This document shows positions 1 to 64,000 of a stretch of 64,000 nucleotides of DNA, one piece after another; within the stretch, counting starts at the first letter, position 1; the number at the start of each line of letters is the position of its first letter. The stretch covers positions 22,224 to 86,223 of the forward strand of contig LSSJ01000002.1 of assembly GCA_001595785.1 (NCBI GenBank), written 5' to 3'. The notes below the pieces were generated by a model that made no database searches, had not been told where the DNA came from, and worked only from the letters and a program-made list of their open reading frames with translations. Both the position numbers and the translations under genes were made by a program. Source of the stretch: Euryarchaeota archaeon SM23-78 (GTDB lineage: Archaea > Nanobdellota > Nanobdellia > Woesearchaeales > SM23-78).

Positions 1-1
1 A

Positions 2-268
2 AGAAAACAAGAGGTAAAATCTGAAGCTTCAGGAAAAGCAGATGGGGTGGCTCAAGATAAGCAAGTAAAAAAAGAAAAAACAGGTCTAAGGGATGTGTTA
101 AAAAGAAGAAGGATAATAACTAAAAGGCTTAGTGATGAAGAGGAAGCTGAACCTAAAGAAGAAAAAAAGGATGATAAAAAAGAAGTACAACAGAAATCAA
201 AGATTTCTGAGGGTTCCTACGGAACCAAACAAGAAAAAAAGCAAGAACCCAAGGAAACAAAAGAATAA
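2..268 (+). CDS. 3' end of a CDS that begins upstream of the window; Lys/Glu-rich low-complexity tail
   Basis: Frame is open from window position 2 to the TAA at 266-268. The ATG at 47 is therefore probably internal. Confidence 0.35.
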   Translation, partial: RKQEVKSEASGKADGVAQDKQVKKEKTGLRDVLKRRRIITKRLSDEEEAEPKEEKKDDKKEVQQKSKISEGSYGTKQEKKQEPKETKE

Positions 269-302
269 GAAAATAACACTAAAAATTCAAAAAGGGCTGA
301 AA

Positions 303-632
303 ATGCATGAAACAAAAATAATAAAAGATATTCTTAAGCAAATAGTAAAGAAAGCCAAGGACAAAGATGTTAAATCAGCTACCATAGAGGTTGGACAACT
401 AGCTCCTATATCAGCTAAAAGATTAGGCGCCTTAATGAAGAGAATAGTTAATTTTAAGGTTATTATCAAACCTGTCAAAGCAAGGGTTAAGTGCAGGTGT
501 GGGTATAAAGGAGCACCAAAAATAATGTTTCGAGAACATGATTTCACTTTGTTTGAATGCCCGAGGTGTAAGAAAATACCAAGAGTACTACATGGCAAGA
601 ACATTTCTCTTAAAAAGATCAATGTCCATTAA
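303..632 (+). CDS. HypA/HybF-like small zinc-finger protein (110 aa)
   Basis: Starts MHE..., which is typical of HypA. Hydrophobic core pattern followed by CxCG...CPRC zinc ribbon (CRCGYKGAP...CPRCKK). The upstream part of track ORF 132-632 is K-rich noise from an A-rich region. Confidence 0.45.
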   Translation: MHETKIIKDILKQIVKKAKDKDVKSATIEVGQLAPISAKRLGALMKRIVNFKVIIKPVKARVKCRCGYKGAPKIMFREHDFTLFECPRCKKIPRVLHGKNISLKKINVH

Positions 633-660
633 AAACAATCAAACACACCACCACATTATA

Positions 661-756
661 TTCTAAAAGATATAATATAAACATAAATCGAAAAATTTAT
701 AAATAATCTCTTCTAAAAAGATTATATTATTATATCTAAAAAGATATAATAGATAT
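661..756. repeat. Three direct copies of TCTAAAA(A)GATATAAT-like motif in the intergenic region upstream of 787
   Basis: ttctaaaagatataatat (661-678), ttctaaaaagattatattat (711-730), tctaaaaagatataatagat (735-754). TATA-like cores. Possible repeated promoter or operator sites. Confidence 0.4.
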
Positions 757-786
757 TATAAGTAGTGAGGGTTAAGGGTTTTTATA

Positions 787-1380
787 GTGATTGGCAACGA
801 ATTAGAGCAAGAAATAATTAGCCTGTACTCCAAAGATATTAGTTCTCTCTACAGCATAAACCAGATAGCTCATAAGCTAGGAAAAAAATATCCATATATC
901 AATAAAAAAGTGACCTTACTAATAAAACACAATATTTTCAAAAAAACAATAATCGGAAGATCCTATTTGTGCTCACTAAATCTTGAGAATGATGAAACCA
1001 TCTATTTACTTATACTTAATGAGATAAGGAAAAAAAAGACTGAGCTCGAATTAAATCCGCAGCTACCAAATATACTGGAATATATCAATAAAGCAAGAAG
1101 AATATTAAACCTCCAAGTAGTGTTAAAAAGCAAAGAAAGAATCCTATTTGTACTTGAAAGCAAAGGTGACCAAGAACAGTTTGAAAAAGCCATAGTAAAA
1201 GATGTGATGAGAGGATACAAAACAGAGATATACATTAAAGAAGACTTTCTAAAAGAACTCTTGAAAAACAAGGAACTACAAGAAAAACACATCATTCTGT
1301 ATGGTTATGAAAGATATTATGATTATATCAGAGAGATAGAGGACGAACTAAAACTAAGGTATTCAAAGCTAGTACCATGA
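787..1380 (+). CDS. wHTH plus degenerate minimal-nucleotidyltransferase-like protein; paralog of 31078-31701
   Basis: GTG start preceded by GAGGGT. Shares CSLNLEN and ILYGYERYY blocks with the MNT protein at 31078-31701 (CSLNLKN, ILYGAETFW) but lacks the GS...DxD catalytic motif. Its stop overlaps the start of the giant gene (ATGA at 1377-1380). Confidence 0.5.
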   Translation: MIGNELEQEIISLYSKDISSLYSINQIAHKLGKKYPYINKKVTLLIKHNIFKKTIIGRSYLCSLNLENDETIYLLILNEIRKKKTELELNPQLPNILEYINKARRILNLQVVLKSKERILFVLESKGDQEQFEKAIVKDVMRGYKTEIYIKEDFLKELLKNKELQEKHIILYGYERYYDYIREIEDELKLRYSKLVP

Positions 1381-4300
1381 AACCTGACTCCAACAACAAA
1401 ATAAAGAGAAGCATGGTTTTGTTAGTAGTATTAGTGCTAGTTCTAACAGGTCTAACCTTAGCCCTTAGTCAAAACCAAACACCCCCCAAACTCCTCTATC
1501 TCTCAATTGAAAAATCAGCCTATGAAATAGGAGAAAAAGTAACCCTGATAATAACAGCGGACCCTCTTGATGCATATGAACTCAGTATTAACTCAGAAAA
1601 TAACCTATACAAATACAGCGGAGAACTACAAAATAATATAGACTTTTACCCCAAAGAACCAGGAGAGCACACTGTTGAACTAATCAGCAAAGCAAGTCAA
1701 GAGATAGCAGACTCTCTAAGCTTCATGGTTGCACAAACAAAAGAAACCAGTAAACCCAGCACGTCCAACATTATCATAACAGACAAACAAGAATATGTAA
1801 AAGGAGAAACTGTAACAGTAGTTGTCAATGTCCCTGACTCTGAAAACTATAAGCTCTACTATGAGTACAAAGAATTTATTCATAGATACATGGAAGACAT
1901 TACCCACATCAAGTTTGTGCCAATAGATCTAGGAACCCATTATCTTGTTCTAAAAGACAAGAATAACAATGAAATCGAGAGATATGAGTTTAAGGTTATT
2001 GGAGAAGAAGATATAGAGCAAACTAAAAACTTAAAGGAAAAAGTAAAAGATATAATAGAAGAACTAGGTACAATAGAAGAATTAAGGGAAATAGAAGAAC
2101 TAAAAGAAACAAATAAATCTGTAAGCATAAAGGATAGCACAGGAAGAATCAAAGATGCAATCCTGTCCTTCTTTGATAAACCCAACATGCAAGTTACAAC
2201 CGTCAGCACATTAACCACTTTTGACATCCCACGATTTGTAGAAAGCGTAGAGATTTCTCCCACAGATAATACTATTGAAAAGATAGAGATAAAAGGACTA
2301 AGAGGTGGGAATATAAATCTTGGCCTAGAAAAAGTACATCCACTAAAAAACTCAATTCGTGGAAAAATACCCGTAAAATCGTATGCAATTGACCCTACAG
2401 GCATGAACTTCACCAATGCCACAGTAACCCAGACAGCAACAGGAACAGAGCTCTGGAAATGCAAGGAGTATAATTTTGAAACCCAGACTTGTTATGGAAC
2501 ATGGGAAAAAGTAATGACCATAATCCCAGGACAGAACTATACGTTCATACTAACACCAGAAGACCCCTTATTCACAGAGACCAGGACAGATGTTACATGC
2601 AGTTGTCAAGACACAGATACAAACCCCCCAAGAGAAATGGGAAGAGCCTCATGTAATGTTTCTTGTCCAGTAACAATTGATGTGCCTGCTGGTGCACAAA
2701 CAGGATATTTGATTAACATGAGCTATGGAGTAAGCATAAGTATCACTGGAGGGGGTGTGAATGATGTTACAAGTGCTAGCCATAGAGGTAGATTTGACAG
2801 AGACCAGACCTATGGAAATGGAAATGAAGCTACTGTAGGCTCTTCAACATCGCAAGGTTCGATTACAACAACTTGGATTAATAATTCCTTACACACATCA
2901 GGAAGCGCTTCTTTTACTGAATTAACTTGTGATAACTGGGCTGATAACTGTACCTGGTATGTCTATTTAAGCAGCACAGTAGCTTTTGACCCTCCTGGAG
3001 CATCACAGAAAACTCTAACCACAAATATAAGCTTAATAAACATGAGTTATACATGGAATTATACAGAACCAGGAAATCTATCAATCACTCTTAACTGGCC
3101 TGACGGGGATTACATAAATTATAATAACATTACATTCAACTATACCCCTGTAAGCACGGTCAATCTTACCAATTGTACTTTGTATACTAACAGAACAGGG
3201 AGCTTTATAAATGAGAGCACAGATAGCTCTCCAGATAACAATCAATCAAACTACTTTAATCTTAGCTTTGGAAGCGATGGCAATTACAAGTGGAATGTGC
3301 TTTGTTATGATAGCGATAACAACTCTGTGTGGGCACCAAATAATTATACATTTACAATAGACACAGCAGATCCAACTGTTAATCTTGAAAAACCAGAAGA
3401 CGGCAATTATACTGATAAGAGTATTGTAACTTTCTACTACAATGTCTCTGATACAAACAACATAAAAAACTGTTCATTAATAATAGATGGAGCAATAGAC
3501 CAGACAGATACTAGTGTAACAAGAGATACAAGCCAGAACTTTGCAGCTTCACTTGATAACGGGGAGCACGCATGGGCAGTGTGGTGTTATGATTTAGCAA
3601 ACAATCTTGGGAAATCAGAGAACAGAACCATAAATGTTAGTGCTCCAAGAATGATATGGAAAGATAGGTGGTATGAGACAGGAACTGCTAATTATTCAGG
3701 AACAACAGCAGATATATCCCTTGCAAATCAAACAGATGGAGTCCAGAACCAAGCTTATTATAGTATTCCTGGTTCATCAACAATAACTCTTGTAAGTGCT
3801 TTCTCACCATATATAGGTGGAGACGGAGCATATATTGGCAGTGGCTCAACAGTCACGTTCAGAGCAGCTTTTGCAGCAGCTCAAAATAATGGTTATGTAA
3901 CCTGGTATCTTTATTCACAACATGCTAATGGTTCTCAAACTCAGATATGTAGTTTTGGAGACAACTCTTCAGGCGGTTCCCAAGTAGCTGTTATCACAGA
4001 AGAAACCTGCATTACCTCTTCTGACCATAAATTACTAGGGACAGACAGGCTAGAACTTAAAATCTATGTTTATAATTCACATCCAACTCAGAACAGAGCT
4101 GTAACACATCTTTTTGACCATGTTAACTCATATGTTAATATTGAAAACTTTATTAGCCTAGGACATCTAGAAGCAAACTTGATTGCTCCTGGTGTGGACC
4201 TCAATATAAGCCAGAACCAGACTTATAATCATACTTGTAACATCACCTGCGTCGGAGGAACTTGCCTGAATGTAAGTGTGTGGGCTCAGTACAACTCAAC

Positions 4301-5129
4301 CAGTCCGTCCAGCATATCCTGGACCAACATAAGCTCAACAGGCAACCTTGTGCTTAATGGTAGTGAAACTAATCCTCATAACATAGGAAATATTAACCAG
4401 ACAAGCACCAATACAACCTTTATTATTAAAGGAGACCAACCCTCAACAAATTATGTAAGGTGCTATGCAGAGTCAAAGTACTCAAGTGCTAGCAGCACTG
4501 ATTATAAGAAGATAATGGTAATAGATACAGAGCCACCGGAAATAAATATTTTAACTCCCTCAGACAACAACTATACTAAGAACAGCACCATAATATTCTA
4601 CTTCAATGTATCTGACCCCTCGGACATAAAGAACTGTCAGTTCATCCTTAACGGAACAGTAAATGATACCAAGAATTCAAGCGAAATAACTAATAATGCT
4701 GTCAACAACTTCACCATAAGTGGCTTTACCACAGGGATTTATAACTGGACTGTTAACTGTACAGATGTGTGGAACAACACAGGAAGAGCCACACCTCAAA
4801 GAACTTTGTACGTAGACCAAGCCTATCCCTGGATTAATCTTAACTATCCAGGGCAATGGGATGTGGTTGCTTATGAGACTGTTAACTTTAACTGGACAGC
4901 AAATGATAATTATAATAATATTAACCTAACATGTGATTTATATGTAAATGGTGCTCTTAATCAGTCCGGAATCCAATCTCCAGAAGGAGTCCCAACTAAC
5001 TGGACAGTCACTAATTTCCCTATTGGAAATCATACCTGGTATGTGAACTGCTCTGACCAAGCAGGCAACTGGAACTGGAGCGTGACCAGAAACTTCACTA
5101 TAGTTGATACCTCGCAACAATCAGATTAA
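1377..5129 (+). CDS. Giant sequon-rich surface protein, N-terminal part (signal peptide, conserved N-module, HYR/Ig-like repeats); likely the 5' portion of one gene continued by 5104-10719
   Basis: Signal/TM MVLLVVLVLVLTGLTLALS. ELWKCK...GTWEKVM..IPGQNYTF.LTPEDP module shared with 32345 and 56638 genes. Repeats with D.T.P...F.Y..SD...NC.L..NG....NNFT....G.Y.W.V.C.D..GN. Very many N-x-S/T sequons. Ends TAA at 5127-5129 in mid-repeat. Confidence 0.75.
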   Translation: MKPDSNNKIKRSMVLLVVLVLVLTGLTLALSQNQTPPKLLYLSIEKSAYEIGEKVTLIITADPLDAYELSINSENNLYKYSGELQNNIDFYPKEPGEHTVELISKASQEIADSLSFMVAQTKETSKPSTSNIIITDKQEYVKGETVTVVVNVPDSENYKLYYEYKEFIHRYMEDITHIKFVPIDLGTHYLVLKDKNNNEIERYEFKVIGEEDIEQTKNLKEKVKDIIEELGTIEELREIEELKETNKSVSIKDSTGRIKDAILSFFDKPNMQVTTVSTLTTFDIPRFVESVEISPTDNTIEKIEIKGLRGGNINLGLEKVHPLKNSIRGKIPVKSYAIDPTGMNFTNATVTQTATGTELWKCKEYNFETQTCYGTWEKVMTIIPGQNYTFILTPEDPLFTETRTDVTCSCQDTDTNPPREMGRASCNVSCPVTIDVPAGAQTGYLINMSYGVSISITGGGVNDVTSASHRGRFDRDQTYGNGNEATVGSSTSQGSITTTWINNSLHTSGSASFTELTCDNWADNCTWYVYLSSTVAFDPPGASQKTLTTNISLINMSYTWNYTEPGNLSITLNWPDGDYINYNNITFNYTPVSTVNLTNCTLYTNRTGSFINESTDSSPDNNQSNYFNLSFGSDGNYKWNVLCYDSDNNSVWAPNNYTFTIDTADPTVNLEKPEDGNYTDKSIVTFYYNVSDTNNIKNCSLIIDGAIDQTDTSVTRDTSQNFAASLDNGEHAWAVWCYDLANNLGKSENRTINVSAPRMIWKDRWYETGTANYSGTTADISLANQTDGVQNQAYYSIPGSSTITLVSAFSPYIGGDGAYIGSGSTVTFRAAFAAAQNNGYVTWYLYSQHANGSQTQICSFGDNSSGGSQVAVITEETCITSSDHKLLGTDRLELKIYVYNSHPTQNRAVTHLFDHVNSYVNIENFISLGHLEANLIAPGVDLNISQNQTYNHTCNITCVGGTCLNVSVWAQYNSTSPSSISWTNISSTGNLVLNGSETNPHNIGNINQTSTNTTFIIKGDQPSTNYVRCYAESKYSSASSTDYKKIMVIDTEPPEINILTPSDNNYTKNSTIIFYFNVSDPSDIKNCQFILNGTVNDTKNSSEITNNAVNNFTISGFTTGIYNWTVNCTDVWNNTGRATPQRTLYVDQAYPWINLNYPGQWDVVAYETVNFNWTANDNYNNINLTCDLYVNGALNQSGIQSPEGVPTNWTVTNFPIGNHTWYVNCSDQAGNWNWSVTRNFTIVDTSQQSD

Positions 5130-8100
5130 CAATTTCACTGTGAGCAACCTTGCAGAAGGCCTGCATAACTGGACAGTGTCTTGCCTAGATACAGGTAATC
5201 TTAGTGACATGGCAGCCTGGAGAAACTTCACAGTAGATCTAACAAACCCAAAAACTTTCCTAAACTATCCAAATCCTGACCAGACCTTGACAAGCGGTGA
5301 TGTGCAGTTTAATTATACATCCACAGATAACATGGCCCTAACCCTGAGCTGCGAGTTATTTATTGACAGTAATTCTGAGAGTAATGACACAGCAAACAAT
5401 GCAACACCAGAGCTGGTAAACATAAATAACATAGCAGATGGGCTACACGATTGGAATGTTACTTGTACTGACTATGCCGGACGCATAAATAATAGTGAAA
5501 TAAGAAATTTTACTATTAATGAAACTCCAATAGTAAACCTAGGAGTACCAGGTCCCTGGAGTATTAACAATGAAAACATTACTTTCACCTACACTCCAAG
5601 TGATAATGACGGATTTATTAACTGTACTATCTATCTTGATGGCAGTCCAAACGCGACCAACACCTCGATTAATAATGGAGTGCTTAATAATTTCACAATA
5701 AAGAACATTCCAGAAGGAAACCACACCTGGTACATAGGCTGCTATGATAATGGAACATATAATAATTATCAAATTTCAACAATAAGAAACTTCACAGTTG
5801 ACACCACAAACCCAACCCTAGTGCTTAACTCTCCAGACCCTGATGAACTGATACCCAGCGCTCAGGTTGACTTTAACTGGACAGCAAATGATACCCTTGA
5901 CAACCAACTAGACTGCGACTTATACATACAAGAAAGTTATAATCAGACAGTGCTATCAGATGCAGGCAACTATACAATTGTAAGTCTGAATTTCACCAAT
6001 GGCAGGTATAACTGGAGTGTTATCTGCTATGATGATGCAAACAACTATAATGCAAGCGCAACCAGATGGTTCAATGTAAGTGTCCCCCCAAGTGTTAACC
6101 TAACCTATCCTGACCCTAATGAACACTTTAACTATGATGACCTATTATTTGAGTACATACCCAGTGCAAATACCAACATAACCAATTGTACCTTATTCAT
6201 AGATGGAGTGGAGAATGCAACCAACTCAAGTATCACCCTTGACACTTATAATTATATCTGGGTGAACTTCACATCCAGCTGGGAAGGAAAGCATAACTGG
6301 ACAGTCAGATGCATAGATGCTGACGACTTAGAAGGATGGGGAACCACACGTGACTTCTATCTAGACTTTACAGAGCCAAACATACAGCTTAACGACCCAG
6401 GTGATAACACTACAGTAACAAGAAACAGGGTTGTATTTAACTTTACAGCAACAGACAGCTTTTCAAATTATACAATATGTAATGTGACTGTTAGTGGTGT
6501 GCCTGAAGGAACCAACCTTAATGCAACAAATAGCACTCCAAGACTCTTTAACAAAACCTTTCCAGACGGAAACTACTCATGGTATGTCACCTGCTATGAT
6601 ATTGCAGGGAACTACAATGTTAGTGAGACATGGAACTTCACAATAATAGCGCCGCCAAACGTAACCCTGATAAAACCAGCAACTGGCAACTTCACTAATG
6701 AGACCATTGTAACTCTTACTTACTGGCCTCAGGATGATTATGTAATACCCAACTGTTCCCTGCATCTGAACGGAAGCTATTATACAAATGATGACAGTAT
6801 AAACACTAATCAAAACAATTCATTTGTCCTTAATGGCCTAGCAGAGGGATACTATAACTGGACTGTTTACTGTAGAGACCAAGATAATAATGTTTATGCA
6901 CCTCCTGAATGGAACTTCACAATAGATAGAACACCGCCCGGTCTTACCTTACTCTTACCAGTTCCCGGAGCCCTGCTCACCACAGAGGATGTAGTATTTA
7001 ATTTCTCAGTAACAGACAACCTTGACCTTGATATATACTGCAACTTAACTCTTAATGGAAGTGTTAATGAGAGCAACATCCCGCTAAGCAATAACTCTTA
7101 CTACAACACCACTATTAATAATCTGAAAGACGGGTTTTATCTCTGGAATGTAACTTGCTGGGACACTGCAGAGAACAAGAACTATTCAGAGACCAGGAAC
7201 TTTACTGTAGAGTCACCTCCAACAATAGCGCTTGGAAATCCTCCTCAGAATTACAGAACCGATAATACAAGTATTAACTTTTACTTTACTCCCACAGACA
7301 ATTCAGGAAACATCAGCAACTGTACCTTGATTCTTAATGGACAGGCTAACGAGACTCTGGATAATGTGACAGAAGGAGCACAGAACAACATAACAGTGCA
7401 TAATCTGAATGATGGCACATATAACTGGACTGTTAATTGTACAGACCCAAATGGAAATATAGGTACGAATACCAGTGTTAAAACCTTTTATGTAGATTTA
7501 ACAGGACCTAACATCACTTTGTACTTCCCAGAGCCAGAACAAATCTTTGGTTATGATGATATAACCTTTAACTGGACAGCAACAGACTTTAACAACACCA
7601 ACATAACATGTAATCTAACCCTTGACACTAATGGAACAGTAGCCACTGTTACTAATCTAAGTGGTTCAAAGTTTATTACAACAATAAACGGGCTTCCTTG
7701 GGGGGACCATTACTGGAATGTAACTTGTTTTGATGATCTGTGGAATAACCAGAGCAGTGAAACCAGAAACTTTACTATTACAAGGCCTGATCTTACCATC
7801 AATACTGGTAATATCACCTTTAACAACACAAATCCTGATGAAAATGATACTATACTAATAAATGCTACAATTTATAATCTTGGCGGAGCAGATGCAAATG
7901 ATACTTTAATACAATTTTGGGATGGAGAGCCAGGCAGTGGAGGAGTATGGATAGCTAATAGAACAAGAGATATCCCCGGCAACACTAGCAGATGGGTTAA
8001 TGCAACCTGGAACATAAGCTTAGGCTTGCACACAATCTGGATTGTTATAGACCCAAATGATGTTCTTGATGAGTTAAATGAGAGTAATAATAATGCTACC

Positions 8101-10719
8101 AGAAACATCAGTATTCTAAGAGTATTCTTTAATTCTCCTCCAAACCAAACAATGACCAATGATACAACGCCAGAGATTAACTTTACAATGCAAGACTTTA
8201 CAGGAGGAACCATAAATTATACCATCTATGTTGATGGAATCCCTAATGGTCAAACAGGAAGCTCAACAGATAATGTGAGCGTAGCCATAAACCTAAGCGT
8301 GCTCAGTGATGGTTATCATAACATTACTGTTCAAGCCACAGATGAGCTTGGTAGAGATAAGAACTCAAGCATCCTTGTGCTCATAATTGATTCTCTGGCG
8401 CCTGTGGTTAACTTTGAAACCCAGAACCTAACCTGGTTTAACACCAGCAACCCAAATATATATTTCAATATAACAGACCAGGTAGATAGTAATATCAACT
8501 ACTCATTATATGTAAATGGAACCTTTCAGAAAGCCAGTAACATATCAAATGCGACCACAACCAATGAAACCATAGGGCCTTTAGCTGACGCTAACTACAC
8601 CATAACCATACAAGCAACAGATAATGCAAATAACTCTCAGAATTACTCAATAATAATCTATGTTGATACAAAAGCACCAGTAATAAACCTAACCTATCCT
8701 GTGGATGGAGCTAACTTTACAACCAATAGTGTTTATCTTAACTTCACAGCAACAGACAACATGGATCCCTCCTTGACGTGTAATCTGACTCTTGATGGTC
8801 AGGTTAATAGAACCAGGTTTGAAGCTAATAATGGAGAAGAAACAGCAACCCTAGTAAATGGCTTGAGTGAAGGAACCCATTACTGGAATGTTACTTGCTG
8901 GGACAATGCAAGTAACAGGAATTATAGTGAAACAAGAAGCTTTAATATATTCAATGCTCCAATAGTAAACTTAACCTTTCCTCCTAATGGGAATGTAACC
9001 AACAACCCCAACCAAACCTTCTACTTCAACGTGAGCGATGAAACAGGCATCTTTAACTGCTCACTCATATTAAACGGAGCAATCAACACCACCAAACCAG
9101 GAAGCCAAATAATAAACAACAACATAAACAACTTCACAGTCAACAACCTTGATGGTTTCTATAACTGGAGCGTAAGGTGTTATGATAATACATCATTCAA
9201 AGTTCAAGGTGATTCTGAGACCTGGAATATAACCATAGATCTTTATCCTCCTTACCCAAACATAACAACTGCTAATTATTCATGGTTTAACACAACCAAT
9301 CCATCTATAGACTTCATAATAACAGATAACTTTGCAAATCCAATTAATTATACTTTCTATGTGAATGGAAGCGCAAATGCTAGTGGTACTATTGGTAATA
9401 ATACCCCAAGCAGTGCCAACCTCCAAGACTTAAATGACAATGCAAGCTTTAGAATAGTACTCCAGGCAACCGACGAAGTAGGTAACTCTGCTAATAGCAC
9501 AAGCATAATAATCTATGTTGATACTGAGAGACCAAGCATCAACCTAACAATTCCAATCCCTGGAGAGAGTTTCAACACAACAATTGTGCAGTTCAACTTC
9601 ACAGCAACAGATAACATGGCAAGCTACTTGATGTGTAACTTGACCATTAGTAATGGGATGTATGAGTACAACATCAATGCCACAAACAGTACAATGCAAA
9701 CTGTGAATAAGTCAGGGTTTGAGTCAGGACTCTACTATTGGAATGTGACTTGTATAGATCTTGCTGGCAACAGAAACACAAGCCCAACCTGGAACTTCAC
9801 AGTACTAGCGCCTGACCTTATAATAACAAGCGGAAATATATCCTTTAATGACACCTCGCCAGAAGAAGGCAAGAATATCACCATATTTGCAAATATATAC
9901 AACAACGGAGGAAGCCCTGCTTATAATGTAACTGTGCAGTTCTGGCAAGGAGACCCTGACCTGGGAGGAACCCAGATTAATGGTAACCAAACAATAAGCA
10001 CTCTTGTTAATGGAGAGAATTTCACTCTTAATATTACTTATAACACAAGCATAGGAGGCAATAATATCTTTGTAGTTGTTGACCCGCCCTTAGCAACCAA
10101 TGGAAGTATTATAGAGGAGAATGAGAGTAATAACAAGGCAAATAATTCTTTTAGTGTAAGCCTATATCATGTATATGCAGGAAATACCACAGAAGTAATA
10201 GATATGGAAAAGCAGAGTATAAATATATCCTTGTTTCAATGGAATGTTAGTAATGCAACTGGTAGCAATATATTTGTAACTGATATAGAGGCTAATCCTG
10301 ACTTTACAAATCTGCAGGCCATAAGCAGGGACACAGGCAACAACTCAGTAGGCAATGACTTTGAAGAGATAGACGCTGCTTTTGGCTCAACCAATTATTC
10401 TGATTCAATTAATTACACCTATACTTTGAATGGAAATCCAAGAGCAACCAAGAGTTACAAAGTATTTACCATGACCATAAACAATGTTCCAATAGTCAAT
10501 AGCACAACTACGCGTAGTTTCCAGACAGGCATACTTTGGGATAAAGGGGATGGAAATAATCAGTATAATGGAACCCAGGACTTGTTGTTTATAACAGAGA
10601 TTAACAAGAGCAAGCAAGGAAGCCAAGGAGTGTATGATTTTGAGATAAAAGTGCCTGCTCTGCTAAGGAATTATAATGCTCCAGGTTCAAGTGTGGTGTT
10701 TTACACTGAGATAAAATGA
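5104..10719 (+). CDS. Giant surface protein, C-terminal part (HYR/Ig-like repeats, two CARDB-like domains, conserved C-terminal domain); no signal peptide, likely continuation of 1377-5129 after a frameshift
   Basis: Opens with TTG immediately after an in-frame TAG and starts inside a repeat unit (NNFTVSNLAEGLHNWTVSCLD). CARDB-like segments (…LGGADANDTLIQFWDGEP… VIDPNDVLDELNESNNNAT; …VVVDPPLATNGSIIEENESNN). C-terminus YDFEIKVP...VVFYTEIK is homologous to the C-termini of 32345-37537 and of the small secreted family. Confidence 0.7.
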   Translation: MIPRNNQINNFTVSNLAEGLHNWTVSCLDTGNLSDMAAWRNFTVDLTNPKTFLNYPNPDQTLTSGDVQFNYTSTDNMALTLSCELFIDSNSESNDTANNATPELVNINNIADGLHDWNVTCTDYAGRINNSEIRNFTINETPIVNLGVPGPWSINNENITFTYTPSDNDGFINCTIYLDGSPNATNTSINNGVLNNFTIKNIPEGNHTWYIGCYDNGTYNNYQISTIRNFTVDTTNPTLVLNSPDPDELIPSAQVDFNWTANDTLDNQLDCDLYIQESYNQTVLSDAGNYTIVSLNFTNGRYNWSVICYDDANNYNASATRWFNVSVPPSVNLTYPDPNEHFNYDDLLFEYIPSANTNITNCTLFIDGVENATNSSITLDTYNYIWVNFTSSWEGKHNWTVRCIDADDLEGWGTTRDFYLDFTEPNIQLNDPGDNTTVTRNRVVFNFTATDSFSNYTICNVTVSGVPEGTNLNATNSTPRLFNKTFPDGNYSWYVTCYDIAGNYNVSETWNFTIIAPPNVTLIKPATGNFTNETIVTLTYWPQDDYVIPNCSLHLNGSYYTNDDSINTNQNNSFVLNGLAEGYYNWTVYCRDQDNNVYAPPEWNFTIDRTPPGLTLLLPVPGALLTTEDVVFNFSVTDNLDLDIYCNLTLNGSVNESNIPLSNNSYYNTTINNLKDGFYLWNVTCWDTAENKNYSETRNFTVESPPTIALGNPPQNYRTDNTSINFYFTPTDNSGNISNCTLILNGQANETLDNVTEGAQNNITVHNLNDGTYNWTVNCTDPNGNIGTNTSVKTFYVDLTGPNITLYFPEPEQIFGYDDITFNWTATDFNNTNITCNLTLDTNGTVATVTNLSGSKFITTINGLPWGDHYWNVTCFDDLWNNQSSETRNFTITRPDLTINTGNITFNNTNPDENDTILINATIYNLGGADANDTLIQFWDGEPGSGGVWIANRTRDIPGNTSRWVNATWNISLGLHTIWIVIDPNDVLDELNESNNNATRNISILRVFFNSPPNQTMTNDTTPEINFTMQDFTGGTINYTIYVDGIPNGQTGSSTDNVSVAINLSVLSDGYHNITVQATDELGRDKNSSILVLIIDSLAPVVNFETQNLTWFNTSNPNIYFNITDQVDSNINYSLYVNGTFQKASNISNATTTNETIGPLADANYTITIQATDNANNSQNYSIIIYVDTKAPVINLTYPVDGANFTTNSVYLNFTATDNMDPSLTCNLTLDGQVNRTRFEANNGEETATLVNGLSEGTHYWNVTCWDNASNRNYSETRSFNIFNAPIVNLTFPPNGNVTNNPNQTFYFNVSDETGIFNCSLILNGAINTTKPGSQIINNNINNFTVNNLDGFYNWSVRCYDNTSFKVQGDSETWNITIDLYPPYPNITTANYSWFNTTNPSIDFIITDNFANPINYTFYVNGSANASGTIGNNTPSSANLQDLNDNASFRIVLQATDEVGNSANSTSIIIYVDTERPSINLTIPIPGESFNTTIVQFNFTATDNMASYLMCNLTISNGMYEYNINATNSTMQTVNKSGFESGLYYWNVTCIDLAGNRNTSPTWNFTVLAPDLIITSGNISFNDTSPEEGKNITIFANIYNNGGSPAYNVTVQFWQGDPDLGGTQINGNQTISTLVNGENFTLNITYNTSIGGNNIFVVVDPPLATNGSIIEENESNNKANNSFSVSLYHVYAGNTTEVIDMEKQSINISLFQWNVSNATGSNIFVTDIEANPDFTNLQAISRDTGNNSVGNDFEEIDAAFGSTNYSDSINYTYTLNGNPRATKSYKVFTMTINNVPIVNSTTTRSFQTGILWDKGDGNNQYNGTQDLLFITEINKSKQGSQGVYDFEIKVPALLRNYNAPGSSVVFYTEIK

Positions 10720-10899
10720 TGATTAAAAGAATAATAATTAAAATACCAGTTGTTAAGAATTATAAAAATAACAATAAACTCAAAAATGGAAATTATCCAG
10801 AAAGTTATGATTTTATCCTAAATTTAAACTGTTGATAATTTGATAACAATATTTAAATAGATAGAAATCAAGGAGATAAGATGAAAAGAGGTGTGAAAA

Positions 10900-11943
10900 A
10901 TGGGAGAGGATGCAAAAGATAAAGAAGAGAATGTGTTCATCACAAAAGATGAGAATAAGATAAGCAATCTCTGGGAATTAAGGGATTTTCTTAGCAAAAC
11001 GTCTGATGAAATTTTTACTCGTTATGTTAATGAAGAAAAGAATGATTTTGAGAGTTGGATAAGACACTCTTTAAAAAATCAGGAACTTGCAGACCTTGTA
11101 AGAAAAAAGAAAACCAGAGAAGAGACTGTCCAGATAATTGATTACTTCTTGACCAAGCAAGAACTTGAGAACCCAGAGTCAGAGTTAAGAGAAGAAGAAA
11201 TACCTGAGGTAGAACGAATCAGAATTGGAGTGCCTGGCTTTGACCAACTAATAACTGAGGGCATCCCAAAAGGAAGTTCTGTACTCATAAGCGGAGGCCC
11301 AGGAACTGGCAAGACAACCTTTTGTTTACAAATAATAAAAGAAGCAACTGAAAAAGGAGAAAAATGCCTATACTTAACCTTTGAAGAAGCCCCATTAAAG
11401 CTTAAGCAGCACATGAAGAGTTATGGCTGGGATCCTATCCAGCTTGAAAAAGAAGGCTCATTGATAATAAAAAAGATGCGGCCCTTTGACCTAAGCAGGT
11501 CTGTCGAGGCACTGCTGGCCAAGGCTAGTGGCGAGCTCACAATTGAACTCGATGAAATAGAAGGAGTCATTCCAAAGGATTTTAAGCCTGACAGGATTGT
11601 TCTTGACTCATTATCATCAGTCGCTGCTGCTTTTATTGGCAGAGAAGAAGGTTACAGGATTTATATTGAGCAGTTATTCACTCTTTTTAAGAGTATAGGA
11701 GCAACCTCTTTTCTTATAACAGAAATAGAACAAGAAACATCTAGGTATAGCAGGAGTGGTATTGAGGAATTCCTAGCAGATGCTGTTTTTGTTTTCTACA
11801 ACATTAGAAAAAAGAATGTAAGACTTAATGCCTTGGAAATCCTCAAAATAAGAGGAACCCTTCATCAGAAAAAAATAGTTCCATTTAAGATAATCTCAAA
11901 TCAAGGAATAGTTGTTTACCCACAGGAAGAGGTTTTTACTTAA
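10900..11943 (+). CDS. KaiC-like RecA-superfamily ATPase (single domain) with ~100-aa N-terminal extension
   Basis: Walker A GGPGTGKTTFCLQ. KaiC-like blocks KCLYLTFEE..YGWD, RIVLDSLSS, ATSFLITEIEQE, LADAVFVFY...LKIRG. GAGGTG 8 nt upstream of the ATG. The N-terminal extension shares a module with the C-terminus of 37893-38822. Confidence 0.8.
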   Translation: MGEDAKDKEENVFITKDENKISNLWELRDFLSKTSDEIFTRYVNEEKNDFESWIRHSLKNQELADLVRKKKTREETVQIIDYFLTKQELENPESELREEEIPEVERIRIGVPGFDQLITEGIPKGSSVLISGGPGTGKTTFCLQIIKEATEKGEKCLYLTFEEAPLKLKQHMKSYGWDPIQLEKEGSLIIKKMRPFDLSRSVEALLAKASGELTIELDEIEGVIPKDFKPDRIVLDSLSSVAAAFIGREEGYRIYIEQLFTLFKSIGATSFLITEIEQETSRYSRSGIEEFLADAVFVFYNIRKKNVRLNALEILKIRGTLHQKKIVPFKIISNQGIVVYPQEEVFT

Positions 11944-11951
11944 TCAGTCAA

Positions 11952-14900
11952 ATGTTAAATAAAAAGTTTTTAAACAAAAATATATGTTATCACATCATTA
12001 TTTTAGTTTTAGGAATACCTCTTCTTTTTCCTCTGATAAATGCATTAACAGGTAACTACTCAACAACATCTCCTTTTAGCTGTGGAGCTAATTGTAATTT
12101 GGGGTATGAGCTTTCTGGTCATAACGCAACTTACTGTTACAACAATCCTGTTGAATGCTACAACACAATAGACACTTGTAGAGATGGAACTAATGATGGA
12201 TTTGAATTTGTTAACAACATATTCGTAACAGACCTTAATGATACCAACTTTATAGGAGGCCACACAGTAAATGTAACCGTAGAGTTTGACTGTGACAGTG
12301 ACGGTGATACAATAACTATTTCGTATCATAATGGAACCAGTTTCAGGGTAATACAAGATGACACTTGCTCTGTTGGTGCTTTGGTAAACAAATCATATAG
12401 CTTTGTCCTGGATGAAAATGGAGGAAACCACACAATTAGGGCAGTAATAGTTTATAACGGCGGTACCAACATGATTTGTGGATATAACTATGATACTACT
12501 TTTTCTGACACTGATGATGTTACTTTTTATGTAATTCAAGGACCAGATACTGAGAACCCAAAAGTAAGTGGTGTTAGTCCAAGCCCAGGAACTTCTTATA
12601 ATCAGAACTATGGTTTAATTATACCAATATCTGCTAATATTACTGATGATAGAAATATTAGTATTGTACAGACTCTTGTGGAATGGGATTCATATACTCA
12701 TAGTATCAATCTCGGACATATTAGTGGAAACCTTTATTCAGGAAACTTCACCAATATTACTGAAGTGACCCTTTACAATGTGACCATAATAGCAAATGAT
12801 AGCTCTAATAACATGAACAATACTGAAACCACTTATTTTACAATAAACTCTACAACTAACATTACTATTGTTTCACCTAGCAACAGGCAGGTGCTTCCTT
12901 ATGGAGACATAAACCTCAGATTCACAATTGACTCTGGTTATAACACAGATAAAGCAAGGTACTCTATAGATGCTGGAGCAAACATAACTTTAAATGCAAA
13001 TGACAAATTAAGAGTAAGCTTTATCCAATCAGACCAGAATGCTACAATTGGAGAAGCTGATAATGTATATGACAATCTTTCAATGTCTTTCATACCAACC
13101 GAAAATATGAGCATTGAGTTAGTGGCTATTAGTATTAAAAGGAACGACTCAGGAACTCCTAATTCTCAACTACAGGTAAGAACTGACAGTGGAGGCAGTC
13201 CTTCAAATACAATTCTTGCTACGGGTAGTATTACTAACACCTCTGTTACAGCAAACTACTCCTTTGTAAATATAACCCTTAACACCACGATTAATCTTGC
13301 TATAAATACAACTTACTGGTTGTTTCTGACTCCAAATGGTTCAGCAACTAATTTTTATACTTGGGAGAAAAGCAATGACGGCTTATATGCAAATGGTAAT
13401 TACAGTAATAACAACAGTCTTGACTTGCTGTTCAGAGTGTATGACAGATACAAATATAATACAACTCTTACAAATGTTTCAAAAGGAACACATAAGATAT
13501 TGATCTATGCTAATAGTACAAACATGAGCTCAATAAAATCCCAACTTATCCAGTTTGAAGTTGACAATAGATCACCTAGCATAGGAGCAGTAACATATGT
13601 GCCAAACACAACAGCAGATATGGATCCAAGTATAATGATAAATGTAAGCGTGAATGTGAGTGATGAAGTAGGAATTGTACAAGTACTGCTTCAATATAAG
13701 GAGAGCAATGAAAGCGCTTATCTGAATAATAGTATGCAGAATATAAGCGGAGTATATAAAGGGAATTTTACACCCAACTTTGAGAATAATTGGACTTTTA
13801 GAATCTATGCAAAAGACAGTTCCAACAATACAGCTTATTCAAGTGCAAATATAATAGGGGTTTTATATGAGTACTCTTGGAACCGAACTCCTTCAAGTTT
13901 TAACACAATATCATCTTTCCTTAACACCAACACGACTGTTGGCAATATAACCATTAATAACACGGCAGACATTAACCTGACTATTAACATTTCAAAAACA
14001 ATTTCAACAGTGCCCAGCTTATACTTTAACAACACAAAAGGAAGTCTGGTATTTAATGTGGATTCTGGTAGCACAGCCACTATTAGCGTGACAGCCACGG
14101 GTCAGAGTATTGAATCAGAACAAGAAGTAGGGATAAGAATCGATCCAAGCCAGCCTAGTGCAACACCAGATTACTTACTAACTAACTTTACTTTTATATC
14201 GTATGTATCAGGACCCTACCTTGATATTGATATCACTGAATACGACTCCACAGTAATCCAAGGACAAAAAAGAGTGAAATTAACAGCAACTATCATAAAT
14301 GTAGGTAATGAAAGTGCAAATAATGTTAATGCGCACTGGACCTTGCCAATAGGATGGAATGCTAAGACTAATTTTACAGCCAATTATTCATCTCTTGGAG
14401 TTGGCCAACAAGTAAGCTTTACAAGATATGTTGATATTGGTTCAAGTGCAAGCACAGGCACACAGACCATTAGAATAGATATAAATTGTTCAGAAGGAAA
14501 AAACAGTACTGATTCCAAGAGCGTGAGCGTGAGCAGTAGTGGGGGACAAACTCCAGGCATCATCACCCCAGGCGGGGGTGGAGGTGGTGGAGGTATTATT
14601 TCTGCAGAAATAAGTAAACTAGACATTAGAATTTTGGAGGAAATAGAGATTGAAAGGGGTACCAATTACACCCTGACTGGAACTCTAAAAAATATTGGTG
14701 AATATGATTTAGAAAATTTAAGTATTATCCTTAGTGGATTTCCAATAATACATTACAACATAAAACCTAGTATTATTGACAAACTAAAAGTAAATGATAC
14801 CCAGTTATTTACATTGTTCCTTAATGTGCCTGAATACTTTGGAGGTGGAAAACACGAGACCATCCTTGATGTAAAAACTCTTGCAGGAAATGCGTGGAAA

Positions 14901-15809
14901 GAGTTCAGCAAGAAGATAATTATTATTGTTATCACAGAGGACAAGAAGCAGGCACTTGAATGTGTAGAAAAAACCCAACTAAAGATAGATGAATTACAAA
15001 GTATCGGCTTGAATACTGTAAAATTAAACCAAAAATTAGATGATGCAAAAAGAAATTATAATATCAAGAATTATGCAGATGCAAATAACCTTTGTAAACA
15101 AACATTAAGAGATGCTGAGCTTGCTTTTGATTTAAATGACAGAATAGCCTCTATTAAAAAGGCTTATGCTGAGCTAGAAACAGATATCCCAGAAATAAAG
15201 GAGTTAATCCAACTTATGCAAGAGGCCTTTGAGAGAGAAGATTTTGTCTTGGCGAACACCAGAGCAGAGCAAGCAGAGTTTCTGCTCAGCCTCAAAGAAA
15301 AAGAGATCCAGCAAACCCTACCGTATAAATGGGGGTTGGTAAGAAAGTATTGGGTACAAATAACAGGTGTTTTAATAATGTTAATAATAATAGGAATCTT
15401 TGCTTATTCGTCAACAAATCTTAAGGCAGTAACAAAAAGAATCAAGAACTTGGAAAAACACCATGGCGCGGTGCATAACAAAATAAAGGAAGCGCAACAT
15501 AAGTATTTTGTTAAGAAAGCCTTACCTTCAAGACTTTATAAAAAAGAAATGGAGCATCACAGAAACAGCCTAGCAGATATTGAGAAGAAAAAGCATGAAT
15601 TAAAGATTAAGAGGTTAAAAATAATTAGTGGACGCAGACTTAAAGACTTGGAAAAAACAAGACAAGAAGCTGATGAAAGTAAGAAAGAACTTCACAGGAA
15701 ATATTATGTTCACAAGACAATTGATAAGCAGACTTTTCACAAGCTTAAACTGGGTTTTGATAAAATCATACAAGATATTGAAAAAAGGATTGAGTTGAAA
15801 AAGAAGTAA
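11952..15809 (+). CDS. Large sequon-rich surface protein with C-terminal TM helix and cytoplasmic coiled-coil tail
   Basis: N-terminal hydrophobic segment. Long Asn/Thr/Ser-rich ectodomain with a G8 stretch. TM GVLIMLIIIGIFAYS near the C-terminus followed by a charged coiled-coil tail. 8-nt gap after the KaiC-like gene suggests an operon. Confidence 0.65.
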   Translation: MLNKKFLNKNICYHIIILVLGIPLLFPLINALTGNYSTTSPFSCGANCNLGYELSGHNATYCYNNPVECYNTIDTCRDGTNDGFEFVNNIFVTDLNDTNFIGGHTVNVTVEFDCDSDGDTITISYHNGTSFRVIQDDTCSVGALVNKSYSFVLDENGGNHTIRAVIVYNGGTNMICGYNYDTTFSDTDDVTFYVIQGPDTENPKVSGVSPSPGTSYNQNYGLIIPISANITDDRNISIVQTLVEWDSYTHSINLGHISGNLYSGNFTNITEVTLYNVTIIANDSSNNMNNTETTYFTINSTTNITIVSPSNRQVLPYGDINLRFTIDSGYNTDKARYSIDAGANITLNANDKLRVSFIQSDQNATIGEADNVYDNLSMSFIPTENMSIELVAISIKRNDSGTPNSQLQVRTDSGGSPSNTILATGSITNTSVTANYSFVNITLNTTINLAINTTYWLFLTPNGSATNFYTWEKSNDGLYANGNYSNNNSLDLLFRVYDRYKYNTTLTNVSKGTHKILIYANSTNMSSIKSQLIQFEVDNRSPSIGAVTYVPNTTADMDPSIMINVSVNVSDEVGIVQVLLQYKESNESAYLNNSMQNISGVYKGNFTPNFENNWTFRIYAKDSSNNTAYSSANIIGVLYEYSWNRTPSSFNTISSFLNTNTTVGNITINNTADINLTINISKTISTVPSLYFNNTKGSLVFNVDSGSTATISVTATGQSIESEQEVGIRIDPSQPSATPDYLLTNFTFISYVSGPYLDIDITEYDSTVIQGQKRVKLTATIINVGNESANNVNAHWTLPIGWNAKTNFTANYSSLGVGQQVSFTRYVDIGSSASTGTQTIRIDINCSEGKNSTDSKSVSVSSSGGQTPGIITPGGGGGGGGIISAEISKLDIRILEEIEIERGTNYTLTGTLKNIGEYDLENLSIILSGFPIIHYNIKPSIIDKLKVNDTQLFTLFLNVPEYFGGGKHETILDVKTLAGNAWKEFSKKIIIIVITEDKKQALECVEKTQLKIDELQSIGLNTVKLNQKLDDAKRNYNIKNYADANNLCKQTLRDAELAFDLNDRIASIKKAYAELETDIPEIKELIQLMQEAFEREDFVLANTRAEQAEFLLSLKEKEIQQTLPYKWGLVRKYWVQITGVLIMLIIIGIFAYSSTNLKAVTKRIKNLEKHHGAVHNKIKEAQHKYFVKKALPSRLYKKEMEHHRNSLADIEKKKHELKIKRLKIISGRRLKDLEKTRQEADESKKELHRKYYVHKTIDKQTFHKLKLGFDKIIQDIEKRIELKKK

Positions 15810-15832
15810 TAAAATAAAAAAAGAGGTGAAGA

Positions 15833-17188
15833 GTGAAAGCAATATATATCCTTAAAATACTACTTAAAATATTACTAACCTTAATATTACTAAACTTGGC
15901 AGTAAATCTTTCTATAGCAAAAGAAGAACAAGAACTAAGAACAGAGCTTCTGAAATTAAGTCAGGTAAAGGAGGAAATGATAGCTGCAGGTATGGGCACA
16001 ACCAGAATTGATGATTTAATTACAGAAGGGTTTATACACTTTAATAACAAGAACTATGAAAAGACAAAGGAAATAGTATCCTCTGTTTATGAGTTAAGAG
16101 ATGCTGCTTTCAATATAAAAGAGGAGCTCAAGTTTGTCAACCAGCTTTATCTTGATATTAGAGAGAGAAACATCAGCCTAGGTGATATGAGTATCACCAA
16201 GCTTGAATGGGATTTGGGTTATGTTGAACGAGAGATGGAAAAAGAGAACTATGAAGAGTCATTAGAAATACTGGCAAGGGTAAAAAAAGAATTTCTCGAT
16301 ATTATTTGGAAAGAGTATGACTATCTTAATGAATCTGTTTCAGTAATTGAAGAAAAAATAGGTTTGTTAGGGCTAAGCAAGGCAAGAATAACTACCTTAA
16401 AGAGTCTGTTATCTGAGGCCTTGGAAACAGGAAAACTAAAGGAACTAGAGATTATTAAACAAGAAACAATGGATTTGAATAAGGGCCTGGCTTATTATGA
16501 AGAAATAAAACCATTTATCCCTGTTTTGGAAAGTAAAAACCTTTCTGCGCAGAGGATAAAAGATGAACTCACAGCTGCTGAACTTGAACTTAACTTTGCT
16601 GATTATGAGTCTAGCCTTAGCAGGCTTGAAAGTCTTAGAACTTTGGCAGAGAAAGCTATTCTGCTTGATGAAGAGATTAATGAACTTGAGAAAAAGATTG
16701 TTGATGAAAAAGTCAAGCAAGGATCAAATTCTTATTTAAAAGAAGCAGAAATCATTTTAAAAGAAGCAAAACATGAATTGATTGTTGGAAATTATGAAGG
16801 AGCAGAACAAAAATTGGTTAGTGCAAGAACAAATTTTGAGAGTTTAAAAGCAGAGTTTCTTGTTGAAAGAGCAGGCGCCACTAGTTTTGGTATCAATTTA
16901 AAAGAGTTTGTAAGAAAAAACTGGCTATATATAGTGCTTGTAATCTTAGTAATCCTCTTAGGGCTTAAGTTAACCTCCGGGGCATGGTCTTATGGTTTAG
17001 GAAAAAAAAGAATTGCAAGACTAGAGAAAGAGCTCAAGGTTAATGAGAATATGATTCAGAACCTTCAAAAAGACTATTTTGTTCACAAGAAAATGGCAAG
17101 AGAGAGTTATGATGAGGCGTATGAGTCATTGCAGGAGAAGATAATGAAAATAAAAGATAGGTTATCCCAATTAAATAAGAAGGTTTAA
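15833..17188 (+). CDS. Coiled-coil membrane protein (signal peptide, long helical ectodomain, C-terminal TM, charged tail)
   Basis: GTG start with AGAGGTGA upstream. N-terminal hydrophobic segment. TM LYIVLVILVILLGLKL. Tail organisation resembles the tail of 11952-15809. Confidence 0.55.
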   Translation: MKAIYILKILLKILLTLILLNLAVNLSIAKEEQELRTELLKLSQVKEEMIAAGMGTTRIDDLITEGFIHFNNKNYEKTKEIVSSVYELRDAAFNIKEELKFVNQLYLDIRERNISLGDMSITKLEWDLGYVEREMEKENYEESLEILARVKKEFLDIIWKEYDYLNESVSVIEEKIGLLGLSKARITTLKSLLSEALETGKLKELEIIKQETMDLNKGLAYYEEIKPFIPVLESKNLSAQRIKDELTAAELELNFADYESSLSRLESLRTLAEKAILLDEEINELEKKIVDEKVKQGSNSYLKEAEIILKEAKHELIVGNYEGAEQKLVSARTNFESLKAEFLVERAGATSFGINLKEFVRKNWLYIVLVILVILLGLKLTSGAWSYGLGKKRIARLEKELKVNENMIQNLQKDYFVHKKMARESYDEAYESLQEKIMKIKDRLSQLNKKV

Positions 17189-17236
17189 AAAAGGAAAGAA
17201 TAACTATATTTATTACCTCTGCAGAAGGTAAAAAAA

Positions 17237-17764
17237 ATGGATTTAATAGAAGAAGTAAAGAACAAGCAGATTGTTCTGGTAGTTCTTCCAAAAACCCAGT
17301 ACACAAATAAACTAATAGAAGTAGTCAAAGCAGTTGATGTTGTCTCAAACAAGGTTTGCTATGTATGCCTAAATAAGCCTTATAACAGCATAATAGATAA
17401 TCTTAAAGCCAACAACTTGGACTTGGATAAGTACTTCTTTATTGATGTGCTTACGAGTACTGTGAAAACTCCTGAGCCGACTGATAACTGCGAGTTTGTA
17501 CAGTCACCTAGTGCTTTGACTGATATAAGCCTTGCATTTACAAAAGCAGTGCAGGAAATGAACTGCAACAATGTATTGTTCGATGCAATCTCAACACTTA
17601 CAATCTACCAAGACATAGGAGAGATTATCAAGTTCACCCAAAACCTGATGACCAAGGCAAGAGTGAGCGGAGTGAAATCAGTATATATAGCCTTAAAAGA
17701 AGATAGCGACGAATTAGTGAAGGATCTTACCATGTTTGTTGACGGGGTTGTTGAGTTAGGATGA
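17237..17764 (+). CDS. Walker-A-less KaiC/RecA-fold domain protein (pseudo-ATPase); paralog of 23717-24262
   Basis: KVCYVCLNKPY...DNLKANNLDLD aligns to KaiC KCLYLTFEE...GWD. VLFDAISTL aligns to RIVLDSLSS. DGVVEL aligns to the KaiC DGVI.L block. No GxxGxGK[TS] P-loop. Sits immediately upstream of the Ser/Thr kinase. Confidence 0.55.
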   Translation: MDLIEEVKNKQIVLVVLPKTQYTNKLIEVVKAVDVVSNKVCYVCLNKPYNSIIDNLKANNLDLDKYFFIDVLTSTVKTPEPTDNCEFVQSPSALTDISLAFTKAVQEMNCNNVLFDAISTLTIYQDIGEIIKFTQNLMTKARVSGVKSVYIALKEDSDELVKDLTMFVDGVVELG

Positions 17765-17788
17765 GCTACATTCTACTAATTTTATGCT

Positions 17789-17909
17789 GAAATCTTGTCC
17801 GTCGGCGCCATTGTTTGCATTAGCTACTTTGTTTTTGTAGCTATGCAAAGGCCCGGCGAAGCTTTGTGAGCAGTTTAATAGCGAACAAAGCGGAGTAGGA
17901 CAAGATTTC
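17789..17909. repeat. MITE-like structured repeat, copy 1
   Basis: Perfect 12-bp terminal inverted repeats gaaatcttgtcc / ggacaagatttc. Internal palindrome tgcattagctac...gtagctatgcaa. Shares module gcgaa.caaagc.gagtagg with the copies at 37.6 and 44.1 kb. Confidence 0.55.
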
Positions 17910-17993
17910 AATAATGATTTTATAGCAAGGTTTTTATAGTTTAAATACCCTTCTCTTTTGGAAGGGGTGGGAATACAGGGAAAGGATGCAACA

Positions 17994-20411
17994 ATGGTAG
18001 AAGACATTCTCAAAAAGGAGGATAAACTTTCACCCGGCTATGTTCTAGGAAACAGGTATGAGATATTAGAAGAAATAGGCTTTGGAGGCATGGCTCGTGT
18101 TTATTCTGCTCATGACAAAAAACTTAAGAGAATGGTTGCACTAAAAGTTCTTGACAAAAAATTTTACATGAACGAAGAGTATGTTAAAAGATTTAAAAGA
18201 GAGGCTGAATCCATAGCTAAGCTAGACCATCCAAACATTGCTGAAGTGTATGATATTGATGAACTTGATAATAGGCTTTATATATCCATGAAATATATTC
18301 AAGGAAAAAGCCTTGATAAAATATTAGAGGAACACCACGGATTCTTTGATATAGAAACAGGGTGTGGGGTTGGGCAGAAACTTCTTGATGCACTAACACA
18401 TGCACATAGCCAAGGAGTTATTCATCGTGATATAAAACCGAGTAATGTGATGATTACAGGAGATGCCTGCTTTACATGCGAATGGGACCTTAAAATCTTG
18501 GATTTTGGTATTGCAAAAATACTGGATGATGAGACAATTCATACCCAGTTAACTCAGTACGACACAAGACTGGGCACACCTGAATATATGTCTCCTGAAC
18601 AGATTGATGGCGAGGAAACAACTGGAAAAGAGGATGTTTGGTCAACAGCTGTTATGCTTTATGAAATGCTTACAGGAGGAAGACTGCCTTTTGGTATTGT
18701 AAGAGAGATGAAGTATACAAAGAAGACAAAACAAATAGCATTGGGAGAACTGAAAGGACCACGAAGTATTAACAGTCAGATACCTAAGAATTTAGAAGAT
18801 GTTATTTTGAAAGGGCTTGAAAGAGATATAGATAAAAGGTATGATGCAAAAGAAATGCTTGAGGATATAACCAAATTTCTAAACAAAGAGGAATTTATTG
18901 TTGAAGGAAGTAAAGAAAGAAGAGTTGAGGTGTATGGTAGGCGAGAGTTCTTAAAAAGGATCATCTTATTCGGAGGTGCAGGATTGAGCGTATTAGGAGG
19001 ATCAAGTCTGATAATAATGAATCATATTGATAAGAAAAATTCATTATATCCAACATTTGAAAAGATAAAGAAAGCATCAACCTGGGAGGATTTAAAACCT
19101 ATAATGAAAGAGGTAAGAAACAAGAAATTCAGGTGGGTTCTTAAAAGGTCAAAACATATAAAAAAAGATCCTTTGCAAGACGATGCTACATTTGCGCCTT
19201 TTTCATTTAAAGAAAATAAAGTAGATTATACAGATAATTTGCATTATGGATCTCAGCTTATGAGAGATATTTATGAAATGGGATTTATAGAAACAGGCAA
19301 CCCTGACTTTTTAGAGCAGTTTATAAGGCTCTATGATTTAACCGATTTCAGTAAAACACGCACCTATAAATGTTACTTAGACAGATTTAAAATAAGCTGG
19401 GAAATGTTTCAATTTATGGAAAAAAATGGGTTCAAAGAGACTGCTGGGCTATTAAAAGAGAAAATGGGTTTTGCTGTAGCTGCGCAATTAAAAGAGAGGT
19501 ACCATAAAACTGGGTTCTTTCAGTACTTAAATCCTAGGGATAAAACTTCTACCAAACAATTGCTGCTTGTATACACGCAGATGCACGCAATACCGTTATT
19601 GACTGAAGGCATAAAAATATTTAATCTTGAGAAAGATTTGGGAATAGACCCTGAAGAATATATTAATGCTATAAGAGAGCAAACAAAAACATCAAATAAC
19701 TTGTTGATAGGAAAGGATAATGGGGTGCATTTTGGAGTGTATTTTAATCCATTTACCAAAGAATTAACACAGCTTCTTTTTGAAGCAAAATATGAGATAA
19801 AGGCGTACAGGTCGGATAATATAATCAAGTATCTTAGAGAAGGTTTGGAACCTGTGATCTGGCTGTATTCTACTATTGAATCAGTAGTTAACAGAGATAT
19901 TAAAGGAAACAGCATACAAACACAACTTCAAGAGAATATTATGAAGATATTTCCACAGTATTTAAAAGAAATAAATCAAGCAAAAGTAAAGTTAATCCAA
20001 TCATTTACAAGAATACTGAAGTTTTATAGAAATCATTTAAACAAGAATGGTTTAATTCCAGAGTTTCTTCCTGTTGAAGGTGAACCTATTGAAGGAGACA
20101 ATCCTTTAAACCTGGCATCCACATTTACCTATTTCACCTTTATAAATGATGTGTTAAACAATAAGAGCGTGATGACTCAATACTTACCGCAGGAGATAAA
20201 AAGACAACTTTCCAAAGAAAGAATAACACTGGCTAAAGTAATATATCAAAAGAGCTTTTTTAATAATAAGTTTGATTCATCTAAAAATTTATCTTTCTTA
20301 AAGAATTTGAATTATGAAGAAGAAAACAATAAAAAAGACATGGATAAAGAAGAAAACAAACCAGCCTTGATATATGTTCAAGATGAAAAAGAAGTTCTTA
20401 AAATAAAATAA
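17994..20411 (+). CDS. Hanks-type Ser/Thr protein kinase with TM helix and ~450-aa C-terminal domain of unknown function
   Basis: GFGGMARVY, ALKVL, HRDIKPSNVM, DFGIAK, GTPEYMSPE. TM ILFGGAGLSVLGGSSLIIM after the kinase domain. The track ORF opens with TTG at 17958; ATG at 17994 chosen as start. Confidence 0.8.
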   Translation: MVEDILKKEDKLSPGYVLGNRYEILEEIGFGGMARVYSAHDKKLKRMVALKVLDKKFYMNEEYVKRFKREAESIAKLDHPNIAEVYDIDELDNRLYISMKYIQGKSLDKILEEHHGFFDIETGCGVGQKLLDALTHAHSQGVIHRDIKPSNVMITGDACFTCEWDLKILDFGIAKILDDETIHTQLTQYDTRLGTPEYMSPEQIDGEETTGKEDVWSTAVMLYEMLTGGRLPFGIVREMKYTKKTKQIALGELKGPRSINSQIPKNLEDVILKGLERDIDKRYDAKEMLEDITKFLNKEEFIVEGSKERRVEVYGRREFLKRIILFGGAGLSVLGGSSLIIMNHIDKKNSLYPTFEKIKKASTWEDLKPIMKEVRNKKFRWVLKRSKHIKKDPLQDDATFAPFSFKENKVDYTDNLHYGSQLMRDIYEMGFIETGNPDFLEQFIRLYDLTDFSKTRTYKCYLDRFKISWEMFQFMEKNGFKETAGLLKEKMGFAVAAQLKERYHKTGFFQYLNPRDKTSTKQLLLVYTQMHAIPLLTEGIKIFNLEKDLGIDPEEYINAIREQTKTSNNLLIGKDNGVHFGVYFNPFTKELTQLLFEAKYEIKAYRSDNIIKYLREGLEPVIWLYSTIESVVNRDIKGNSIQTQLQENIMKIFPQYLKEINQAKVKLIQSFTRILKFYRNHLNKNGLIPEFLPVEGEPIEGDNPLNLASTFTYFTFINDVLNNKSVMTQYLPQEIKRQLSKERITLAKVIYQKSFFNNKFDSSKNLSFLKNLNYEEENNKKDMDKEENKPALIYVQDEKEVLKIK

Positions 20412-20424
20412 AAATATAAAAAAT

Positions 20425-20628
20425 TTAAGGACTTCCAGGTGGCTGACAAAGCGGGTCATCGTCAGGGCAGCCTTCGAATGATACTACCTTTCCAAAGCCT
20501 TCTGGTGTTATAGTCGGTGCTTCACTAAGACTTTCGGTGTTCTCGCTTTCCATCAGGAAAGCTCCACCTACACCCAATAGCAAGGCGCAGACTAATAGAG
20601 CTACAGCTACTACTACTATTTTATTCAT
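20425..20628 (-). CDS. Small secreted or lipoprotein-like protein (67 aa)
   Basis: Internal ATG at 20628 preceded by GGGGGTGAAAAT. Signal peptide MNKIVVVAVALLVCALLLGVGGAF. The longer track ORF (20425-20772) has an implausible N-terminus. Confidence 0.4.
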   Translation of the reverse strand: MNKIVVVAVALLVCALLLGVGGAFLMESENTESLSEAPTITPEGFGKVVSFEGCPDDDPLCQPPGSP

Positions 20629-20781
20629 ATTTTCACCCCCATATTGGGACGAAAATAAGAGCTTATTCTTAAAGGCTTCTGAGAAAACAGGATAAAAATC
20701 AGCTTTTTTTATCCAAGCATTATCAATCACAAAGAGATAACACAAAGATTTATAATAAAAAGAAAATATCACTTTTTAGGG

Positions 20782-22296
20782 ATGGTAAAAAAGAAAGTGC
20801 TAGAAAAGTTGATAAAAGAAAAAGATGAAGAAATAGCAGAATTAAAAAAAAAGGTTGAGAAATATAAAAAAGAAGCTATTGCTAATAAGTCAGAAGCTGA
20901 AGCATATAAATCACAATTAGAAGAACAAAAAATAATTAACCAAGAGCAACAAGAGTTGATAAAAGAGTATGAAGAAGAACTAGGAATAGAATCTAAAGAA
21001 GGAAAAGTAACAACAATAATTGGCCACTTGTCTAGAGCAAGCCATTATCTTTTTGAAACAAAAACACCTGATAAAGCAACACCTCATCTAAGAAAGAGCA
21101 TTAAATTAGATGATCAAAAAATTGTTCGATTAGATAATCTGACCAAGAAAAAAGAAATATCTGTATTTTTATGTAAGGCTAGAGATGGAAAAACTTTAAT
21201 CAGGCTAAACCGGCCAAAAGAAAAAGAGATTATTGAATATGGACTTACATTAGAAAATGCGTTGCTAATGGTTTATCCAAGTGCAGACATGGCAAACGCA
21301 GTGTATAAGGTATATAAAAGAACGCTTGAGGATAAAAATAATAAGCCGACTCGAGAGACTCCAAATCTTTGTGAAAAAATACAAGCCCAGGAATTTCTCT
21401 TGGAAAAAATTATACCTATTTCATATTTAACTCCAAATGGTCTGTTTAGTCTTTTTCATTTGATTGAAAGCAAAGATTTCTCCTCCCATATAAAAAAAGC
21501 ATTTATCGAGTCTCTGATTAAAAAACAGCTCAGAGATGTCGCATATCTAAGAACCAGAGAGTATGGCTTTGATAAAAATCTTATCATTAATTCTTCTCAT
21601 GGAGATAAAATGCTTGAGGTTTATGATGAAGCAAAAATATCTTTAACACCTAAAGAAAAAAGAAAAATTAAGGAGGCAGGAAAACTTATTGATGAAAGAG
21701 CGAACCATTCTTTTGTAGATGGTGCTTCTTGGAATTCCTTTCCTCATAAAATATTAGTAGACAGTTATTTTCATAACAAAGTAGCTAAAATGATTTCACA
21801 AGAAATAATAGATTATAATGAACTAAATAATGAAATAGAAGAGTTGGTAAAAAAGCACACTTATCGAATTGATCTTGATAAAATGGTAAGATTGACTTTT
21901 CCATCAGACGATGCAATACATACTTTGGAATGGCCAGTGCCCATATTACTTCCAAGTGAGAGAATAAGGTATGAACAATATTTTGTTGAAAAACTTTCTG
22001 AACATGGAGAGGATACAGAACACTACTGGGATTTAAGGGCGTTAGAAGGGTTTTATAGGCACATAAGAATGTGGTTCTTTTACAGACAAAACCCTGATAA
22101 CTATCCTGATCCTGAGGATGTATACAAACAGCACCATTTGAATATGTCTTTTTACAGCATTTATATACACACCTTTGGAAGAGGACCACCAAAAAAAGAG
22201 ATGATCAATACTAATCTTAGGAAAGGATTAGAATTAATGATGCATCCCAACTGTAGACCCCAAGCAATCAAATATCCTATTAATTATGCTGAATAA
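20782..22296 (+). CDS. Hypothetical protein with N-terminal coiled coil
   Basis: 504-aa ORF with a K/E-rich heptad N-terminus. No recognisable catalytic motif. Its 3' end overlaps the convergent gene 22234-23151 by 63 nt. Confidence 0.5.
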   Translation: MVKKKVLEKLIKEKDEEIAELKKKVEKYKKEAIANKSEAEAYKSQLEEQKIINQEQQELIKEYEEELGIESKEGKVTTIIGHLSRASHYLFETKTPDKATPHLRKSIKLDDQKIVRLDNLTKKKEISVFLCKARDGKTLIRLNRPKEKEIIEYGLTLENALLMVYPSADMANAVYKVYKRTLEDKNNKPTRETPNLCEKIQAQEFLLEKIIPISYLTPNGLFSLFHLIESKDFSSHIKKAFIESLIKKQLRDVAYLRTREYGFDKNLIINSSHGDKMLEVYDEAKISLTPKEKRKIKEAGKLIDERANHSFVDGASWNSFPHKILVDSYFHNKVAKMISQEIIDYNELNNEIEELVKKHTYRIDLDKMVRLTFPSDDAIHTLEWPVPILLPSERIRYEQYFVEKLSEHGEDTEHYWDLRALEGFYRHIRMWFFYRQNPDNYPDPEDVYKQHHLNMSFYSIYIHTFGRGPPKKEMINTNLRKGLELMMHPNCRPQAIKYPINYAE

Positions 22297-23151
22297 ATAA
22301 GGATATAATGACTTCTCACCAGAACTAAATTTGGTTTCTAAGAGTTCTTGTTTTAAGGATTTAATCTTCTGTCTCATTCTTAGCAGTTCTTTATCAGAAT
22401 AATTATAGAAGAAACGATAATAGTTTTCAAACAAATCATTTATTTGAGAGTAGATATCTTGAACATCAAGACTTATTTTAAAAGTTGGTTTATTAAGGAT
22501 AATATTTATTATATCCCTGTAATCATCACATATGCTCTCAATAACCCATATTATAAGATAGGTATATGTTGTCTTATCATCTTTATAGGGTTTCTTATTA
22601 AGCAGTCTTTGGCAGTAGTTGGTAAGCTTGTTAATAGTTTGTTCAAGAACAAGTACTTCTTTAAGTTTATCAGTGCTTTCCTCTCTTAGCCCGTCTAAAC
22701 TATTCTTTGCAAGGGAAAGGGCTACTAAGAAGATTCTTCTAACCAAGGTATCTAACTCTGATAAATGGTCACCGGAAACTGCCTTTACAACGCAGAGGTT
22801 GCCTTTTTGCTCTGTTATTTCATACCCCATTAGCATGGTGTTAATTCTTTCTTGTATTATTTTAATGGTCTCAGGATTGTTAAAGGTTATCTCTATCTCG
22901 TCATAACCAGATTTGTGGAGCACAGAAAGGATGCTATGAATAGCTCCCCAGTTAGTGTCTGAGAAATCAGCTTTAGTCTTTTTGATTAGAAGATGCTCTT
23001 GTCCTGGATAAATCGTTAGTACTTCTCCTTCATCATCAACATTAAGTTCATCTCCTTTCTTGATGTTGTTGGTTTTGACCCATTTTGATGGTAGAGAAAC
23101 TGTTAGGGTTGAAGGCCCGTGCAGAATTACTTTTCGCTTAATCTTAACCAC
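22234..23151 (-). CDS. AbrB/SpoVT swapped-hairpin domain fused to a PhoU-like helical domain (archaeal PhoU-type regulator architecture)
   Basis: N-terminus KVILHGPSTLTVSLPSKWVKTNNIKKGDELNVDDEGEVLTI is a typical AbrB/SpoVT fold signature. The remainder is alpha-helical with two similar halves. Confidence 0.55.
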   Translation of the reverse strand: MVKIKRKVILHGPSTLTVSLPSKWVKTNNIKKGDELNVDDEGEVLTIYPGQEHLLIKKTKADFSDTNWGAIHSILSVLHKSGYDEIEITFNNPETIKIIQERINTMLMGYEITEQKGNLCVVKAVSGDHLSELDTLVRRIFLVALSLAKNSLDGLREESTDKLKEVLVLEQTINKLTNYCQRLLNKKPYKDDKTTYTYLIIWVIESICDDYRDIINIILNKPTFKISLDVQDIYSQINDLFENYYRFFYNYSDKELLRMRQKIKSLKQELLETKFSSGEKSLYPYLFSIINRIFDCLGSTVGMHH

Positions 23152-23347
23152 CCCCTAAGCATGACTGAGAAAAGGGTCCTTATATAAATATCTTTCTAAA
23201 AATATACATATGTATATAATGTGATAAAAAAGTATATATAACCAATTTGTGATAATTTATCCTGAAAAAAAATTAGAGGTAAAAAACAGTCCTAATTTAT
23301 CCAAAATATAATTTAAAAAGAATTCAAAAAACAAAAGGGTGAGAATT

Positions 23348-23668
23348 ATGGGGAGCATAATAAGTTCAAGAAGAGAAGATGCGAAGGTGGTTGTAGAAGC
23401 AGCACTAGATTATGAAGAGCTGGTTCAGCTTAGAGGGGAGATAGATAATGTCCACTTATTCTCGGAAAAGGTAGCTGATTTAGAGACTAATATATCAAGC
23501 AGAGGAAAGAATGAAGCCACTAAATACTTCTTAATACCAAGGCATCTGAGAAAAGATTTGAGCATAAGAGAGCCTGTAAGCTGCCAGAGAATAAACACAC
23601 CTGATAAAGCAATCTTTGTATATGTGGTTAACAGAAATGTTTTTCATGGAGTTAAAAAGCTAAGGTAA
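23348..23668 (+). CDS. Small hypothetical protein
   Basis: ATG at 23348 has AAGGGTGAG 7 nt upstream. The track ORF opens with GTG at 23339, inside that ribosome-binding site. Confidence 0.4.
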   Translation: MGSIISSRREDAKVVVEAALDYEELVQLRGEIDNVHLFSEKVADLETNISSRGKNEATKYFLIPRHLRKDLSIREPVSCQRINTPDKAIFVYVVNRNVFHGVKKLR

Positions 23669-23716
23669 AACAGAAGAGTAAGAGAGAATATGCTAATGGA
23701 CCAAGGGTGACTAAAA

Positions 23717-24262
23717 ATGGAATTCTTATTAGGGATAAGTGAGAATAAATTTGTTCTTATTCTTCTTAAAAGCAAAAACTACTTAGAAGAGCTGCACAAG
23801 ATGATAAAAGAGGTAAAGAAACATCACACAAAAATATGCTATGTATGTCTCTCAAAGCCATATTCAGAGGTGATTGACAATCTTAAAAATGAGAGAATAA
23901 ACTATGAGCATTTTATCTTTATAGATGTTATTAGCAGTCTTCACTACAAGCTCAAACCAGTCAAGAACTGCATCTTTGTTACAGGCCCAGAGAACTTAAT
24001 AGAACTAAAAAAAGCTATAAAAAGGGCAGTAACTAAGAATGAATGCGAAGCAGTAATCTTTGATACAATATCAACCCTGCTCATATACCAACAGACTCAT
24101 TCAATAATAAGATTCACACATGAACTTATAATTGATAAAGACCAAAGCACAATAAACAAGGTATATGTAGTCTTAAAGGAAAAAGGGATTTACAGAAATG
24201 AAAGCGCAAAATTAATAAAGGACCTCAACTTATTTGCGGATAAGACAATCGAAATGAAATAA
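23717..24262 (+). CDS. Walker-A-less KaiC/RecA-fold domain protein; paralog of 17237-17764
   Basis: KICYVCLSKPYSEVIDNLKNERINYEHFIFIDVISS versus KVCYVCLNKPYNSIIDNLKANNLDLDKYFFIDVLTS. AAGGGTGA upstream of the ATG. Directly upstream of the receiver-domain gene. Confidence 0.55.
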   Translation: MEFLLGISENKFVLILLKSKNYLEELHKMIKEVKKHHTKICYVCLSKPYSEVIDNLKNERINYEHFIFIDVISSLHYKLKPVKNCIFVTGPENLIELKKAIKRAVTKNECEAVIFDTISTLLIYQQTHSIIRFTHELIIDKDQSTINKVYVVLKEKGIYRNESAKLIKDLNLFADKTIEMK

Positions 24263-24323
24263 ATAAAAAAAGAAACAAAAATATAAAAATATAATTAATT
24301 TGATAAAAAAAGGAGTTCGTAAA

Positions 24324-24692
24324 ATGCCTAAGACAATAATGATAGTGGATGATGAGCCTCACATGGTAGAGCTAGAAAAAGCCATCCTTGAAGCAGAAGG
24401 GTTCAAAATAATAAGTGCTTTGGATGGAAAGCAAGCATTAAAAATCCTTGAGACAATCAAGCCAGACCTCGTAATCCTTGATATGATGATGCCAGGCATG
24501 TCAGGCAGAGAGGTGTGCGAGAAGATAAGAAAGAATCCTAAGACAAAGAAGCTGAAAATAATATTTGTAACAGTTGCCAGGTTCTCAGAGATTGGTAAGA
24601 ACCAACTCAAAGGCATGGATGTTCTTGATTATATCACCAAGCCCTTTGATAATGAGGAGTTAGTGAAAAGGGTAAAAAAGATTTTAGGATAA
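24324..24692 (+). CDS. Stand-alone CheY-like response-regulator receiver domain
   Basis: IMIVDDEP, conserved phospho-acceptor context VILDMMMPGMSG, KPF motif. AAAGGAG 8 nt upstream of the ATG. Confidence 0.8.
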   Translation: MPKTIMIVDDEPHMVELEKAILEAEGFKIISALDGKQALKILETIKPDLVILDMMMPGMSGREVCEKIRKNPKTKKLKIIFVTVARFSEIGKNQLKGMDVLDYITKPFDNEELVKRVKKILG

Positions 24693-24705
24693 ATAAAAAA
24701 ACAGT

Positions 24706-25491
24706 TTAAATCTCTTTTTCTTTTACCTCCATTACTTTCTCCTTTATTTGACGTTGTACTCTCTTAAAATACACTAGCGCATATATCACTAGGAAGAACA
24801 TGAGATACCACAAGAGATCAATATACTGCTTTCCTAAAGCATAGATTTCATAGTTCTGAACATACCACAAATCAGCTATCAGAGTTGAAATAATTCCTAG
24901 ACCTATGAGAATCCAGCCGAGTGATAGCTTACCAGAGATTAATGAATAAGACAGGAATATTAAGGGTATGATTAAGAGTAGGTCTGCAATCACATAACCA
25001 CTTGTTACAAGGTTTTCTATGAATGATACTTCAAGGTCCCATGCAAAAGGAAAGAAATACAGGTAAACTCCTACAGCAGCTATTGTAATCAATACTAAAA
25101 ATATTATTCTCTTCTTGTTCTTGAATATATCAGGAGTTGACATCTTTATCCCATAAAATATGCCAATCATCAGGAACGGGTAGGTTAAAAGATAAGCAAC
25201 ATCTGCAAATGAGACAACAGCTTCTTCATAAATTATCCATAAGATTTCTCCTACCGTCCAACAGAAGAAGCCAATGGTTAGGAATAGGATTGCTTTTCCT
25301 TGCAAACTCCTAGTTCCAAACACTTTAGCCAAATAAACACCCAGGGCTACTGTTATTAAAGGTAATCCTATGGTTACAATATAAGTGAACATATCAAATA
25401 CTGTTTCTGCTCCTGGCTCAAATATATACATAAGAACTATTGCAACAAAACCAAGTATTAATAATATTAAAACCCAATCTATTCTTTTCAT
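24706..25491 (-). CDS. Polytopic integral membrane protein (about 7-8 TM helices), unknown function
   Basis: Hydrophobic helices throughout. 4-nt overlap (ATGA) with the upstream small gene 25488-25715. Confidence 0.55.
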   Translation of the reverse strand: MKRIDWVLILLILGFVAIVLMYIFEPGAETVFDMFTYIVTIGLPLITVALGVYLAKVFGTRSLQGKAILFLTIGFFCWTVGEILWIIYEEAVVSFADVAYLLTYPFLMIGIFYGIKMSTPDIFKNKKRIIFLVLITIAAVGVYLYFFPFAWDLEVSFIENLVTSGYVIADLLLIIPLIFLSYSLISGKLSLGWILIGLGIISTLIADLWYVQNYEIYALGKQYIDLLWYLMFFLVIYALVYFKRVQRQIKEKVMEVKEKEI

Positions 25492-25715
25492 TTTCCCATC
25501 ACCTCTTCTAACTTCTTTATTTCAGGATATTTATTAATTATACCTCTAAGATGCTTCTCTGTGCTTTCCTGTCCTAAAAGCTTTGATAACATCTCCTTGC
25601 ACGCTAATAAAAGTTCCTCTGGATTGCTCTCATCATAATATTTCTCAAATGTTTCTCTAGTGTCCTTACCAAACAAGGATTCCATTAGTTCTATAATGTC
25701 CTGTTTTAATCCCAT
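25488..25715 (-). CDS. Small hypothetical cytoplasmic protein
   Basis: 75-aa ORF translationally coupled to the membrane protein gene. Lies downstream of the histidine kinase in the same orientation. Confidence 0.35.
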   Translation of the reverse strand: MGLKQDIIELMESLFGKDTRETFEKYYDESNPEELLLACKEMLSKLLGQESTEKHLRGIINKYPEIKKLEEVMGK

Positions 25716-25746
25716 TTTAATCTAAAAAATTATTTAAACCTTTTAT

Positions 25747-27834
25747 TTATCTCTTTATATCCTTTTCTACTTTTAATTTTTTCTTTTTCTCTTTCTTCAT
25801 CTTGAATACTTCTAAACGCTTCTCCTCCATGAGGAGTTTGGATTTTATAGGCAGGGTGAAGAAAAAAGTTGTTCCTTTACCAATCTGGCTCTTAAGCCAT
25901 ATCTTTCCACCCATAGCCTCAACCATGCCTTTGCATATGGCTAACCCAAGACCAGAGCCAACAGCTTTCCTGGTATATGAAGAATCAACCTGGTAAAACC
26001 TTTCAAATATCTTTGAGAAGTACTTCTTCTTAATCCCAATACCCTCGTCCTTCACAGAGAAAAGGATTTGTTCTTCTTGCTTTGAAGCAGACACAAAAAT
26101 TTTCTTATTTTTCTTAACAGTGTACTTCACAGCATTATTAACCAGGTTGACTAGTATTTGAATAAATCTGCTTTTGTCAGTAACAAAGTTTTGAGGTACA
26201 TTATTTGCAACATTTGCTTTTAGAGTTATTCCTTTCTTAGCAGCCAAGAGATACAACTCCTTAACAAGGCCCTTGAAAGCCTCCCTGATATCTGTTTCTT
26301 CAAACACAAACTTCAGAGTGCCAAGATCAATCCGGGAAAGGTCAAGGATGTCATCAATCAGCTTCTTAAGCCTCATAGAATCCTCTATGATAATGCTCAA
26401 GTAATAATTTCTTTGCTCAGGATTAGCCATGATTTTCTCGTTCTTAAGAAGCCCTGCAAAGCCATGGATAGAAGCAAGAGGAGTCTTAAGCTCATGAGCA
26501 GTCATGGATATGAACTCGTTCTTGTACTCATCCATCCTTTTCAATTCAATATTTGCCTTCTCCAATGCCTCATTAAGCTTAATCAAATCCTTCTGCGATT
26601 TCTCAAGATCCCCCTTTGATATACTAACATCCTCAAGCATGTTAAGAACGGCAGTTCTTGTGTCCTCAAGCTCCTTTACCTTTTTTTTCAGCTCTTCTGT
26701 TCTTTTTTCTACTAATTTTTCTAATTCTCTTTCGTGCCTTCTTATTTTTTCATGAGATTCTTTTAAATCCGTGGTCATCTGATTAAAAGTATCAGCTAAA
26801 TCGCCAAGTTCATCTTTAGAAATTATTTTAATCTTGTAATCCAAGTTCCCCATCCTAACTTCTTTAACTCCTTCTTGTAAATGGGTAACTGGTTTCAATA
26901 ATTTTTTAAAAACAATTATTAAAAGGACAGCTATGAATAGAACAAACAAAATAATTGAAAGCCCGGCAAGAAAAAGAAGTGTTGATAATTCTTGAAATAT
27001 TTCTTTTACAGGTAATTCTACTATTACGCCCCAGCCAGTAGTGTCAATTGATTTCCAGTTACCAATAACCTTTTCGTTATTAAAAGAGGTATAAGTTTCA
27101 GACGTGCGAATATTATTCAAAAAATTTTTAACTCCTTGAATCTGTTTCAAATCTAAATTTTCCATAACCAGACTTATGTCTTTATATGCTATAAGCCTTC
27201 CTCTTTGGTCTACAACATAAATATATCCTGTTTTTTTAACTCTTATTTTAGAGGTGGTATCCCACATCGGGCTTAAATCAACCTCAGCATCCAGAACTCC
27301 GATTATAGTATCATTTTCATCCTGTATTGGTGAACTAATTGAAATAAAGGGTAGTTGATACTCAGAAATATAAATGGGGCCTAAATAATAATCTTCTTCA
27401 AGTGCTTTCTTAAACTTCTCCTGAGCAGAAACATCTTTTAATTCTGAAGATGTTTTCGGGTCATGTCTCACAATTTTAGTTATTTCATTTCCTTCTATAT
27501 CAATAATTGAAAGAGAATAAATACTAGGATTATGTCTAAGTAAATTTTTTAAACTTCTAGTGTTTAAATCTTTTTCAAAGCGATTGGTTTTACCAATTTC
27601 TTCACTAAATAATTTCAATTCACCAAGAATATTTTTAATATAATAATGAATTTCAGAACTAGCTTTAACTGAAACCTCTTCTTGAACTTCTTGTATAGAA
27701 TTCATGTGTGCACTAAAATTATAATAAATTAAGCTTGTAATTAATATTAAAGTAAAAAAAGAAATTATTAAGTACGGGATTATTAATTTTAATCCTAGTC
27801 TACCAGATATTACTTTGATTTTCTTTTTTTCCAT
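25747..27834 (-). CDS. Sensor histidine kinase: TM, ~270-aa extracytoplasmic Cache-like domain, TM, HAMP, HisKA, HATPase_c
   Basis: H-box FISMTAHELKTPL. N-box LVNNAVKYT. G-boxes DEGIGI and GSGLGLAICKGMVEAMGG. HAMP after the second TM. Confidence 0.85.
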   Translation of the reverse strand: MEKKKIKVISGRLGLKLIIPYLIISFFTLILITSLIYYNFSAHMNSIQEVQEEVSVKASSEIHYYIKNILGELKLFSEEIGKTNRFEKDLNTRSLKNLLRHNPSIYSLSIIDIEGNEITKIVRHDPKTSSELKDVSAQEKFKKALEEDYYLGPIYISEYQLPFISISSPIQDENDTIIGVLDAEVDLSPMWDTTSKIRVKKTGYIYVVDQRGRLIAYKDISLVMENLDLKQIQGVKNFLNNIRTSETYTSFNNEKVIGNWKSIDTTGWGVIVELPVKEIFQELSTLLFLAGLSIILFVLFIAVLLIIVFKKLLKPVTHLQEGVKEVRMGNLDYKIKIISKDELGDLADTFNQMTTDLKESHEKIRRHERELEKLVEKRTEELKKKVKELEDTRTAVLNMLEDVSISKGDLEKSQKDLIKLNEALEKANIELKRMDEYKNEFISMTAHELKTPLASIHGFAGLLKNEKIMANPEQRNYYLSIIIEDSMRLKKLIDDILDLSRIDLGTLKFVFEETDIREAFKGLVKELYLLAAKKGITLKANVANNVPQNFVTDKSRFIQILVNLVNNAVKYTVKKNKKIFVSASKQEEQILFSVKDEGIGIKKKYFSKIFERFYQVDSSYTRKAVGSGLGLAICKGMVEAMGGKIWLKSQIGKGTTFFFTLPIKSKLLMEEKRLEVFKMKKEKKKKLKVEKDIKR

Positions 27835-27858
27835 TCTGCCTATAATTTTTTACTATGT

Positions 27859-29046
27859 TTAAGACAATACTTTTTCAAAAACAAAACGTTTATTTTGTAC
27901 TATGTTTCCACTTATAATACTTAAGGTAGTGTCGCCATTTTGGTCAAAACTCCAAGTGCCAAAAAGGCCATCATAATCTTTTATTTTGGATACTTCTTCT
28001 AAAATTTTTGCTCTGTCTTTCACTCCCGCTCTTTCAATTGCAAGCAAAGCAACTTTAGCAGCTTCATAACCAAAAGATGACACGGTTCCTGGTTCTTTGT
28101 TGTATCTTACCCTGTAACCTTCAATAAATTCTTTTCCTTTTTCAGTTAATTTTTCTAATTCTGCGGGTGGCACTCCAAAAACAGTTAAGTATGTTCCTTC
28201 TGTAGCATCCCCTCCTAAATCAAGAAATGCCTGTTCCATAATACCATCCGGACCCATTAGTTTTGCATCTAAGCCCAGTTCCTTGATCCCTTTTACTAAA
28301 GGAATTGCTCCGTTCATGGTTACACCACCAAAGTAAATTAAATCAGGGTTCTGGTCTTTGATTGCATTCAATTTTTCCTTGGCATTTTCACTGTTGATTG
28401 ATTCATGACCTAATACAGCTAAGCCTATTTCCAAGGCTTCTTCTTCAAAAAGGTCAGCAATTCCCATACCATAGGCTTCGCCATCATCAAATATATAAAC
28501 ACTCCCAAATCCTAATTCCTTAGCCCAAACAGCCCCTACTGGCCCCTGTACTGCATCTGTTGGACAAACTCTGAAATAATTACGCATTCCTGTTGGATAA
28601 AATATGCCTGGTTCTCCAGGCAGGAAACCTACCATTGTCAGGCCTGGCCAAGTATTTACCGGACTTATCTGAACAAGTCCTCCCTGATTATTTATTGGAA
28701 TACTAACCTTTGCCGCGCCACTATTATATGTTCCCAGATAAACCATTACATTGGGGTCAGCAACAGCTCTCCTAGCAATACCTTCCTCTATCTCGGGTTG
28801 CCATTGTCCGTTTTCATCTCCATCATCCTCTACTACCAACTCTATCTTATAACCTACAACAGTGTAATCAACTTCTTCCAAAGCCAATCTGACTCCATTC
28901 ACAATATCATGACCTGCTTGCATTACTCTCATAGGATTGCTTGTTACAATCTTTATTGTCTTTTGTTCTGACTCTGCACACCCTAAAAAAACGGTGGAAA
29001 ACATTAACCCTACTAAAATAATCCACAACATACTTTTTATTTTCAT
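27859..29046 (-). CDS. Type-1 periplasmic-binding-protein fold, LivJ/LivK-like (branched-chain amino acid type) solute-binding lipoprotein
   Basis: Signal peptide with LGC lipobox-like site. PBP1 signatures across the length (GYKIELVVEDD, NPDLIYFGG, DGIMEQAF). 4-nt overlap with the upstream PAS gene. Confidence 0.75.
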   Translation of the reverse strand: MKIKSMLWIILVGLMFSTVFLGCAESEQKTIKIVTSNPMRVMQAGHDIVNGVRLALEEVDYTVVGYKIELVVEDDGDENGQWQPEIEEGIARRAVADPNVMVYLGTYNSGAAKVSIPINNQGGLVQISPVNTWPGLTMVGFLPGEPGIFYPTGMRNYFRVCPTDAVQGPVGAVWAKELGFGSVYIFDDGEAYGMGIADLFEEEALEIGLAVLGHESINSENAKEKLNAIKDQNPDLIYFGGVTMNGAIPLVKGIKELGLDAKLMGPDGIMEQAFLDLGGDATEGTYLTVFGVPPAELEKLTEKGKEFIEGYRVRYNKEPGTVSSFGYEAAKVALLAIERAGVKDRAKILEEVSKIKDYDGLFGTWSFDQNGDTTLSIISGNIVQNKRFVFEKVLS

Positions 29047-30380
29047 TCTTTCACCCCGGTTTTATTTTTATTTTTTTTAACTTTGCCCTCTAACTCTTTA
29101 ATCCTCTTCTTCAACTTAACCATCTTGAGCTCTCTGCCAACTGCCAACTTGTTGAACCTCTCAAGCTCTTCTGTTCTTTTCTTAAGTTCGTCCTCTATCT
29201 TTTTCCGACCAGTAATATCCACAAAACTCTCAATAAGACGTTTTTTTCCTTCTAATACCATAGGAACAGTGGTTTTGAGGATAGGTATTTTTTCTCCTTT
29301 TACATTTAATAATATCCGCTCAGAATTATCCACTCTTTGTCCTAAATCAAGTATAGGGCACTTATTTCTTTCTGCAGGACAAATAAATTTATGACATATC
29401 TTTCCAAGAATCTTTTCTTTTGGTAATCCAATCATTTGAATTGCTAGAGAATTAACATAAACAATTTTACGGGTCTCGGGGTCAATAATAATCACTCCGG
29501 TCTGCAAATGATCTAATATATCTCTTAAGCGTGCTTCACTCTTCTTCAAGGTCTCTTCTGCTTCTTTTGTCTTAGTTATATCCTCAACAAAAATCATTAC
29601 CTTTTCTACTACGCCCTTCTCGTTTTTCATAGGCAGGCCTGTGAAGTTCCTGACAGTCCTCTTCTTGCTATAATAAGATGTATAAGTAAGAGGCCCGATA
29701 AAGAAGGGTTTGCCTTTAAAACAATTCCTTATCTTACCTGCCAAGCCAAGCTCAACATAAGTTGGAAGCTTAAAAACATTTATCCTAATAAAAACCTCTC
29801 TCTTATCCCCTGAAATCATTAGCATAGTAGGATTAGCATAGTCAACCACTCCCTTCTTGTTAACAGTGAAAACCCCGAAAGGAGCATTCTCAATAATATC
29901 AGACTGAGTTTTATAAGCTTTTGAAATAGCTTCTTGTGCTTTCTTACGATCACTAATGTCCCTAAACATCCCTTGGATTAATTTTTTGCCTTTAAGTTCA
30001 AAGACATTGGCTTTAATTGCAACGTTTTTTATTTTTCCTTTTTTTGTAATAACTTGAGTTTCCAGAATCTTCCCTTCTTTTTCTTTGAGGTGTTGTTCGA
30101 AAGTTCTGCTAAATCTTCCTTTAATTTCTTCTGGAGGATGGATAATCCTCTGATGTTTACCAATCAATTCTGACTTCTCTCTCTCAACCAATCTGCATGC
30201 TGCAAGGTTACAATCAAGTATTATGCCTGTTTTAGCATCAGCTATGAGGATAGCGTCTAAGGCTTCATCAAACAGCCTTTTATACACTTCAAAGCTGTTA
30301 AGCACCTTATTCTTTTCTTCATGCTTAAGGTTGTGCTTATCAGAATTCTTATTTTTGATTGTATTCACAATTATGCTCAC
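29043..30380 (-). CDS. Tandem PAS-domain sensory protein without an output domain
   Basis: Two PAS-like segments (FDEALDAILIADAKTGIILDCNLAACRLVE; RLRDILDHLQTGVIIIDPETRKIVYVNSLA). C-terminal coiled coil. Confidence 0.65.
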   Translation of the reverse strand: MSIIVNTIKNKNSDKHNLKHEEKNKVLNSFEVYKRLFDEALDAILIADAKTGIILDCNLAACRLVEREKSELIGKHQRIIHPPEEIKGRFSRTFEQHLKEKEGKILETQVITKKGKIKNVAIKANVFELKGKKLIQGMFRDISDRKKAQEAISKAYKTQSDIIENAPFGVFTVNKKGVVDYANPTMLMISGDKREVFIRINVFKLPTYVELGLAGKIRNCFKGKPFFIGPLTYTSYYSKKRTVRNFTGLPMKNEKGVVEKVMIFVEDITKTKEAEETLKKSEARLRDILDHLQTGVIIIDPETRKIVYVNSLAIQMIGLPKEKILGKICHKFICPAERNKCPILDLGQRVDNSERILLNVKGEKIPILKTTVPMVLEGKKRLIESFVDITGRKKIEDELKKRTEELERFNKLAVGRELKMVKLKKRIKELEGKVKKNKNKTGVKE

Positions 30381-30494
30381 CCTCTCTTTTCAAATCCTCA
30401 AAAAACTCTTAAAATAAGAGTTTTATAACTATATAGTTACATCTATTGAATTACGGGTATTTTAATCTTTCGTTAATTATGGGATAAATATATA

Positions 30495-31127
30495 TCATTT
30501 TTCTTCTTTAAATTCAATAATCTCAGCTAATCTTTTAACAAATTTCTTTGCATCTTGCATTATTTCTTGTGCTTTACTCTTTTCATACTCTGGATCAGCA
30601 GAATATCTGGCTGCTCTATCTTTTTTTCTTGCATCATCCAAGGTTATGATATATTCTTCTTCTAATATCTTTTTTCCCTGGTCAAATAATTCTAAAGCTT
30701 CTTTTTCTAACTCATCTTTAATAACATAGAGTTTTGCTAGTGCATATTTGGTTGCTTGATGGTCATCACTCTTATAGTTTTGTTTAGCAAGAGCAGATAA
30801 AGCAGCATGGTACATGGCATAATAAGAAATAGCTATTACCCAACTATAACATTGGAAATCATCTGGTAAAACTAATTGTTCTTTAATACCAGCATTCTCT
30901 ACAACACCCATCATCATTTTTCCGACTAATAAGTTGTGCCTTGCATTCCTTAGATAGTTCTTGGTTAATCGTTTAACTCCTATTTTTTTACGTAGATAAA
31001 ACCTATCCTTGCTTTCTTTTCTAAGATATTCTTCAAACTGATTTTCAATTTCTCTTTTGTTGAATATTGGATTTTTATCACTCATTTTTTGCTTCCAGTA
31101 CAATCTTCCAAAAGGTTTCAGCACCAT
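30495..31127 (-). CDS. Putative HEPN-like partner of the adjacent nucleotidyltransferase
   Basis: Helical protein with an R...RH motif (LRNARHNLL). Overlaps the MNT gene 3' end. Alternative start at ATG 31085 would give an 8-nt overlap. Confidence 0.4.
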   Translation of the reverse strand: MVLKPFGRLYWKQKMSDKNPIFNKREIENQFEEYLRKESKDRFYLRKKIGVKRLTKNYLRNARHNLLVGKMMMGVVENAGIKEQLVLPDDFQCYSWVIAISYYAMYHAALSALAKQNYKSDDHQATKYALAKLYVIKDELEKEALELFDQGKKILEEEYIITLDDARKKDRAARYSADPEYEKSKAQEIMQDAKKFVKRLAEIIEFKEEK

Positions 31128-31701
31128 ATAGGATTATATGATTACTTAAGACTTCTTTTCCTACATTCAGTTCGTCTTTGTTGGTTATCATGTTTTTAAA
31201 CACCCGGCTATTAACCACAATCTGATTAATCTCATAATCATACATTGTTTCTAATGCACCTATTTCTCTTTGAATTATATTATTCTTGTCTTTTTTTTCA
31301 CATATAACCAACAAGTCAATATCGCTGGATTCAGTTGCTATTCCCTTTGCATATGAGCCAAAAAGAATAATGGATAATACTTCAATCTTGTTTGTAATCT
31401 TATTAACTAATTCTTGAAATAATGATTTTAATGCTGCTCTTTTGTTAAGAAAATGTTCTTTTTCATCAATAGAGTTGAGGATGAGCATTCCTTTGGTTTT
31501 TTCATTTTTTAGGTTTAAGGAACAAACAGTGCTATGGCCCCTTGTTTTTTTATTAAGTATGTTTTGTTTTATTAATTCAGTGGTATTATCATATATGAGA
31601 TGGTAACTCCTCTTTAGTTCATTTTTTATTTGGTGTATAGTTAATTCTTTATCAAGTTCTTTATTGAAGAGAGCAACTATTTTCAATTTTGTATTATTCA
31701 T
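31078..31701 (-). CDS. wHTH plus minimal nucleotidyltransferase (MNT) protein
   Basis: Catalytic motif LFGSYAKG...SDIDLLVI (GS...DxD). N-terminal HTH-like region. Paralog of 787-1380. Confidence 0.7.
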   Translation of the reverse strand: MNNTKLKIVALFNKELDKELTIHQIKNELKRSYHLIYDNTTELIKQNILNKKTRGHSTVCSLNLKNEKTKGMLILNSIDEKEHFLNKRAALKSLFQELVNKITNKIEVLSIILFGSYAKGIATESSDIDLLVICEKKDKNNIIQREIGALETMYDYEINQIVVNSRVFKNMITNKDELNVGKEVLSNHIILYGAETFWKIVLEAKNE

Positions 31702-31770
31702 AGTATTCTCCTTTTTAGGATAATATTATTCCAAATAGGATAACTCATATATAAAGCTTTGGGTTCTAAT

Positions 31771-31923
31771 CTAGAATTCTAGGGCTTTTCTTGTAAATTT
31801 CTTTCCCTTAGCTATGATGCTCTCAAATTCAAGAAGACATTTATAAATCTTAGTATTCCTAAGTATTTCCAGTTCTTGCTTCATTTGTTCAAATCCAGCT
31901 CTAGGAACAGTTACAGTGTTCAT
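31771..31923 (-). CDS. Possible small (50-aa) antitoxin-like ORF upstream of the MNT/HEPN pair
   Basis: MNTVTVPRAGFEQMKQELEILRNTKIYK... read from the reverse complement. Not in the track because it is shorter than 60 aa. Confidence 0.25.
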   Translation of the reverse strand: MNTVTVPRAGFEQMKQELEILRNTKIYKCLLEFESIIAKGKKFTRKALEF

Positions 31924-31961
31924 ATCTTACCATAGTGTTTTCATATAAATATTTTTCCTTT

Positions 31962-32180
31962 AATCACAAACCAAAAACCTTTTTGAGCAGTTGCGTTCAA
32001 AATCTACGTCTGTGCCTTGATTTCCTCAAAAATCAAAGATTTTTGGGACACAAAATTTTAAATTTTGTTGTGCCGCAGATTTACGCAGTAAATCAAGGCA
32101 TGGCCAGACAGAGCTTATCCATGTTCCCATCAAAAGAGCGAAGCTCTTTTGGGGTTCCAAAAACCTATGGTTTTTGTAAC
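31962..32180. repeat. MITE-like structured repeat, copy 2 (upstream flank of giant gene 32345-37537)
   Basis: Nested inverted repeats (gtctgtgccttgatt / aatcaaggcatggccagac; gatttacgcagtaaatc; ccaaaaacctatggtttttg). Shares modules ggccagac.gagc...ccatcaaaagagc..gctcttttggg and aattttgttgtgcc with the 37.6-kb copy. Confidence 0.55.
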
Positions 32181-32344
32181 TATATGGAGTACAGGGTTAT
32201 GGTAAGCGGAGTAGGAGATTTTGAACGCAGCCCCTTTCTGAGCATAAAGTTTTTAAACTCCGAATATCAGGAATTATATCTAGAGGAAAAGGGTGAGTGA
32301 TTTTTACTTGCTCAAATATATATATATATCCGCGCTGAGCAACG

Positions 32345-35300
32345 ATGAACACTAACAAATTATTAGCAATAACCTTATTTATTCTCTTCTTACCAATCAA
32401 GATGATTCTATCTTTAACTAATCATTTCTCTCATGTTCTTTCATTTAAAGGCTACGCCTTGCCTAGCTCAGCGTGGAAAAAACAAAGGAAAGGCGTAGCC
32501 TCTTTATTTATTTTAATCATACTTCTCTTATTAGTCACTATATCTAGTGCGCTGCCTCAAGTAAGCACTGATAAGAATGAATATGTACTTGGAGAAAAGG
32601 TAATGATTAGTATTAACAATGCCACAAATGATTCTGTAATGAAAATAATAGTTAATGAGAATATTTACAGATACATGGGTGAATTGAATCATGAAACAGA
32701 GTTCAGACCCTCAACAACAGGAGAGCATGTTATTAGTCTGGAATATGATACTAATAAGGAAGTAAAAACTAGTTTTGTAGTAAATCCAAGAGCAGATTCT
32801 TCTAGTATAACAACCATTAGAAAAGTGTATGGACCAAGTAGGATAACACAAGGAATTCAAGGAATAGAAGAGCAGATGCCAGTAATAATTGGTCTTCAAG
32901 AGGCAGAAGGAATAACTATAAGCAAGGATTGGCTCATAATAAGGAATCATGAACAAGAAATTGTTGAGAAAGATCTAGATTTGTATGATCTTAATTCAGG
33001 CAAAAAATATAGTGCTATTAAAAATGCAACTCATAACCCTGTTGGAACATATGATACTGAAATAAAGCTGGATAACTATCCAATTAAAAAAATATTCTTT
33101 AGAAATCTTGAAGCAAAAGGAATTTCAAATGTAGAACTAAGAATAGATGATCTTACATATAATGATGAGAAAGCAGGAACTACTAGCAGCCAATTCTATG
33201 TTATAGACCCAACAAGCCTTAACTTCACAGAGGCTTATGTAACTGTCACTGCAAAAGGAGATGTGCTAAGGAAGTGTAAGAATTGGAACTATACTGCTCA
33301 GAAATGCTATGGAACATGGGAGTATGTTATGGACATAATCCCAGGCCAAAACTACACCTTCCTGCTAACGCCAGAAGACCCTGCTTATAATGAGACAACG
33401 CACGATGCAGATGACTGCTATGATGAGTCAGTACCTGGAGCCTGTACTGGAGCTCAGGTAACAGCAATAAGCTCAAATGGAGGGACAACATATCAGTTTG
33501 ATAAGAATGCAGGAAGCCCTGTAAGAATAAGCTTTGAGAATGAGTCATCAACAATAGGCACAATAGTTGATTGCACTGTTTATGTTGATGGTTATGATAG
33601 TGAGGGCAATACATGGACCTTGCAATTAGGTAACTGGTCAACAAGCATCTGGGATAGTGCAGGAAGCGGACAAACAGCTCCAAGCCCAGAAGGAACTATT
33701 AGCTGGGGTTGCACCTCTCATTTTGGCACCAGTAATGATGATGCTTTATTTGATGATTTCGCTGTGAGAATAAGTACAGATGACAGGTCAAGACCAGCCA
33801 TAGCATATGTTGACCATGTTTATGTTGTTATAAACTTTTCAATACCAGACACGCAAGCACCTTATTATTCTAACATAGTTGCTGGTCCAGAAAGCCCAGC
33901 AACCTTTAGCCCTAGTGCAACCTATCAGTTCAACACAACATGGCAGGACAATGAAGGAGTAAACACCACTTGGATAGAGCACAACTTCACAGGAACCATG
34001 CAAAACTACACCTTTAGCACACATACAGGAGATGTATATTATTATAACTATGGAAACATAGGAGCAGGAAGCTATGTATGGAAAATGCATGCCAATGACA
34101 CAGCAGGAAACCAGAACAGCACTATGCCATGGCAAACATACACAATACAAAAAGCCAATAGCCAAGTAAACCTCTTACTTAATGGGACATCAGCTAATTT
34201 CACTATTAATAACTCTGGCAGTGCTAATATCACTGGTATATTGATAGCAGGAGAAGGAGACCTGACTATTTATGAGGAAGGAAGCCAGATTGCCAATGGA
34301 CCAAGCCCATTATCAACCATAAGAACCTACAGCTCACCGGGAAACTACAACATAACCTTGGTTTACATTGCTACACAAAATTATTCTACAAGCACAGAGA
34401 CTCATTTTGTAAGAGTACAAGATACCATACCCCCTGGAAATGTTACCAACCTTAATGAGACTGAAAAAGGCCAAACCTGGATTCTGTGGAACTGGACAGA
34501 GCCAGGAGACTCTGATTTGGACCATTATGAAATATGGGTGAACGGGTCACATGTAGACAATACCTCAAACGAATATTACAATGTTACTAGTCTACTGGCA
34601 GACACAACCTATGAGATACAGGTAAGGGCTGTGGATAACTGGACAACCCCTAACGTAGGAGACTTTGTTAATGATACTGCAACAACAGAGCCAAGTGCAG
34701 ATGTTACGCCACCAATAATAAGCAATGTGCTTAATAACAGCATAACAGACAGCTCTGTGAACATAACCTGGGATACTGATGAGGTATCAGACAGTGTGGT
34801 AAAGTATGGAACTTCGTCAGGAAGCTATACAGATACTGCTATAAACACATCCCAACTCACAAAGCACATAATTCATCTCACAGGATTAAAACCCAGCACA
34901 ATGTATTACTATGTTGTTAACAGCACAGACCCTGCAGGCAACACCAACCAGAGTAAAGAATATAACTTTACCACAGAAGCAGATGGAACACCACCTCATT
35001 ATTCTAGTATTATTGCCAGTCCATCAAGCCCAGCAACGTACAGCCCAGGCGCAACCTACCAGTTTAATACTACCTGGCAAGATAGTGGTTGGATAGACAA
35101 GGTATGGATTGAGCACAACTTCACAGGAACCATGCAAAATTATACATATGTACCTAATACAAGTAGTGTTTATTATTATAACTATGGAAACATAGCAGCA
35201 GGGAACTATGTTTGGAGAATGCACGCAAATGACAGTGCTGGGAATCAGAACAGCACTATGCCATGGCAGAACTACAAAGTTAATAAGTCAGCCAGCCAAG

Positions 35301-37537
35301 TGAATTTGCTTTTAAACCAAACAGGTGATAATATTAGTATTAATGAGAGTCAGAGTGTGAACATTACAGGAATCCTTGTGACTGGTCAAGGAAACATAAT
35401 CCTTTATCAAGATGCAGTTCAAATTAATTATGGACCAAGCCCATTAACAAACATAACAACTTATAACATCCCAGGCACATACAATATCACCTTGACATAC
35501 TATGCAACCCAGAACTACACTAAAAGCAAAGAAACACACTTCATAATTGTGAATGACACAAGAGCACCATGGATAAATCTCATAGACCCTAAGAATGGAA
35601 GCACAGACAGTGATGGAGATGTAATATTCAAGTTCAATGTAAATGATACAAGTGATGTTACAAACTGTTCTCTATATCTGAACGGAGAGCGCAATAAAAC
35701 AAAGGAAATCTTAACCAAAGGCCAGAATACCTTTACAGTTAATAATCTTAACAACGGTAACTACACCTGGTATGTTAATTGCAGTGACCCTGTAAACCAT
35801 ACAAACATAAGTGTAAAATGGAATTTAACAGTAGAGATAAATGAATTTTTCCCTTACATCTGGCCAGAAACCTGTTCTGACAGCGATGGGTGCACTGTGA
35901 ACAATATAAACAATACGCCAAATCAATGGGAAGAGCACGGAACTCTTTCTAAAAGTCCAAGATACAACTATGTGTACATAAACTTCACTCCCTCAAATAT
36001 ACCAGCAGGAAGCACCATACACTGGATGTATATCTTTTATGACAAATACCAAGAAACAACAAGCGGATGGTTCAGATTGGAATGGAGGAACGGAACAGAC
36101 CAGAACATAACTATATGTACTAATAGTTATGGAAGTGATGTTTATCATGCCCATGACTCTGTTAATTGCACCTTTTCAAATGAGACTATGCCAACAGTAA
36201 ATCGGTTAAATAGTGGGCTTGAACTAATAGTTACTTTTTATTATGGAGGTACTGCGTCAGGAAAACAATATGGAACAGATGAAACATACATAAACTTAAA
36301 GTATACTGAAGATGTTACTCCACCTACAGTAGAACTAGTATATCCAAATGCTTATCACAGACCAGGTCAGGTTAATTTCACCTATATCCCTAATGATAAA
36401 AACTTGGTTAATTGTACTCTTTACGGAGATTTCACTGGGAGCTGGGGTGAGAATCTCTCAGATACAACTGTAGTGTCAGGGCAAAAAGAAAACTTCACCA
36501 TAAACCTGGATGAAGGATACTACACCTGGAACGTCTACTGCTGTGACATAGCTGAGAACTGTGCATTTGATGAGATAGGAGGACCTAAAAATGATGGAAA
36601 CTACACAGTAAATATTACTAATCCAGACCTAATCGTAAATCAGATTACATTTAACACGTCAGATTATCTAACCAAAGAAGGAATGAACATAACTATTAAT
36701 GCAACCATAAAAAACCAAGGAAATGTAAATGTAACAGAAACCTTTAAGATACAATGGTGGATTGGAGACCCTGATAGTGGAGGAACCCAGATTAATGGTA
36801 ATGAAACCATCACCGGGCTCCTGGTTAATGAGGAAAAAACAGTGAGCATGAGCTGGATTATAGACAGAGGAGGACCCAGAAATATATATGTAATAGTGGA
36901 TCCGCCCTTAGCAACCAATGGAAGTGTAAAAGAAACAAAAGAGGATAATAATAAGAATAACAAGACATTGCATGTACCAGCATACAATTATTTCTATGGC
37001 CAGGCAGAAAACAACATCTACCTTGCCAATGCTGATAATGAGTCATTATACAACTACCTTAACATAGCCAATGTAACAGGAAACATATTTGTAGCAGATG
37101 AAGACAGTACAATAAGCTTTTCCTTACTCCAAGCAATAAGCAGAGATATAAATAATAATAGTGTAAGCAATGACTTTAATGACACAGACACAGCCCTTAG
37201 CATGACCGATTATAATGATTCAATAAGAAAAATATATACTGATAATACAGACATACCCATAGAAACCATGACCTTCACAGTATACACCAAAGACATAAAT
37301 GATGTGCCAGTAATTGACAGCACCAACACCAGCAACTTCAAGACAGGCATGCTCTGGGATAAGAGTGATGAAGGAACACAGTACAACGGAAGTCAGGACT
37401 TAATATTCATAACAGAAATCAATCAAGAACAAGAAGGAAAATACGGTACCTATGACTATGAAATAAGAGTGCCTGTTAACCTAAAGGATTACTTAGTAGC
37501 AGGAACCAATGTAGGCTTTTACTATGAGATAATATGA
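32345..37537 (+). CDS. Giant sequon-rich surface protein with conserved N-module, FN3 domains, HYR/Ig-like repeats, CARDB-like domain and conserved C-terminal domain
   Basis: KCKNWNYTAQKCYGTWEYVMDIIPGQNYTFLLTPEDP N-module. FN3 (WILWNWTEPGDSDLDHYEIWVNG...YEIQVRAVD). CARDB-like (…VIVDPPLATNGSVKETKEDNNKNN). C-terminus YDYEIRVP...VGFYYEII. True start may be the in-frame TTG near 32457, just before the KKQRK plus hydrophobic signal peptide. Confidence 0.8.
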   Translation: MNTNKLLAITLFILFLPIKMILSLTNHFSHVLSFKGYALPSSAWKKQRKGVASLFILIILLLLVTISSALPQVSTDKNEYVLGEKVMISINNATNDSVMKIIVNENIYRYMGELNHETEFRPSTTGEHVISLEYDTNKEVKTSFVVNPRADSSSITTIRKVYGPSRITQGIQGIEEQMPVIIGLQEAEGITISKDWLIIRNHEQEIVEKDLDLYDLNSGKKYSAIKNATHNPVGTYDTEIKLDNYPIKKIFFRNLEAKGISNVELRIDDLTYNDEKAGTTSSQFYVIDPTSLNFTEAYVTVTAKGDVLRKCKNWNYTAQKCYGTWEYVMDIIPGQNYTFLLTPEDPAYNETTHDADDCYDESVPGACTGAQVTAISSNGGTTYQFDKNAGSPVRISFENESSTIGTIVDCTVYVDGYDSEGNTWTLQLGNWSTSIWDSAGSGQTAPSPEGTISWGCTSHFGTSNDDALFDDFAVRISTDDRSRPAIAYVDHVYVVINFSIPDTQAPYYSNIVAGPESPATFSPSATYQFNTTWQDNEGVNTTWIEHNFTGTMQNYTFSTHTGDVYYYNYGNIGAGSYVWKMHANDTAGNQNSTMPWQTYTIQKANSQVNLLLNGTSANFTINNSGSANITGILIAGEGDLTIYEEGSQIANGPSPLSTIRTYSSPGNYNITLVYIATQNYSTSTETHFVRVQDTIPPGNVTNLNETEKGQTWILWNWTEPGDSDLDHYEIWVNGSHVDNTSNEYYNVTSLLADTTYEIQVRAVDNWTTPNVGDFVNDTATTEPSADVTPPIISNVLNNSITDSSVNITWDTDEVSDSVVKYGTSSGSYTDTAINTSQLTKHIIHLTGLKPSTMYYYVVNSTDPAGNTNQSKEYNFTTEADGTPPHYSSIIASPSSPATYSPGATYQFNTTWQDSGWIDKVWIEHNFTGTMQNYTYVPNTSSVYYYNYGNIAAGNYVWRMHANDSAGNQNSTMPWQNYKVNKSASQVNLLLNQTGDNISINESQSVNITGILVTGQGNIILYQDAVQINYGPSPLTNITTYNIPGTYNITLTYYATQNYTKSKETHFIIVNDTRAPWINLIDPKNGSTDSDGDVIFKFNVNDTSDVTNCSLYLNGERNKTKEILTKGQNTFTVNNLNNGNYTWYVNCSDPVNHTNISVKWNLTVEINEFFPYIWPETCSDSDGCTVNNINNTPNQWEEHGTLSKSPRYNYVYINFTPSNIPAGSTIHWMYIFYDKYQETTSGWFRLEWRNGTDQNITICTNSYGSDVYHAHDSVNCTFSNETMPTVNRLNSGLELIVTFYYGGTASGKQYGTDETYINLKYTEDVTPPTVELVYPNAYHRPGQVNFTYIPNDKNLVNCTLYGDFTGSWGENLSDTTVVSGQKENFTINLDEGYYTWNVYCCDIAENCAFDEIGGPKNDGNYTVNITNPDLIVNQITFNTSDYLTKEGMNITINATIKNQGNVNVTETFKIQWWIGDPDSGGTQINGNETITGLLVNEEKTVSMSWIIDRGGPRNIYVIVDPPLATNGSVKETKEDNNKNNKTLHVPAYNYFYGQAENNIYLANADNESLYNYLNIANVTGNIFVADEDSTISFSLLQAISRDINNNSVSNDFNDTDTALSMTDYNDSIRKIYTDNTDIPIETMTFTVYTKDINDVPVIDSTNTSNFKTGMLWDKSDEGTQYNGSQDLIFITEINQEQEGKYGTYDYEIRVPVNLKDYLVAGTNVGFYYEII

Positions 37538-37545
37538 TGATATAA

Positions 37546-37757
37546 TAAAAAAAATCTTTGGCCGTCTGGGCCGTTAATTGCATTGCCTGCTCATTTTTGC
37601 AGGCAAGCAATGGCCAGACGGAGCCATCAAAAGAGCTTTGCTCTTTTGGGATGCTCAGAAAAGTTTTACTTTTCTGGCACTCAAAATTTTCAATTTTGTT
37701 GTGCCAAAAACTCCGTTTTTGAGCACTTTGCGAAGCAAAGCAGAGTAGGCCAAAGAT
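37546..37757. repeat. MITE-like structured repeat, copy 3 (downstream flank of giant gene)
   Basis: ~14-bp terminal inverted repeats aaaaatctttggcc / ggccaaagattttt. Internal stems gccgtctgg/ccagacgg and gcattgcctgc/gcaggcaagcaatg. Shares modules with copies 2, 1 and 4. Confidence 0.55.
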
Positions 37758-37892
37758 TTTTTACAGCACAAAACATAAATTTTAAATACTAATAACAACC
37801 AAGAAAAACAAGAGGAAAAAAAGAGGTGGGGTAGTATAGAACCTAAGCCAAAGAAAAAAATCAAGGACTTCTTTAACCAAAGCAAAAAACTA

Positions 37893-38822
37893 GTGCAAGC
37901 ACCTAAAGAACTGCCAGAGATAACTGCACAAACGCAGCCTCCTATGCTTCCAAAAGAAGAGAAATCAATGCAACTAGAACAACCCCAGCCAAAACCATTT
38001 CAAGCATCAACCCAGGAACAACCAAAAAAAGAGTTTAAATTACCCAAAATAGAGCGCTCACCTGTTCAGGAAAGAAGTCACTCACCTCTGCACGAGGACA
38101 CAAGTGTTCAGGAAGATGATATGAAAGAATTTGAAGAAGCCATAAATAAAATAAATATAGACATGGTACACAGTGAAACACCAGAAACCTATAGCTCAAG
38201 TAAGGAAGAAGAAACTGAATATTATAAACCAGCAGAACTAGGAGAAGGCTATTTCTCAGAAATAGAGCATTACATAAAAAATAAGGATGTGAATGAGATA
38301 ATAGATGATGTAATGAAAAAAGACTTCTTAACTAGTATGAAAGACTATCATGGTGCAAGAGCCCAAGGAAAACCATTCTACCTGCACCAACAAGACCTTA
38401 AATACAAGTTAGAAAAAAAGATGGAGCAACTTAGAAGCTTGGAAGAAGAATGGCACAGCCTAAAGGCACAAATAGAAGAGAAGGAGAAGAAAAGAATAGA
38501 AATAGAGCAAAGAATAGAGCAGGAAAGCCAGGAACTAAAAGAATTATTCAGACAAATCAAGGTAAACCAGATATTAGAGCAACAATCACCCAAAGAACAC
38601 TACTTTAAGCTTAGAAATGGGCAAGAACTTAAAAACCTAAATGACCTGAGAAAAGTCCTTGAATACATGAGTGATGAGGATTTCAACCACCATGTAAACC
38701 AGGAGAAGAATGATTTTGCTATATGGATTAGAGAAGCCCTGCAAAACAAAGCGTTATATGAGAAGATAAAGGATACGAAGACAAGAGAAGAACTGCAAGA
38801 AATACTAAAGAACCCTCTATAA
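37893..38822 (+). CDS. Acidic coiled-coil protein whose C-terminal ~75 aa are homologous to the N-terminal extension of the KaiC-like ATPase
   Basis: GTG start. C-terminus NLNDLRKVLEYMSDEDFNHHVNQEKNDFAIWIREALQNKALYEKIKDTKTREELQEIL versus KaiC-like N-terminus NLWELRDFLSKTSDEIFTRYVNEEKNDFESWIRHSLKNQELADLVRKKKTREETVQII. Confidence 0.5.
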   Translation: MQAPKELPEITAQTQPPMLPKEEKSMQLEQPQPKPFQASTQEQPKKEFKLPKIERSPVQERSHSPLHEDTSVQEDDMKEFEEAINKINIDMVHSETPETYSSSKEEETEYYKPAELGEGYFSEIEHYIKNKDVNEIIDDVMKKDFLTSMKDYHGARAQGKPFYLHQQDLKYKLEKKMEQLRSLEEEWHSLKAQIEEKEKKRIEIEQRIEQESQELKELFRQIKVNQILEQQSPKEHYFKLRNGQELKNLNDLRKVLEYMSDEDFNHHVNQEKNDFAIWIREALQNKALYEKIKDTKTREELQEILKNPL

Positions 38823-38852
38823 ATTAAGATAATTAAAAAAAAATCTTTCTAC

Positions 38853-39623
38853 TTAAGATATGTCTGCATAGAAGTAATAAGTGGTTCCTGGGGTACCAAA
38901 GCTAATACTCCTGTTCTCAGCAACAATTATCTGAAAGTCATAAGTGTTATCCAAAGACGCATTATTATTAAAACCCCAAGCATCCTGTTCTATAAAAGTT
39001 GCAAATATAAAGTTACCATCAGTACGGTCATAGAGTGTGAGCTCTTGGAAATAAGCATTTGAATCAACTGTCTGAGCAGTATCATTCACATAAGTAGCTG
39101 TGCTCTGGCAACTGTTAGCAGCAATATTTGAAGGACCACTCATATCCATTGCGCTGTGAAGGCTGGCATTAAAAGTGTTATTAATACTATAAGGGTCACT
39201 ACTACTCATTCCAAAGAAGTTCTGCTCACTTATTATATTAGTATCATTAGCACACTCAACATTAGTCCAGTCCACACTATCATTCCTACTTACAAAAACA
39301 AAACCTGACATAGAAGTACTGTTCATACCCCACTCATAAATACTCCAGCCATCACTATTCCTTAAAACAAGCATACCAGTAATGTTTCCAACATAACCCT
39401 TCCAAGAAGGTTCTTGCTGAGTAACTGCAAGATTTATAGTAATAATATAGCCTCCAGGATCACTTCTGGATTCAATAACAGAAGTATAGGTAGAATTACT
39501 GATATAATTAACCTCAGCCCCAACAGGATCTGCACTAGTAAAATGAATTATAATAAATGTAAGATACAGAACCAATCCTAGTATTAGAAAAACCAGTTTT
39601 AGCTCCTGCTTGATCTTCCTCAC
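38853..39623 (-). CDS. Small secreted sequon-rich protein, family member A (C-terminal YYFYADIS)
   Basis: GTG start with GAGGTGA upstream. Sec signal peptide with FTSA|DP site. SWKGYVGNITG...IYEW and YDFQIIVAEN...TTYYFYADIS family blocks. Confidence 0.7.
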   Translation of the reverse strand: MRKIKQELKLVFLILGLVLYLTFIIIHFTSADPVGAEVNYISNSTYTSVIESRSDPGGYIITINLAVTQQEPSWKGYVGNITGMLVLRNSDGWSIYEWGMNSTSMSGFVFVSRNDSVDWTNVECANDTNIISEQNFFGMSSSDPYSINNTFNASLHSAMDMSGPSNIAANSCQSTATYVNDTAQTVDSNAYFQELTLYDRTDGNFIFATFIEQDAWGFNNNASLDNTYDFQIIVAENRSISFGTPGTTYYFYADIS

Positions 39624-39695
39624 TTAGTCACCTCGTTGCAAGCAAAAAAATATAAGTAACAGGGCAATAACCCTGTTCCTTACTATAGTTGCGGT

Positions 39696-40478
39696 TTATT
39701 CTATCTCTGCCCAAAAGTAGTAAGTGGTTGTTGTGTCTTCAAAACCGTCCTGCCCGTTCTCTGCTACTAGGAGCTGGAAGTCGTGAGTTACTCCGTCAAA
39801 GCCCACAATGTCTGTGCTGTTATCAGCTACATTGTTCTCAATAATTGTAGTGAAAATAAGAACAGCTGTGTCTGTTAACAACACATTCTCAAAGTTCTCA
39901 TTTACTGGAGCTCCGTTCTGATAAGCATTTGTAGCAGGGCAGGTATTTGTTGTTATGTTATGTGTACCAACCTTAAAGAAAAGGTTCATGTTATCAGTAA
40001 AGGTCTCATTAATACCATCTGAATCATCATCTTGAATCCCAAACCAGCCTTCTGCTGTATCAACAGTAAATCCATTGCTTCCATCAAACTCAAAGCAGGC
40101 AATAGCACTCCAGTTAATAGTGTTATTTATGCAAGCATAAATCTCTCCTTTTGGCTCCATAGTAGACCAGTTGTAAAACACATTGCCACTTGAATCCTCC
40201 AAGGTCAGAGTACCTGTAATCTCTCCATAGTAACCCTGCCAAGCCTTGGTCGTAGAAATGGCTGTTAGGTTGAGCTCTGTTATGTTACCTGCTTCTGCTT
40301 CTGTTTGAGAAGGTGGGTAAGAAGACAGGTCTGGTCTTGATGATGCACCAGGCGCTATGTTTGTCACGCCAAAGGGCTCATCAGAATCTGCCCATACAAA
40401 TACTGCCATTAGACTAAAGACGGCTAGAAAGCCGAATATAAGTAGAGTTGTACTTATTTCCTTTTTCATATTTATCAC
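39696..40478 (-). CDS. Small secreted sequon-rich protein, family member B (C-terminal YYFWAEIE)
   Basis: Signal peptide VWA|DSDEP. AWQGYYGEITG...FYNW and HDFQLLVAENG...TTYYFWAEIE. CTTGCAACGGTGA immediately upstream of the ATG. Confidence 0.7.
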   Translation of the reverse strand: MINMKKEISTTLLIFGFLAVFSLMAVFVWADSDEPFGVTNIAPGASSRPDLSSYPPSQTEAEAGNITELNLTAISTTKAWQGYYGEITGTLTLEDSSGNVFYNWSTMEPKGEIYACINNTINWSAIACFEFDGSNGFTVDTAEGWFGIQDDDSDGINETFTDNMNLFFKVGTHNITTNTCPATNAYQNGAPVNENFENVLLTDTAVLIFTTIIENNVADNSTDIVGFDGVTHDFQLLVAENGQDGFEDTTTTYYFWAEIE

Positions 40479-40561
40479 CGTTGCAAGTTTTTAAGTTATG
40501 TTTAAATGCAAGCTTATCTAGGGTGACATACCCTAAATTAATATACACATAGGTATACCCA

Positions 40562-40576
40562 TATATAAATGTTTCG
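40562..40576 (-). promoter_or_regulatory. Conserved BRE/TATA-like promoter motif (minus-sense AAATCGAAACATTTATATA) for gene 39696-40478
   Basis: 15-mer tatataaatgtttcg is identical at 48097-48111 and 52078-52092. On the minus strand it reads CGAAACA (BRE-like) plus TTTATATA. Confidence 0.5.
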
Positions 40577-40608
40577 ATTTTTAATGGTTTTTAAAGAAAA
40601 AAACACTA

Positions 40609-41595
40609 TTATGGACTCTCAGCAGCAAAAACCACAGTACCATTACAAATACCAAAAGGATTAGTAGTAAGATTAACATGAAGCCTCCAATAAGTAGCAT
40701 TAATCACATAGCCACCAGAACCAGAAACAGTCTGTTTATCAACAGTAAGACCTTCTATAGTATCAGGAGCTACGGCTAGACGAGTCATCGCAGCATATCC
40801 TGTGGCTGAGCTCAAATCCCATCTTTCGTTGTGTATAGTAATGTTTCTTACTGCACAAATCATTGCCATTCCAGCACCTGCCACAGAATCATTACTCCCA
40901 AAACCCCATACACTTACATTAATAGGAACATTACCAAAGTTTGTAACATTTGCTGAGGGTGGAGGGGTAGCAATATAAGTGTCAGTAACAGCCATATTAC
41001 CAAAATCAATAACATTAGTAACATTTAAGGCTAGAAGAGCATTAATAGAGGAATTACGAACGTCAGTATCCTTAGCACCATACGTGTCATTAACAGTAGC
41101 ATTCATCTGCCAAGTACCATTATTAGCATGATAATAAACATCAAAAACACATGTCCAGTTAGTAAAATAACCACTTGAACTTGTATTTGTGCAACTACTA
41201 TTACTGTAATGCGTATTATTATCATCAGGGTCTGCTGAGGAATTCAGGTAATAAAAGAAAGTTCCATTCACATAATTAATATCTCCTCCTCCATTATAAT
41301 CGCGAATTTCAACTAAACAACTTACTGTTTGGGTAGTACCTGCATTCAAAGTAACAGGATTCTCACTATTACACGTTATGTTAAGAATCTCAGGAAAAGA
41401 ATTAGTAATATTAACTGTTGTACGCACACTTACATTCTCATAATTACCACTAGGACCCCAGCTAGTCACAGGAAGGCCTTTGAAAGCTAAGAATCCAATA
41501 AATAATAGAAACAGCACTAAGAGAATCTTTTTAACTGGATTAATACTTAGATAATCCAAAATTTCTCTTTTTAACCATGCTCTGTCTTTATTCAT
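40609..41595 (-). CDS. Secreted sequon-rich protein, second family (paralog of 51045-51977)
   Basis: Mature N-terminus WGPSGNYENVSVRTTVN and C-terminus VNLTTNPFGICNGTVVFAAESP closely match the paralog. N-terminal signal anchor. Confidence 0.7.
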   Translation of the reverse strand: MNKDRAWLKREILDYLSINPVKKILLVLFLLFIGFLAFKGLPVTSWGPSGNYENVSVRTTVNITNSFPEILNITCNSENPVTLNAGTTQTVSCLVEIRDYNGGGDINYVNGTFFYYLNSSADPDDNNTHYSNSSCTNTSSSGYFTNWTCVFDVYYHANNGTWQMNATVNDTYGAKDTDVRNSSINALLALNVTNVIDFGNMAVTDTYIATPPPSANVTNFGNVPINVSVWGFGSNDSVAGAGMAMICAVRNITIHNERWDLSSATGYAAMTRLAVAPDTIEGLTVDKQTVSGSGGYVINATYWRLHVNLTTNPFGICNGTVVFAAESP

Positions 41596-41622
41596 TTAAG
41601 TATATACCTATTCATTAATTGT

Positions 41623-42384
41623 TTAAGGTCCTAGTTCAATATAAAAGTAATAAGTTGTTCCACTTGAACTCTCATTCTCAGCAACTATGGCTTGGAAGTC
41701 ATAAGTAGCATTATTAACCTCAAAACCCCATGAGTTGTCATTTATTAAAGATGTATAAATAAAATTAGTACCATCATGTAAGGCTACTTCCTGGAAATCA
41801 GCAGTAGGACTAGGATCTTGCTTAGTATTATTCACCCAAGTAGCTAAAGCCCGACAAGCACCCTGAGCAAAAGGCGTGCCTGCTGTACTAAAAGCTTTGT
41901 GAGCGTTTACTGAAGTATTAAAGGTGTTGTTAATATTATAAGGAACATTATTAGGTAATCCTAAGGCGCCTTATTCTGTGAGCATACGAGCATTTGTAGC
42001 ACAACTTACATTTGAAAAGTTTATGGCATTGCTCCTGGTAATGTATACCTCTCCTTCAACAGTTCCTCCTGAAGGCCATTCGTAAATACTATAATTATAT
42101 CCATTCTGCAACACATACTTTCCTGTGACATTTCCAACATAGGCCTTCCAAGCATCAGTTTGTTGTTCAAGATCTAGATTTATAGTCACAATAACTCCTC
42201 CATCATCTGTCCTGCTATCAGCGGTTCTATTAGGTCCATTATCAACATCAGGGGTTCCTGATATTGTTGCTCCTTGAGGATCAGCATAGGCAAGGTATAA
42301 TGATAAACCACAAAGGATTAGGGTTAACACTAGGTAAATCATTAGGATTCTGGTTGTTCTTGTGTATGGTTTTTTATTTGTCAC
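41623..42384 (-). pseudogene. Family member C of the small secreted proteins, interrupted by an in-frame TAA at 41971-41973
   Basis: Track ORFs 41971-42384 and 41623-41835 are in the same frame. Reading through the TAA gives continuous family homology (...NARMLTE*GALGLPNNVPYNINNTFNTSVNAH...ATWVNNTKQ...YDFQAIVAENESSSGTTYYFYIELGP). The stop aligns with Gln in paralog A (SEQ versus TE*). Confidence 0.6.
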
Positions 42385-42450
42385 TATCCTCGCCTTTCCT
42401 CAAATTAAACTTTCATTGACTTGTTTTATCTGCCTCTATAAACTCGTTAT

Positions 42451-43767
42451 TTAGCTTAGCTCAATGTAAAAGTACACAGTAGTTGTTCCTGCAGCGTCTG
42501 ATTCTCCAACTAGGAGCTGGAAGTCATGTGTTGATCCGTCAAATCCTGTTTCAGTGTCATTAATCAGGGTGGTATAAACAGCATCTCCTTCTGCGTCTGT
42601 TAGTAGTACCTGATAAAATGCATCTGCTGATGGACTACCACCGGCATCATAGGTGTTTGTAGCATTACAACCAGTAATACCTGATACACTTCCAACATTG
42701 AAGGTTGGGTGCGTGGTACTGGTGTAAGTATTGTTTATTCTGTCTGAGTCATCTGGGTCTATTCCTAGAGTACCCTCAATAGCAAGTGCTTCAGCTTCAC
42801 TAGCACATCCAATTCCACTCCAACTCACAGTGCCATCAGCAGAGGCAAATACTTCGCCTGCAATTGAGCCTCCTAGACCAGTCCAATCATAGAACACATC
42901 ACCATTACTATTCTCTAAGGTGAGGTTCCCTGATATCTCACCATAGAAACCAGCCCAGTGCTCTGTTATTTTTGTTCCAGAGATGTTTATCTCTGTTACA
43001 TTTCCAGCCTGGACTGCAATGCTATCAGGCGAGCCACCACTAAGATTGGCTCTGCTTGAAGCAACCAAATCTACTCCTGCTCCTTGTACTCCAAAAACCA
43101 GTGTTATCCCTGTATAGAGTAATCCCAAAACTATCATTAACAAAACTGCTTTTTTAACATGGTTTGTATACCTCATTTTAAGTGCATAGAACTCAGAGGA
43201 TTTTTTGTTAAGAACTTTGCTTAACTCATATTTTGTTTTTATATCAAAGAATACTGTTTTTGAAATCCCTTCGGGGTTTTTTATTAAAACTTTTTTTAGT
43301 TGTGTTTTCAGATTTTGATCATCTGAAACCATCACTAAATTTATGTTATCAGAATTTGTAAGGTCAAGCAACATAGCATCTATCTTGTTTATATGTTCTT
43401 CTGCATGCCAGAAAGCCTTTTCAAGGTAGTAGTGAAGCTCTGGCTTATCAAGGAACCATATTTTCAGGATTATCTTATTGTAATCACTTAATTTGTGAAA
43501 CTTTTTATCTACAAAGTCTTGGGTGCTTGCTATTAAGAAAGAATGATTTCCAGCCAGAGAGTAGAGCAGCCTTGGCTGCCCCTTATCCCTGTTGGAAATC
43601 CTTTTGCTTTGAACAAGACCGGCCATCTCTAGAAGACGTAGTTGCTGACTTATGTTTGCAACTGAGGTGTTGGACAGTTTTGCCAGCTGGAGTGGAGACT
43701 TGCTTCCTGAGGAGAGTATCTTCAGGATGTCCCATTTAGAGGCCGTAAAAAGGGTTTCTTGTTCCAT
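42451..43767 (-). CDS. Membrane-anchored one-component regulator: cytoplasmic ArsR/TrmB-like wHTH, single TM, extracytoplasmic domain of the small-secreted-protein family
   Basis: N-terminus LQLAKLSNTSVANISQQLRLLEMAGLVQSKRISNRDKGQPRLLYSL (wHTH). TM VLLMIVLGLLYTGITLVFGV at ~residue 205. Ectodomain HWAGFYGEISG...FYDW, HDFQLLVGES...TTVYFYIELS. Confidence 0.7.
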   Translation of the reverse strand: MEQETLFTASKWDILKILSSGSKSPLQLAKLSNTSVANISQQLRLLEMAGLVQSKRISNRDKGQPRLLYSLAGNHSFLIASTQDFVDKKFHKLSDYNKIILKIWFLDKPELHYYLEKAFWHAEEHINKIDAMLLDLTNSDNINLVMVSDDQNLKTQLKKVLIKNPEGISKTVFFDIKTKYELSKVLNKKSSEFYALKMRYTNHVKKAVLLMIVLGLLYTGITLVFGVQGAGVDLVASSRANLSGGSPDSIAVQAGNVTEINISGTKITEHWAGFYGEISGNLTLENSNGDVFYDWTGLGGSIAGEVFASADGTVSWSGIGCASEAEALAIEGTLGIDPDDSDRINNTYTSTTHPTFNVGSVSGITGCNATNTYDAGGSPSADAFYQVLLTDAEGDAVYTTLINDTETGFDGSTHDFQLLVGESDAAGTTTVYFYIELS

Positions 43768-44060
43768 TTTGTTTTTTTATGCTTGCAACGGTGTTGATTA
43801 TAAAACCAATTCCCGCCGTTTTTAGACGACAGGAATTGTTTAATGGCTTCCAGTAGCGTTTCACTATTTTTTATTATCTTGGTATACTTTTTGGTATAAT
43901 AAAATCCTAATAGCACAACTCATATTTAAATATTTCGGTTTTTAGTTAACTACTGTACCTAAACAAATTATGAATTAAGAAAATAAAGAAAATACACTAA
44001 TTTATTAAAAAGTGAATTAGAGGGTTAGAAGGCTTAAAAATGCAGAATTTGAAAATTGAG

Positions 44061-44224
44061 TTTAAAAAGGCCTACTCCGATTTGCTCACAAAATGTTCGC
44101 AAAGCTCCGCCGTGCCATGCAAAACAGCAAAAATAAAATTTTTGAGCATACAAAGCAAAAAACTTTGTATACAGCAAAAAAGCTGTTGTTGCATATGATG
44201 GCTGCGACGGCCTTTTTAAACTCA
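44061..44224. repeat. MITE-like structured repeat, copy 4
   Basis: 15-bp terminal inverted repeats gagtttaaaaaggcc / ggcctttttaaactc. Contains the reverse complement of module gcg.agctttgcgaa....gagtaggcc shared with copies 1 and 3. Confidence 0.55.
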
Positions 44225-44244
44225 AAAAAGTTAATAAAAAAACC

Positions 44245-45018
44245 TCAGCCCAGCTCAGCCCAGAAATAATAAGTTATTGAAGTGTCTCCAGGATCATCTG
44301 GGACTATGAACTGGAAATCATAAGTGCCAACATCAAAGCCTGGCTCATTGTTCTCTAGGAGTGTTGTAAACACTAGATTTAATCCATCAGATAAAAGTAT
44401 CTCTTGAAACGTAGCGCTTTCATCAGCTGGCTGAGCACTATCATTAACATAGGTTGCTATGGCATAGCAAGAGCTATTACTAATTGTGCCAGTTCCTCCT
44501 ATTACAAATGATTTATGTACTTGCTGGTCAAAGGTATTGCTTATGCTATCATCAGTGCTAGAGTTTATATTCAAAGTTGTTTCTTCTGCTGAGATGTTGC
44601 CATCATTTGCACATGCTAGTGAGCTAAAGCTGACCGAGTCATTCCTTGAAACATATACTTCTCCTTGGACTATTGTTATTGCCCAGTCATATATAGTATA
44701 ATTATATGAGTTGTCCAAAGTTATTTTTCCTGTGACATTTCCAACATAAGCCTTCCATTTACTAGTCTGAGAGGTTACATTCAGCACTAGGGTTGTGAAG
44801 GAACCTCCTGCTGCTGTATGAGAATCTACTGGTCTAACACTAGCATTTTCAGTTTGATTAAGGGTTATTTTTGCTCCTTGTGGCACAGCAAACACAGGGA
44901 TTTGATTACCAAAGAGTGCAAGAGCTAGTATAGTGAGGAGTAGGAAGATTATGCTTGTCTTCCTTGCTACACTAATTATATTCTTATTTTTTAGATTCAT
45001 CTTTTTTATTTTTCTCAA
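44245..45018 (-). CDS. Small secreted sequon-rich protein, family member E (C-terminal YYFWAELG)
   Basis: KWKAYVGNVTG...IYDW, ATYVNDSAQ (as in member A), YDFQFIVPDD...ITYYFWAELG. Signal peptide with VFA|VPQGA site. Confidence 0.7.
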   Translation of the reverse strand: MRKIKKMNLKNKNIISVARKTSIIFLLLTILALALFGNQIPVFAVPQGAKITLNQTENASVRPVDSHTAAGGSFTTLVLNVTSQTSKWKAYVGNVTGKITLDNSYNYTIYDWAITIVQGEVYVSRNDSVSFSSLACANDGNISAEETTLNINSSTDDSISNTFDQQVHKSFVIGGTGTISNSSCYAIATYVNDSAQPADESATFQEILLSDGLNLVFTTLLENNEPGFDVGTYDFQFIVPDDPGDTSITYYFWAELG

Positions 45019-45526
45019 ACTTTTTTTTAGCTCTTGAATGGACAGTCCATACTGTTCTTTGGTCTTTGTTTAGTATGCGTGCAATTTCAGAATACTTCAT
45101 CTCAAGATTCTTGAGATAGTGAACAAGGGCTTCTAGGATGCTGAGTCTTCTGTCTCTAAAGATGCTTAGAGGAACCTGAATATCTACTTGGATGTCTGTT
45201 TCTTCAAACACAAAGGCTTTTTTCTTCTGAACAGACCTATATGTAACCCATATTGTTTTAGGGTCTCGGTTTAGAAGCAAGGCTATCTGCTTATTAGTCT
45301 TGTGCAGGTTTTCTTTAAGGTATTTTACAATGATTTGTAGAGGAGTAAGCCTGTTTTTGAAAAGAGTGACTGGAAGATATATCTCATCCTCGTATTTTAG
45401 GTTTAGATAGAAAACAGAGGGTGTCTCACTGATTGAATCTTCTGTTTTGAATTGATTTGAAATCCTTTGCTCAGAGATACTATACTCTAGATTAGTGCTG
45501 TTAATGAAAAAATCTGGCTTTTCCAT
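44984..45526 (-). CDS. Cytoplasmic protein with two tandem sigma-70-region-4/LuxR-like HTH repeats
   Basis: Internal duplication RLTPLQIIVKYLKENLHKTNKQIALLLNRDPKTIWVTYRSVQKKK / RLSILEALVHYLKNLEMKYSEIARILNKDQRTVWTVHSRAKKK. Overlaps the start of member E by 17-35 nt. Confidence 0.5.
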   Translation of the reverse strand: MEKPDFFINSTNLEYSISEQRISNQFKTEDSISETPSVFYLNLKYEDEIYLPVTLFKNRLTPLQIIVKYLKENLHKTNKQIALLLNRDPKTIWVTYRSVQKKKAFVFEETDIQVDIQVPLSIFRDRRLSILEALVHYLKNLEMKYSEIARILNKDQRTVWTVHSRAKKKFEKNKKDESKK

Positions 45527-45716
45527 GGAATAATCTTATAATGTAAGTATTTATTTATAAATTTTACCATTATTCAAGCTTATTTTATGTTATATGTAAG
45601 TAATTTGTTCATATTTTGTAAGTATATATTTAAGGAAATTTAAAAAACAGAAAAGACAGGGTGCAAAACAAAAGGTTTATATAGAACAAATCAAAAGAGA
45701 AGAAGAGGATAAAGGG

Positions 45717-47516
45717 ATGGGTATGATAAAACCAATTAATTTTTCAAAAAACATAGTGCTGTATCTCTTAACATTAATACTAATCCTCTTAATGCCAATT
45801 TGTGTGATGGCTCAAGACCATATTATAGCTAACTCAGCAGACTGGAGGGATGTTTACTCAACAACCCTGTATGCAAATTTACTTGGAATACCAAACAACT
45901 TCTTAACAAGCACACCTCATGGTCCAATAGTGCTTTATGAAATACCTAAAAGCAGGCAAAATATACAGATAATAACCTCTGCTGACAGGCCCTATGTTGT
46001 AGGATATGAATCACTAATCAGAGGCAGAGGATATGAAAATCCTGAAGAGCTAATATTTAACCAAGCAAACCTAGAACTAGCTAGAAGACTACCTGATGTC
46101 AACAAGTACATAATCATTGATGATTCCTATGGATATAATGCTATAGCAGTGGCTCCTTATGCTGCAAAAGCCAATTATTATGTGTTATTTGCAGATGACA
46201 GGAATATTGGAGAAGTAGATGATTTCTTATCCACCAAGAACGTTGCAGATATAATAATATATGGTCATGTAGATAGAGAAGTAAGAAGCACTCTAGCCAA
46301 ATATGATTCTGAGATTATAAACAGTGAAACTGGAAGCAGGTTTGAGAACAATGCAATGATGGTTGATAAGTATAATGAGATAGGTAGCATAAAACAAGTA
46401 ATCCTGACAAATGGTGAGTTCATAGAAGCCAGTATGTTAAGTGGAAACGAACCAGTCTTGTTCATAGGAACCAACAATGTTCCTGATGAGATACAGGATT
46501 ATATACAAGATAGAGATATAGAAATAGGTGTTCTTATAGGGAATGAGTTAATAGGCACAGCTACTTTTATAAGAAGACAATTAGGAATAAGCGTGTTTGT
46601 TAAATTTGCAAGAGGATCACGGGTTCCAGGGGGTACCATAAACCCTGTAGAAGATTTAGACAGATTTCCAATGCCCAGCTATACCTTAAGCATGAGTATT
46701 ATATCAATAGTATATAACCAGGCTACTGGGCTTCTTGAAGTAACATACAGTAACAACGTAGATCTTGCTACTTATTTCAAGTCAACCATCACGATAAGGG
46801 ATGATGCTGGTGAAACCCTTGCAGTGGTTGGTGATGAAAACCCTGTTTTTATTGATGGAGGTGAGACCAAGACTATTGTTTATGAAGTTGATTTATCAGA
46901 AGCTGAGAACACAGACAACTTAACTGGAGAAATATACACTATTTATGGTGAGTCAAAAACATCCCTAGAAAAAGCTCTGAGAGGGACTTTTAAAATAGAG
47001 ATAATAACTGTTATGGATGATGCTGATATAGAAATAGTAGATTTAGTTTATGACAAGGGCAGGGGAAGATTCCTAGTGACAATTGAGAACACAGGTCCTG
47101 TTGATGTCTATGTTGATGTTGAAATAGAAGACTTATGGTTCGATGGAGAATACATCACTGTAAGTGCAGATGAGATTGAAAAGATAGATGTTGGCAAGAA
47201 AAAAACCATTCCTATAAATATAAAACTAGAAGAAGAGGATTTAGAAGATAGAAGAAATTCTGAGGTAACTGTAAGAGGCATTTACGGAGAAAGAAAACAT
47301 GCCCTTGTAAAAAGCAAAGCCCGTACCTTTGAACTCAAATTAAGAAAAGGACTGCTCTGGTGGTACATACCCCTTATAGTTGGATTTGTTATAATTATTA
47401 TCATATTAATCTTATTATTATTAGGAAAAAGAAGAAAAAAGAGATGTAAAAGGTGTAGAACTCTTAATAAGAGTGATGCTACTCATTGTAAGAAGTGTGG
47501 TCATAAATTACATTAG
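45717..47516 (+). CDS. Membrane protein: signal peptide, large ectodomain, C-terminal TM and cytoplasmic zinc ribbon
   Basis: N-terminus LYLLTLILILLMPICVMAQ. TM LLWWYIPLIVGFVIIIIILILLLL followed by RRKKRCKRCRTLNKSDATHCKKCGHKL (CxxC...CxxC). Confidence 0.6.
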   Translation: MGMIKPINFSKNIVLYLLTLILILLMPICVMAQDHIIANSADWRDVYSTTLYANLLGIPNNFLTSTPHGPIVLYEIPKSRQNIQIITSADRPYVVGYESLIRGRGYENPEELIFNQANLELARRLPDVNKYIIIDDSYGYNAIAVAPYAAKANYYVLFADDRNIGEVDDFLSTKNVADIIIYGHVDREVRSTLAKYDSEIINSETGSRFENNAMMVDKYNEIGSIKQVILTNGEFIEASMLSGNEPVLFIGTNNVPDEIQDYIQDRDIEIGVLIGNELIGTATFIRRQLGISVFVKFARGSRVPGGTINPVEDLDRFPMPSYTLSMSIISIVYNQATGLLEVTYSNNVDLATYFKSTITIRDDAGETLAVVGDENPVFIDGGETKTIVYEVDLSEAENTDNLTGEIYTIYGESKTSLEKALRGTFKIEIITVMDDADIEIVDLVYDKGRGRFLVTIENTGPVDVYVDVEIEDLWFDGEYITVSADEIEKIDVGKKKTIPINIKLEEEDLEDRRNSEVTVRGIYGERKHALVKSKARTFELKLRKGLLWWYIPLIVGFVIIIIILILLLLGKRRKKRCKRCRTLNKSDATHCKKCGHKLH

Positions 47517-47653
47517 AAATACCTTATGAATATATTATATTAATAAAGAAAAAAGAAGAAATAAAAGCTCCCTATTGCGTTGTTGAGGAAAAAGGGGGAG
47601 GGTGGTTAATGAGAATTAACCAATAGGGAGCTTTCCTCTTCTTATCATGAACA

Positions 47654-48073
47654 TTATTTCTTTTTTAACACAAAGGGTCTGGGCGGCTTTCTAAGCTCTT
47701 GTAACCACATTAACCCTATTCTCATCATGTTCTTGTTGAACTTCTCACTTATCTTGTAAGTCTTTTTGTACAAGTCATAATCTATTAAGCCCATGGTCTT
47801 CATGGGTGTGAGGATTCTGTCATAAAACTGTCTCTTGTTGTATGAGATCTTTGTTTTTTTCTTAACACCAAGTCTCTCATTTGCTACTACTTCAACCTCT
47901 ACTCCTTCATGAAGAGCTGTTGCAAACATTGACATCTCTGTTTTTCCTATCTCTCCTTCTTTGTTCTTCATTTCCTCTATAAGCATCTTTGCAACTATCA
48001 CTTGTTGTTTTGTAGCAAAGATTATTTCATATATGTTTTCAGGTAGATTGTATTGGTCAAATAGGATTACCAT
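47654..48073 (-). CDS. Hypothetical small protein, possibly DNA-binding; leaderless
   Basis: The conserved promoter 15-mer lies ~25-35 nt upstream of the ATG, which predicts a leaderless transcript. No confident domain call. Confidence 0.45.
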   Translation of the reverse strand: MVILFDQYNLPENIYEIIFATKQQVIVAKMLIEEMKNKEGEIGKTEMSMFATALHEGVEVEVVANERLGVKKKTKISYNKRQFYDRILTPMKTMGLIDYDLYKKTYKISEKFNKNMMRIGLMWLQELRKPPRPFVLKKK

Positions 48074-48096
48074 AACCCTATATATAACATTACTAG

Positions 48097-48111
48097 TATA
48101 TAAATGTTTCG
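48097..48111 (-). promoter_or_regulatory. Conserved BRE/TATA-like promoter motif for 47654-48073
   Basis: tatataaatgtttcg followed by gtttcg. A second TATA-like run (ctatatataacat, 48079-48091) is also present. Confidence 0.5.
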
Positions 48112-48203
48112 TTTCGTATACATTTTCGTATATTAGTTAATTAAAAAAATAAGTAAAAAAATAAGTAAATTTAAATATTTTAAAGTTTTAAATATAAAAG
48201 AGC

Positions 48204-48380
48204 ATGGAATTCAGGAGAAAACTATACACCCGGGGAAGCAGTTATGAGACTACAATTCCAATGCCCTTATTATTCTCACTTGATAAGAAAAAGAAATACG
48301 AAATAGTGTTTGTATTTGACCCTGATACAAATAAATGGTTTATAAGAATAGAGGAACAAAAGCAAAAAAAGAAAGATTAG
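48204..48380 (+). CDS. AbrB/SpoVT-like swapped-hairpin mini-regulator (58 aa), first gene of the 48.2-51.0 kb operon
   Basis: MEFRRKLYTRGSSYETTIPMPLLFSLDKKKKYEIVFVFDPDTNKWFIRIEEQKQKKKD. Not in the track (<60 aa). Next ORF starts 4 nt after its stop. Confidence 0.5.
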   Translation: MEFRRKLYTRGSSYETTIPMPLLFSLDKKKKYEIVFVFDPDTNKWFIRIEEQKQKKKD

Positions 48381-48383
48381 AAA

Positions 48384-49061
48384 ATGACAGAAAAAAACAG
48401 AAAAACAGAGGAAATCCTGATCTTAATAACGGTCCTCCTGCTTTTAACCCTAAGTATGTTAGTGTTTAACAAGGTTGTTCCTGAATCTTTTCAAAGCATA
48501 ACTGGCAAAGTGATAAGTAGGGTTAATATTACTCAATCAATACAAACAAATTGTAGCTTCACCCTTAATCAAGGACTTAATCTAGTGTCTTTTTTCTGTA
48601 TTTCTACCATGACATCAACAACAGACGTAGTTGGATCTCTTTCAAATTTAGAAGCAGTTTTTGAATACCAAGAAGGGAGTAGTGATCCATGGAAGATTTA
48701 CAATCCTAATCTACCAAGCTTTGTTATTTTAGACCTGAACTATATAAGTAGAAAAGAAGGTTATTGGGTGAAAATGCTGGCTAATGAAAACTTCCTTTTA
48801 GCAGGCGGTCTCAGGGTTCCAACTTATATAGACCTGGTTCTTGGGTGGAACCTAGCTGGTTATCCTACAAATGAAACCAAGGCAGCTAACCAGTCTTTTT
48901 GGTCAATTGATGGTAATTTCACAGAAGTAAGAACATACAATTCATCAAGTGGAAGTTTTATCAGCTATGTTCCTGGGGTTGGTGGAGCTCTTAATCAGAC
49001 AGAAGCCTATTATGGTTATTGGATTAATGCAACAGTTGGCGAGGTGTGGGTTGTTGATTAG
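48384..49061 (+). CDS. Secreted or membrane-anchored sequon-rich protein
   Basis: N-terminal signal anchor ILILITVLLLLTLSMLVF. Internal G.NL.S/GWNLAGYP repeats. N-x-S/T sequons. Confidence 0.55.
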   Translation: MTEKNRKTEEILILITVLLLLTLSMLVFNKVVPESFQSITGKVISRVNITQSIQTNCSFTLNQGLNLVSFFCISTMTSTTDVVGSLSNLEAVFEYQEGSSDPWKIYNPNLPSFVILDLNYISRKEGYWVKMLANENFLLAGGLRVPTYIDLVLGWNLAGYPTNETKAANQSFWSIDGNFTEVRTYNSSSGSFISYVPGVGGALNQTEAYYGYWINATVGEVWVVD

Positions 49062-51042
49062 CAATTATCAAAAATCAAATTTTTATATAATTTTAATTTT
49101 TATATTTATTTTAATATTAAATATAATTTTTGCATCCACTTTAGTTCTAAGTCTGCCTCCCTTACCAACAGAATTTTATGGAAAAGTAAGAGATTATAAT
49201 TATAATGGTTCTGTGGGTGAAGTTATTCGAGCTTATGATAGCTCTGGACTTCTGTGTGGCTCTTTTACAATTGTGAATGAAGGTTATTATGGTTCCCTTA
49301 CATGCAGAGGTGATGATCCTGAAACTGTTGCTGATGAAGGCGCTACTGCAGGTGAAAACATTATTTTCAGATACAAAGGTAGTTTTACAACTTTAAGAGG
49401 TAATAATACCTGGGGGTATGGTGTTTTTCAATATGTAAATATTACCTATCCTGTTGTTTACTGCGGTGATTACTTCTGTGATGCATGGTATGAGGACTAT
49501 TATAGTTGCCCTCAGGATTGCCCTTTTTATAATGGTAGTATAAATTATACTTTTAATTATACTAATGTAACCCCTGGCGGTGGGGCTGGTGAAGGAGGAG
49601 CAGGAGGAAGACAAGAAGGTGGAGGGCTTCTTGGTTTTATTCCTCAGTTCTATTTTAATTATACAGGATTAAATGAAACCGAGATTGGTTTGGGATTTAT
49701 ATGTAAAGAGGAGTGGGAGTGTGGTAACTGGTCTATATGTAGAATTGATGGTTTTCAAAACAGAACATGTATAGATAAGAATAACTGCGGTACTTTTGAG
49801 GACAAACCTCCTGAGGTCCAGAAGTGTATATACACCCCTACTTGTTTTGATGGTGTTAAGAATGGCTTAGAAGAAGGAATAGATTGTGGAGGTCTATGTG
49901 CCCCTTGTATTACTTGTTTTGACAGCATTCAGAACTGCCATGATGGAGCATGCGAAGAAGGAATTGATTGTGGAGGTCCCTGCCCTCCTTGTCCAACGTG
50001 TTTTGATGGTAAACAGAACTGTCATGACGGTAGTTGTGAGGAAGGAATAGATTGTGGAGGCCCTTGTGAGAGAAAATGTCTTGGAATCCAGATACCGATT
50101 CCAGGTTTTGAGTGTAAAAAGGATTTTAATCCTTTGTCTAATCAGAGTATTTTCTTTTTTATTATTATTCTTATCATAATTTTGATTAACATTTATTATT
50201 CATTAAAAAAGATTAAAGATATTGAAAAGAAGAAGAAACTGAGTGATATTCATAGAGCCAAAGCCATACTGTCTGTTAGGAGAAGAATGTATTTGTTTAT
50301 ATTCATAACCTTGCTAATCTCTTTGATATTATACTTGTATTATTATTTCTTTATAATGTGTGAAGTAGAATACCGTTTTTTATGGCTTCTTTTAATACTA
50401 TTATTTATTAGCCCGTTAATTATTCATGAATTAATTAGATTTCTTGAGTTTACTGAGAAAAAGAGATTAAAAAAGCTCGAGGAAGTATTAAATACTCATT
50501 ATAAACAGATAGAGAATCTTATTAGATTAGAGAACGAAAACTTAATAGAATTAGAAGAAGAACTTGCTGATGAACTGTACAGACTTTTAGAAAAACCAGA
50601 GTATAAAGCCAAAGAGAACTCTGAGGAGATGAAGCTTTTGAAAGATGTTTATAAAGAACTTGTGTTTTTGTATTCTAGGTATAAAGAAAGAGAAAATCCT
50701 ATAGAAAAGGAAAAAATCTTATGCGATGATATCTATAAACTTTTAGAAGATAAAAGATATGCTGAACTTGTTCAAAAGGATATCCGGCTTACACGTATTA
50801 TTTCTAAATTGAAACTTCTTTACAAGCAATACGAGGAAAAGCAAAAATTATATGATGAGATGGGTAAGATTGAGGAGTCAAAAGATGAGTTAGAACATGA
50901 GCTAAAAGAAGATAAAGAAAAAGAAGATTCAGACAAAGAAAAAGAAGATTCAAAAGATAAAGATGATAAGGGAGAGACTGAGGAAGTCGAAGAGGACTCT
51001 AATAAAGATAAAGAAGAGGTTAAAGAAGAGGTTGAGGAATAG
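49027..51042 (+). CDS. Membrane protein with three tandem cysteine-rich repeats (C.DG..N/E...EEGIDCGG.C), TM, and long acidic coiled-coil cytoplasmic tail
   Basis: CFDGVKNGLEEGIDCGGLCAPC / CHDGACEEGIDCGGPCPPCPTC / CHDGSCEEGIDCGGPCERKC. TM FFFIIILIIILINIYY. KE/D-rich C-terminus. Start is uncertain; the track ORF opens at 48949 and overlaps the previous gene by 113 nt. Confidence 0.55.
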   Translation: MQQLARCGLLISNYQKSNFYIILIFIFILILNIIFASTLVLSLPPLPTEFYGKVRDYNYNGSVGEVIRAYDSSGLLCGSFTIVNEGYYGSLTCRGDDPETVADEGATAGENIIFRYKGSFTTLRGNNTWGYGVFQYVNITYPVVYCGDYFCDAWYEDYYSCPQDCPFYNGSINYTFNYTNVTPGGGAGEGGAGGRQEGGGLLGFIPQFYFNYTGLNETEIGLGFICKEEWECGNWSICRIDGFQNRTCIDKNNCGTFEDKPPEVQKCIYTPTCFDGVKNGLEEGIDCGGLCAPCITCFDSIQNCHDGACEEGIDCGGPCPPCPTCFDGKQNCHDGSCEEGIDCGGPCERKCLGIQIPIPGFECKKDFNPLSNQSIFFFIIILIIILINIYYSLKKIKDIEKKKKLSDIHRAKAILSVRRRMYLFIFITLLISLILYLYYYFFIMCEVEYRFLWLLLILLFISPLIIHELIRFLEFTEKKRLKKLEEVLNTHYKQIENLIRLENENLIELEEELADELYRLLEKPEYKAKENSEEMKLLKDVYKELVFLYSRYKERENPIEKEKILCDDIYKLLEDKRYAELVQKDIRLTRIISKLKLLYKQYEEKQKLYDEMGKIEESKDELEHELKEDKEKEDSDKEKEDSKDKDDKGETEEVEEDSNKDKEEVKEEVEE

Positions 51043-51044
51043 GT

Positions 51045-51977
51045 CTATGGCACTTCTGCTGCAAACACCACAGTCCCATTGCATATGCCAAAGGGATTGG
51101 TTGTTACGTTTACGTGAAGCCCCCAATATGTAGAATTGATTTCTTGCTGAGTGTCATCTGTTTGCTGGGGAATTGTAAGACCATCAAGATAATCAGGGGC
51201 TCCTGTTATTGGGGTCATTGTAGCATACGGTGTTGCTGAACTCAAATCCCACCTTTCATTAGATATGCTGATATTTCTAATTGCACAAATCATTGCTAAA
51301 CCAGCTCCTGTTATGGAATCATTTCCTCCAAAACCAAAAACAGATACATTGATATCCATGTTCCCAAAGTTGGTAATATTAGCTTCTACAGCTGTTGTTG
51401 TGGTATCATCTACTGCCATGTTTCCAAAATCTATGACGCTTGTAACATTAAGAGCATATAATATATCTATGCTAGAATTACCATAATCATTATCTGTATT
51501 ATTGTCACTGTCTTTTACTGTTACGTTTATTTCCCAAGTACCGTTATTTGCATAATACAAAACATCAAATGCGCATGTCCAGTTAGCATAATACCCATTA
51601 GCATTATCTTCTGAGCAGCTAGTGTTGGTGTAGTGAGTGTTATTATCATCTGGATCACTTGATTCGTTTAGATAGTAATAAAAGGTGCCATTAGTGGTAT
51701 TAATCGTGCTTCCACCATCATAATCACGGATTTCAACTAGACATACCACTGTTCTAGTGGATCCTGCATTAAGAGTAATGGTTGTGTCATTATTACAAGT
51801 TACATTAAGAATTTCTGGATAAGCACCACTCACATTAACTGTTGTACGCACACTTACATTCTCATAATTACCGCTAGGACCCCAGCTAAGAACTGATGGA
51901 ACCAGGTTGTAGAGATATAATAATGATAGAATGAGTACTACTATTATTACAGGTAACGACTTATTTTTAGTCCACAT
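51045..51977 (-). CDS. Secreted sequon-rich protein, second family (paralog of 40609-41595)
   Basis: VLS|WGPSGNYENVSVRTTVN. C-terminus VNVTTNPFGICNGTVVFAAEVP. AGGAGA ~12 nt upstream of the ATG. Confidence 0.7.
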   Translation of the reverse strand: MWTKNKSLPVIIVVLILSLLYLYNLVPSVLSWGPSGNYENVSVRTTVNVSGAYPEILNVTCNNDTTITLNAGSTRTVVCLVEIRDYDGGSTINTTNGTFYYYLNESSDPDDNNTHYTNTSCSEDNANGYYANWTCAFDVLYYANNGTWEINVTVKDSDNNTDNDYGNSSIDILYALNVTSVIDFGNMAVDDTTTTAVEANITNFGNMDINVSVFGFGGNDSITGAGLAMICAIRNISISNERWDLSSATPYATMTPITGAPDYLDGLTIPQQTDDTQQEINSTYWGLHVNVTTNPFGICNGTVVFAAEVP

Positions 51978-52077
51978 AGTGGCTAGTCTCCTATTTTTTA
52001 CTCTCTACTCTACTACACCAATTAATACACTTGCAAGCATATTAGTATAGCTTTATGTATATCTGTAGCATAACAAG

Positions 52078-52092
52078 TATATAAATGTTTCG
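52078..52092 (-). promoter_or_regulatory. Conserved BRE/TATA-like promoter motif for 51045-51977, 3 nt after the stop of 52096-54879
   Basis: tatataaatgtttcgatttt. Identical 15-mer as at 40562 and 48097. Confidence 0.5.
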
Positions 52093-52095
52093 ATT

Positions 52096-54879
52096 TTAAG
52101 AAGGCTTCTTAGTTTCAACTATTTTATCATAAAGCGTATTCATCTCAAAATTAACCTTTAACCTATGCTTAAGATTAAGCTTTGCATGAGAGTAATGAGA
52201 AAGGGCTTGAGAATAATTTTTATAAGCATTATCAATATCACTATGCTCTAATCCCTCATAAGCTTTCTGGATAAAGCCAAGAAGAATATCTAAATCTGAT
52301 TTTGAAACAGAAACTATTGTTCTTACTTCAGACACATTATCAGATCTTTTAACAGGAACTTTTAATTTTCTCAATGATTGTTGTTCTTGCATATCAATGT
52401 TTTCTATTATCTCTCTCTCATACACACTCTGTGTTTTCAAGAAAACAAAGTAATAGATTATGAGAGCTATTACTATGATAATCCCAATAGGAACCAGAAC
52501 CATCTTTGTTAAAGAGAACCCCTGTTTTTGCTTAGCAACAGCTTCTCCAGTAATCTGGCTTGAAGCATTTAATTTCTCTTCTGACAAAACATTAAGGAAT
52601 TCATCAATATCATAGAGCAGGATTGTTCTTATCATCTGTAGCTGGTTAAGGTCTTTTTCACTTAGAGTAGTGTATCTTACCTCAGAATTCTCTAGCTCTC
52701 TTAACAACCAAAGAACCCCTATTGTATTAAGCTCACTAGGAGTAGTTGTAAATATTATTTCTGATATCTTTATAACGTCTTTTGGAATAAACTCTTGGAT
52801 AAGTATTCCTCTGAGTTCTTGAGGAGCTAACAGAATTTCTTTTATCAAGGTTATCTTTTCACTTTCTTTATACTCATACTCTATCTCATAGCTTATTAGG
52901 TCTTGAAGTATTCTAACTTGTTCTTGCAAGTTTCTTGTTCTAGTATAGTATTCTCCTCTTTGCTCTTGAGTTAAGACTTTGTTTTTAAGATACTCCTCTA
53001 CTGCTTTTTGTACAAGGCCTTCATCAACAATTTGCTCTGTTTGTACCTTGCTTTTTATCTTAACCTCTTTTATTACGTCCTTCTGATACTCTGCTATTTT
53101 TTTACTTATCACAGCTATTTTTGTGTTCAGCTCGTCTTTGGTTAACTTGGTTTCACGATAGGTTTTTAGCTCTCCAACAAGGGTTTGTATCTTATTCTTG
53201 ATCTCTTTTTGCTTGCTTACTAGTTCTTGCTCATTGATGATTTGTAAGAGGTCCTGGTCTGTTGTTTCTTCCAGTTCTGTGATTTTTACTTCCAGGTTCT
53301 GAACCATCTTCTCAATATGAGCTATGTTGGTGTTTATTATTGCTAGAAGTTCAGGGTCTTGTTTAAATCCTGGCGAGGCATTCTGATATTCTGTCATTAT
53401 AAACTCTTCTTCTGAGAGTGGGCCTTGGTTTCCTGCTTGGTCTACTGCGCTTATCCTGTAGAAGTAGCCTATCTTATTGGTTACATCTGCATCTAGGTAA
53501 TATGTTTCTTGGGTTGTGGTCTTTAGATCTGATTTGTCTGTGTTTCCTGTGACTGACCTGTAAATCTTAAAATGGTCTGTTTCCTCTCCCTCATAATCCC
53601 ATGAGATTTTTATTTTGTTATTTTCATTGAGCAATCGGATATATTTAGGTGCTCTAGGAGGAGTTGTATCTAGCAAGGCTAATTTCCCGCTGGTTATCTC
53701 TGTGCCTGTTGTTCCTTTTGTATCCTTACCAGTGTATAAGAACTCGCCTACCTCTTCTCCTATATTTTCAGGTATTATTAAGTATCCTTCCCAGTTTTCT
53801 GAGCTTCCTTCAAGGGGTACATTTATGATTTTATTTCTGTATTTTAGTTTAAGATCAGGGGTTGGGCTTAAGGGTTCTGAGGTTGTTAGACTTACTTCAT
53901 ACGTTCCTTTCCTGAGTGCTTTGTAGGAATTATTTTTATGCACACTTATTGATGCTGTTGGAGGGAGATTTAGTTCTAGGTTTAAGGTTATTGTGGGGTT
54001 TTTGTTTTCTAGCTGGTCTTTACAACTCAGATAATATGCGTTTATTCCTTCTATTAGGCTGAGGGGTTGTTCGTGTAAGGTGCCTCCTGTGGTCTGGAAC
54101 TGATTATCCAGATAATTATATTCTTCGTTGGTTTTACCCCATTTGCATATGGCTATTTCATTGGTATTAAATCTTAGGGTTATTTGTGCTTGGGTTACTG
54201 TGCCTGTTGGTTGTACTTTTGATATTTTGGGCGGAGTTGTATCTACTTTAAAGCTTATATTCTGGCTTTGCCCTACGTTGTTTTCAGGGTCTTTACATTT
54301 TACATAAAAGAAATATTCTGCATCTCCAAAGCTTCTTAAAGCTGTATGAATGGTTCCTTTTCCAGTGAATATAAACTTCATAGAGTCATGGCTCACATCT
54401 GCTTCATCATATTTACAAGTTGAATTTTCATTGGTTATTGCTTTGAGTTCTATTAGATTGTAGTTCAGGATTCCTTGTGGTCGGGTTTCTATTATTTTGG
54501 GGGGTATTGTATCCTGCACTAGGAAGGTGTTTGTGTAGTTCTTTGTTTCATTCAAAAGGTCCTTTGCATATATTTTGTAGATATTTGTTCCTTTGTGAGC
54601 TGGTATCCAGGAATATTTGTAGTATAAATCTTCTTTTTCTAGGGTGTGGTTATTTTCATCAAATTCTATGAGGGTTTGGGTTATGGTTGTGCTGCTTGTT
54701 ATGCTAAGTATTATTGTTTGGATGTTGCTATATTCTAAGGGGTCTGTCTGACTTATTAGTTGGATTTGTGGTAGTGAACTGGTTAAAGGTATTACTAATA
54801 TTAAAATGAAAAAGCTTAGCATTAAAACAAGGTTAGCTTGTTTTTGCTCTTTTTTGTTTGTTTTTGTGTTTTTATTCAT
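52096..54879 (-). CDS. Large surface protein with FN3/Ig-like ectodomain, C-proximal TM and cytoplasmic tail
   Basis: Signal peptide LVLMLSFFILILVIPLTSS. Beta-rich ectodomain with FN3-like segment (KISWDYEGEETDHFKIYRS...YFYRISAVDQAGN). TM VLVPIGIIIVIALIIYYFVFL. Confidence 0.65.
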   Translation of the reverse strand: MNKNTKTNKKEQKQANLVLMLSFFILILVIPLTSSLPQIQLISQTDPLEYSNIQTIILSITSSTTITQTLIEFDENNHTLEKEDLYYKYSWIPAHKGTNIYKIYAKDLLNETKNYTNTFLVQDTIPPKIIETRPQGILNYNLIELKAITNENSTCKYDEADVSHDSMKFIFTGKGTIHTALRSFGDAEYFFYVKCKDPENNVGQSQNISFKVDTTPPKISKVQPTGTVTQAQITLRFNTNEIAICKWGKTNEEYNYLDNQFQTTGGTLHEQPLSLIEGINAYYLSCKDQLENKNPTITLNLELNLPPTASISVHKNNSYKALRKGTYEVSLTTSEPLSPTPDLKLKYRNKIINVPLEGSSENWEGYLIIPENIGEEVGEFLYTGKDTKGTTGTEITSGKLALLDTTPPRAPKYIRLLNENNKIKISWDYEGEETDHFKIYRSVTGNTDKSDLKTTTQETYYLDADVTNKIGYFYRISAVDQAGNQGPLSEEEFIMTEYQNASPGFKQDPELLAIINTNIAHIEKMVQNLEVKITELEETTDQDLLQIINEQELVSKQKEIKNKIQTLVGELKTYRETKLTKDELNTKIAVISKKIAEYQKDVIKEVKIKSKVQTEQIVDEGLVQKAVEEYLKNKVLTQEQRGEYYTRTRNLQEQVRILQDLISYEIEYEYKESEKITLIKEILLAPQELRGILIQEFIPKDVIKISEIIFTTTPSELNTIGVLWLLRELENSEVRYTTLSEKDLNQLQMIRTILLYDIDEFLNVLSEEKLNASSQITGEAVAKQKQGFSLTKMVLVPIGIIIVIALIIYYFVFLKTQSVYEREIIENIDMQEQQSLRKLKVPVKRSDNVSEVRTIVSVSKSDLDILLGFIQKAYEGLEHSDIDNAYKNYSQALSHYSHAKLNLKHRLKVNFEMNTLYDKIVETKKPS

Positions 54880-54943
54880 TTTGTTATCTATTAAAGTTGT
54901 AGCGTTCTGAGGGTTTTATGTCTAGCTTCATTGATTAAGGTAA

Positions 54944-55099
54944 TTATGGTTTAATCTTAGCTAGAACTCCTTTGTCTTTCTCTATTTCTTTCTCTATTGC
55001 TTTTGCGAGGTACTCGTTCAGAGTTTTGCCCTTCAGAACGCTTATTATTTTGGCCTTTGCATGTAATTCCTTGTCTATTTTTATGTTAACTGCTTTCAT
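54944..55099 (-). CDS. Ribbon-helix-helix (CopG/Arc-like) mini-regulator (51 aa) upstream of 52096-54879
   Basis: MKAVNIKIDKELHAKAKIISVLKGKTLNEYLAKAIEKEIEKDKGVLAKIKP has a beta-strand then helix-helix RHH pattern. Absent from the track (<60 aa). Confidence 0.45.
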   Translation of the reverse strand: MKAVNIKIDKELHAKAKIISVLKGKTLNEYLAKAIEKEIEKDKGVLAKIKP

Positions 55100-55334
55100 T
55101 CATTTACCTCACAGGTTTGTTTAGTAGCTTTCTGGCTACTTCTTTAGCTCTGAATCGCAAAGTTTAAATATTTTTCTATCTAAATATATAAATATTATAA
55201 TATATAACTTATTAAAATAAGTTTAGTAATTTTAATAAGTTCAATAAGTTCATCTGGGTTTAGGGATTCAGAAAGATTTATATAGGGCTGAATTAGAGGA
55301 TATAAAAAGGAAAATTAGGGATATATCCACAAAA

Positions 55335-56594
55335 ATGACTAGGTGGGTGGTTTTGCACCAAAATAGCAACAAAAAAGGATTCTGTATATTACTCATCTTA
55401 GGGTTAAGTGCTTTTTTAATCCTAAATTCCTTAATGGTAGAGGGTGCTGTAATAGGAGCAAACAAAGGAGTTATTGGATATAAAAATGTATTAAAGAATG
55501 GTTATGCCCAGGAACTGGTGACCCTAACCACTGACACTGATTTCAATCTTAGTGTTACCTATACCATTGACGGCGAGATTACTGAATGGATAAGATTAGA
55601 GCCGTCTAAACAGCCATTTTTCATCAGTAAAGACATGCCTGCTGTTATAGCTATTATTGTTGAGCCTCCAGAAGATGCAAAGAATGAGCATTACACAGGC
55701 GCTGTAAGGTTTCTCACAGGAGCTCTTGCAGGTCCTCAAGGTCAGTTTGGAACTACTGTAAGGGCTGCTATTAATATTCGGCTAGGCGTTGATATTACTG
55801 GTCAGGAAATTGTTAGTTGCAGTGTTGGTGGTTTTAATCTTAATGATGTAGAAGAGGGTTATCCTTTGGAATTCTATGCTGTTGTTAATAACAGGGGTAA
55901 TGTGCGTATCAAACCAGAGTTCATTCTTGAGTTTTGGAATCAAGATCAATCTGAACTGGTTGAAACCTTCACCTTTACAATTAATGAAAGCATCCTGCCC
56001 ACTGTGCAGAAAAGGATATTCCAATCCCTAAAACACAACCTTGACATAGGTCAGTACTGGGTTAGGATAAAAACTCCTTTGTGTGGAACTGCTGGTTCTG
56101 GATTTATCACCACGAGCGTGATTGAGCGGGGAGGTGTGAGTGATAAAGGAGAGCTTATCAGAATCGATAACAAGCCATGGGTAAAGGTAGGTGATATTGT
56201 TCCTATTGATGCTGTCTTTAAGAACCTTGGCTCCAGAGTTGTGAGTGCAAAGTTCAAAGGCACAATCGCCTCTGGGGATGAGATTTTTAAGATTATTGAC
56301 ACTGATGCCCTTGATGTTCTCCCCGGTGAAACAATAAAGCTAAGAACCTATTTCAATCCTGTACAAGAAGGCCAGTACATGATTACAGGTAGGGTTCTGT
56401 ACAATAAAAAGCTGACTTTTGAAAAGAGTTCTGTGCTTAATGTTAATCCAACTGGTGAGCCACCTCTGGCTAAAGAAGGGTTTAACTGGAGCATCCTCTT
56501 AATTATTCTAATTATTATAATCATAATCCTTGTTGTCCTGGTTTTGAGAAGAAAACACTTGATGAAAAAAAGACCAAGGCATAGGCATAGATAG
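55335..56594 (+). CDS. Surface protein with signal peptide and C-terminal TM anchor plus basic tail
   Basis: KKGFCILLILGLSAFLILNS signal. C-terminus SILLIILIIIIIILVVLVLRRKHLMKKRPRHRHR. Confidence 0.55.
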   Translation: MTRWVVLHQNSNKKGFCILLILGLSAFLILNSLMVEGAVIGANKGVIGYKNVLKNGYAQELVTLTTDTDFNLSVTYTIDGEITEWIRLEPSKQPFFISKDMPAVIAIIVEPPEDAKNEHYTGAVRFLTGALAGPQGQFGTTVRAAINIRLGVDITGQEIVSCSVGGFNLNDVEEGYPLEFYAVVNNRGNVRIKPEFILEFWNQDQSELVETFTFTINESILPTVQKRIFQSLKHNLDIGQYWVRIKTPLCGTAGSGFITTSVIERGGVSDKGELIRIDNKPWVKVGDIVPIDAVFKNLGSRVVSAKFKGTIASGDEIFKIIDTDALDVLPGETIKLRTYFNPVQEGQYMITGRVLYNKKLTFEKSSVLNVNPTGEPPLAKEGFNWSILLIILIIIIIILVVLVLRRKHLMKKRPRHRHR

Positions 56595-56637
56595 TTGCCA
56601 GGAATATAGTTACTAGAAAAATTTTGGAGTGGTGTAG

Positions 56638-59600
56638 ATGCGCATAAGATTTTTTGTACTTAACATTTTTATAATTCTAATCATATTTCTTAGTCTAAAC
56701 CTTGTTATAAGCGACTCAGCACTTTCTTTGCCGCCTCAGCCACCCCCCCTGTCTGTTGACAAAGATATTTATCAGGTTGAAGAAACTGTTGAACTGAATA
56801 TTAATATTGACCCTTTAGAGTACCATTTATATGAGCTTCATATCTATGCGCATAATAATAGTTATACATACAAAGGAGACTTTAATCCTATAATGTTCTT
56901 CTATCCTACAGAAGAAGGTATCTACACCATTGCCCTGGTTGATTTCTCAACCAGGGCCACTTTTTATTCCCTGGATTTCAGAGTGGGTAGAGAAGAAGAA
57001 GGAGGTGTTGGTATTGATGTGCATGATCCAGTACAGTCGTTTCCAGAGCCAGCACAACAAGGCCAAGAATTTCAGGTTAAGGATGTTCCTGATAACATCC
57101 CTAACAGAATTATATCAGTCTCAACTGACAAAGATGAATACACAAGCGGAGAGAATGTACGTATATTTGTAGAAGGAACAGACGGGATTAATGGTAATGA
57201 CATAAACTTGTATCATTCGTTCAACGGAGTCTCAAAGAGGTATATGGGCGACTTAAAATATATTAACTTTATACCTCAAGGAATAGGAAGTCATGAGTTA
57301 ATCTTAGAAGATGTCCAGAATAATATTAAATACATATATAATTTTGAAGTAAAAAGAGGTATTGCAAAGAAAATTTTAAAGGCCATTAACAGCAGAGGTT
57401 ATGAGGAAGAAGTTGATTTGGAAGTCTTAGATGAAAATCAAGGTCTTGCTTCTGTTGAAATTACTCCTAGAAAAAGAATTCTTAAAAAGATAAGCCTTAA
57501 AAACTTAAAGATAGGTGAGAACCTAAGCCTTGGCATCGAGGAAATAGCACTTCAGAGAATCAGGATTAAGCAGAGAAATGTGGTAAAAGCATTTGCTCTT
57601 GACCCCAGCAAACTCGAGTTTGAGAATGGAACAGCAACAGGAGTTGCTAGCGGCAGCGAGCTCTGGAAGTGCAAGGACTGGGACTTTGATAACCAGCAGT
57701 GCCTTGGTACCTGGCAAAAAATAATGGACTTAGTTCCAGGACAGGAGTATGTAATAGATGTAAGTGCTTCAGATCCTGGATATGCAGAGACAGGAGTTGC
57801 TAGCATTAACACCAAAAAGCCGGTCTATCATCCTGGCGAAACATCAGAATTGATTATTGTAGTGCTTGACACTGCTGGTCACCTGGTTTCTGGAGCAAGT
57901 GTTAACCTGGATATTACTGCTCCTGACAATAGTGTTTATTATTTTTCAACTTCAAATACTTCAAATAATTGGAATAATAAAATTATTGAAACAGATAAAG
58001 GAGTGTATGAAGCAAGTTTTAACAATACTAATTTGGAAGGAAACTATTCCTTGGTTGTTAGGGCAATAGAAAGCAATGTTAACAGTACAATTTTCTCTTA
58101 TTTCACTGTCAAAGCTTTCTATGAATTTGATATTATCAGGGATACACCTGTCACAACTGATCCTTGGAGAGGAGCTTTTATTTCTAGTATTAGTTTAACA
58201 TCCTACTTGCCTGCTCCTGGTTTTAATTTTACAGAAGTGCTTCCAAGCAGTTTTACTATAAGCAATCATGGAGGAGCAATGAGAACTGAGAACAATGAAA
58301 AAATATATTTGACTTGGACTAATCTAAACAATAATTCTGTTGTTAGTTATTCTGCAAGACCACCTCTTGTTACTCCTGAGCTTTATGAACTAGGACCTTC
58401 ATATGTTGATTATTCATCTGGTATTTTTTATGAAGCAAGGCCTTGGTACCTGGCAGTTGACCCTACTGCTTATTATGATCCTGAATCAAATGTTCAACAA
58501 GGATGGGATGATGGAACTGGTACTGGCTATGACCAGGTTAATAATAGTGTAAGGTATCCTAACACAGTAGGCATGACTTATAATTACATATCTGCCAGGG
58601 GAAATGACGCTACTTATGCAGAATTTGGTTTTGATAATATAACACAGACCCCTAGATATATAACCCTATGGATATATGCCAACACTACTAATTGTGGTTT
58701 CTTAGCTTATCTGCAGCAAGGAGGAACAACAAGAGGCACTATTGATGTAAACCCAAGCACTAGTCTTAACTGGTTTAATTACAACTGGACTGCTCCTTCT
58801 GGAGATTATAGTGTTATGACTGTTGAGTTTTATCAGGACAGCAAAGGAGGAGGAGGCCCTGGATATTGCTATGTTTATGAGGCTTATCTTGAGGTTGCTT
58901 ATAATAATCCTCCTAATATTACTGCTCTTACTTATCCTGTAGATGGTGCTAATCTTTCCTCAGGTACCAATGTTGATTTTAACTTCACTGTTTATGACGA
59001 GGAAGACCCTGTTAAGAACTGCACTTTGTGGGGCAACTTCACTGGAACCTGGGCAGCTAACAAGACTGTTTATGATGTGGATGTTGATACTGAGAGCAAT
59101 ATCACTATTAATTTACCTGATGGAAGTTTTATCTGGAATATTAACTGTACTGACAAGTTCGGTGACTGGGATGAATATGAAACTGACTACAGAGTAAGGG
59201 TAGATACTACTTATCCAAAAATTGATTTTTCCAGTGGCACTGAGCCCAACGGCACTTATGCTAACAGGAACTGGATATATGTTAATGTGAGTGTTAATGA
59301 GAGCAATGAGAAGAATATTACTTTCAGATTATATAATGTATCTGGAGAGGTTAATATCAGTACTTATACAAATGGTAGGAGAAATATTAACTTCACCAGC
59401 CTTGACTCTAACACGAAGTACTGGTACAATGTTACTGTGTGCGACCACTTTGGCTGGTGCAACTCAACAAGTACCAGAAAGATTACTCTTGATAGCACTT
59501 ATCCTGCTATTAATTACTCCACTGGAACAGAACCAAACGGAACACACACCAACAGAAACTGGATATACATAAACATAACAGCCAACGAAACCAACGAAGC

Positions 59601-62600
59601 CAACATAACCTTCAGACTCTACAACACCACAAGCCCAGTAAACATCACCACCTTAGGACCAGGAAACAGAAGCATCAACTTCACCAACCTAGACTCAAAC
59701 ATAAAATACTGGTACAACGTAACCATAACAGACAAAGCAGGAAACCAAAACACCACAGAAACCTGGCAGATAACCTTGGATTCAACTTATCCTTTTATTA
59801 ATCTTAATAATCCTGGAAATAATACTTTTATTAATTATGATATGGTGGAGTTCAACTACACCCCTATTGACACTTATCTTGACACCTGTATATTATATGC
59901 TAATTTCACTGGTCCTTTTGGCCCTAATGAAACAGAACCCATTCCTATAAATGGAAGCATAAATACTTTTGGCCCTATTAATCTTAATGATGGAAGATAT
60001 ATATGGAATGTGTGGTGCAATGACTCTGCTGGCAACTCTAACTTTAGTCAGTATAATTATACTATTAAGGTTGATACTCAGAACCCTGTTATTAGTAACT
60101 GGAATACTAATGGAACTAGTTTTGTAATTTATGAGTACATCTGTCTTAATGTTACTGTAACTGACAGCTTTTCTGGAGTACAAACTGTTTATGCTGAGAT
60201 TGAAGACCCAAACACTGATGTTGAGAATGTTAGTATGCTTGATAATGGCGGTGGATGCGATGCAGTAGGCGGAGACAATGTTTATTCGGTTTCTTATTAC
60301 CTTGAATTTGGTGGTAACTACACCTGGCTGAACACACATGCTAAGGATTATGCTAATAACTGGCAGACAAATACAACTAATCTTGAATGGAATGTTACAA
60401 CTACTGGTAGCATGACTGTTAATATGACATATCCTTCTTCTAATCTTGAGATTAATGAGTCAGAATATAATTATCAATATCAACAGACTTGTAATGTAAG
60501 CTGTGATGCAGGAGGAATTAATTGTGAAAACGTGGTTTTATATGCTGAGTATAATCCTAGTGTATTCAAATACATAAACACCACTACTATTGACCTGATT
60601 AATGATGAGGACAGCTTTAGCTGTGGTAACCTCACTGCAGGAGGATCTCCCTGCACTCACACCTTTAATATTACTTCTGGTAGCAACTCTGGAGACAACA
60701 TCTGGCCTATTAGGTGTAGTGCATCATCTACAAACGTGGGTTCATATATTTCGTCAGATGTTAACCTTACTATTAATGACCACCCATTTGTCAACTTTAT
60801 CTATCCCTCAAATAGTAGCTGGCTGGCTGGTGTTGAAATGCTTAATGCTTCTGCAAGCTTTGATTCTGATGGAAGTCTTATTAATTTCTTGTTTGAGTAT
60901 GATAATAACACTGGATTTATATCTCCAAGCACTATTTGTAATGGGCCAGATGAAAATTGCACCTGGAATACTAGTCAGCAAGATCAGTGTGCTAACAATA
61001 GTCTTTCATGTTATTTAAGGCTTACTATAACTGATAACGATGGATTAACTAACAGCACCTATGTTGTGATTGGCTTTGACACTCAGGCACCTACAATAGT
61101 ACTGGGTTTACCAAGAGACTTTGAGAACATTAGTGTAAATCTCTTCACTATTAATGCTAGTCCAACAGATAATCAGTCTGGTGTAGATACTGTGGTGTTT
61201 GAATACAGGCAGAACAGCACTGATAGTTGGCACTTTGTATGCCTTGACAATAGAAGTCCTATATATGACTGTGTGTGGAACCTTACAAACCTGTCTGATG
61301 GTAATACATATGAGTTCAGGGCCTATGCTAATGACTCAAAAGGAAATATTGGTAGTGCTGATGTACACACAAATATTACTGTTGATAGAACAGGACCACT
61401 TATTTATCTTGAGAGCCCAATATATGGTGCGAATTTCTCTAATAACACAATAACCTTTTATTATAATGCTACAGATGCTACTAGTAGTCTTAGAAATTGT
61501 TCATTAGTAATTGATGGAAGCATTGTGAACACCACTCTTTTCCCTGCTGAAGACACCACTCTTAACTTTACTTATAATCTAAGCGATGGCTCATACAACT
61601 GGAGTGTTAACTGCACAGATTTGCTGGGAAATGAGAACAGTTCAGAGTTAAGAGAGATAAACATTGATACTCAGGGTCCTGTTGTTGTTCTTGACAGGCC
61701 TCCTAATTCAAGCATTGTTACTGGTGCGAGCTATGTTGTTAATGCCAGTGTTAATGACCCTGGATTTGCTGAGGTTGATACTGCAACTTTTGAATATAGA
61801 AGGAATAGTACTGACACCTGGCAGCTAATATGCAGAGATGATAGAGATCCTGTGTATGACTGTGACTGGGACACAACTGTTCTGCCAGATGGAGATGAGT
61901 ATGAAGTAAGAGTTTATGCTAATGACACTTTTGGTAATGTTGGCAACATTGATATACATGTAAACATAACAATTGATAATAATAATCCTGTGCTTATCCT
62001 GGTCTCTCCAGAAGATAACTTCACTGACACCGACGGTGACTTGGTGTTTGTTTATAGAGTCTCAGATATTTCTCCTATTTCTAATTGCACCTTGATTATA
62101 AACGAACAGATTAACCAGACAGAGCCCTCAGTGCAGAGGGATGTTGACCAGTACTTCTACTTGTACAATGTGGTTGATGGCTCTCAGTTGAATTGGAGTA
62201 TTAATTGCACAGACTCTATTAATCTTATTAATGCTAGTGAGACAAGAAACATAACTGTTAGTATCAGCGCAAACATGAATCTTAATTTAACCATGAACAA
62301 ATCAAGTTATTATGCAGGGCAAACAGCAGTGATTACACATAATGTTACAGATACTGCTGATGTTCCTATTAGTGGTGTTGATGTTAGCACAGCAATAGTG
62401 TTTGCAAACACCACCATTCCCTGGTGGAATTCCTCGTGGCAGAGAAGAAAGCCTATTAATCTGACCAGCTCACAGGACCTAACTAATGTGATTGTAGAGG
62501 TTAATGTATCTGGACTTGATGGTAACATTTCAAGCTGCACAGATGAGATCAGGATTGCAAGGTTTGACTCAAACAATAATCTGACATCTGTTCCAAGAGC

Positions 62601-64000
62601 AGTTGTTAGCGGTGACGACTTTACTTATTGTGTGGTAAGGTTCAAAGCCACTATGAGTGCAGGTGTTGACAACACTGAGTTCTGGGCTTATTATAATAAC
62701 TCAGGAGCCAGTGACCCTAATAATAATGTGACAAGACTAACAGTTAACACAATAAAAACAGCTCTTGGAGGCAGCATTCTTGGTGCTCAGTACGATGTAA
62801 CTAGTGGCAGTTCTTCTGACACTACCAGTGATAATACTGTTTACTATGCTGTTGGAAGGAATAATGGTCCTCCTGATCAGGACCCTCTCAATGCTTATAT
62901 TAACCTGAGCTACAATGTCTCTGACCTTGGAGTGACTGAATCAGACCTGGTATCATTCAACTTCACTATTAATTATTGCCATTCAAATGATGTGGCTGCT
63001 CCTATAACCTGTGGTGGAGCTATTACCTCTGCAACAGCTAACCCTGCGAGTGTCCAGCTCTATGATTTTGATGCTACTGGCTGGGATCCCCAGTTTGACA
63101 CAGTAACCCAGGATGTTAATTCTGCTGCTGAGAACACCGAGACATATATAGAAACAGATAGTCTTGGTAGTTATGTGCAGGACAGCACAGGTATGGTCTG
63201 GATAAGATATGAGACAGATATTAGCTTTACTGCTAAAGGAACAGATGGCTCATTTGCCCTTGACTATGCAACTCTTAATGTGTATTACAAAGAAAGAATA
63301 TATACGGGCCTTGGGAGTGTGGGAAGCACACAGCTCATAATTGCCAGCAACTATTCACAAACAGATTTCCAAGGGCTATGGGTGTGGAATTGGAGCACTT
63401 CTGGCCAGCAATCAGGCAACTACTCAACAGTCTCGCTTGCCAGCAAGACAGGTTACTATAATGCTTATGATTATTACTGGTTTGAGATAGAAGAGGACAC
63501 TACAGGACCGGTTGTTGTGCTTGACAGGCCACACAACCACACCACAATAAATGCACTTATTGACGGCTTCTTGTACCTGGTAAATGCAACTGTGACAGAT
63601 GCAGGCATTGGAACCATTGATACATTAACCTTCTTATACCGCAGGAATGACACTGACACCTGGAAGTTTGCATGCAATGACACAGACGGCAGTGCTCCGT
63701 TTGAGTGCAACTGGAACCTGACAGGCCTGCCTAATGGAGAAGACTATGAGGTAAGGGTTTATGCAAATGACACACTAGGGAATATTGGTAATAATGACAC
63801 CCATATTAACATCACAATAATAACGCAGGAGATTAGTATTACTTATATCAATGTTGATGATAATGTGTATAGCCCCGTGGATGAGATTGATTTGATTGCT
63901 GGATCAACAAAAAACATTTACTGCAACATAACAGTGAATGACCCTAACGGCTACACATATATCGAAGGAGTGAATGCTACTTTTTTCTCAGCAACAACTA
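56638..64000 (+). CDS. Giant surface protein (>2450 aa in window), 3'-partial; same family as 1377 and 32345 genes
   Basis: ATG 56638 with GGAGTGGTG upstream. Signal FVLNIFIILIIFLSLNLVIS. N-module ELWKCKDWDFDNQQCLGTWQKIMDLVPGQEYVIDVSASDPG. Frame 1 is open to the window end (…IEGVNATFFSATT). Tandem ~110-aa domains (TQGPVVVLDRP.../TTGPVVVLDRP...) and a tandem ~93-aa pair at 59221-59790. Absent from the track because no stop is reached. Confidence 0.75.
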   Translation, partial: MRIRFFVLNIFIILIIFLSLNLVISDSALSLPPQPPPLSVDKDIYQVEETVELNINIDPLEYHLYELHIYAHNNSYTYKGDFNPIMFFYPTEEGIYTIALVDFSTRATFYSLDFRVGREEEGGVGIDVHDPVQSFPEPAQQGQEFQVKDVPDNIPNRIISVSTDKDEYTSGENVRIFVEGTDGINGNDINLYHSFNGVSKRYMGDLKYINFIPQGIGSHELILEDVQNNIKYIYNFEVKRGIAKKILKAINSRGYEEEVDLEVLDENQGLASVEITPRKRILKKISLKNLKIGENLSLGIEEIALQRIRIKQRNVVKAFALDPSKLEFENGTATGVASGSELWKCKDWDFDNQQCLGTWQKIMDLVPGQEYVIDVSASDPGYAETGVASINTKKPVYHPGETSELIIVVLDTAGHLVSGASVNLDITAPDNSVYYFSTSNTSNNWNNKIIETDKGVYEASFNNTNLEGNYSLVVRAIESNVNSTIFSYFTVKAFYEFDIIRDTPVTTDPWRGAFISSISLTSYLPAPGFNFTEVLPSSFTISNHGGAMRTENNEKIYLTWTNLNNNSVVSYSARPPLVTPELYELGPSYVDYSSGIFYEARPWYLAVDPTAYYDPESNVQQGWDDGTGTGYDQVNNSVRYPNTVGMTYNYISARGNDATYAEFGFDNITQTPRYITLWIYANTTNCGFLAYLQQGGTTRGTIDVNPSTSLNWFNYNWTAPSGDYSVMTVEFYQDSKGGGGPGYCYVYEAYLEVAYNNPPNITALTYPVDGANLSSGTNVDFNFTVYDEEDPVKNCTLWGNFTGTWAANKTVYDVDVDTESNITINLPDGSFIWNINCTDKFGDWDEYETDYRVRVDTTYPKIDFSSGTEPNGTYANRNWIYVNVSVNESNEKNITFRLYNVSGEVNISTYTNGRRNINFTSLDSNTKYWYNVTVCDHFGWCNSTSTRKITLDSTYPAINYSTGTEPNGTHTNRNWIYINITANETNEANITFRLYNTTSPVNITTLGPGNRSINFTNLDSNIKYWYNVTITDKAGNQNTTETWQITLDSTYPFINLNNPGNNTFINYDMVEFNYTPIDTYLDTCILYANFTGPFGPNETEPIPINGSINTFGPINLNDGRYIWNVWCNDSAGNSNFSQYNYTIKVDTQNPVISNWNTNGTSFVIYEYICLNVTVTDSFSGVQTVYAEIEDPNTDVENVSMLDNGGGCDAVGGDNVYSVSYYLEFGGNYTWLNTHAKDYANNWQTNTTNLEWNVTTTGSMTVNMTYPSSNLEINESEYNYQYQQTCNVSCDAGGINCENVVLYAEYNPSVFKYINTTTIDLINDEDSFSCGNLTAGGSPCTHTFNITSGSNSGDNIWPIRCSASSTNVGSYISSDVNLTINDHPFVNFIYPSNSSWLAGVEMLNASASFDSDGSLINFLFEYDNNTGFISPSTICNGPDENCTWNTSQQDQCANNSLSCYLRLTITDNDGLTNSTYVVIGFDTQAPTIVLGLPRDFENISVNLFTINASPTDNQSGVDTVVFEYRQNSTDSWHFVCLDNRSPIYDCVWNLTNLSDGNTYEFRAYANDSKGNIGSADVHTNITVDRTGPLIYLESPIYGANFSNNTITFYYNATDATSSLRNCSLVIDGSIVNTTLFPAEDTTLNFTYNLSDGSYNWSVNCTDLLGNENSSELREINIDTQGPVVVLDRPPNSSIVTGASYVVNASVNDPGFAEVDTATFEYRRNSTDTWQLICRDDRDPVYDCDWDTTVLPDGDEYEVRVYANDTFGNVGNIDIHVNITIDNNNPVLILVSPEDNFTDTDGDLVFVYRVSDISPISNCTLIINEQINQTEPSVQRDVDQYFYLYNVVDGSQLNWSINCTDSINLINASETRNITVSISANMNLNLTMNKSSYYAGQTAVITHNVTDTADVPISGVDVSTAIVFANTTIPWWNSSWQRRKPINLTSSQDLTNVIVEVNVSGLDGNISSCTDEIRIARFDSNNNLTSVPRAVVSGDDFTYCVVRFKATMSAGVDNTEFWAYYNNSGASDPNNNVTRLTVNTIKTALGGSILGAQYDVTSGSSSDTTSDNTVYYAVGRNNGPPDQDPLNAYINLSYNVSDLGVTESDLVSFNFTINYCHSNDVAAPITCGGAITSATANPASVQLYDFDATGWDPQFDTVTQDVNSAAENTETYIETDSLGSYVQDSTGMVWIRYETDISFTAKGTDGSFALDYATLNVYYKERIYTGLGSVGSTQLIIASNYSQTDFQGLWVWNWSTSGQQSGNYSTVSLASKTGYYNAYDYYWFEIEEDTTGPVVVLDRPHNHTTINALIDGFLYLVNATVTDAGIGTIDTLTFLYRRNDTDTWKFACNDTDGSAPFECNWNLTGLPNGEDYEVRVYANDTLGNIGNNDTHINITIITQEISITYINVDDNVYSPVDEIDLIAGSTKNIYCNITVNDPNGYTYIEGVNATFFSATT

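Follow-up and report, generated by a model that had tools for sequence, protein, structure and literature searches.

A probable 149-nt deletion allele divides a giant predicted surface-protein gene of a Woesearchaeota-like archaeon into two reading frames

Two adjacent open reading frames, ORF1 and ORF2, of the window (the whole 64,000-nt stretch of DNA analysed here) are, as judged by sequence comparison, the two halves of one 3,163-residue gene disrupted by a deletion. The deletion is probably real, a strain-level allele with loss of function that occurs alongside an intact allele in a natural population of what appears to be a Woesearchaeota-like (DPANN) archaeon. The first-pass annotation of this DNA had proposed a single disrupted gene of ~3100 aa, a proposal borne out by an intact allele (3,163 aa, 99.98% identical) and by two orthologs that each consist of a single ORF. 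The relevant features of the window are the following.

787-1380, + strand: upstream gene of 197 aa, function unassigned; its stop codon overlaps the ATG of the giant gene
1377-5129, + strand: 5' fragment of the giant gene (ORF1), with signal/anchor peptide, family N-module and Ig-like domains
5104-10719, + strand: 3' fragment of the giant gene (ORF2), with ~20 Ig-like domains, two CARDB domains and the family C-terminal domain
5115-5116, + strand: deletion junction; 149 nt (positions 4068-4216 of contig L041) are gone between these bases
5116-5235, + strand: surviving C-terminal half of an Ig-like domain, 40 aa (NNQINNFTV...WRNFTV), of which the first ~50 aa are deleted
5127-5129, + strand: premature stop codon TAA, the product of the frame shift
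5541, + strand: synonymous SNP, CTA in the window versus CTG in the intact allele
32345-37537, + strand: intact paralog of 1730 aa, with N-module and C-domain within a single ORF
56638-64000, + strand: third paralog, with its N-module at 56755-57792 and its frame open up to the end of the window

ORF1 (1250 aa, frame 0) ends with ...RNFTIVDTSQQSD followed by the TAA at 5127-5129; ORF2 (1871 aa) is read in the +1 frame, with a TTG start at 5104 that abuts a TAG at 5101-5103, and the two overlap by 26 nt (5104-5129). The coordinates, the frames and the placing of both stop codons and of the TTG are thus as the first-pass annotation had given them. Its assignment of a signal peptide and N-module to ORF1, with no signal peptide in ORF2, was also upheld: the N-terminus of ORF1 is charged and then hydrophobic, with a signal/anchor segment at residues ~8-33 that contains a stretch of ~19 residues, whereas a scan of ORF2 for a hydrophobic 19-mer found none, and no signal peptide. 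The overlap of the stop codon of the upstream gene with the ATG of the giant gene suggests, from gene arrangement, that the two are co-transcribed; a KaiC-like ATPase gene at 10900-11943 is separate and lies downstream. No terminator was found around the junction by a promoter/terminator scan, the sigma-70 model of which is uninformative for an archaeon.

The intact allele was located among contigs of essentially the same organism, which we retrieved by exact look-up of the products of the KaiC-like gene (10900-11943) and the upstream gene (787-1380). ENA ERZ27275860 k141_1037213 and JGI 3300027901 Ga0209427_10003731 match the window at 99.98-99.99% identity to either side of the junction (L041, L044 and L049 denote contigs of ENA ERZ27275860, and L042 denotes JGI 3300027901). 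In the intact allele, which was assembled by two pipelines, the locus is one called gene of 3163 aa, or 3151 aa in L042 owing to a later start. The window is this sequence without L041 positions 4068-4216: the left flank matches the intact allele through 5115 (...ACCTCGC; ...GATACCTCGC), the right flank matches it from 5116 (AACAATCAG...), and the DNA of ORF1 is identical to L041 positions 329-4067. As 149 = 3x49+2, the loss shifts the frame, and frame 0 beyond the junction reads QQSD and then stops. ORF1 accordingly consists of 1246 native residues, four out-of-frame residues (QQSD) and the premature TAA. The native coding sequence of ORF2 starts at 5116; its first four codons (LIPR) result from out-of-frame reading of the left flank. 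All of its 1,867 codons past the junction are open and free of further defects. The residues add up exactly (1246 + 50 + 1867 = 3163), the lost segment encoding PTVTLAFPPPNHYNDSSTIIFKYNASDNNGFQNCTLYLDGLENYTNSTIY, the N-terminal half of one Ig-like domain. An earlier estimate that ~55 aa of a repeat unit were missing was therefore right as to the loss of part of a unit and inexact as to its size, which is 149 nt, or ~50 aa.

Within the giant gene, the sole further difference from the intact allele is the synonymous SNP at 5541, 425 nt from the junction, where the A of the window is also present in contig L050 (see below); this shared SNP indicates that the window represents a distinct haplotype, of which a D/E difference at 15044 is a second mark. 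The presence of only one synonymous SNP and the lack of any other defect in ORF2 together indicate that the deletion is recent.

The repeat structure of the protein also locates the loss. Both ORFs consist mostly of Ig-like units of ~95 aa with a W-x-V-x-C anchor. The spacing of this anchor from one unit to the next is 92-97 aa (276-291 nt), but the pair that straddles the junction (5037 and 5170) is separated by just 133 nt (~44 aa), so about half a repeat unit is missing. The Pfam domains of the giant gene are Big_13, Big_3_3, Big_7 and CARDB. Judged by gathering score, ORF2 exceeds the cut-off for Big_13 (E 7.8e-36, 123.1 bits, cut-off 27), CARDB (E 1.2e-14, 54.7 bits, cut-off 22.7) and Big_3_3 (E 7.8e-14, 52.1 bits, cut-off 27), and its density of N-x-S/T sequons is extreme, at 9 per 100 aa. 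The C-terminal domain has no match in Pfam, and its predicted fold has no match in the PDB. It is a family domain, as had been proposed, being 48% identical over 308 aa (E 4e-85) to that of the paralog at 32345-37537, which is indeed intact; the N-modules of ORF1 and this paralog are 32% identical (E 3e-34).

Comparison with orthologous loci, a check that the first-pass annotation had recommended, indicates which state is ancestral. By scanning one genome per species, we found 36 related loci, all in metagenome-assembled genomes (MAGs) of Woesearchaeota, Nanoarchaeota or other DPANN-type organisms. The best ortholog, L001, is one ORF of 3165 aa (9917-19414), with which both fragments are colinear: residues 6-1246 of ORF1 align with its residues 29-1248 (58% identity), and residues 5-1871 of ORF2 align with its residues 1299-3165 (66% identity, zero net gap), leaving exactly 50 residues of L001 unmatched between the two alignments. 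Identity is higher for the metagenome contig L037 (63% for ORF1 and 73% for ORF2), which is likewise colinear with both fragments and contains a single open frame of at least 3099 aa. A three-way DNA alignment has one clean gap of 149 nt, in the window alone. Since L001 and L037 are single ORFs that hold the 149-nt segment, the intact state is ancestral. Among 40 related loci plus the paralog in the window, every N-core gene with a detected family C-domain has both in one ORF, the sole split between N-core and C-domain being that of ORF1 and ORF2. A word-indexed protein search with ORF1 returned three distant matches and missed the near-identical proteins, the query being of low complexity.

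The anatomy of the junction bears on how the segment was lost. Comparison of the window with the intact allele places the breakpoints at TCGC/CAACAGT and TTTAT/AACAATC (the slash marks the break), between which there is no microhomology. An AACA/AACAAC microhomology derived from the ortholog alignment was discarded, as it is offset by one base relative to the true intact allele and cannot yield the observed junction. The left breakpoint falls at a boundary between domains, the right one within a domain, so the two are out of register with the repeats. No exact k-mer of at least 16 nt ties the junction to any other sequence of the window; sequence near the junction matches other parts of the window exactly over 15 nt at most, and that match lies off the junction itself. 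Folding of the intact allele as single-stranded DNA over the deleted segment revealed no hairpin joining the breakpoints (z-score 0.73). The lack of breakpoint homology, repeat register, k-mer link and hairpin indicates an illegitimate, homology-independent deletion. Of the earlier suggestion of a repeat-mediated deletion or frameshift, a frame-shifting deletion of 149 nt is therefore retained, and repeat mediation is left without support on account of the absent homology, the off-register breakpoints and the mere 60-80% DNA identity of the Ig-like repeat units. The event is an ordinary gene-disrupting deletion allele, and no new mechanism is involved.

The consequences for the protein can be predicted from the two alleles. 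The intact gene would encode a secreted protein of 3,163 residues, rich in N-glycosylation sequons, with many Ig-like and CARDB domains. Loss of 149 bp by homology-independent joining would strip the first ~50 residues from one Ig-like domain, and the resulting shift of frame would end translation four codons on, so that the predicted product is an N-terminal fragment of 1,250 residues in which the conserved C-terminal domain and ~20 distal domains are missing. No surface protein would come from the downstream 5.6 kb, because ORF2 has no export signal.

Other assemblies suggest that the gene is heterogeneous in nature. Contig L050 (JGI 3300028897) shows 100% identity to the window across 6.4 kb, save for a different, in-frame deletion of 102 nt, corresponding to 6600-6701 of the window and bordered by ATGA microhomology; contigs of two further assemblies begin within this interval, at 6622 and 6623. 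GCA_019322785.1 JAHWID010000012.1 and ERZ27275891 k141_2799530 (NCBI and ENA, respectively) both stop at position 5110 of the window, 5 nt short of the junction. Given ~8 distinct contig ends in the 9.3-kb gene, an end would fall 5 nt or less from the junction with a probability of ~1%, a rough estimate from the contig ends listed for the gene. In ERZ27275891 the paralog is whole, on a contig of 22.6 kb, so local heterogeneity explains the break at 5110 better than low coverage does. The two assemblies that end there probably share one read set, and hence may constitute a single observation, and a simple two-allele branch in an assembly graph does not fully account for ends that lie at 5110 instead of 5115. 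We tentatively raise the possibility that the giant gene is a hotspot of recurrent homology-independent deletions, with full-length, 102-nt in-frame and 149-nt frameshift alleles coexisting in a near-clonal Woesearchaeota-like population; if so, the result would be variation of the surface at the population level, possibly driven by viruses or partner cells.

The 149-nt loss might instead be a technical artefact of the source assembly, in an organism that carries the intact gene alone; we regard this as the less likely reading. Local misassembly, closing of a gap by a scaffolder that trims contig ends, an amplification chimera and a long-read consensus error are the possible routes, and amplification chimeras or scaffolder gap closing can make short deletions without homology. 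The break of other assemblies at 5110 could mark a difficult spot, and the giant gene is in pieces in several assemblies. Two pipelines, moreover, assembled the intact allele, and the deletion allele is absent from public assemblies according to exact-product look-ups with two starts of ORF1 and three of ORF2 (including the TTG read as M). Against an artefact, the junction offers a graph assembler no shared k-mer or overlap to follow, so that a de Bruijn assembler would need reads containing the junction; for the same reason, the earlier suggestion of an assembly collapse in the repeat array is unlikely. The linked SNP at 5541, shared with L050, assigns the window to a haplotype of its own, and the same gene has suffered a second deletion, flanked by microhomology, in another data set. 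A genuine deletion allele remains our preferred explanation.

Two further readings fare far worse. Programmed +1 ribosomal frameshifting, or termination and reinitiation, might join or co-express ORF1 and ORF2, as the fully open frame of ORF2 and the 26-nt overlap of frames 0 and +1 would allow; this is extremely improbable, as the arrangement lacks conservation (the two orthologs, like the near-identical allele, have a contiguous ORF with 149 extra nt), a shifted product would still be short of half an Ig-like domain (~50 residues), no slippery motif is recognisable in the overlap GATACCTCGCAACAATCAGATTAA, and ORF2 has no signal peptide. Surface-protein genes composed of tandem repeat units are often phase-variable in bacteria, and the giant gene, a tandem array of Ig-like units in a surface protein for which two different deletion alleles were observed, might be thought to alter its repeat number reversibly by a phase-variable switch or by recombination between units; phase-variable expression, which the first-pass annotation had also entertained, can be dismissed almost entirely, as 5090-5135 contains neither a simple-sequence tract nor a homopolymer or short tandem repeat, no invertible element is present, the divergent units are cut out of register, no other copy of the lost sequence is available to restore it, and a loss of 149 nt is irreversible.

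Understood as a deletion allele, the locus resembles the split genes that arise by out-of-frame deletion in prokaryotic genomes and MAGs: the ORFs are adjacent, in different frames and colinear with one ORF of an ortholog, the second has no export signal, and the number of missing bases is not divisible by three. Unlike such split-gene pseudogenes, it records a very recent event, with a single synonymous SNP elsewhere in the gene, and apparently coexists with an intact allele and another deletion allele in environmental populations.

As a very large, secreted DPANN-type protein with an N-terminal signal and long Ig-like arrays, the intact product resembles the SPEARE proteins of Nanohaloarchaeota (PMC10266531). 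Those giant proteins contain a VirB4/TraG-like ATPase domain, and their Ig-like arrays differ in length, one protein being without a stretch of 529 aa that is present in another (PMC10266531). The product described here is much shorter (3,163 aa, compared with 8,880-9,409 aa; PMC10266531), has no ATPase family among the Pfam matches of ORF1 or ORF2, and possesses a conserved N-module of its own and a C-terminal domain without a Pfam match. It is also comparable to adhesin-like proteins of bacteria and archaea that are built from Big_13, Big_3_3 and CARDB domains, all three of which are present in ORF2, but differs from them in its extreme sequon density and in its terminal modules, which, in the scan of one genome per species, were confined to MAGs of the Woesearchaeota/Nanoarchaeota type.

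For annotation, ORF1 and ORF2 should be treated as one disrupted gene, a pseudogene or truncation allele, rather than as two proteins, and the full 3,163-aa sequence can be obtained from the near-identical contigs. For the biology of this organism, the alleles compared here suggest that near-clonal populations of one DPANN-type archaeon in the environment differ almost solely by short deletions in a gene for a giant surface protein. If reads bear this out, variable or relaxed selection would be acting on the protein, as might be expected of a structure that faces viruses or host cells.

A further deletion is found in the giant surface-protein gene of contig Ga0309836_1031940 from JGI 3300028897: 102 nt corresponding to window positions 6600-6701 are missing in frame, with the loss of 34 aa (DIAGNY...GNFTN), and a 4-nt microhomology, ATGA, flanks the deletion (compare positions 1312-1315 of that contig). 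Apart from these 102 nt, the contig is 100% identical to window positions 5285-11913.

Contigs of other assemblies end or start within the same gene. Window position 5110 is an exact contig boundary in both GCA_019322785.1 and ERZ27275891, and 6622/6623 is an exact contig boundary in ERZ27275891 and in Logan SRR5248174. The end at 5110 sits 5 nt before the junction of the 149-nt deletion (5115|5116), not on it. It is conceivable that the sample from which the boundaries at 5110 and 6622/6623 derive contains another structural allele across 5111-6621.

Features in and near the window

10117-10716, conserved C-terminal domain of the surface-protein family (last 200 aa of ORF2); also at 36935-37534
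10716-10835, + strand, small 39-aa ORF (MMIKRIIIKIPVV...), its start overlapping the stop of the giant gene
10900-11943, + strand, KaiC-like ATPase, downstream of the giant gene
11952-15809, + strand, another surface-type protein, 1285 aa, with an NPCBM_assoc domain, downstream of the giant gene
17237-17764, + strand, second KaiC/DUF7504-like protein, downstream of the giant gene
17958-20411, + strand, Ser/Thr protein kinase, 817 aa, downstream of the giant gene
25747-30380, - strand, Cache/HAMP histidine kinase, periplasmic-binding-protein homolog and multi-PAS protein
56638-64000, + strand, third surface-protein family member, with its N-module at 56755-57792
3643-7614 of public contig L044, DUF87 (HerA/VirB4-like) ATPase gene, 1323 aa, some 3 kb before the window begins

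The 39-aa ORF carries a gene call and shows exact conservation in seven public contigs. Strain heterogeneity may also occur at 15013-15077, within the gene for the 1285-aa protein: at position 15044 the window has GAT (Asp) and public contig L041 has GAG (Glu). Both L041 and a second public contig, L042, stop in this interval.

The sensory repertoire at 25747-30380 is rich for an organism with DPANN-labelled relatives. The taxonomic labels of the lineage are inconsistent, because some related MAGs from the search of one genome per species are called 'uncultured Methanosarcinales'.

The third family member, whose N-module shares 30% identity with the ORF1 N-module, has a reading frame that is open for at least 2454 codons and continues past the window end. 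A Pfam search with the family C-terminal domain gave no match; an AlphaFold2 model of the domain is mostly beta (mean pLDDT 79.6), and a Foldseek comparison of this model with the PDB returned nothing significant (best E 0.42). The C-terminal domain may form the distal tip of the protein with a fold that has not yet been described.

Follow-up and report, generated by a model that had tools for sequence, protein, structure and literature searches.

Two small genes of a Woesearchaeal genome, here labelled iK1 (positions 17237-17764) and iK2 (23717-24262), encode stand-alone proteins of inactivated KaiC fold, which represent two ancient, mutually paralogous clades within a single large DPANN family. 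As iK2 is conserved together with a CheY-like receiver, and iK1 within an operon encoding a KaiC-like ATPase and membrane proteins, the two genes represent a new DPANN family of the described "inactivated KaiC" (iKaiC) signalling modules. Both proteins are probably non-catalytic adaptors of a KaiC hub, iK2 acting with the receiver and iK1 with the KaiC operon, and a neighbouring Hanks kinase block being separate. The window analysed is a stretch of 64,000 nucleotides from Euryarchaeota archaeon SM23-78 (contig LSSJ01000002.1). A preliminary description of this DNA had listed five open reading frames, all of which were confirmed: a KaiC-like ATPase gene (10900-11943), iK1, a Ser/Thr kinase gene (17994-20411), iK2 and a receiver gene (24324-24692). 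It had further proposed that each small protein is paired one-to-one with the signalling gene that follows it.

iK1 (175 aa) and iK2 (181 aa), both encoded on the forward strand, are paralogues (BLASTP E = 9e-44) sharing 37% identical residues (67/180) and not the approximately 45% estimated earlier by eye. The KaiC/RecA fold formerly suggested for them was borne out by structure prediction (AF2; pLDDT 95.0 for iK1 and 88.8 for iK2). For both, the best Foldseek match in the PDB was PH0284 (2dr3; E = 1e-7 to 3e-7; TMq = 0.74 for iK1), followed by KaiC and FlaH. PH0284, which like PH0186 is a stand-alone archaeal KaiC-like protein of solved structure, is the closest solved structure to the iK proteins in sequence (hmmsearch E = 0.004) as well as in fold. 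Its chain is longer (232-247 versus 175-181 residues), and the iK proteins lack a P-loop, whereas PH0284 is a RecA-superfamily ATPase according to its deposition. Alignment of the iK family by hhalign with 28 active KaiC ATPases of the same loci (probability 90.7%, E = 1.3e-6) paired CYVCLNKPY with CLYLTFEEAP and VLFDAISTL with IVLDSLSSV.

Motifs were counted in 58 iK members and in the 28 neighbouring KaiC ATPases. A Walker A motif was present in none of the former, compared with 26 of the latter; its loss had been recognized before, but the decay goes further. N-K stands where KaiC has the catalytic Glu-Glu, and the iK chain terminates ahead of the position of the KaiC K-x-R-G motif. Since hhalign aligns the final iK strand to residues 198-205 of a KaiC domain that is 247 residues long, approximately 40 C-terminal residues are missing. 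In iK1 and iK2 themselves, Walker A, the two catalytic Glu residues and the C-terminal K-x-R-G motif are all gone, and of the catalytic motifs only the Walker B Asp remains. Most members score under the Pfam gathering scores of KaiC, DUF835 and DUF7504; weak matches were obtained to KaiC (49/58), DUF835 (40/58), DUF7504 (24/58), Elong_Iki1 (Elp5; 20/58) and ELP6 (2/58), with iK1 scoring 28.1 bits for DUF7504 and 24.4 bits for KaiC. Across the 58 members the Walker B residue D116 is invariant and C41, C85 and C110 are nearly so; the iK proteins may retain some residual, non-canonical binding of a nucleotide or ligand.

The iK family comprises about 1,600 clusters (50% identity) and includes tandem iK-iK proteins. 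Our neighbourhood survey covered 59 DPANN genome loci with 80 iK genes in total. A KaiC ATPase gene lies at most 6 kb from iK in 40 of these loci, and in Iainarchaeota iK directly follows the KaiC gene (about -4 to +9 nt between them). In the window, iK2 is followed after 61 bp by the gene for the stand-alone receiver (REC; forward strand, 122 aa; PF00072, 98.9 bits), the CheY-like nature of which, as first described, is supported by the canonical residues DD, D53, T and K-P. The iK-REC pair was found in 27 of the 59 loci, spanning Woese-/Nanoarchaeota and Aenigmatarchaeota, the two genes being separated by -1 to 178 nt (median 44.5). REC lies directly 3' of iK on the same strand for 28 of the 80 iK genes, which far exceeds the background of 5.6% given by the share of REC genes among genes of the 59 loci (binomial P = 2e-15). 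The iK-adjacent receivers all belong to a single orthologous group, their median identity to the window REC being 66%, and in a neighbour-joining tree the clade of iK2 has 29 members, 24 of which have REC as the next gene. Another 22 split iK-REC pairs occur on metagenome contigs. A single fused iK-REC open reading frame (L057) has no counterpart in the 22 related metagenome pairs and could stem from loss of a stop codon or from misassembly. iK2 and the receiver are thus a deeply conserved pair, although a separate promoter could lie in the A-rich spacer between them in the window.

Convergent to iK2-REC, the reverse strand encodes a 7-TM membrane protein (24706-25491, 261 aa), a sensor histidine kinase of dCache-HAMP-HisKA-HATPase architecture (25747-27834) and, 5' of the latter and codirectional with it, a periplasmic binding protein (27859-29046) and a multi-PAS protein (29043-30380). 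A convergent histidine kinase gene follows 20 of the 28 iK-REC pairs. Homologues of the 7-TM protein hold the same place in the Aenigmatarchaeota loci L006, L007, L022, L025 and L033, an equivalent set of binding and PAS proteins is present in L006 and L007, and the entire module (iK, REC, 7-TM, histidine kinase, binding protein, PAS) recurs in Aenigmatarchaeota.

From fold, motif loss and conserved gene order we infer how these proteins might interact and in which direction the signal might flow. The iK proteins would be non-catalytic adaptor subunits of a KaiC-like signalling hub, iK2 being the partner of the receiver. The histidine kinase, accompanied by the binding protein and the PAS protein, would phosphorylate the receiver which, having no output domain of its own, would signal through association with iK2 or its release; iK2 itself is proposed to dock onto KaiC-like ATPase rings. 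Adjacency is compatible both with a position of iK2 downstream of REC, as its output, and with one upstream, where it would serve the histidine kinase as input or scaffold.

A different reading sees the iK proteins as sensory inputs that pass a ligand, metal or redox signal, via a remodelled pocket or the cysteines, to the receiver or histidine kinase. The conservation of the three cysteines and D116 is consistent with this, as is the precedent of MEDS, a domain predicted to bind small molecules and listed in PMC5847659 as an iKaiC-type domain of histidine kinases and response regulators. We nevertheless consider such a role rather doubtful: no ligand-binding motif was found in the iK proteins, their cysteines map to core beta strands of the predicted model, or right next to them, and may be merely structural, and dCache, the binding protein and PAS already supply the histidine kinase with input.

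iK1, for its part, is conserved as a member of a tight forward-strand operon. Its first gene encodes the active single-domain KaiC-like ATPase (347 aa; PF06745, 179 bits), already identified as such, with Walker A GGPGTGKT at residue 132, FEE at 161, Walker B IVLDSLS and KIRG at 316; its N-terminus is extended by about 100 aa. It is followed after 8 bp by BIG (11952-15809), a type-I-like surface protein of 1285 aa with an NPCBM_assoc domain, an N-terminal TM or signal segment and 59 N-x-S/T sequons; its C-terminal TM segment (1129-1147) leads into a cytoplasmic tail, about 140 aa long, with two [KR]xY[FY]Vx[KR] motifs. After a further 23 bp comes CC (15833-17188), a coiled-coil membrane protein of 451 aa with a signal segment, a TM segment (360-378) and one KDYFVHK motif in its cytoplasmic tail; iK1, the last gene, starts 48 bp behind it. 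BIG orthologues adjoin iK genes in 17 of the 59 loci. The order BIG-CC-iK is kept in L001-L003, L008-L014, L067 and L068, BIG followed by iK is also seen in Aenigmatarchaeota (L021, L023, L029, L058), and the order KaiC-BIG-CC-iK persists down to 63% iK1 identity. Within the adaptor model favoured here, iK1 would most likely co-assemble with the operon's KaiC ATPase at the cytoplasmic tails of BIG and CC.

Two giant proteins encoded upstream (1377-5129 and 5104-10719) carry, like BIG, Ig-like/CARDB adhesin-type domains. In the archaellum, ArlH works with the coiled-coil membrane protein ArlX, and CheY regulates the structure. KaiC, iK1, BIG and CC might accordingly form a machine that assembles or anchors a cell-surface structure and is only regulated by the two-component system; the adhesin-type domains, the coiled-coil membrane protein CC and the presence of FlaH/ArlH (4yds) among the structural neighbours of iK1 and iK2 speak for it. 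ArlH, whose partners include ArlI, ArlX or ArlCDE and CheY/CheF, is likewise a small single-domain KaiC-fold protein, and both systems combine a membrane coiled-coil partner with CheY-type input in one neighbourhood. ArlH, however, has a Walker A motif and binds ATP, whereas iK1 and iK2 lack this motif. Profile searches found no ArlI/ArlJ-type ATPase, platform protein, pilin or archaellin in the cluster, NCBIfam ArlH and FlaH scores stay far under cut-off (ArlH: 46.6 versus 215 bits), and no archaellum genes lie near the cluster, so that we judge a surface machine to be an improbable explanation.

The cyanobacterial Kai output offers another comparison: there KaiC is coupled via the histidine kinases SasA and CikA to the response regulator RpaA, and bona fide KaiC, with its two domains, is active as autokinase and ATPase. 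A functional link of this sort, joining a KaiC-fold protein with a histidine kinase and a receiver protein, is proposed here as well. In contrast to circadian KaiC, the window ATPase is single-domain and scores far under the circadian KaiC cut-off (149 versus 408 bits), iK1 and iK2 are catalytically dead, and no KaiA or KaiB was seen. Elp4/5/6 and the Rad51/RadA paralogues are inactive or weakly active RecA-fold subunits of hetero-oligomeric rings or filaments, and with the proposed iK adaptors they would share co-assembly as non-catalytic subunits. The Elong_Iki1/ELP6 matches denote only distant fold similarity: Elp and Rad51 proteins serve in tRNA modification and recombination, and homologous context is absent.

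The closest relatives in kind are the iKaiC proteins of archaeal signal transduction, i.e. divergent PF06745, DUF835 (PF05763) and MEDS (PF14417). With these, iK1 and iK2 have in common the KaiC/RecA fold, the lost ATPase motifs, the close association of the family with receiver domains and histidine kinases, and a proposed non-catalytic part in a KaiC hub. iKaiC-REC, REC-DUF835 and MEDS-REC are tabulated in PMC5847659 (Galperin et al. 2018), which documents such fusions in other archaea and credits Makarova et al. 2017 (Makarova, Galperin & Koonin) with describing iKaiC-REC-type proteins. The earlier claim that the window extends the picture of KaiC hubs was therefore overstated, and the iK proteins are a large, new stand-alone DPANN family of an already known kind, not a new principle. 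They differ from known iKaiC proteins in being separate proteins of about 180 aa beside a separate REC gene, in occurring in DPANN (Woese-/Nano-, Aenigmat- and Iainarchaeota) and not in Methanomicrobia, Thermoplasmata or Thaumarchaeota, and in having a second clade tied to a KaiC ATPase and large membrane proteins.

Of the two signalling genes thought to follow within 100 bp, only REC does so; the kinase gene lies 229 bp from iK1. It encodes a receptor-type Ser/Thr kinase on the forward strand (805 aa; Pkinase, 184 bits), correctly classed as Hanks-type (VALK, HRD, DFG, SPE), with a cytoplasmic kinase domain, one TM segment (323-341) and, at the C-terminus, some 460 aa of extracytoplasmic domain without family assignment. 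Orthologue N-termini support its ATG at 17994. The spacer holds a single-copy, highly structured insertion of 123 nt (17788-17910; 13-bp perfect closing stem, MFE -56.8 kcal/mol, z = -6.2), which relatives lack and for which neither the fetched loci nor the metagenome contigs gave a match. Approximately 55 bp 5' of the ATG, a conserved BRE/TATA-like element, AGCAAGGTTTTTATA (17924-17938, forward strand), also stands before the kinase gene in L001, L008, L009, L067 and L068. Behind the kinase gene follow p504 (20782-22296, forward strand), without family match in profile searches, and on the reverse strand a 305-aa protein (22234-23151) with an AbrB/MazE-type DNA-binding domain (PF04014, 33.8 bits) and a weakly matching PhoU-like region, likely a transcription regulator. 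Both are syntenic in L001, L008, L009, L050, L062, L067 and L068, p504 travelling with the kinase block.

That each iK protein is the dedicated adaptor of the next gene is thus supported for one half only. Both adjacencies exist in the window and the iK2-REC half is strongly supported, and iK1 is followed by the kinase in L001, L008, L009, L010, L067 and L068. This latter link is, however, limited to part of the window's clade (iK1 orthologues 73-83% identical), appearing only at an identity of at least 73%; the kinase block is absent from L011 (74%), L012 (72%) and L013 (63%), where REC or another iK comes right after the iK1 orthologue. The kinase has its own promoter-like element, iK1 is packed into the operon upstream, and the iK family has no conserved Ser/Thr at the KaiC phosphosite position (consensus KDLxMFADK). 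Dedicated pairing of both genes is therefore unlikely. In the adaptor scheme, the kinase, p504 and the AbrB/PhoU regulator would form a separately transcribed block that entered between iK1 and iK2 in a single Woesearchaeal subclade, where it mostly stays with iK1 and may be functionally linked to it; the kinase may feed the same hub, but probably not as a dedicated partner of iK1.

The kinase also matches the PADLOC models PD-T4-6 and mad6 (up to 275 bits), and the KaiC ATPase weakly matches mad8 (32 bits), as might be expected of an anti-virus defence cluster of the PD-T4-6 or MADS type. We regard this as very improbable, as the kinase matches span the generic kinase domain only, no PADLOC model was matched by iK1, iK2, BIG, CC, p504 or p109, neither a methyltransferase nor a nuclease was seen as a partner, and the partners that are conserved belong to two-component signalling. 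The last of these proteins, p109 (23339-23668, forward strand), is small, has no assigned family and is encoded 48 bp 5' of iK2; its homologues adjoin iK or KaiC genes in L019, L037, L050 and L062.

Two small genes of the window, at 17237-17764 (iK1, 175 aa) and 23717-24262 (iK2, 181 aa), encode stand-alone proteins of the KaiC fold that lack the ATPase motifs. They are paralogues sharing 37% identity (E 9e-44), a value lower than the ~45% of the preliminary description, which had correctly placed these two ORFs as well as those of the KaiC-like ATPase, the kinase and the receiver discussed below. AlphaFold2 models computed from a 58-sequence family alignment reached a pLDDT of 95.0 and a pTM of 0.90 for iK1, and a pLDDT of 88.8 for iK2. 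Foldseek comparison with the PDB ranked the KaiC-like protein PH0284 (2dr3) first for both models (TM-score up to 0.74), followed by KaiC, FlaH, PH0186 and RecA/RadA, and PH0284 was the sole significant match in a sequence-profile search of the PDB with the iK family. Profile-profile alignment by hhalign of the iK family with 28 active KaiC ATPases encoded in the same loci gave a probability of 90.7%. The KaiC fold previously proposed for both proteins is thus borne out by structure prediction, structure comparison and profile alignment alike.

The hhalign alignment revealed which motifs have been lost. The iK segment CYVCLNKPY lies opposite KaiC CLYLTFEEAP, indicating that the catalytic glutamate pair has been lost to NK. 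The segment VLFDAISTL pairs with IVLDSLSSV, showing that the Walker B aspartate, invariant across the iK family, is retained, and FVDGVVEL pairs with LADAVFVF. At the P-loop position the iK proteins read VVLPKTQY; Walker A is absent from all 58 family members and present in 26 of the 28 neighbouring KaiC ATPases. Finally, the iK proteins end ahead of the KaiC K-x-R-G motif, which is missing altogether. Inactivation therefore goes beyond the loss of the P-loop noted at first, as the glutamate pair and K-x-R-G are gone as well. Despite the absence of catalytic motifs, the family alignment contains three near-invariant cysteines (C41, C85 and C110) and the invariant residues Y42, F68, D116 and D163 (iK1 numbering). 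The position matching KaiC S431/T432, inspected for a conserved phospho-acceptor, is variable in the family alignment and thus gives no support for iK proteins as kinase substrates.

None of the curated models in Pfam or NCBIfam covers the iK family. Against the Pfam KaiC model PF06745 (cut-off 26.6 bits) iK1 scored 24.4 and iK2 17.8 bits, and against DUF835 (PF05763, cut-off 33.1 bits) iK2 scored 21.3 and iK1 15.7 bits. DUF7504 (PF24336, cut-off 27 bits) matched iK1 barely above threshold (28.1 bits) and over its C-terminal half only, with no match to iK2; the score of iK1 for the ArlH/FlaH equivalog was 15.6 bits (cut-off 194 bits). Weak Pfam matches among the 58 members were distributed over KaiC (49/58), DUF835 (40/58), DUF7504 (24/58) and Elongator Iki1 (20/58). 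When 1.84 billion representatives of a 50%-identity clustering were searched with the iK family profile, 2,515 clusters were retrieved at E 1e-3 and 1,593 at E 1e-10, nearly all with lengths of 170-200 aa. The few longer proteins are fusions with coiled-coil regions or tandem iK-iK proteins, the latter recalling double-domain KaiC; no fusion to a receiver was found among the 150 best representatives and 120 profile matches. In the databases iK1 and iK2 are identical to AYK26_03815 and AYK26_03845 of Euryarchaeota archaeon SM23-78, and database entries assign relatives of the two proteins to Woesearchaeota, Nanoarchaeia, Aenigmatarchaeota and Iainarchaeota/Diapherotrites, which places the window in a DPANN archaeon. 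With about 1,600 clusters at E 1e-10 the family is large, and many DPANN genomes would be better annotated if it had a name.

The gene following iK2, at 24324-24692, encodes a canonical stand-alone CheY-like receiver (REC; PF00072, 98.9 bits) with the motifs VDDE, LDMMMPG, FVTVA and ITKPF. In a neighbourhood survey, 59 loci carrying iK genes on one-genome-per-species contigs were annotated with profiles for which the proteins of the window had served as seeds. Of the 80 iK genes found there, 28 have REC directly 3' on the same strand; 27 of the 59 loci contain such a pair, and a convergent histidine kinase (25747-27834, minus strand, in the window) was found beside 20 of these 28 pairs. Given that REC makes up 5.6% of the genes in the surveyed loci, the adjacency has a P value of 2e-15. 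A median of 44.5 nt separates the two genes, and the tightest pairs have gaps of -1 to 8 nt. The iK2 clade of a rough neighbour-joining tree comprises 29 members, 24 of which display the iK-then-REC order. The iK-adjacent receivers form one orthologous group, with a median identity of 66% to the window REC versus 45% for the iK partner, and a module of iK, REC, a 7-TM protein, a HAMP histidine kinase, one or more binding proteins and a PAS protein recurs in Aenigmatarchaeota. The iK-REC pairing is conserved and meaningful. The preliminary description had paired the two small proteins one-to-one with a receiver and a kinase, each less than 100 bp away; for the receiver both points hold (61 bp between iK2 and REC).

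In one Aenigmatarchaeota MAG (AUK155; L057, 5968-6924) a single ORF of 318 aa joins an iK domain (residues 8-176) to a REC orthologue (residues 201-313) that shares 59% identity with the window REC and occupies the syntenic position. A search of 80 metagenome loci for such a fusion returned 22 split pairs and no fused gene. The ORF could be a real fusion or could reflect a lost stop codon, and we regard it as weak evidence.

The pairing of iK1 with the kinase gene at 17994-20411 is of a different kind. The protein is a Hanks-type Ser/Thr kinase (Pkinase, 183.8 bits) with an intact catalytic core (VALK at 48, HRD at 144, DFG at 170 and SPE at 200); it also has a single transmembrane helix and, at its C-terminus, a domain of about 460 aa. 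Its distance from iK1 is 229 bp, beyond the spacing first ascribed to it, and the iK1-then-kinase order was found only in loci whose iK1 orthologue shares 73% identity or more (L001, L008, L009, L010, L067 and L068). Elsewhere the next gene after the iK1 orthologue is the REC orthologue (L011, 74% identity), or another iK and then REC come next (L012, 72%; L013, 63%). These gene orders indicate that the block of kinase, small ORF, p504 (20782-22296), AbrB/PhoU regulator (22234-23151, minus strand) and p109 (23339-23668) separates the two iK paralogues in just one subclade. A conserved element, AGCAAGGTTTTTATA, precedes all the kinase genes at a distance of about 45-60 bp from the ATG (17924-17938 in the window; also L001, L008, L009, L067 and L068); it is followed by a conserved GGTGGGAAT leader upstream of the kinase. 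The element is probably the kinase's own archaeal BRE/TATA promoter. The data speak for a transcription unit of its own for the kinase, for which a functional link to iK1 is possible within that subclade. The kinase pairing is lineage-specific, and probably not operonic.

The iK1-kinase spacer also contains a 123-nt insertion (17788-17910) predicted to adopt a highly stable fold, with a minimum free energy of -56.8 kcal/mol (z -6.2) and a perfect 13-bp closing stem. Relatives lack it, and their spacers are about 100 bp shorter. The insertion occurs once in the window; neither the fetched loci nor the metagenome contigs, the latter scanned for exact 30-mers, contained a match, and Rfam and tRNA scans of the entire window, this segment included, were likewise without match. 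It could represent a small RNA or a MITE-like insert.

Upstream of iK1, the gene at 10900-11943 (347 aa) encodes, as first described, a canonical single-domain KaiC-like ATPase, read as active (PF06745, 179 bits; cut-off 26.6) with GGPGTGKT, IVLDSLS, FEE and KIRG. Its scores with the circadian KaiC models NF006799 and TIGR02655 (148.9 versus 408 bits and 114 versus 546 bits required) and with the ArlH/FlaH equivalog (46.6 versus 215 bits) are far below the cut-offs; the protein is KaiC-like and not a clock KaiC. Its N-terminal extension of ~100 aa (10900-11200) matches DUF5752 weakly, and this combination is also found in a neighbouring KaiC paralogue of L067 (1-939).

The ATPase gene is followed by genes for a 1285-aa surface protein (BIG, 11952-15809), a 451-aa coiled-coil membrane protein (CC, 15833-17188) and iK1, with gaps of 8, 23 and 48 bp. 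This order is retained down to 63% identity and exemplifies a second recurrent context of iK genes, in which a large membrane protein (1,100-1,460 aa), often together with a coiled-coil membrane protein, precedes iK. A KaiC ATPase usually lies beside this context, and one is located within 6 kb in 40 of the 59 loci. In a third context, found in Iainarchaeota loci, iK comes immediately after a KaiC ATPase gene, at a distance of about -4 to +9 nt. On the cytoplasmic side, the tails of BIG (15393-15806) and CC (16967-17185) have in common the motif [KR]xY[FY][VI]x[KR] (HKYFVKK, RKYYVHK, KDYFVHK); among ORFs with this motif across all fetched loci, 18 of 22 are BIG or CC proteins carrying it within their C-terminal tails. 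The motif is a candidate docking site for KaiC/iK proteins. V4R proteins flank iK in some relatives, in the orders V4R-iK-iK-BIG-CC-HisK (L004 and L005) and REC-V4R-HisK (L001), where HisK denotes the histidine kinase, which suggests a further small-molecule-binding input to the iK module.

Inactivated KaiC domains coupled to receivers are, as a principle, known from the literature. Galperin et al. (2018; PMC5847659) catalogued iKaiC, an inactivated KaiC-like ATPase domain whose description they credit to Makarova et al. (2017), as a response-regulator output domain, and distinguished the arrangements iKaiC-REC (Methanosarcinaceae), REC-DUF835 (Methanomicrobia and Thermoplasmata) and MEDS-REC (Thaumarchaeota). 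Examples of the first two arrangements are ABE53050 and AFV24814, respectively. The iK proteins combine the KaiC/RecA-superfamily fold, the loss of ATPase motifs and the association with signal transduction and REC that characterize iKaiC. However, the published cases are fusions with REC, whereas iK is a separate gene adjoining it. According to the same survey, REC-only regulators dominate in unfinished DPANN genomes and the outputs of most are unknown; a KaiC-type neighbour of these regulators goes unmentioned there, and our search of further literature found no paper joining KaiC, DPANN and response regulators. We conclude that iK adds a large new family to a class that is already known, the inactivated KaiC signalling domains. 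What appears to be undescribed is this family of separate proteins in DPANN archaea, its pairing with REC as two distinct genes, and the operon KaiC-BIG-CC-iK. A conserved dead-KaiC partner offers a concrete, testable output for bare DPANN receivers, and the iK-REC link would tie a bacterial-type two-component system to an archaeal KaiC hub in very small genomes.

Our best reading, which has indirect support from the gene order, the adjacent KaiC-iK pairs, the tandem iK-iK proteins and the published iKaiC-REC fusions, is that iK proteins would serve KaiC-like rings as adaptors or as subunits without catalytic activity. In this reading iK2 is the target of the output-less REC and would thereby connect the KaiC hub with the dCache histidine kinase, and iK1 would cooperate with the KaiC ATPase on the cytoplasmic tails of the membrane proteins BIG and CC. 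Rival readings, which we hold to be less likely, take iK1 as a dedicated adaptor of the kinase, the iK proteins as MEDS-like sensors, or the genes as machinery for assembling a surface structure. A more far-reaching version, which we consider unlikely, is a membrane-anchored KaiC/iKaiC machine of DPANN archaea, in which the BIG/CC tail motif would recruit the KaiC ATPase via iK1, and iK2 would plug REC (and in some lineages a receptor Ser/Thr kinase) into the same ring. If true, this machine, with its giant glycosylated surface proteins, would constitute an outside-in signalling device, possibly governing the attachment of these host-dependent cells, that uses KaiC-fold subunits instead of DNA-binding response regulators. 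A reading of the region as a defence system was rejected, as PADLOC gave generic kinase and P-loop matches only.

Four contigs with the Woesearchaeal-type cluster (L010, L015, L037 and L062) bear the record name 'uncultured Methanosarcinales archaeon', which their gene content makes likely to be an error of binning or taxonomy. The G+C content of the window is about 35%. The plus strand at 1377-10719 encodes giant surface proteins that contain Ig-like, CARDB and Big domains and have very many N-x-S/T sequons (169 in a protein of 1871 aa). An apparently gene-free stretch at 56.6-64 kb was dismissed as an anomaly, since it is a single giant plus-strand ORF (about 56638-64000), at least 2,400 aa long, which continues past the end of the window. 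On the minus strand, the overlapping genes at 30495-31701 encode a HEPN protein (210 aa) and a nucleotidyltransferase (207 aa), a typical HEPN/MNT toxin-antitoxin pair.

Follow-up and report, generated by a model that had tools for sequence, protein, structure and literature searches.

The 64-kb stretch of DNA analysed here (the window) contains four intergenic elements full of hairpins, which the initial annotation grouped into a family of repeats and explained either as non-autonomous transposable elements or as structured small RNAs; the question is whether they form a single family and, if so, what kind of unit they represent. A covariance model (R1) was trained on five copies, leaving E2, E3, E4, L066 and L069 out of the training. 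With filters off, R1 detects E1-E4 in the window and no others (Table 1), so that the grouping into four holds, and the five untrained copies are recovered with E-values between 1e-10 and 1e-18, while the best E-values of the family reach 1e-34. Judged by this model, the similarity among the four window elements lies far beyond chance. Moreover, R1 picks up E6, a new copy that separates pheT from pheS in the same organism; E5 and E6 are two further copies in another 20 kb of the Woesearchaeota MAG GCA_019322785.1, which thus carries six copies per 84 kb sampled, or about one per 14 kb. The possibility, also raised at the outset, that no further copies exist and that the shared modules arise at chance level does not agree with these two copies or with the R1 E-values. 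The remaining five copies lie on separate contigs of 35-49% GC, two of which look woesearchaeal, for a total of 11 intergenic copies of 113-242 nt. Rfam returned nothing at gathering score on any element searched, and no match at E<=10 around E1 or at E<=1 at five other carrier loci. The family is previously undescribed and is carried by some Woesearchaeota (DPANN archaea).

All four window copies share one architecture, a three-way junction of the helices P1, P2 and P3. P1 is a terminal helix of 12-18 bp formed by the pairing of the two element ends; it corresponds to the "terminal inverted repeats" of the initial annotation, whose three quoted pairs are exact. Specifically, arm P2 opens directly with GUC, a joint of 3 nt (GGA/GAA/AGA) connects it to P3, and P3 follows the consensus GCUUUGY-GA…GA-RCAAAGC, laid out as a 7-bp stem, tandem G.A/A.G pairs and then 2 bp with a loop; the near-invariant joint RGAGUA leads from P3 back to P1. 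Additional hairpins nest in P2 or P3 and leave the core undisturbed: E2 is the common core with extra hairpins in both arms, E3 has four of them after P2 and the joint, followed by a shortened P3 (CTTTGCGAAGCAAAG), and P2 of E4 holds one. The varying order of modules described initially is therefore real, and is best read as one three-way-junction core with hairpins inserted into the arms of E2, E3 and E4; likewise, the module seen as reverse-complemented in copy 4 reflects the location of E4 on the minus strand. The bounds first given to copies 1, 3 and 4 stand, while those of copy 2 (31962-32180) leave out the 3' core as well as the 3' arm of P1 and are replaced by those of Table 1.

Table 1. 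Position of the four window copies and of their parts (window coordinates; E, E-value of model R1).
Feature	Position	Strand	Sequence or remark
E1	17788-17910	+	123 nt, minimal copy; R1 124.7 bits, E 2e-33
E1 P1	17788-17800 with 17898-17910	+	
E1 5' core	17799-17809	+	CCGTCGGCGCC
E1 arm P2	17801-17857	+	
E1 joint	17858-17860	+	GAA
E1 arm P3	17861-17891	+	tandem G.A pairs
E1 joint	17892-17897	+	GGAGTA
E2	31990-32231	+	242 nt; R1 46 bits, E 2e-10, untrained
E2 left 12-nt direct repeat	31978-31989	+	CCTTTTTGAGCA; abuts E2
E2 P1	31990-32007 with 32214-32231	+	GTTGCGTTCAAAATCTAC / GGAGATTTTGAACGCAGC
E2 GTC	32008-32010	+	
E2 P2 3' strand and joint	32102-32112	+	GGCCAGACAGA
E2 3' core	32206-32215	+	GCGGAGTAGG
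E2 right 12-nt direct repeat	32233-32244	+	CCTTTCTGAGCA; 1 nt past E2 end
E3	37549-37762	+	214 nt; R1 61.1 bits, E 9e-15, untrained
E3 P1	37549-37563 with 37748-37762	+	
E3 5' core	37562-37572	+	CCGTCTGGGCC
E3 P2 3' strand and joint	37612-37622	+	GGCCAGACGGA
E3 3' core	37740-37749	+	GCAGAGTAGG
E4	44056-44225	-	170 nt; R1 71.6 bits, E 8e-18, untrained
E4 P1 arms	44056-44072 and 44209-44225	-	
E4 5' core	44200-44210	-	CCGTCGCAGCC
E4 P2 3' strand and joint	44106-44116	-	GGCACGGCGGA
E4 3' core	44071-44080	-	TCGGAGTAGG

The structure is under selection as a single-stranded fold, as indicated by compensatory changes in every helix and by a consistent strand asymmetry. The sequence of P1 is unique to each copy and yet paired, with covariation at 10 of its 12 pairs, and the inner CC/GG is its only constant part among the six copies of one genome; similarly, the inner P2 hairpins vary in sequence from copy to copy and keep their pairing. 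Overall, 95.7% of cells are paired and 18 of 29 pairs have changed on both sides, so that the covariance analysis proposed with the initial annotation supports a conserved structure; none of 500 shuffles reaches the observed pairing, slid controls pair in 33-45% of cells, and RNAalifold gives an identical structure. The 64 kb contain only six inverted repeats that match perfectly over 13 nt or more and lie within 300 nt of each other, four of which are the terminal helices of E1-E4, and the folding energies of the elements lie 5-12 SD below those of shuffled sequence. The strand GTC…GGAGTAGG gives the more stable fold in 11 of 11 copies, including the five that are antisense to the surrounding operon (-58.0 versus -39.1 kcal/mol for the antisense copy L031), and the core helices contain 11 G.U cells versus 4 A.C cells; since the element's own strand folds better even in the antisense copies, the asymmetry belongs to the element and not to the local mRNA. 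What defines the unit is its fold; its terminal sequence is not conserved.

The distribution of the copies suggests mobility. The density in the carrier genome, the absence of any copy from the syntenic DNA of seven related species (about 127 kb) and a site on scaffold L015 that occurs in an empty and a filled version together indicate that the elements appear to have spread by insertion. In the relatives, the genes at the rpl34e-rpl14e, pheS-pheT, lysW-hcs and hydrolase loci either overlap or are spaced by 0-153 nt, and no element is present there. These relatives are only 60-80% identical in protein, and in such comparisons loss would be formally indistinguishable from gain, except for E5, where the outgroup state is clear; E5 sits between a conserved hairpin upstream of rpl14e and the start codon, which adjoin in the relatives. 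The L015 pair, which is outside this limit of divergence, flanks an assembly gap and could have arisen by local duplication instead of representing two alleles. The preferred reading, to which a probability of about one half is assigned, is that of short non-coding intergenic repeats, mobile or formerly mobile and MITE-like, that are recognised as a folded single strand.

A first alternative, unlikely but worth weighing, is that the copies are genes for a trans-acting structured sRNA, an RNP scaffold or a ribozyme, duplicated in the genome and occasionally transferred; the functional core of the mature RNA would be the three-way junction, and P1 would be the stem that closes it. The selected single-stranded fold and its strand asymmetry fit this proposal, as do the covariation of the helices and the conservation of the junction nucleotides and of P3 in genomes whose GC content ranges over 35-49%; the tandem G.A motifs of P3 may be typical protein-binding features. 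Copies differ by 20-40%, plus large indels, and are fairly old, and their age and the conserved core also fit an RNA beneficial to the host. Moreover, ncRNA genes in AT-rich archaea are often GC-richer than their surroundings, and the elements are indeed GC-richer, as first described (0.38-0.45, versus about 0.35 for the window, 0.19-0.39 for whole intergenic regions and 0.31-0.38 for those holding an element). Hgc RNAs, a set of structured ncRNA genes that stand out by their GC content in AT-rich genomes of archaea, resemble the present family as strongly folding intergenic islands; however, they are single-copy syntenic genes held in Rfam. It is as stand-alone genes that the copies fit poorly: no BRE/TATA-like motif occurs at a fixed upstream distance, several copies are only 2-13 nt from the adjacent gene on either side, too close for a promoter to fit in, five of 11 are antisense within operons, and none is syntenic in the seven relatives, to which the size variation caused by nested hairpins and the high copy density are to be added.

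The elements could act in cis as co-transcribed hairpins at 3' ends, with a part in mRNA termination, processing or stability, the role of bacterial ERIC, REP or SPRITE repeats; this is distinctly unlikely as the main explanation, and is compatible with a mobile origin. The distance from a copy to a stop or start codon is 2-25 nt, and most copies begin that close behind the stop of the preceding gene: 23 nt for E1 (behind a DUF7504/KaiC-like gene and 48 nt ahead of a Ser/Thr kinase gene, all co-directional), 12 nt for E3 (behind a 1730-aa surface-protein gene), 19 nt for E4 (behind the minus-strand gene 44245-45018), 2-5 nt for E6, 7 nt for L031 and 2 nt for L066. In many copies P1 pairs an A-run with a T-run and encloses a strong structure, as at the end of E3 (GATTTTTT), and ERIC repeats alter mRNA stability in an orientation-dependent manner (PMC3184786). 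However, the copies have no uniform orientation with respect to the host transcript (about six co-directional, five antisense), and a terminator would harm the operons that hold E5, E6 and L031. Furthermore, it is in every copy the element's own strand that folds better, also where the opposite strand would be the one present in the mRNA, so the fold is not maintained by a role in the local mRNA.

A classical MITE, that is, a deletion derivative of an IS whose terminal inverted repeats are bound by a DDE transposase and which moves as double-stranded DNA, is a very unlikely and already weakened reading. The copies are small, non-coding, multi-copy, bounded by inverted repeats and folded into stable hairpins, like the Correia, Chunjie and Sulfolobus SM elements, and they are also intergenic and patchily distributed; the copy number, the distribution and the empty/filled site are the part of the transposable-element proposal that survives. 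In addition, P1 sequences are related across genomes for some copies (E2 with L031, E5 with L015), and E2 is flanked by a 12-nt direct repeat with 11 of 12 matches, a possible target-site duplication (at least nine matches occur in 2 of 110 flank pairs mismatched as a control) that points towards staggered-cut DNA transposition, at least for E2. MITEs have terminal inverted-repeat sequences in common with a parent IS, and target-site duplications (PMC3184786), whereas the present family, tested for both, shows neither a common terminal sequence nor duplications in general: the six copies of one genome have six different termini, hence no single transposase-binding site, and the flank comparison gives 3.9 nt versus 3.7 nt in the control (6.3 versus 5.4 in a second test), with no duplication at the L015 site. 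The window ORFs screened encode no transposase, integrase, reverse-transcriptase or HUH domain, and in the DNA sampled, with about 84 kb of the carrier genome, neither a transposase gene nor a longer element with these ends occurs. Recognition of double-stranded DNA, moreover, predicts neither the compensatory changes of internal hairpins nor the strand asymmetry.

The ORFs of 52-121 codons that overlap the elements are spurious and non-coding, as had been supposed: they have no Pfam match, the distances between conserved blocks change by numbers of nucleotides not divisible by 3, and in several copies every frame of one strand is interrupted by stops. By eye, the antisense ORFs of L031 and E4 start with a similar peptide. 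Small coding genes, for which these ORFs and this resemblance might speak, and chance palindromes in AT-rich spacers have next to no probability and are refuted by the recovery of untrained copies, the model E-values, the compensatory pairing, the broken frames and the Pfam negatives.

Among known repeat families, the closest analogues would, on the best reading, be the bacterial ERIC and bcr1 repeats. As in the present family, longer ERIC variants arise through internal insertions, and no transposase is known for them. ERIC/IRU sequences of Enterobacteriaceae, imperfect palindromes of about 127 bp, are similar in size, join their ends by long terminal pairing and, like the present family, occupy transcribed intergenic regions in either orientation with a very lineage-dependent copy number (PMC3184786). 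In ERIC-type repeats the terminal sequence is conserved and flanked by TA, whereas here the terminal helix is copy-specific and the conserved nucleotides are at the junction. The bcr1 repeat of the Bacillus cereus group (about 155 bp, transcribed, with 5-bp flanking direct repeats) has been given a class of its own among mobile sequences, and in it compensatory changes keep a branched fold at the RNA level (PMC3184786). Both bcr1 and the present family are short intergenic repeats with a compensated branched fold and a distribution not conserved between close relatives; in contrast to bcr1, with which it has no sequence similarity, the latter is archaeal, lacks a regular flanking repeat and has a different three-way-junction core. 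REP/REPIN and IS200/IS605 elements, which depend on HUH Y1 transposases, are recognised as a folded single strand, with strand asymmetry and no target-site duplication, and are the closest mechanistic analogue of the behaviour proposed here. Their anatomy is absent from the present family: REPs are hairpins of 20-40 nt with a 5' GTAG, and IS200/IS605 ends have two separate subterminal hairpins, no terminal helix, and insert beside a fixed tetranucleotide.

If the woesearchaeal repeats are indeed mobile units recognised as a folded single strand, copying or movement of the element would proceed by way of an RNA or ssDNA intermediate that always represents the same strand. A putative trans-acting protein would recognise the core of the junction (GUC, GGA, RGAGUA and the G.A-flanked P3), while P1 would need only to pair, bringing both ends together; what the intermediate is, whether a mobilising protein exists and which one, and whether adjacent genes are affected are points that we infer only. 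Once inserted, a copy would be carried passively in any transcript that crosses it.

The four GC-richer, densely self-complementary segments that the initial annotation described in AT-rich spacers of the window (E1-E4) are real, as read at all four places, and their terminal inverted repeats are exactly as quoted. Perfect inverted repeats of at least 13 nt with arms within 300 nt number six in the 64 kb, four of which are the termini of elements, and the folding of each element is 5-12 SD more stable than that of shuffled sequence. The second element exists, but its range had been placed wrongly at 31962-32180 instead of 31990-32231; it is bounded by GTTGCGTTCAAAATCTAC / GGAGATTTTGAACGCAGC, and the conserved motif at its 3' side is located past the end coordinate first assigned. 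The copy that had been read as reverse-complemented, E4, indeed sits on the minus strand.

With GTC…GGAGTAGG taken as the reading strand, the copies all follow one common plan, a three-way junction closed by a terminal helix. Specifically, the terminal helix P1 pairs the two ends of the element over 12-18 bp, and its inner end is CC/GG or AC/GG in every copy; no two of the six copies within one genome have the same P1 sequence, the inner CC/GG being the sole constant. The first arm, P2, directly abuts P1 without a spacer and has the pattern GUCKNNGCC … GGC(AUGGC)CAGRC. A 3-nt joint (GGA, GAA, AGA, or GUA) leads to the second arm, P3, unlike P2 and of the form GCUUUGY-GA-NN-loop-NN-GA-RCAAAGC, in which a 7-bp stem is followed by tandem G.A/A.G, 2 bp, and a loop of 4-13 nt; RGAGUA, as the last joint, and the P1 3' strand close the structure. 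The family is defined by this fold, in which some 25 junction nucleotides are conserved. The minimal form of 113-126 nt is that of E1, of E5 and E6 (two further copies of the window's organism), and of the copies at L031 and L059, two of the loci on other contigs (L numbers); E4 has one extra hairpin nested in P2, and E2 and E3 have several, in P2 and/or P3, whose modules were searched in all loci and are absent elsewhere. The shared modules of the initial annotation are genuine, and their "varying order" is explained by the common plan with hairpins nested in P2 or P3: "gcgaa.caaagc.gagtagg" covers the 3' half of P3 together with the joint, and "tttttgagca" the loop of P3 with its 3' strand.

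The helices are maintained by compensatory changes. In an 11-copy alignment, which was fitted to the covariance model and is in this respect biased towards the structure, standard pairs occupy 95.7% of cells, both sides have changed in 18 of the 29 pairs, and none of 500 shuffles reaches any of these pairing measures; when the partners are slid by 1-3 columns, pairing falls to 33-45%. The same helices are predicted independently by RNAalifold and reproduced by single-sequence folds. Covariation extends to 10 of the 12 positions of P1 and even to the GUC and its partner (GUG…CAC in L066), and P2 retains its inner hairpin in spite of differing sequences (GCCAAU/AUUGGC, GCCUGC/GCAGGC, AGCUAC/GUAGCU). 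Moreover, the covariance model, trained on E1 and four copies from other contigs, recovers the untrained E4 (E = 8e-18), E3 (9e-15), and E2 (2e-10), and has no match in the window beyond E1-E4, even with filters off.

The ORFs overlapping the elements, suspected of being spurious, have no Pfam match, and the frame is lost between the conserved blocks, whose spacing differs by 0, 1, or 2 modulo 3 among copies; several copies contain stops in all three frames of one strand. An antisense small protein, suggested by antisense ORFs of L031 and E4 that start with a similar peptide, was dropped because of this frame loss, the three-frame stops, and the lack of Pfam matches. No known RNA family accounts for the elements: Rfam 15, self-cleaving ribozymes included, gives 0 matches at the gathering score over the whole window and, with the threshold relaxed to E<=10 around E1 and to E<=1 for five further carrier loci, nothing relevant, and ARAGORN reports no tRNA or tmRNA genes. 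The hammerhead core is CUGANGA/GAA/H, and hand mapping on both strands rejects a hammerhead ribozyme, the joints of 0, 3, and 6 nt (-, GGA, RGAGUA) being unfit in order and length; in the same mapping, extended to the hairpin ribozyme, the GUC is base-paired with covariation. AGUA recalls the AGAA of the hairpin ribozyme, yet the topology differs, and a 5S-rRNA-like reading lacks its defining features.

Further copies outside the window are found both in the window's organism and on other contigs. The protein adjoining E1 occurs with an identical E1 on contigs of GCA_019322785.1, named Candidatus Woesearchaeota archaeon at NCBI, and of several metagenomes. Scans of metagenomes and genomes with exact patterns centred on the 3' core, which would miss divergent relatives, returned genuine copies at L015, L031, L059, L060, L066, and L069 amid chance matches; the genome collection, where most matches are by chance, contributed L015 and L031 only. 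L060 is from the organism of the window: it encodes an L14e protein 100% identical to one in GCA_019322785.1, and in the 20 kb around that L14e gene the model finds E5, between rpl34e and rpl14e, and E6, between pheT and pheS. Together with the four in the window, this makes six copies, all intergenic, in 84 kb of one genome; the other carriers are represented by short stretches. Copies of the family measure 113-242 nt. L031 (CAZJZJ010000008.1) and L015 (CAZOXR010000020.1), with 37% GC, carry the label "uncultured Methanosarcinales archaeon" in GenBank; the aconitase-family protein of L031 nevertheless has woesearchaeal proteins as its best named homologues (62-75% identity), which suggests that these contigs are mis-binned or mislabelled. 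The best named homologues of one protein on the 49%-GC contig L066 are likewise woesearchaeal, and on present evidence the family is woesearchaeal, with a range of 35-49% GC. Two pattern scans of viral contigs gave chance matches only, and plasmid and phage collections gave no match. An ~82-nt tandem repeat at the end of contig L068, which contains GAGTAGG and GAGCTTTGCGA and whose units have both GAGTAGG and GGGAGCTTTGCGACCGCA next to short hairpins, resembles the P3 and joint motifs; it reaches only 14.8 bits, is treated as unrelated, and is either a chance likeness or a very distant relative. Limited searches of open-access text yielded nothing relevant on a repeat or structured RNA of this kind in DPANN, Woesearchaeota, or Methanosarcinales.

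Most copies lie 2-25 nt downstream of a stop codon; about six follow the direction of the neighbouring genes (E1-E4, L015, and probably L069), and five are antisense inside operons (E5, E6, L031, L059, and L066). A stand-alone archaeal sRNA gene has its own promoter, with BRE/TATA about 26 nt upstream of the 5' end, and keeps its position among related genomes. The aligned upstream regions contain no promoter-like motif at a fixed distance, L031 and L066 leave only 2-13 nt to their neighbours and thus no room for a promoter, and relatives have no copy at a syntenic position. The family is therefore unlikely to consist of trans-acting sRNA genes, given the missing promoter space, the lack of synteny, and the antisense copies within operons.

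Less likely still is a cis-acting element with a 3'-end, processing, or stabilising role in host transcripts. Such a role would be compatible with a mobile origin; against it stand the mixed orientation of the copies and the strand on which they fold. Specifically, the more stable fold lies on the same element strand in 11 of 11 copies, which, being related, are not 11 independent trials, and the core helices contain 11 G.U cells versus 4 A.C cells. In copies where the opposite strand would be the one present in the host mRNA, the element's own strand still folds better, with L031 at -58.0 kcal/mol on the element strand versus -39.1 kcal/mol on the other. From this independence of the host mRNA we infer that the fold is not upheld by a role in the local transcript and mirrors instead the state in which copying or recognition of the element takes place.

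Several further features of the window are listed in the table. Immediately upstream of E2, in divergent orientation, are a HEPN gene and a nucleotidyltransferase gene that form a putative toxin-antitoxin module. E3 and E4 flank a cluster of paralogous signal-peptide proteins with no Pfam match and with the ends …YYFWAEI/YFYIELS, one of which is fused to an ArsR-type HTH domain. In the same family, one ORF encodes only the N-terminal part of a secreted paralogue, and the adjoining ORF-free DNA still matches the C-terminal DNA of the paralogues at 38907 and 39750 (repeat family D20); the two together probably represent one paralogue with a frameshift or in decay. The spacer of two convergent genes contains a perfect inverted repeat of 14 bp, AAAGCTCCCTATTG / CAATAGGGAGCTTT, around a G-rich 43-nt loop; it is unrelated to the family in sequence and may be another structured element or a terminator. 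Lastly, the end of the window appears ORF-free merely because its giant ORF is missing from the ORF listing.

Coordinates of the elements and of other features recorded in the window and on other contigs
Feature	Location	Strand	Remark
E1	17788-17910	+	
E2	31990-32231	+	
E3	37549-37762	+	
E4	44056-44225	-	
HEPN + nucleotidyltransferase pair	30495-31701	-	
Paralogue cluster	38853-39623		
Paralogue cluster	39696-40478		
Paralogue cluster	42451-43767		C-terminal half
Paralogue cluster	44245-45018		
Truncated paralogue ORF	41971-42384	-	
ORF-free remnant	41596-41970	-	
Probable decaying paralogue, whole	41596-42384	-	
14-bp inverted repeat	47564-47634		
Convergent gene	45717-47516	+	
Convergent gene	47654-48073	-	
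Giant repeat-rich surface protein	56638-64000	+	Single ORF of >2454 codons, runs past window end
Tandem repeat	L068:4213-4388		
rpl34e-rpl14e hairpin	L070:9775-9825		
rpl34e-rpl14e hairpin	L075:9932-9985		
rpl34e-rpl14e hairpin	L081		Just upstream of rpl14e
rpl34e-rpl14e hairpin	L083		Just upstream of rpl14e

Comparison with relatives points to insertion. No copy is present in the syntenic 14-21-kb loci of seven related species (L073, L075, L081, L083/84, L085, L086, and L089; about 127 kb), the nearest non-carriers being distant, with 60-80% protein identity, and four insertion sites are empty there. The E5 site is a 13-nt gap in L073, pheS and pheT overlap or abut at the E6 site, the lysW-hcs spacer filled by the L031 copy is 94 nt long and element-free in L086, and in L089 there is an overlap of the presumed counterparts of the two genes around the L066 copy. 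A conserved ~50-nt hairpin precedes the rpl14e start by 12-15 nt in L075 and L083 and by 68 nt in L081; the corresponding interval of the window's organism consists of 14 nt, E5, and 36 nt. As polarised by this arrangement in the relatives, where the hairpin is near the start that E5 splits from it, E5 is an insertion. The hairpin itself (GGCAUCC…AGGUUUUUGGUGACAAAAACC…AAAUCUGAGGAUGC) is found in several Woesearchaeota, ends in CUGA plus a closing stem, and may represent either the leader of a ribosomal-protein gene or a small guide-like RNA. On the L015 scaffold, the same ~100-nt locus occurs twice, once empty and once filled, on the two sides of a 10-N gap placed exactly at the repeat. The flanks of the two versions, which are either two strain alleles or a local duplication, are about 90% identical, and the inserted piece is AGGTTTATCC + P1…P1 + TT, with junctions lacking any duplication.

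Across the 11 copies, target-site duplication gives no general signal: the longest shared flank word averages 3.9 nt versus 3.7 nt in mismatched controls and, with one mismatch permitted, 6.3 versus 5.4 nt. The flanks and outermost base pairs have no common word, TA, or 5-mer, and the left flanks share none. E2 is the exception, bounded by CCTTTTTGAGCA / CCTTTCTGAGCA with an 11/12 match; matches of at least 9 occur in 2 of 110 control pairs. No transposase, integrase, reverse-transcriptase, or HUH domain is found in the screened window ORFs, about 84 kb of the genome having been sampled, and searches of the sampled DNA, within 6 kb, for matching ends around a gene-sized segment, as expected of a long autonomous version, gave chance pairings only. 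The elements are short, non-coding, multi-copy, and intergenic, like MITEs, which stay below about 500 bp and are mostly intergenic, and as in the MITE-like reading of the initial annotation. Two defining features of a classical MITE, a terminal-inverted-repeat sequence common to the copies and to a parent IS and a duplication of fixed length, are absent, so that a MITE mobilised by a DDE transposase is highly improbable despite its one supporting datum, the flanking repeat of E2.

Among known systems, the bacterial bcr1 and ERIC are short intergenic repeats with a non-conserved distribution and a fold kept by compensatory change (PMC3184786). The present family behaves like them in both respects; in contrast, their flanking direct repeats (5 bp for bcr1, TA for ERIC) are absent here. 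No transposase is known for either repeat. Repeats of this type are transcribed, usually along with adjacent genes. REP/RAYT and IS200/IS605 systems resemble the family in the inferred recognition of a folded single strand without target duplication, but their defining anatomy is absent. REP/REPIN sequences are 20-40-nt palindromes after GTAG in genomes with a RAYT gene; here the unit, at 113 nt or more, forms a three-way junction, GTAG is present only within the 3' joint GGAGTAGG, and no HUH domain occurs in the sampled DNA. IS200/IS605-derived elements (PATE) lack terminal inverted repeats, carry separate subterminal hairpins on the left and the right, and insert 3' of a fixed tetra- or pentanucleotide; the lack of duplication is the sole fitting feature, as the ends pair, P2 and P3 are dissimilar, and the left flanks have no such word. 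Integron attC sites have R''/R' end boxes (RYYYAAC … GTTRRRY), in cassette arrays of one orientation with an integrase nearby; the ends of the family do not fit these boxes, the copies stand in both orientations, even in ribosomal-protein and pheST operons, and no integrase was found in the screened window ORFs.

A non-autonomous mobile repeat, whose identity lies in its single-stranded three-way-junction fold, is thus the best-supported reading, with a probability of about 0.5. The junction nucleotides and the G.A-flanked P3 would serve as the recognition site of a putative trans-acting protein, and P1 would merely pair the two ends. The elements have neither a conserved terminal sequence nor a regular target-site duplication, and it is conceivable, if rather improbable, that they represent a new class of archaeal mobile nucleic acid spread via a folded single-stranded intermediate, in which the junction (GUC/GGA/RGAGUA plus the G.A-flanked P3) would be a catalytic, self-processing RNA or the recognition structure of a putative DPANN enzyme. 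DPANN archaea would then have, for the first time on record, a small mobile structured element of RNA or ssDNA.

DPANN archaea such as Woesearchaeota have small, streamlined genomes. Extrapolation from the observed density, rather than a count, gives several dozen copies per genome, and a repeat at such density would be a substantial, previously unseen component of Woesearchaeota genomes. Its copies are inserted even in ribosomal-protein, pheST, and lysine-biosynthesis operons, and it also gives rise to spurious ORF calls and to assembly breaks such as the L015 gap. The covariance model is a ready census tool for metagenomes. Since the family is defined by its fold and not by its ends, it offers a testable candidate for a new protein-RNA or protein-ssDNA recognition system or for a new ribozyme.

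Follow-up and report, generated by a model that had tools for sequence, protein, structure and literature searches.

Five small paralogues and their giant relatives

The window analysed here, a stretch of 64,000 nucleotides from Euryarchaeota archaeon SM23-78 (Woesearchaeota, DPANN), carries at positions 38853-45018 five minus-strand paralogues (g1 to g5) that share one common domain. The initial annotation had the positions and strand of these five open reading frames (ORFs) right, and the three motif blocks by which it had connected them do align, falling within the 26 invariant columns of the full-length g1-g5 alignment. The genes of the cluster, with the regulators encoded among them, are:

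38853-39623, minus strand: paralogue g1, 256 aa; signal peptide, conserved N-terminal extension of ~45 aa and domain core, with two conserved Cys
39696-40478, minus strand: paralogue g2, 260 aa; g2/g4 subtype, AGN[IV]TE[LI]N... W[QA]G[YF]YGEI
41623-42384, minus strand: paralogue g3, with an in-frame TAA at 41971-41973
42451-43173, minus strand: paralogue g4 proper, starting at internal Met199 (MRYTNHVKKAV...), in frame with the regulator upstream
43174-43767, minus strand: ArsR-type winged-helix regulator, residues 1-198 of a 438-aa ORF (PF01022, E=4e-6)
44245-45018, minus strand: paralogue g5, 257 aa; the protein chosen for the structure model
44984-45526, minus strand: small protein with two HTH motifs, sigma-70 region 4 / HTH_23-like, its end overlapping the start of g5

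The five proteins are 30-44% identical to each other across their full mature length. The domain, first described as their C-terminal part, is no mere C-terminal appendage and instead makes up approximately the entire mature protein. With regard to the stop codon in g3, a 99.3%-identical contig (L083) reads CAA at this position; since the codon is TAA and this near-identical strain has CAA, a recoded stop was rejected, and the comparison indicates that the TAA either arose recently by nonsense mutation or is a variant of the assembly.

Copies of the domain also end two giant proteins encoded on the opposite strand:

1377-10719, plus strand: giant 1, a single gene of ~3,100 aa, split by a frameshift into ORFs 1377-5129 and 5104-10719; Big_13/CARDB domains
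32345-37537, plus strand: giant 2, 1730 aa; signal peptide, fn3/Ig/CARDB domains, C-terminal family domain, no TM anchor
36983-37537, plus strand: giant-type copy of the domain in giant 2, ~185 aa, directly after a CARDB domain; no Cys and no N-terminal extension

When an HMM built from the five small proteins was run against all 311 ORFs of the window, the only matches were these genes themselves (g1 with E=1.4e-97) and the C-terminus of giant 2 (E=4e-7 for the full protein and E=6e-9 for the isolated C-terminus, over HMM positions 43-215). The C-terminus of ORF 5104-10719 scores weakly by itself (E=0.0018). The C-termini of the two giants are 49% identical to each other (E=2e-68), a mixed profile matches both at E<=1e-59, and chance or compositional similarity between giants and small proteins is excluded by these HMM statistics. 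The proposal that the giants share the domain is therefore sound, with the correction that the homology is not limited to their last ~80 aa and spans the whole ~185-aa core. ORF 5104-10719, previously read as a complete giant, lacks a signal peptide by itself and is the 3' part of the frameshift-split gene: ORFs 1377-5129 and 5104-10719 match residues 35-1220 (63% identity) and 1273-3137 (73% identity), respectively, of the 3137-aa protein P0181, and the family domain of giant 1 occupies about 10162-10719. Conservation among giants is confined to the C-terminal ~400 aa (Ig, CARDB and the domain), the remainder being variable.

Conservation of the locus and its regulators

The cluster belongs to a locus of ~25 kb that is conserved across the lineage and encodes almost exclusively unknown proteins. 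Besides the five ancient paralogue classes, it comprises a giant with the domain at its end, both HTH regulators, a protein of Ig-like type and proteins anchored in the membrane. In the window, the further members are:

37893-38822, plus strand: p309, cytoplasmic coiled-coil protein, conserved beside the giant
40609-41595, minus strand: p328, secreted or N-terminally anchored protein with two Ig-like beta-sandwich domains, conserved operon member
45717-47516, plus strand: p599, type I membrane protein with an ectodomain, a C-terminal TM helix and a cytoplasmic zinc ribbon
48384-49061, plus strand: p225 (the remainder of the locus spans 48384-56594)
48949-51042, plus strand: p697, multi-pass membrane protein
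52096-54879, minus strand: p927, with a C-terminal TM helix
55335-56594, plus strand: p419, with a C-terminal TM helix

The paralogues are no burst of local duplication but five ancient classes whose order is fixed across dozens of species, complete loci usually holding five small copies; orthologues of g1 elsewhere in Woesearchaeota are 50-64% identical to it. A giant flanks the small genes in 19 loci, those where the flanks extend far enough.

The fusion of a regulator to g4 (42451-43767) is real in this sequence, though it is not conserved and results from a lineage-specific in-frame deletion. Comparison of the junction indicates that the deletion took the tail of the regulator, its stop codon and the downstream ribosome-binding site, joining the regulator in frame to g4. 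In each of the 55 loci with an ArsR-type regulator, this regulator has its own gene upstream, and the two genes are likewise apart in L001, L003 and L004. Homologues of the two-HTH protein occur in 72 of the 82 loci, always abutting or overlapping a family gene, which is of the g5 type in each of three loci examined for paralogue class. The conserved state across these genomes is an independent HTH gene lying immediately upstream of certain paralogues. As the product of a lineage-specific deletion, the fusion is unusable as functional evidence, and a conserved transmembrane one-component regulator (wHTH-TM-domain) was dismissed on the same grounds.

Position, export and fold of the domain

By sequence comparison, the domain of ~185-190 aa is previously undescribed. 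No Pfam-A or NCBIfam family is found at E<=1 for g1 or g2, matches elsewhere are isolated and sub-threshold, and no family recurs when 62 members are scanned individually against Pfam/NCBIfam. CWB2 (PF04122), which commonly comes as three tandem repeats, was rejected, as it appears in 1 of the 62 members, with g5 below threshold at 16.7 bits against a cut-off of 24.9. The PDB holds no solved structure with sequence or fold similarity. The family, comprising about 1,950 clusters at 50% identity, is therefore unnamed as had been supposed, with Pfam, NCBIfam and PDB sequence searches all without a match, and in literature searches we found neither family nor locus described. A viral origin, or a role as viral receptor-binding protein, was set aside because IMG/VR contigs contain no relatives.

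The strict C-terminal position claimed for the domain is confirmed on a much larger sample. In the 82 loci, 289 of 293 family ORFs end 0-6 residues past the domain, as do all of the best 150 of 1,949 library clusters, and tandem copies occur in no protein of either set. The N-termini are Sec-type, with an h-region and a small-x-small site (small residues at -3/-1), after which an x-P-x-G motif is conserved, and the carriers have no anchor besides; the domain occurs, as initially described, both as a stand-alone secreted protein and on giants. A type IV pilin or archaellin was ruled out because the signal peptide is Sec-type and not class III (a short charged leader with G/A at -1, ahead of a hydrophobic helix that stays in the mature protein), and no T4P machinery such as PilB, PilC or a prepilin peptidase is encoded in the window. 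Carriers contain 3-9 N-glycosylation sequons per 100 aa compared to 0-0.3 in cytoplasmic proteins, and the small type has two near-invariant Cys; given this sequon density and Cys pair, the carriers appear to be extracellular.

It is also important to consider what happens at the C-terminus, where the carriers end in ...YYF[YW]xE[LI] and, in agreement with the earlier description, have no TM helix, hydrophobic segment or sorting motif (LPXTG, PGF-CTERM). In five other surface proteins of the window, the chain ends with a TM helix and a cytoplasmic tail. With no such C-terminal motif or TM helix, sortase, archaeosortase and T9SS substrates (the T9SS CTD is ~80 aa) were rejected. An extreme C-terminal position on large surface proteins and a conserved last strand, T-x-YYF[YW]-x-E-[LI], would nevertheless fit an export or sorting domain resembling the T9SS CTD, read by a hypothetical archaeal machinery and perhaps cleaved off or altered once transported. 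We regard this as very improbable: every carrier already has a Sec signal peptide, the domain at about 190-215 aa is the whole mature small protein and so leaves no cargo, and, proteins of unknown function apart, no candidate machinery is conserved along with it. T9SS CTD, PGF-CTERM/archaeosortase, SLH/CWB2 and cohesin-dockerin modules do resemble it in being conserved end modules that decide the destination of variable large surface proteins, but here there is neither a TM nor a tripartite motif, the domain is far larger than the T9SS CTD, and it also occurs alone in five paralogues.

The structure model is a single-chain AF2 prediction of g5, and its fold has no relative among lectins or carbohydrate-binding modules. 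Kinship with chaperone-usher, thread, TasA/ABP, Ena or cannulae pilins was likewise rejected upon fold comparison, which gave no related beta-sandwich or jelly-roll fold. The lack of a lectin fold bears on the possibility that the domain binds ligands or host surfaces in a lectin-like manner, serving as the adhesive tip of the giants, with the small proteins as short or secreted versions, in host recognition by a presumed episymbiont. The predicted protein is beta-rich, many aromatic and polar residues are conserved, three Asp are invariant across small and giant types, and paralogue diversity could mean different ligands; DPANN archaea are also generally considered surface-attached symbionts. 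Yet in the giants it is the domain that is conserved and the rest that varies, whereas host-recognition tips usually show the reverse; the paralogue classes stay similar from species to species instead of diversifying, and nothing else would keep the giants on the cell after cleavage of the signal peptide. On balance this explanation seems improbable.

Because the family is unnamed, strictly C-terminal, present in stand-alone and giant forms and devoid of anchors, a docking or assembly role would be the most economical reading. As a docking or anchor module, the domain would bind not itself but a membrane-anchored receptor (candidates are p599, p927 and p419, type I membrane proteins conserved in the locus) or an envelope polymer, so that the giants would be tethered while the small proteins occupy or regulate the same sites, or decorate. 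The anchor-less carriers beside surface proteins with a C-terminal TM helix, the strict C-terminal position, and the conserved C-terminus of giants with a variable N-terminal part all agree with this. The protein p599 is conserved next to family genes in 40 loci (52% identical in L004 and 46% in L003) and is a candidate membrane base of the system. It is not seen, however, in L001 and roughly half of the 82 stretches (short flanks of 8-10 kb may explain some of these cases), and its ectodomain has no recognisable binding fold, the zinc ribbon being the only match of the p599 profile in the PDB. Five passenger-less classes in fixed order are also left unexplained, and docking in this form seems somewhat unlikely.

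A possible extracellular assembly

We tentatively favor the reading, which may quite possibly be correct, that the domain is a homo- or heterotypic assembly module, by which the small proteins would form an extracellular fibre or scaffold that the giants join through the same domain. For a stand-alone domain without a passenger, the role of a mere anchor makes little sense, and five classes in fixed order, with usually five small copies and a flanking giant, is the pattern of a multi-subunit structure. In such an assembly, a Woesearchaeota-specific, Sec-exported, N-glycosylated and beta-rich module would gather anchor-less proteins by binding its own copies. The five non-redundant classes would, after signal-peptidase cleavage, make up a fibre resembling threads or pili, or a sheath, and the giants with their stripped domain (no extension and no disulfide) would be terminal, adhesin-bearing subunits with the variable N-terminal part exposed. 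Expression may be controlled by the two locus-specific HTH regulators.

We infer self-association, polymer formation and strand donation from these features, the last through the conserved ~45-aa extension. This extension carries a beta-prone motif; the small type has it, the giant type lacks it, and CARDB there adjoins the core directly. Segment 71-90 of the extension is as conserved as the core in the small type (information content of 2.8 bits), and in the monomer model it forms no strand and is the least confidently predicted stretch of the mature protein. It is plausible that the extension of a small protein (...GG-x-[FI]-T-T-[LI]-x-L-N-x-T-x-Q...) inserts into a neighbouring subunit; the giants, having no extension, would therefore only accept a strand. 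AF2 sets the extension on the monomer with moderate confidence (pLDDT 73-80). In the mid-sized proteins P0120, P0173, P0204, P0208 and P0210, a g2/g4-type domain keeps the extension despite preceding domains, so that the N-terminus need not be free and the extension may simply belong to the fold.

TasA, archaeal bundling pili and Bacillus Ena are chaperone-free donor-strand polymers that self-assemble outside the cell, and they resemble the present system in their Sec-secreted subunits of ~200-260 aa and adjacent HTH regulators (sinR/sinI for tasA). Chaperone-usher pili (FimH, PapG) share with it the clustered paralogous small subunits and an adhesin whose C-terminal subunit domain has no donor strand, the same asymmetry as between small and giant types here. 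They differ in being bacterial, with Ig-like folds and dedicated chaperone and usher genes, whereas the present locus has no recognisable chaperone, usher, sortase or assembly ATPase, and its adhesin parts consist of Ig/CARDB repeats over 1,700-3,100 aa. Archaeal threads consist of subunits that are processed by Sec/SPI, have a conserved mature N-terminus and a donor strand at that end, are heavily N-glycosylated and match no Pfam domain; the subunit Saci_0406 of Sulfolobus acidocaldarius is small and beta-rich, has a related paralogue alongside that is proposed as a cap, and has no known dedicated assembly machinery (PMC9715654). The small proteins described here are likewise predicted beta-rich products of Sec and signal peptidase I with an N-terminal extension, conserved post-cleavage residues and no Pfam domain, their glycosylation being in the form of predicted sequons. 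Unlike threads, the Woesearchaeota family has no sequence or fold similarity to Saci_0406, comprises five classes and giant fusions, and is from DPANN and not Crenarchaeota. A more specific proposal, which we consider unlikely as a whole, is a new chaperone-free Woesearchaeota fibre of five new-fold subunits joined by strand donation, with interchangeable giant Ig/CARDB tips that carry an acceptor-only domain, for holding hosts or surfaces.

Few uncultivated archaea are as widespread as Woesearchaeota, which presumably live in attachment to other cells, and to our knowledge nothing is known of their surface structures. The present analysis defines a large family with no annotation or fold relative, along with a conserved locus and a five-subunit/giant architecture. 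Were the assembly reading true, it would give a first molecular handle on how Woesearchaeota build an attachment apparatus, as well as a new structural class among the few non-type-IV archaeal filaments; even if it fails, the domain marks surface-exposed proteins in Woesearchaeota genomes.

Two neighbours of the cluster have relatives within the window. A paralogue of p328 lies at 51045-51977 on the minus strand; a chaperone-like nature of p328 was considered and dropped, its two Ig-like domains being generic with nothing specific. The C-terminal 71-aa 'NDFxxWI' domain of p309 is also the N-terminus of a KaiC-like ATPase (10900-11943; 42% identity, E=1e-14), which comes after giant 1.

Small paralogues and the C-termini of the giants

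The five paralogous small secreted proteins (g1 to g5) lie in a window of ~35% GC:

38853-39623, minus strand, g1, family ORF of 256 aa
39696-40478, minus strand, g2, family ORF of 260 aa
41623-42384, minus strand, g3, family ORF with an in-frame TAA
42451-43767, minus strand, g4, family ORF of 438 aa
44245-45018, minus strand, g5, family ORF of 257 aa

They share 30-44% pairwise identity across their full mature length, and their alignment (26 invariant columns) confirms both the five paralogues and the three motif blocks described in the initial annotation. Orthologues of each paralogue from different species (50-64% identical) are closer than paralogues within one genome (30-45%), which argues that the five classes are ancient and non-redundant. 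The stop in g3 (41971-41973, minus strand) is CAA (Gln) in L083 (~1117), a 99.3% identical metagenomic contig in which the gene is intact. This rules out recoding: the TAA is a single C>T nonsense change, and either g3 has become a pseudogene very recently or the difference is a variant of the assembly or the population.

An HMM built from the five small proteins and searched unfiltered against all 311 window ORFs (≥50 aa) matches g1 to g5 and the C-terminus of the giant at 32345-37537 (E=4e-7; E=6e-9 for the isolated C-terminus). The profile comparison proposed earlier thus links the small proteins to the giant C-termini, but the homology is not restricted to the last ~80 aa as had been described, since the match spans HMM positions 43-215, the entire domain core. 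The C-terminus of ORF 5104-10719 alone scores E=0.0018 with this HMM; the two giant C-termini are 49% identical over 222 aa (E=2e-68), and a mixed small and giant profile picks out both giants at E≤1e-59 without adding any further window protein. The original observation of paralogues and a shared domain is therefore real and statistically solid, with several details corrected. The giant-type domain is immediately preceded by CARDB and has no counterpart of the ~45-aa N-terminal extension found in the small proteins. The two near-invariant cysteines of the small type are also missing: 19 of 20 giant copies contain no cysteine, against two or more in 263 of 268 small copies.

One correction concerns ORF 5104-10719, previously described as a giant protein. 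A signal peptide is absent from this ORF but present in the overlapping ORF 1377-5129, which has no C-terminal anchor. The two are collinear with P0181, a 3137-aa metagenomic protein ending in the same family domain, matching its residues 1273-3137 (73% identity) and 35-1220 (63% identity), respectively, with ~50 residues missing at the junction. Because both match one protein, they form a single gene of ~3,100 aa, of which 5104-10719 is the 3' half, split by a frameshift or indel near 5104-5129. Between species, only the last ~400 aa of the giants (Ig, CARDB and family domain) are conserved. A third giant ORF (56638-64000, >2,454 aa) contains MG2, Big_13, Big_7 and fn3, and its C-terminus lies beyond the window end.

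Identity, fold and distribution of the domain

That the domain belongs to no named family holds up: Pfam-A and NCBIfam give no match, 62 aligned members scanned individually show no recurring weak family, and a PDB sequence search with the family profile yields nothing at E≤10. The AlphaFold2 model of g5, built from 62 sequences (mean pLDDT 86.3, pTM 0.76, core mostly >90), consists of an N-terminal helix corresponding to the signal peptide, an irregular extension of ~50 residues, and ten strands with two short helices. Known pilins offer no fold match, and the predicted structure is apparently a new fold.

The family is undescribed, large and confined to one lineage. A word-indexed search returned 74 relatives, each either nameless or annotated "hypothetical protein", in assemblies labelled Woesearchaeota, Nanoarchaeota or "archaeon". 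When 1.84 billion cluster representatives were searched exhaustively with the profile, 1,949 clusters matched at E≤1e-3 (1,582 at E≤1e-10); GTDB species representatives contain 295 confirmed stretches, and IMG/VR viral contigs contain no family member. Each of the best 150 of the 1,949 clusters has one stretch of the domain, which runs to the protein C-terminus; most of these 150 proteins are 230-270 aa long and the remainder 468-6,061 aa, with Big_13, Big_7, CARDB, MG2 or DUF2341 upstream in the large carriers. Likewise, 289 of 293 family ORFs in 82 fetched loci end 0-6 residues past the domain. Many species-representative MAGs with the Woesearchaeota-type locus (L008, L012, L016, L025, L030 and others) are titled "uncultured Methanosarcinales archaeon", and one homologue of p328 (a 328-aa window protein) carries the label "Bacteroidota bacterium"; such titles suggest mislabelling or mis-binning.

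A conserved locus and its regulators

The small genes belong to a strongly conserved locus, and the window holds the same gene set at 32345-56594 (numbers in names give lengths in aa):

giant ending in the family domain
p309, cytoplasmic coiled-coil protein
two family genes, then p328
two-HTH protein, its 3' end overlapping a family gene (g5-type where the class was checked)
ArsR-type regulator, then a g4-type and a g3/g1-type gene
p328, second occurrence
p599, type I membrane protein with a cytoplasmic zinc ribbon
p225 and p697, the latter multi-pass
p927 or p419, each with a C-terminal TM helix

Of the two regulators, the two-HTH protein is present in 72 loci and the ArsR type in 55. A complete locus generally carries five small family genes, and Pfam domains are nearly absent among the locus proteins.

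The 438-aa ORF 42451-43767 is an ArsR-type winged-helix regulator (PF01022, E=4e-6) fused in frame to g4. In relatives the regulator ends in ...Y[AV]LYDPS... and a tail of ~20-30 aa, followed by a stop codon, a GGAGGTG-like ribosome-binding site and the family-gene ATG, and exactly the stretch from tail to ribosome-binding site is missing in the window (junction 43150-43200). An in-frame deletion thus removed the regulator's C-terminal tail, the stop codon and the g4 ribosome-binding site. The fusion noted initially is present, but it is unique to this lineage, being absent from all 55 related loci that carry the regulator. Such a wHTH-TM-domain fusion could be a membrane-tethered regulator, or could merely depend on signal-peptidase cleavage.

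Several neighbours deserve mention. p328 (40609-41595) and its paralogue (51045-51977) are conserved proteins of 310-330 aa. They combine two Ig-like domains with a hydrophobic helix at the N-terminus, contain six Cys and 6 sequons per 100 aa, and share the conserved ending ...FGICNGTVVFAAExP; this gene type usually follows immediately after a pair of family genes. The C-terminus of p309 (38595-38822) and the N-terminus (10927-11140) of the KaiC-like ATPase 10900-11943 have in common a 71-aa "HVNxEKNDFxxWI" domain (42% identity, E=1e-14; weak DUF5752-like Pfam match). Both giants that bear the family domain have a gene with this 71-aa domain next downstream, and p309 adjoins the giant in 19 or more other loci. 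Between the giants, 10900-31701 is rich in signalling genes (three KaiC-like ATPases, a Ser/Thr kinase at 17958-20411, a Cache/HAMP histidine kinase, a response regulator, a PAS protein and a periplasmic binding protein) and includes a HEPN/nucleotidyltransferase pair at 30495-31701.

Export and a possible role in surface assembly

A Sec-type signal peptide is found in every small member, and the small residues at its -3/-1 positions immediately precede a conserved x-P-x-G-[AP] motif. Cytoplasmic window proteins have 0-0.3 N-glycosylation sequons per 100 aa, but the density rises to 3-4 in the small proteins and 5-9 in the giants. No domain carrier has a second hydrophobic segment, whereas window surface proteins without the domain (11952-15809, 15833-17188, 45717-47516, 52096-54879 and 55335-56594) end in a TM helix and cytoplasmic tail. 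Judged from these sequence features, domain carriers would be exported glycoproteins without other means of cell retention. A sorting domain seems very improbable.

There is, then, one new domain family, always terminal and single-copy, that forms five conserved passenger-less classes as well as the ends of otherwise variable, adhesin-like giants, and both kinds of protein are encoded together with their own regulators. The most economical inference, which we favour only tentatively, is an assembly module: the small proteins would build an extracellular structure that the giants would enter via their homologous domain. The docking or cap module suggested initially is compatible with this evidence but unproven. 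A docking role at a membrane receptor, for instance p599, seems somewhat unlikely, since five cargo-free paralogues would be superfluous for a pure anchor domain. p599 itself (45717-47516; highly conserved at 43-80% identity, cytoplasmic C4 zinc ribbon, ectodomain with only sub-threshold CWB2-like and ArlF/ArlG-like matches) may serve the locus as membrane base or as signalling partner. A lectin-like binding domain is a doubtful candidate, as a host-binding tip would be expected to vary in the giants, yet the domain is their conserved part.

The assembly reading could take the form of a strand-donation fibre. In chaperone-usher pili, ordinary subunits have an N-terminal donor strand that the two-domain tip adhesin lacks, which the presence of the extension in the small type and its absence from the giant type recall. 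This asymmetry also recalls archaeal threads, whose N-glycosylated subunits match no Pfam domain, undergo Sec/SPI processing, have a mature N-terminus that is conserved and donate an N-terminal strand (PMC9715654). In the extension, segment 71-90 (GGSFTTLVLNVTSQT...) is conserved as strongly as the core (2.8 bits per column) yet has the lowest confidence in the mature part of the g5 model, with no strand assigned to it, which is consistent with an intermolecular role. A literal donor strand is nevertheless unlikely, given that the fold resembles no known pilin, that mid-sized proteins retain the extension despite preceding domains, and that no chaperone, usher or sortase is recognisable. As an undescribed, lineage-restricted family with an apparently new fold in a conserved locus of unknowns, it is a worthwhile lead for DPANN cell-surface biology, with function only inferred.

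Five mid-sized metagenomic members (P0120, P0173, P0204, P0208 and P0210; 468-785 aa) match the Nup98-type S59 autopeptidase of Pfam upstream of the domain (E~1e-6 to 1e-7) and conserve an "HFS" motif (VQHFSAYSA). HFS is the autoproteolytic motif of Nup98, and these proteins are possibly self-cleaving surface precursors.
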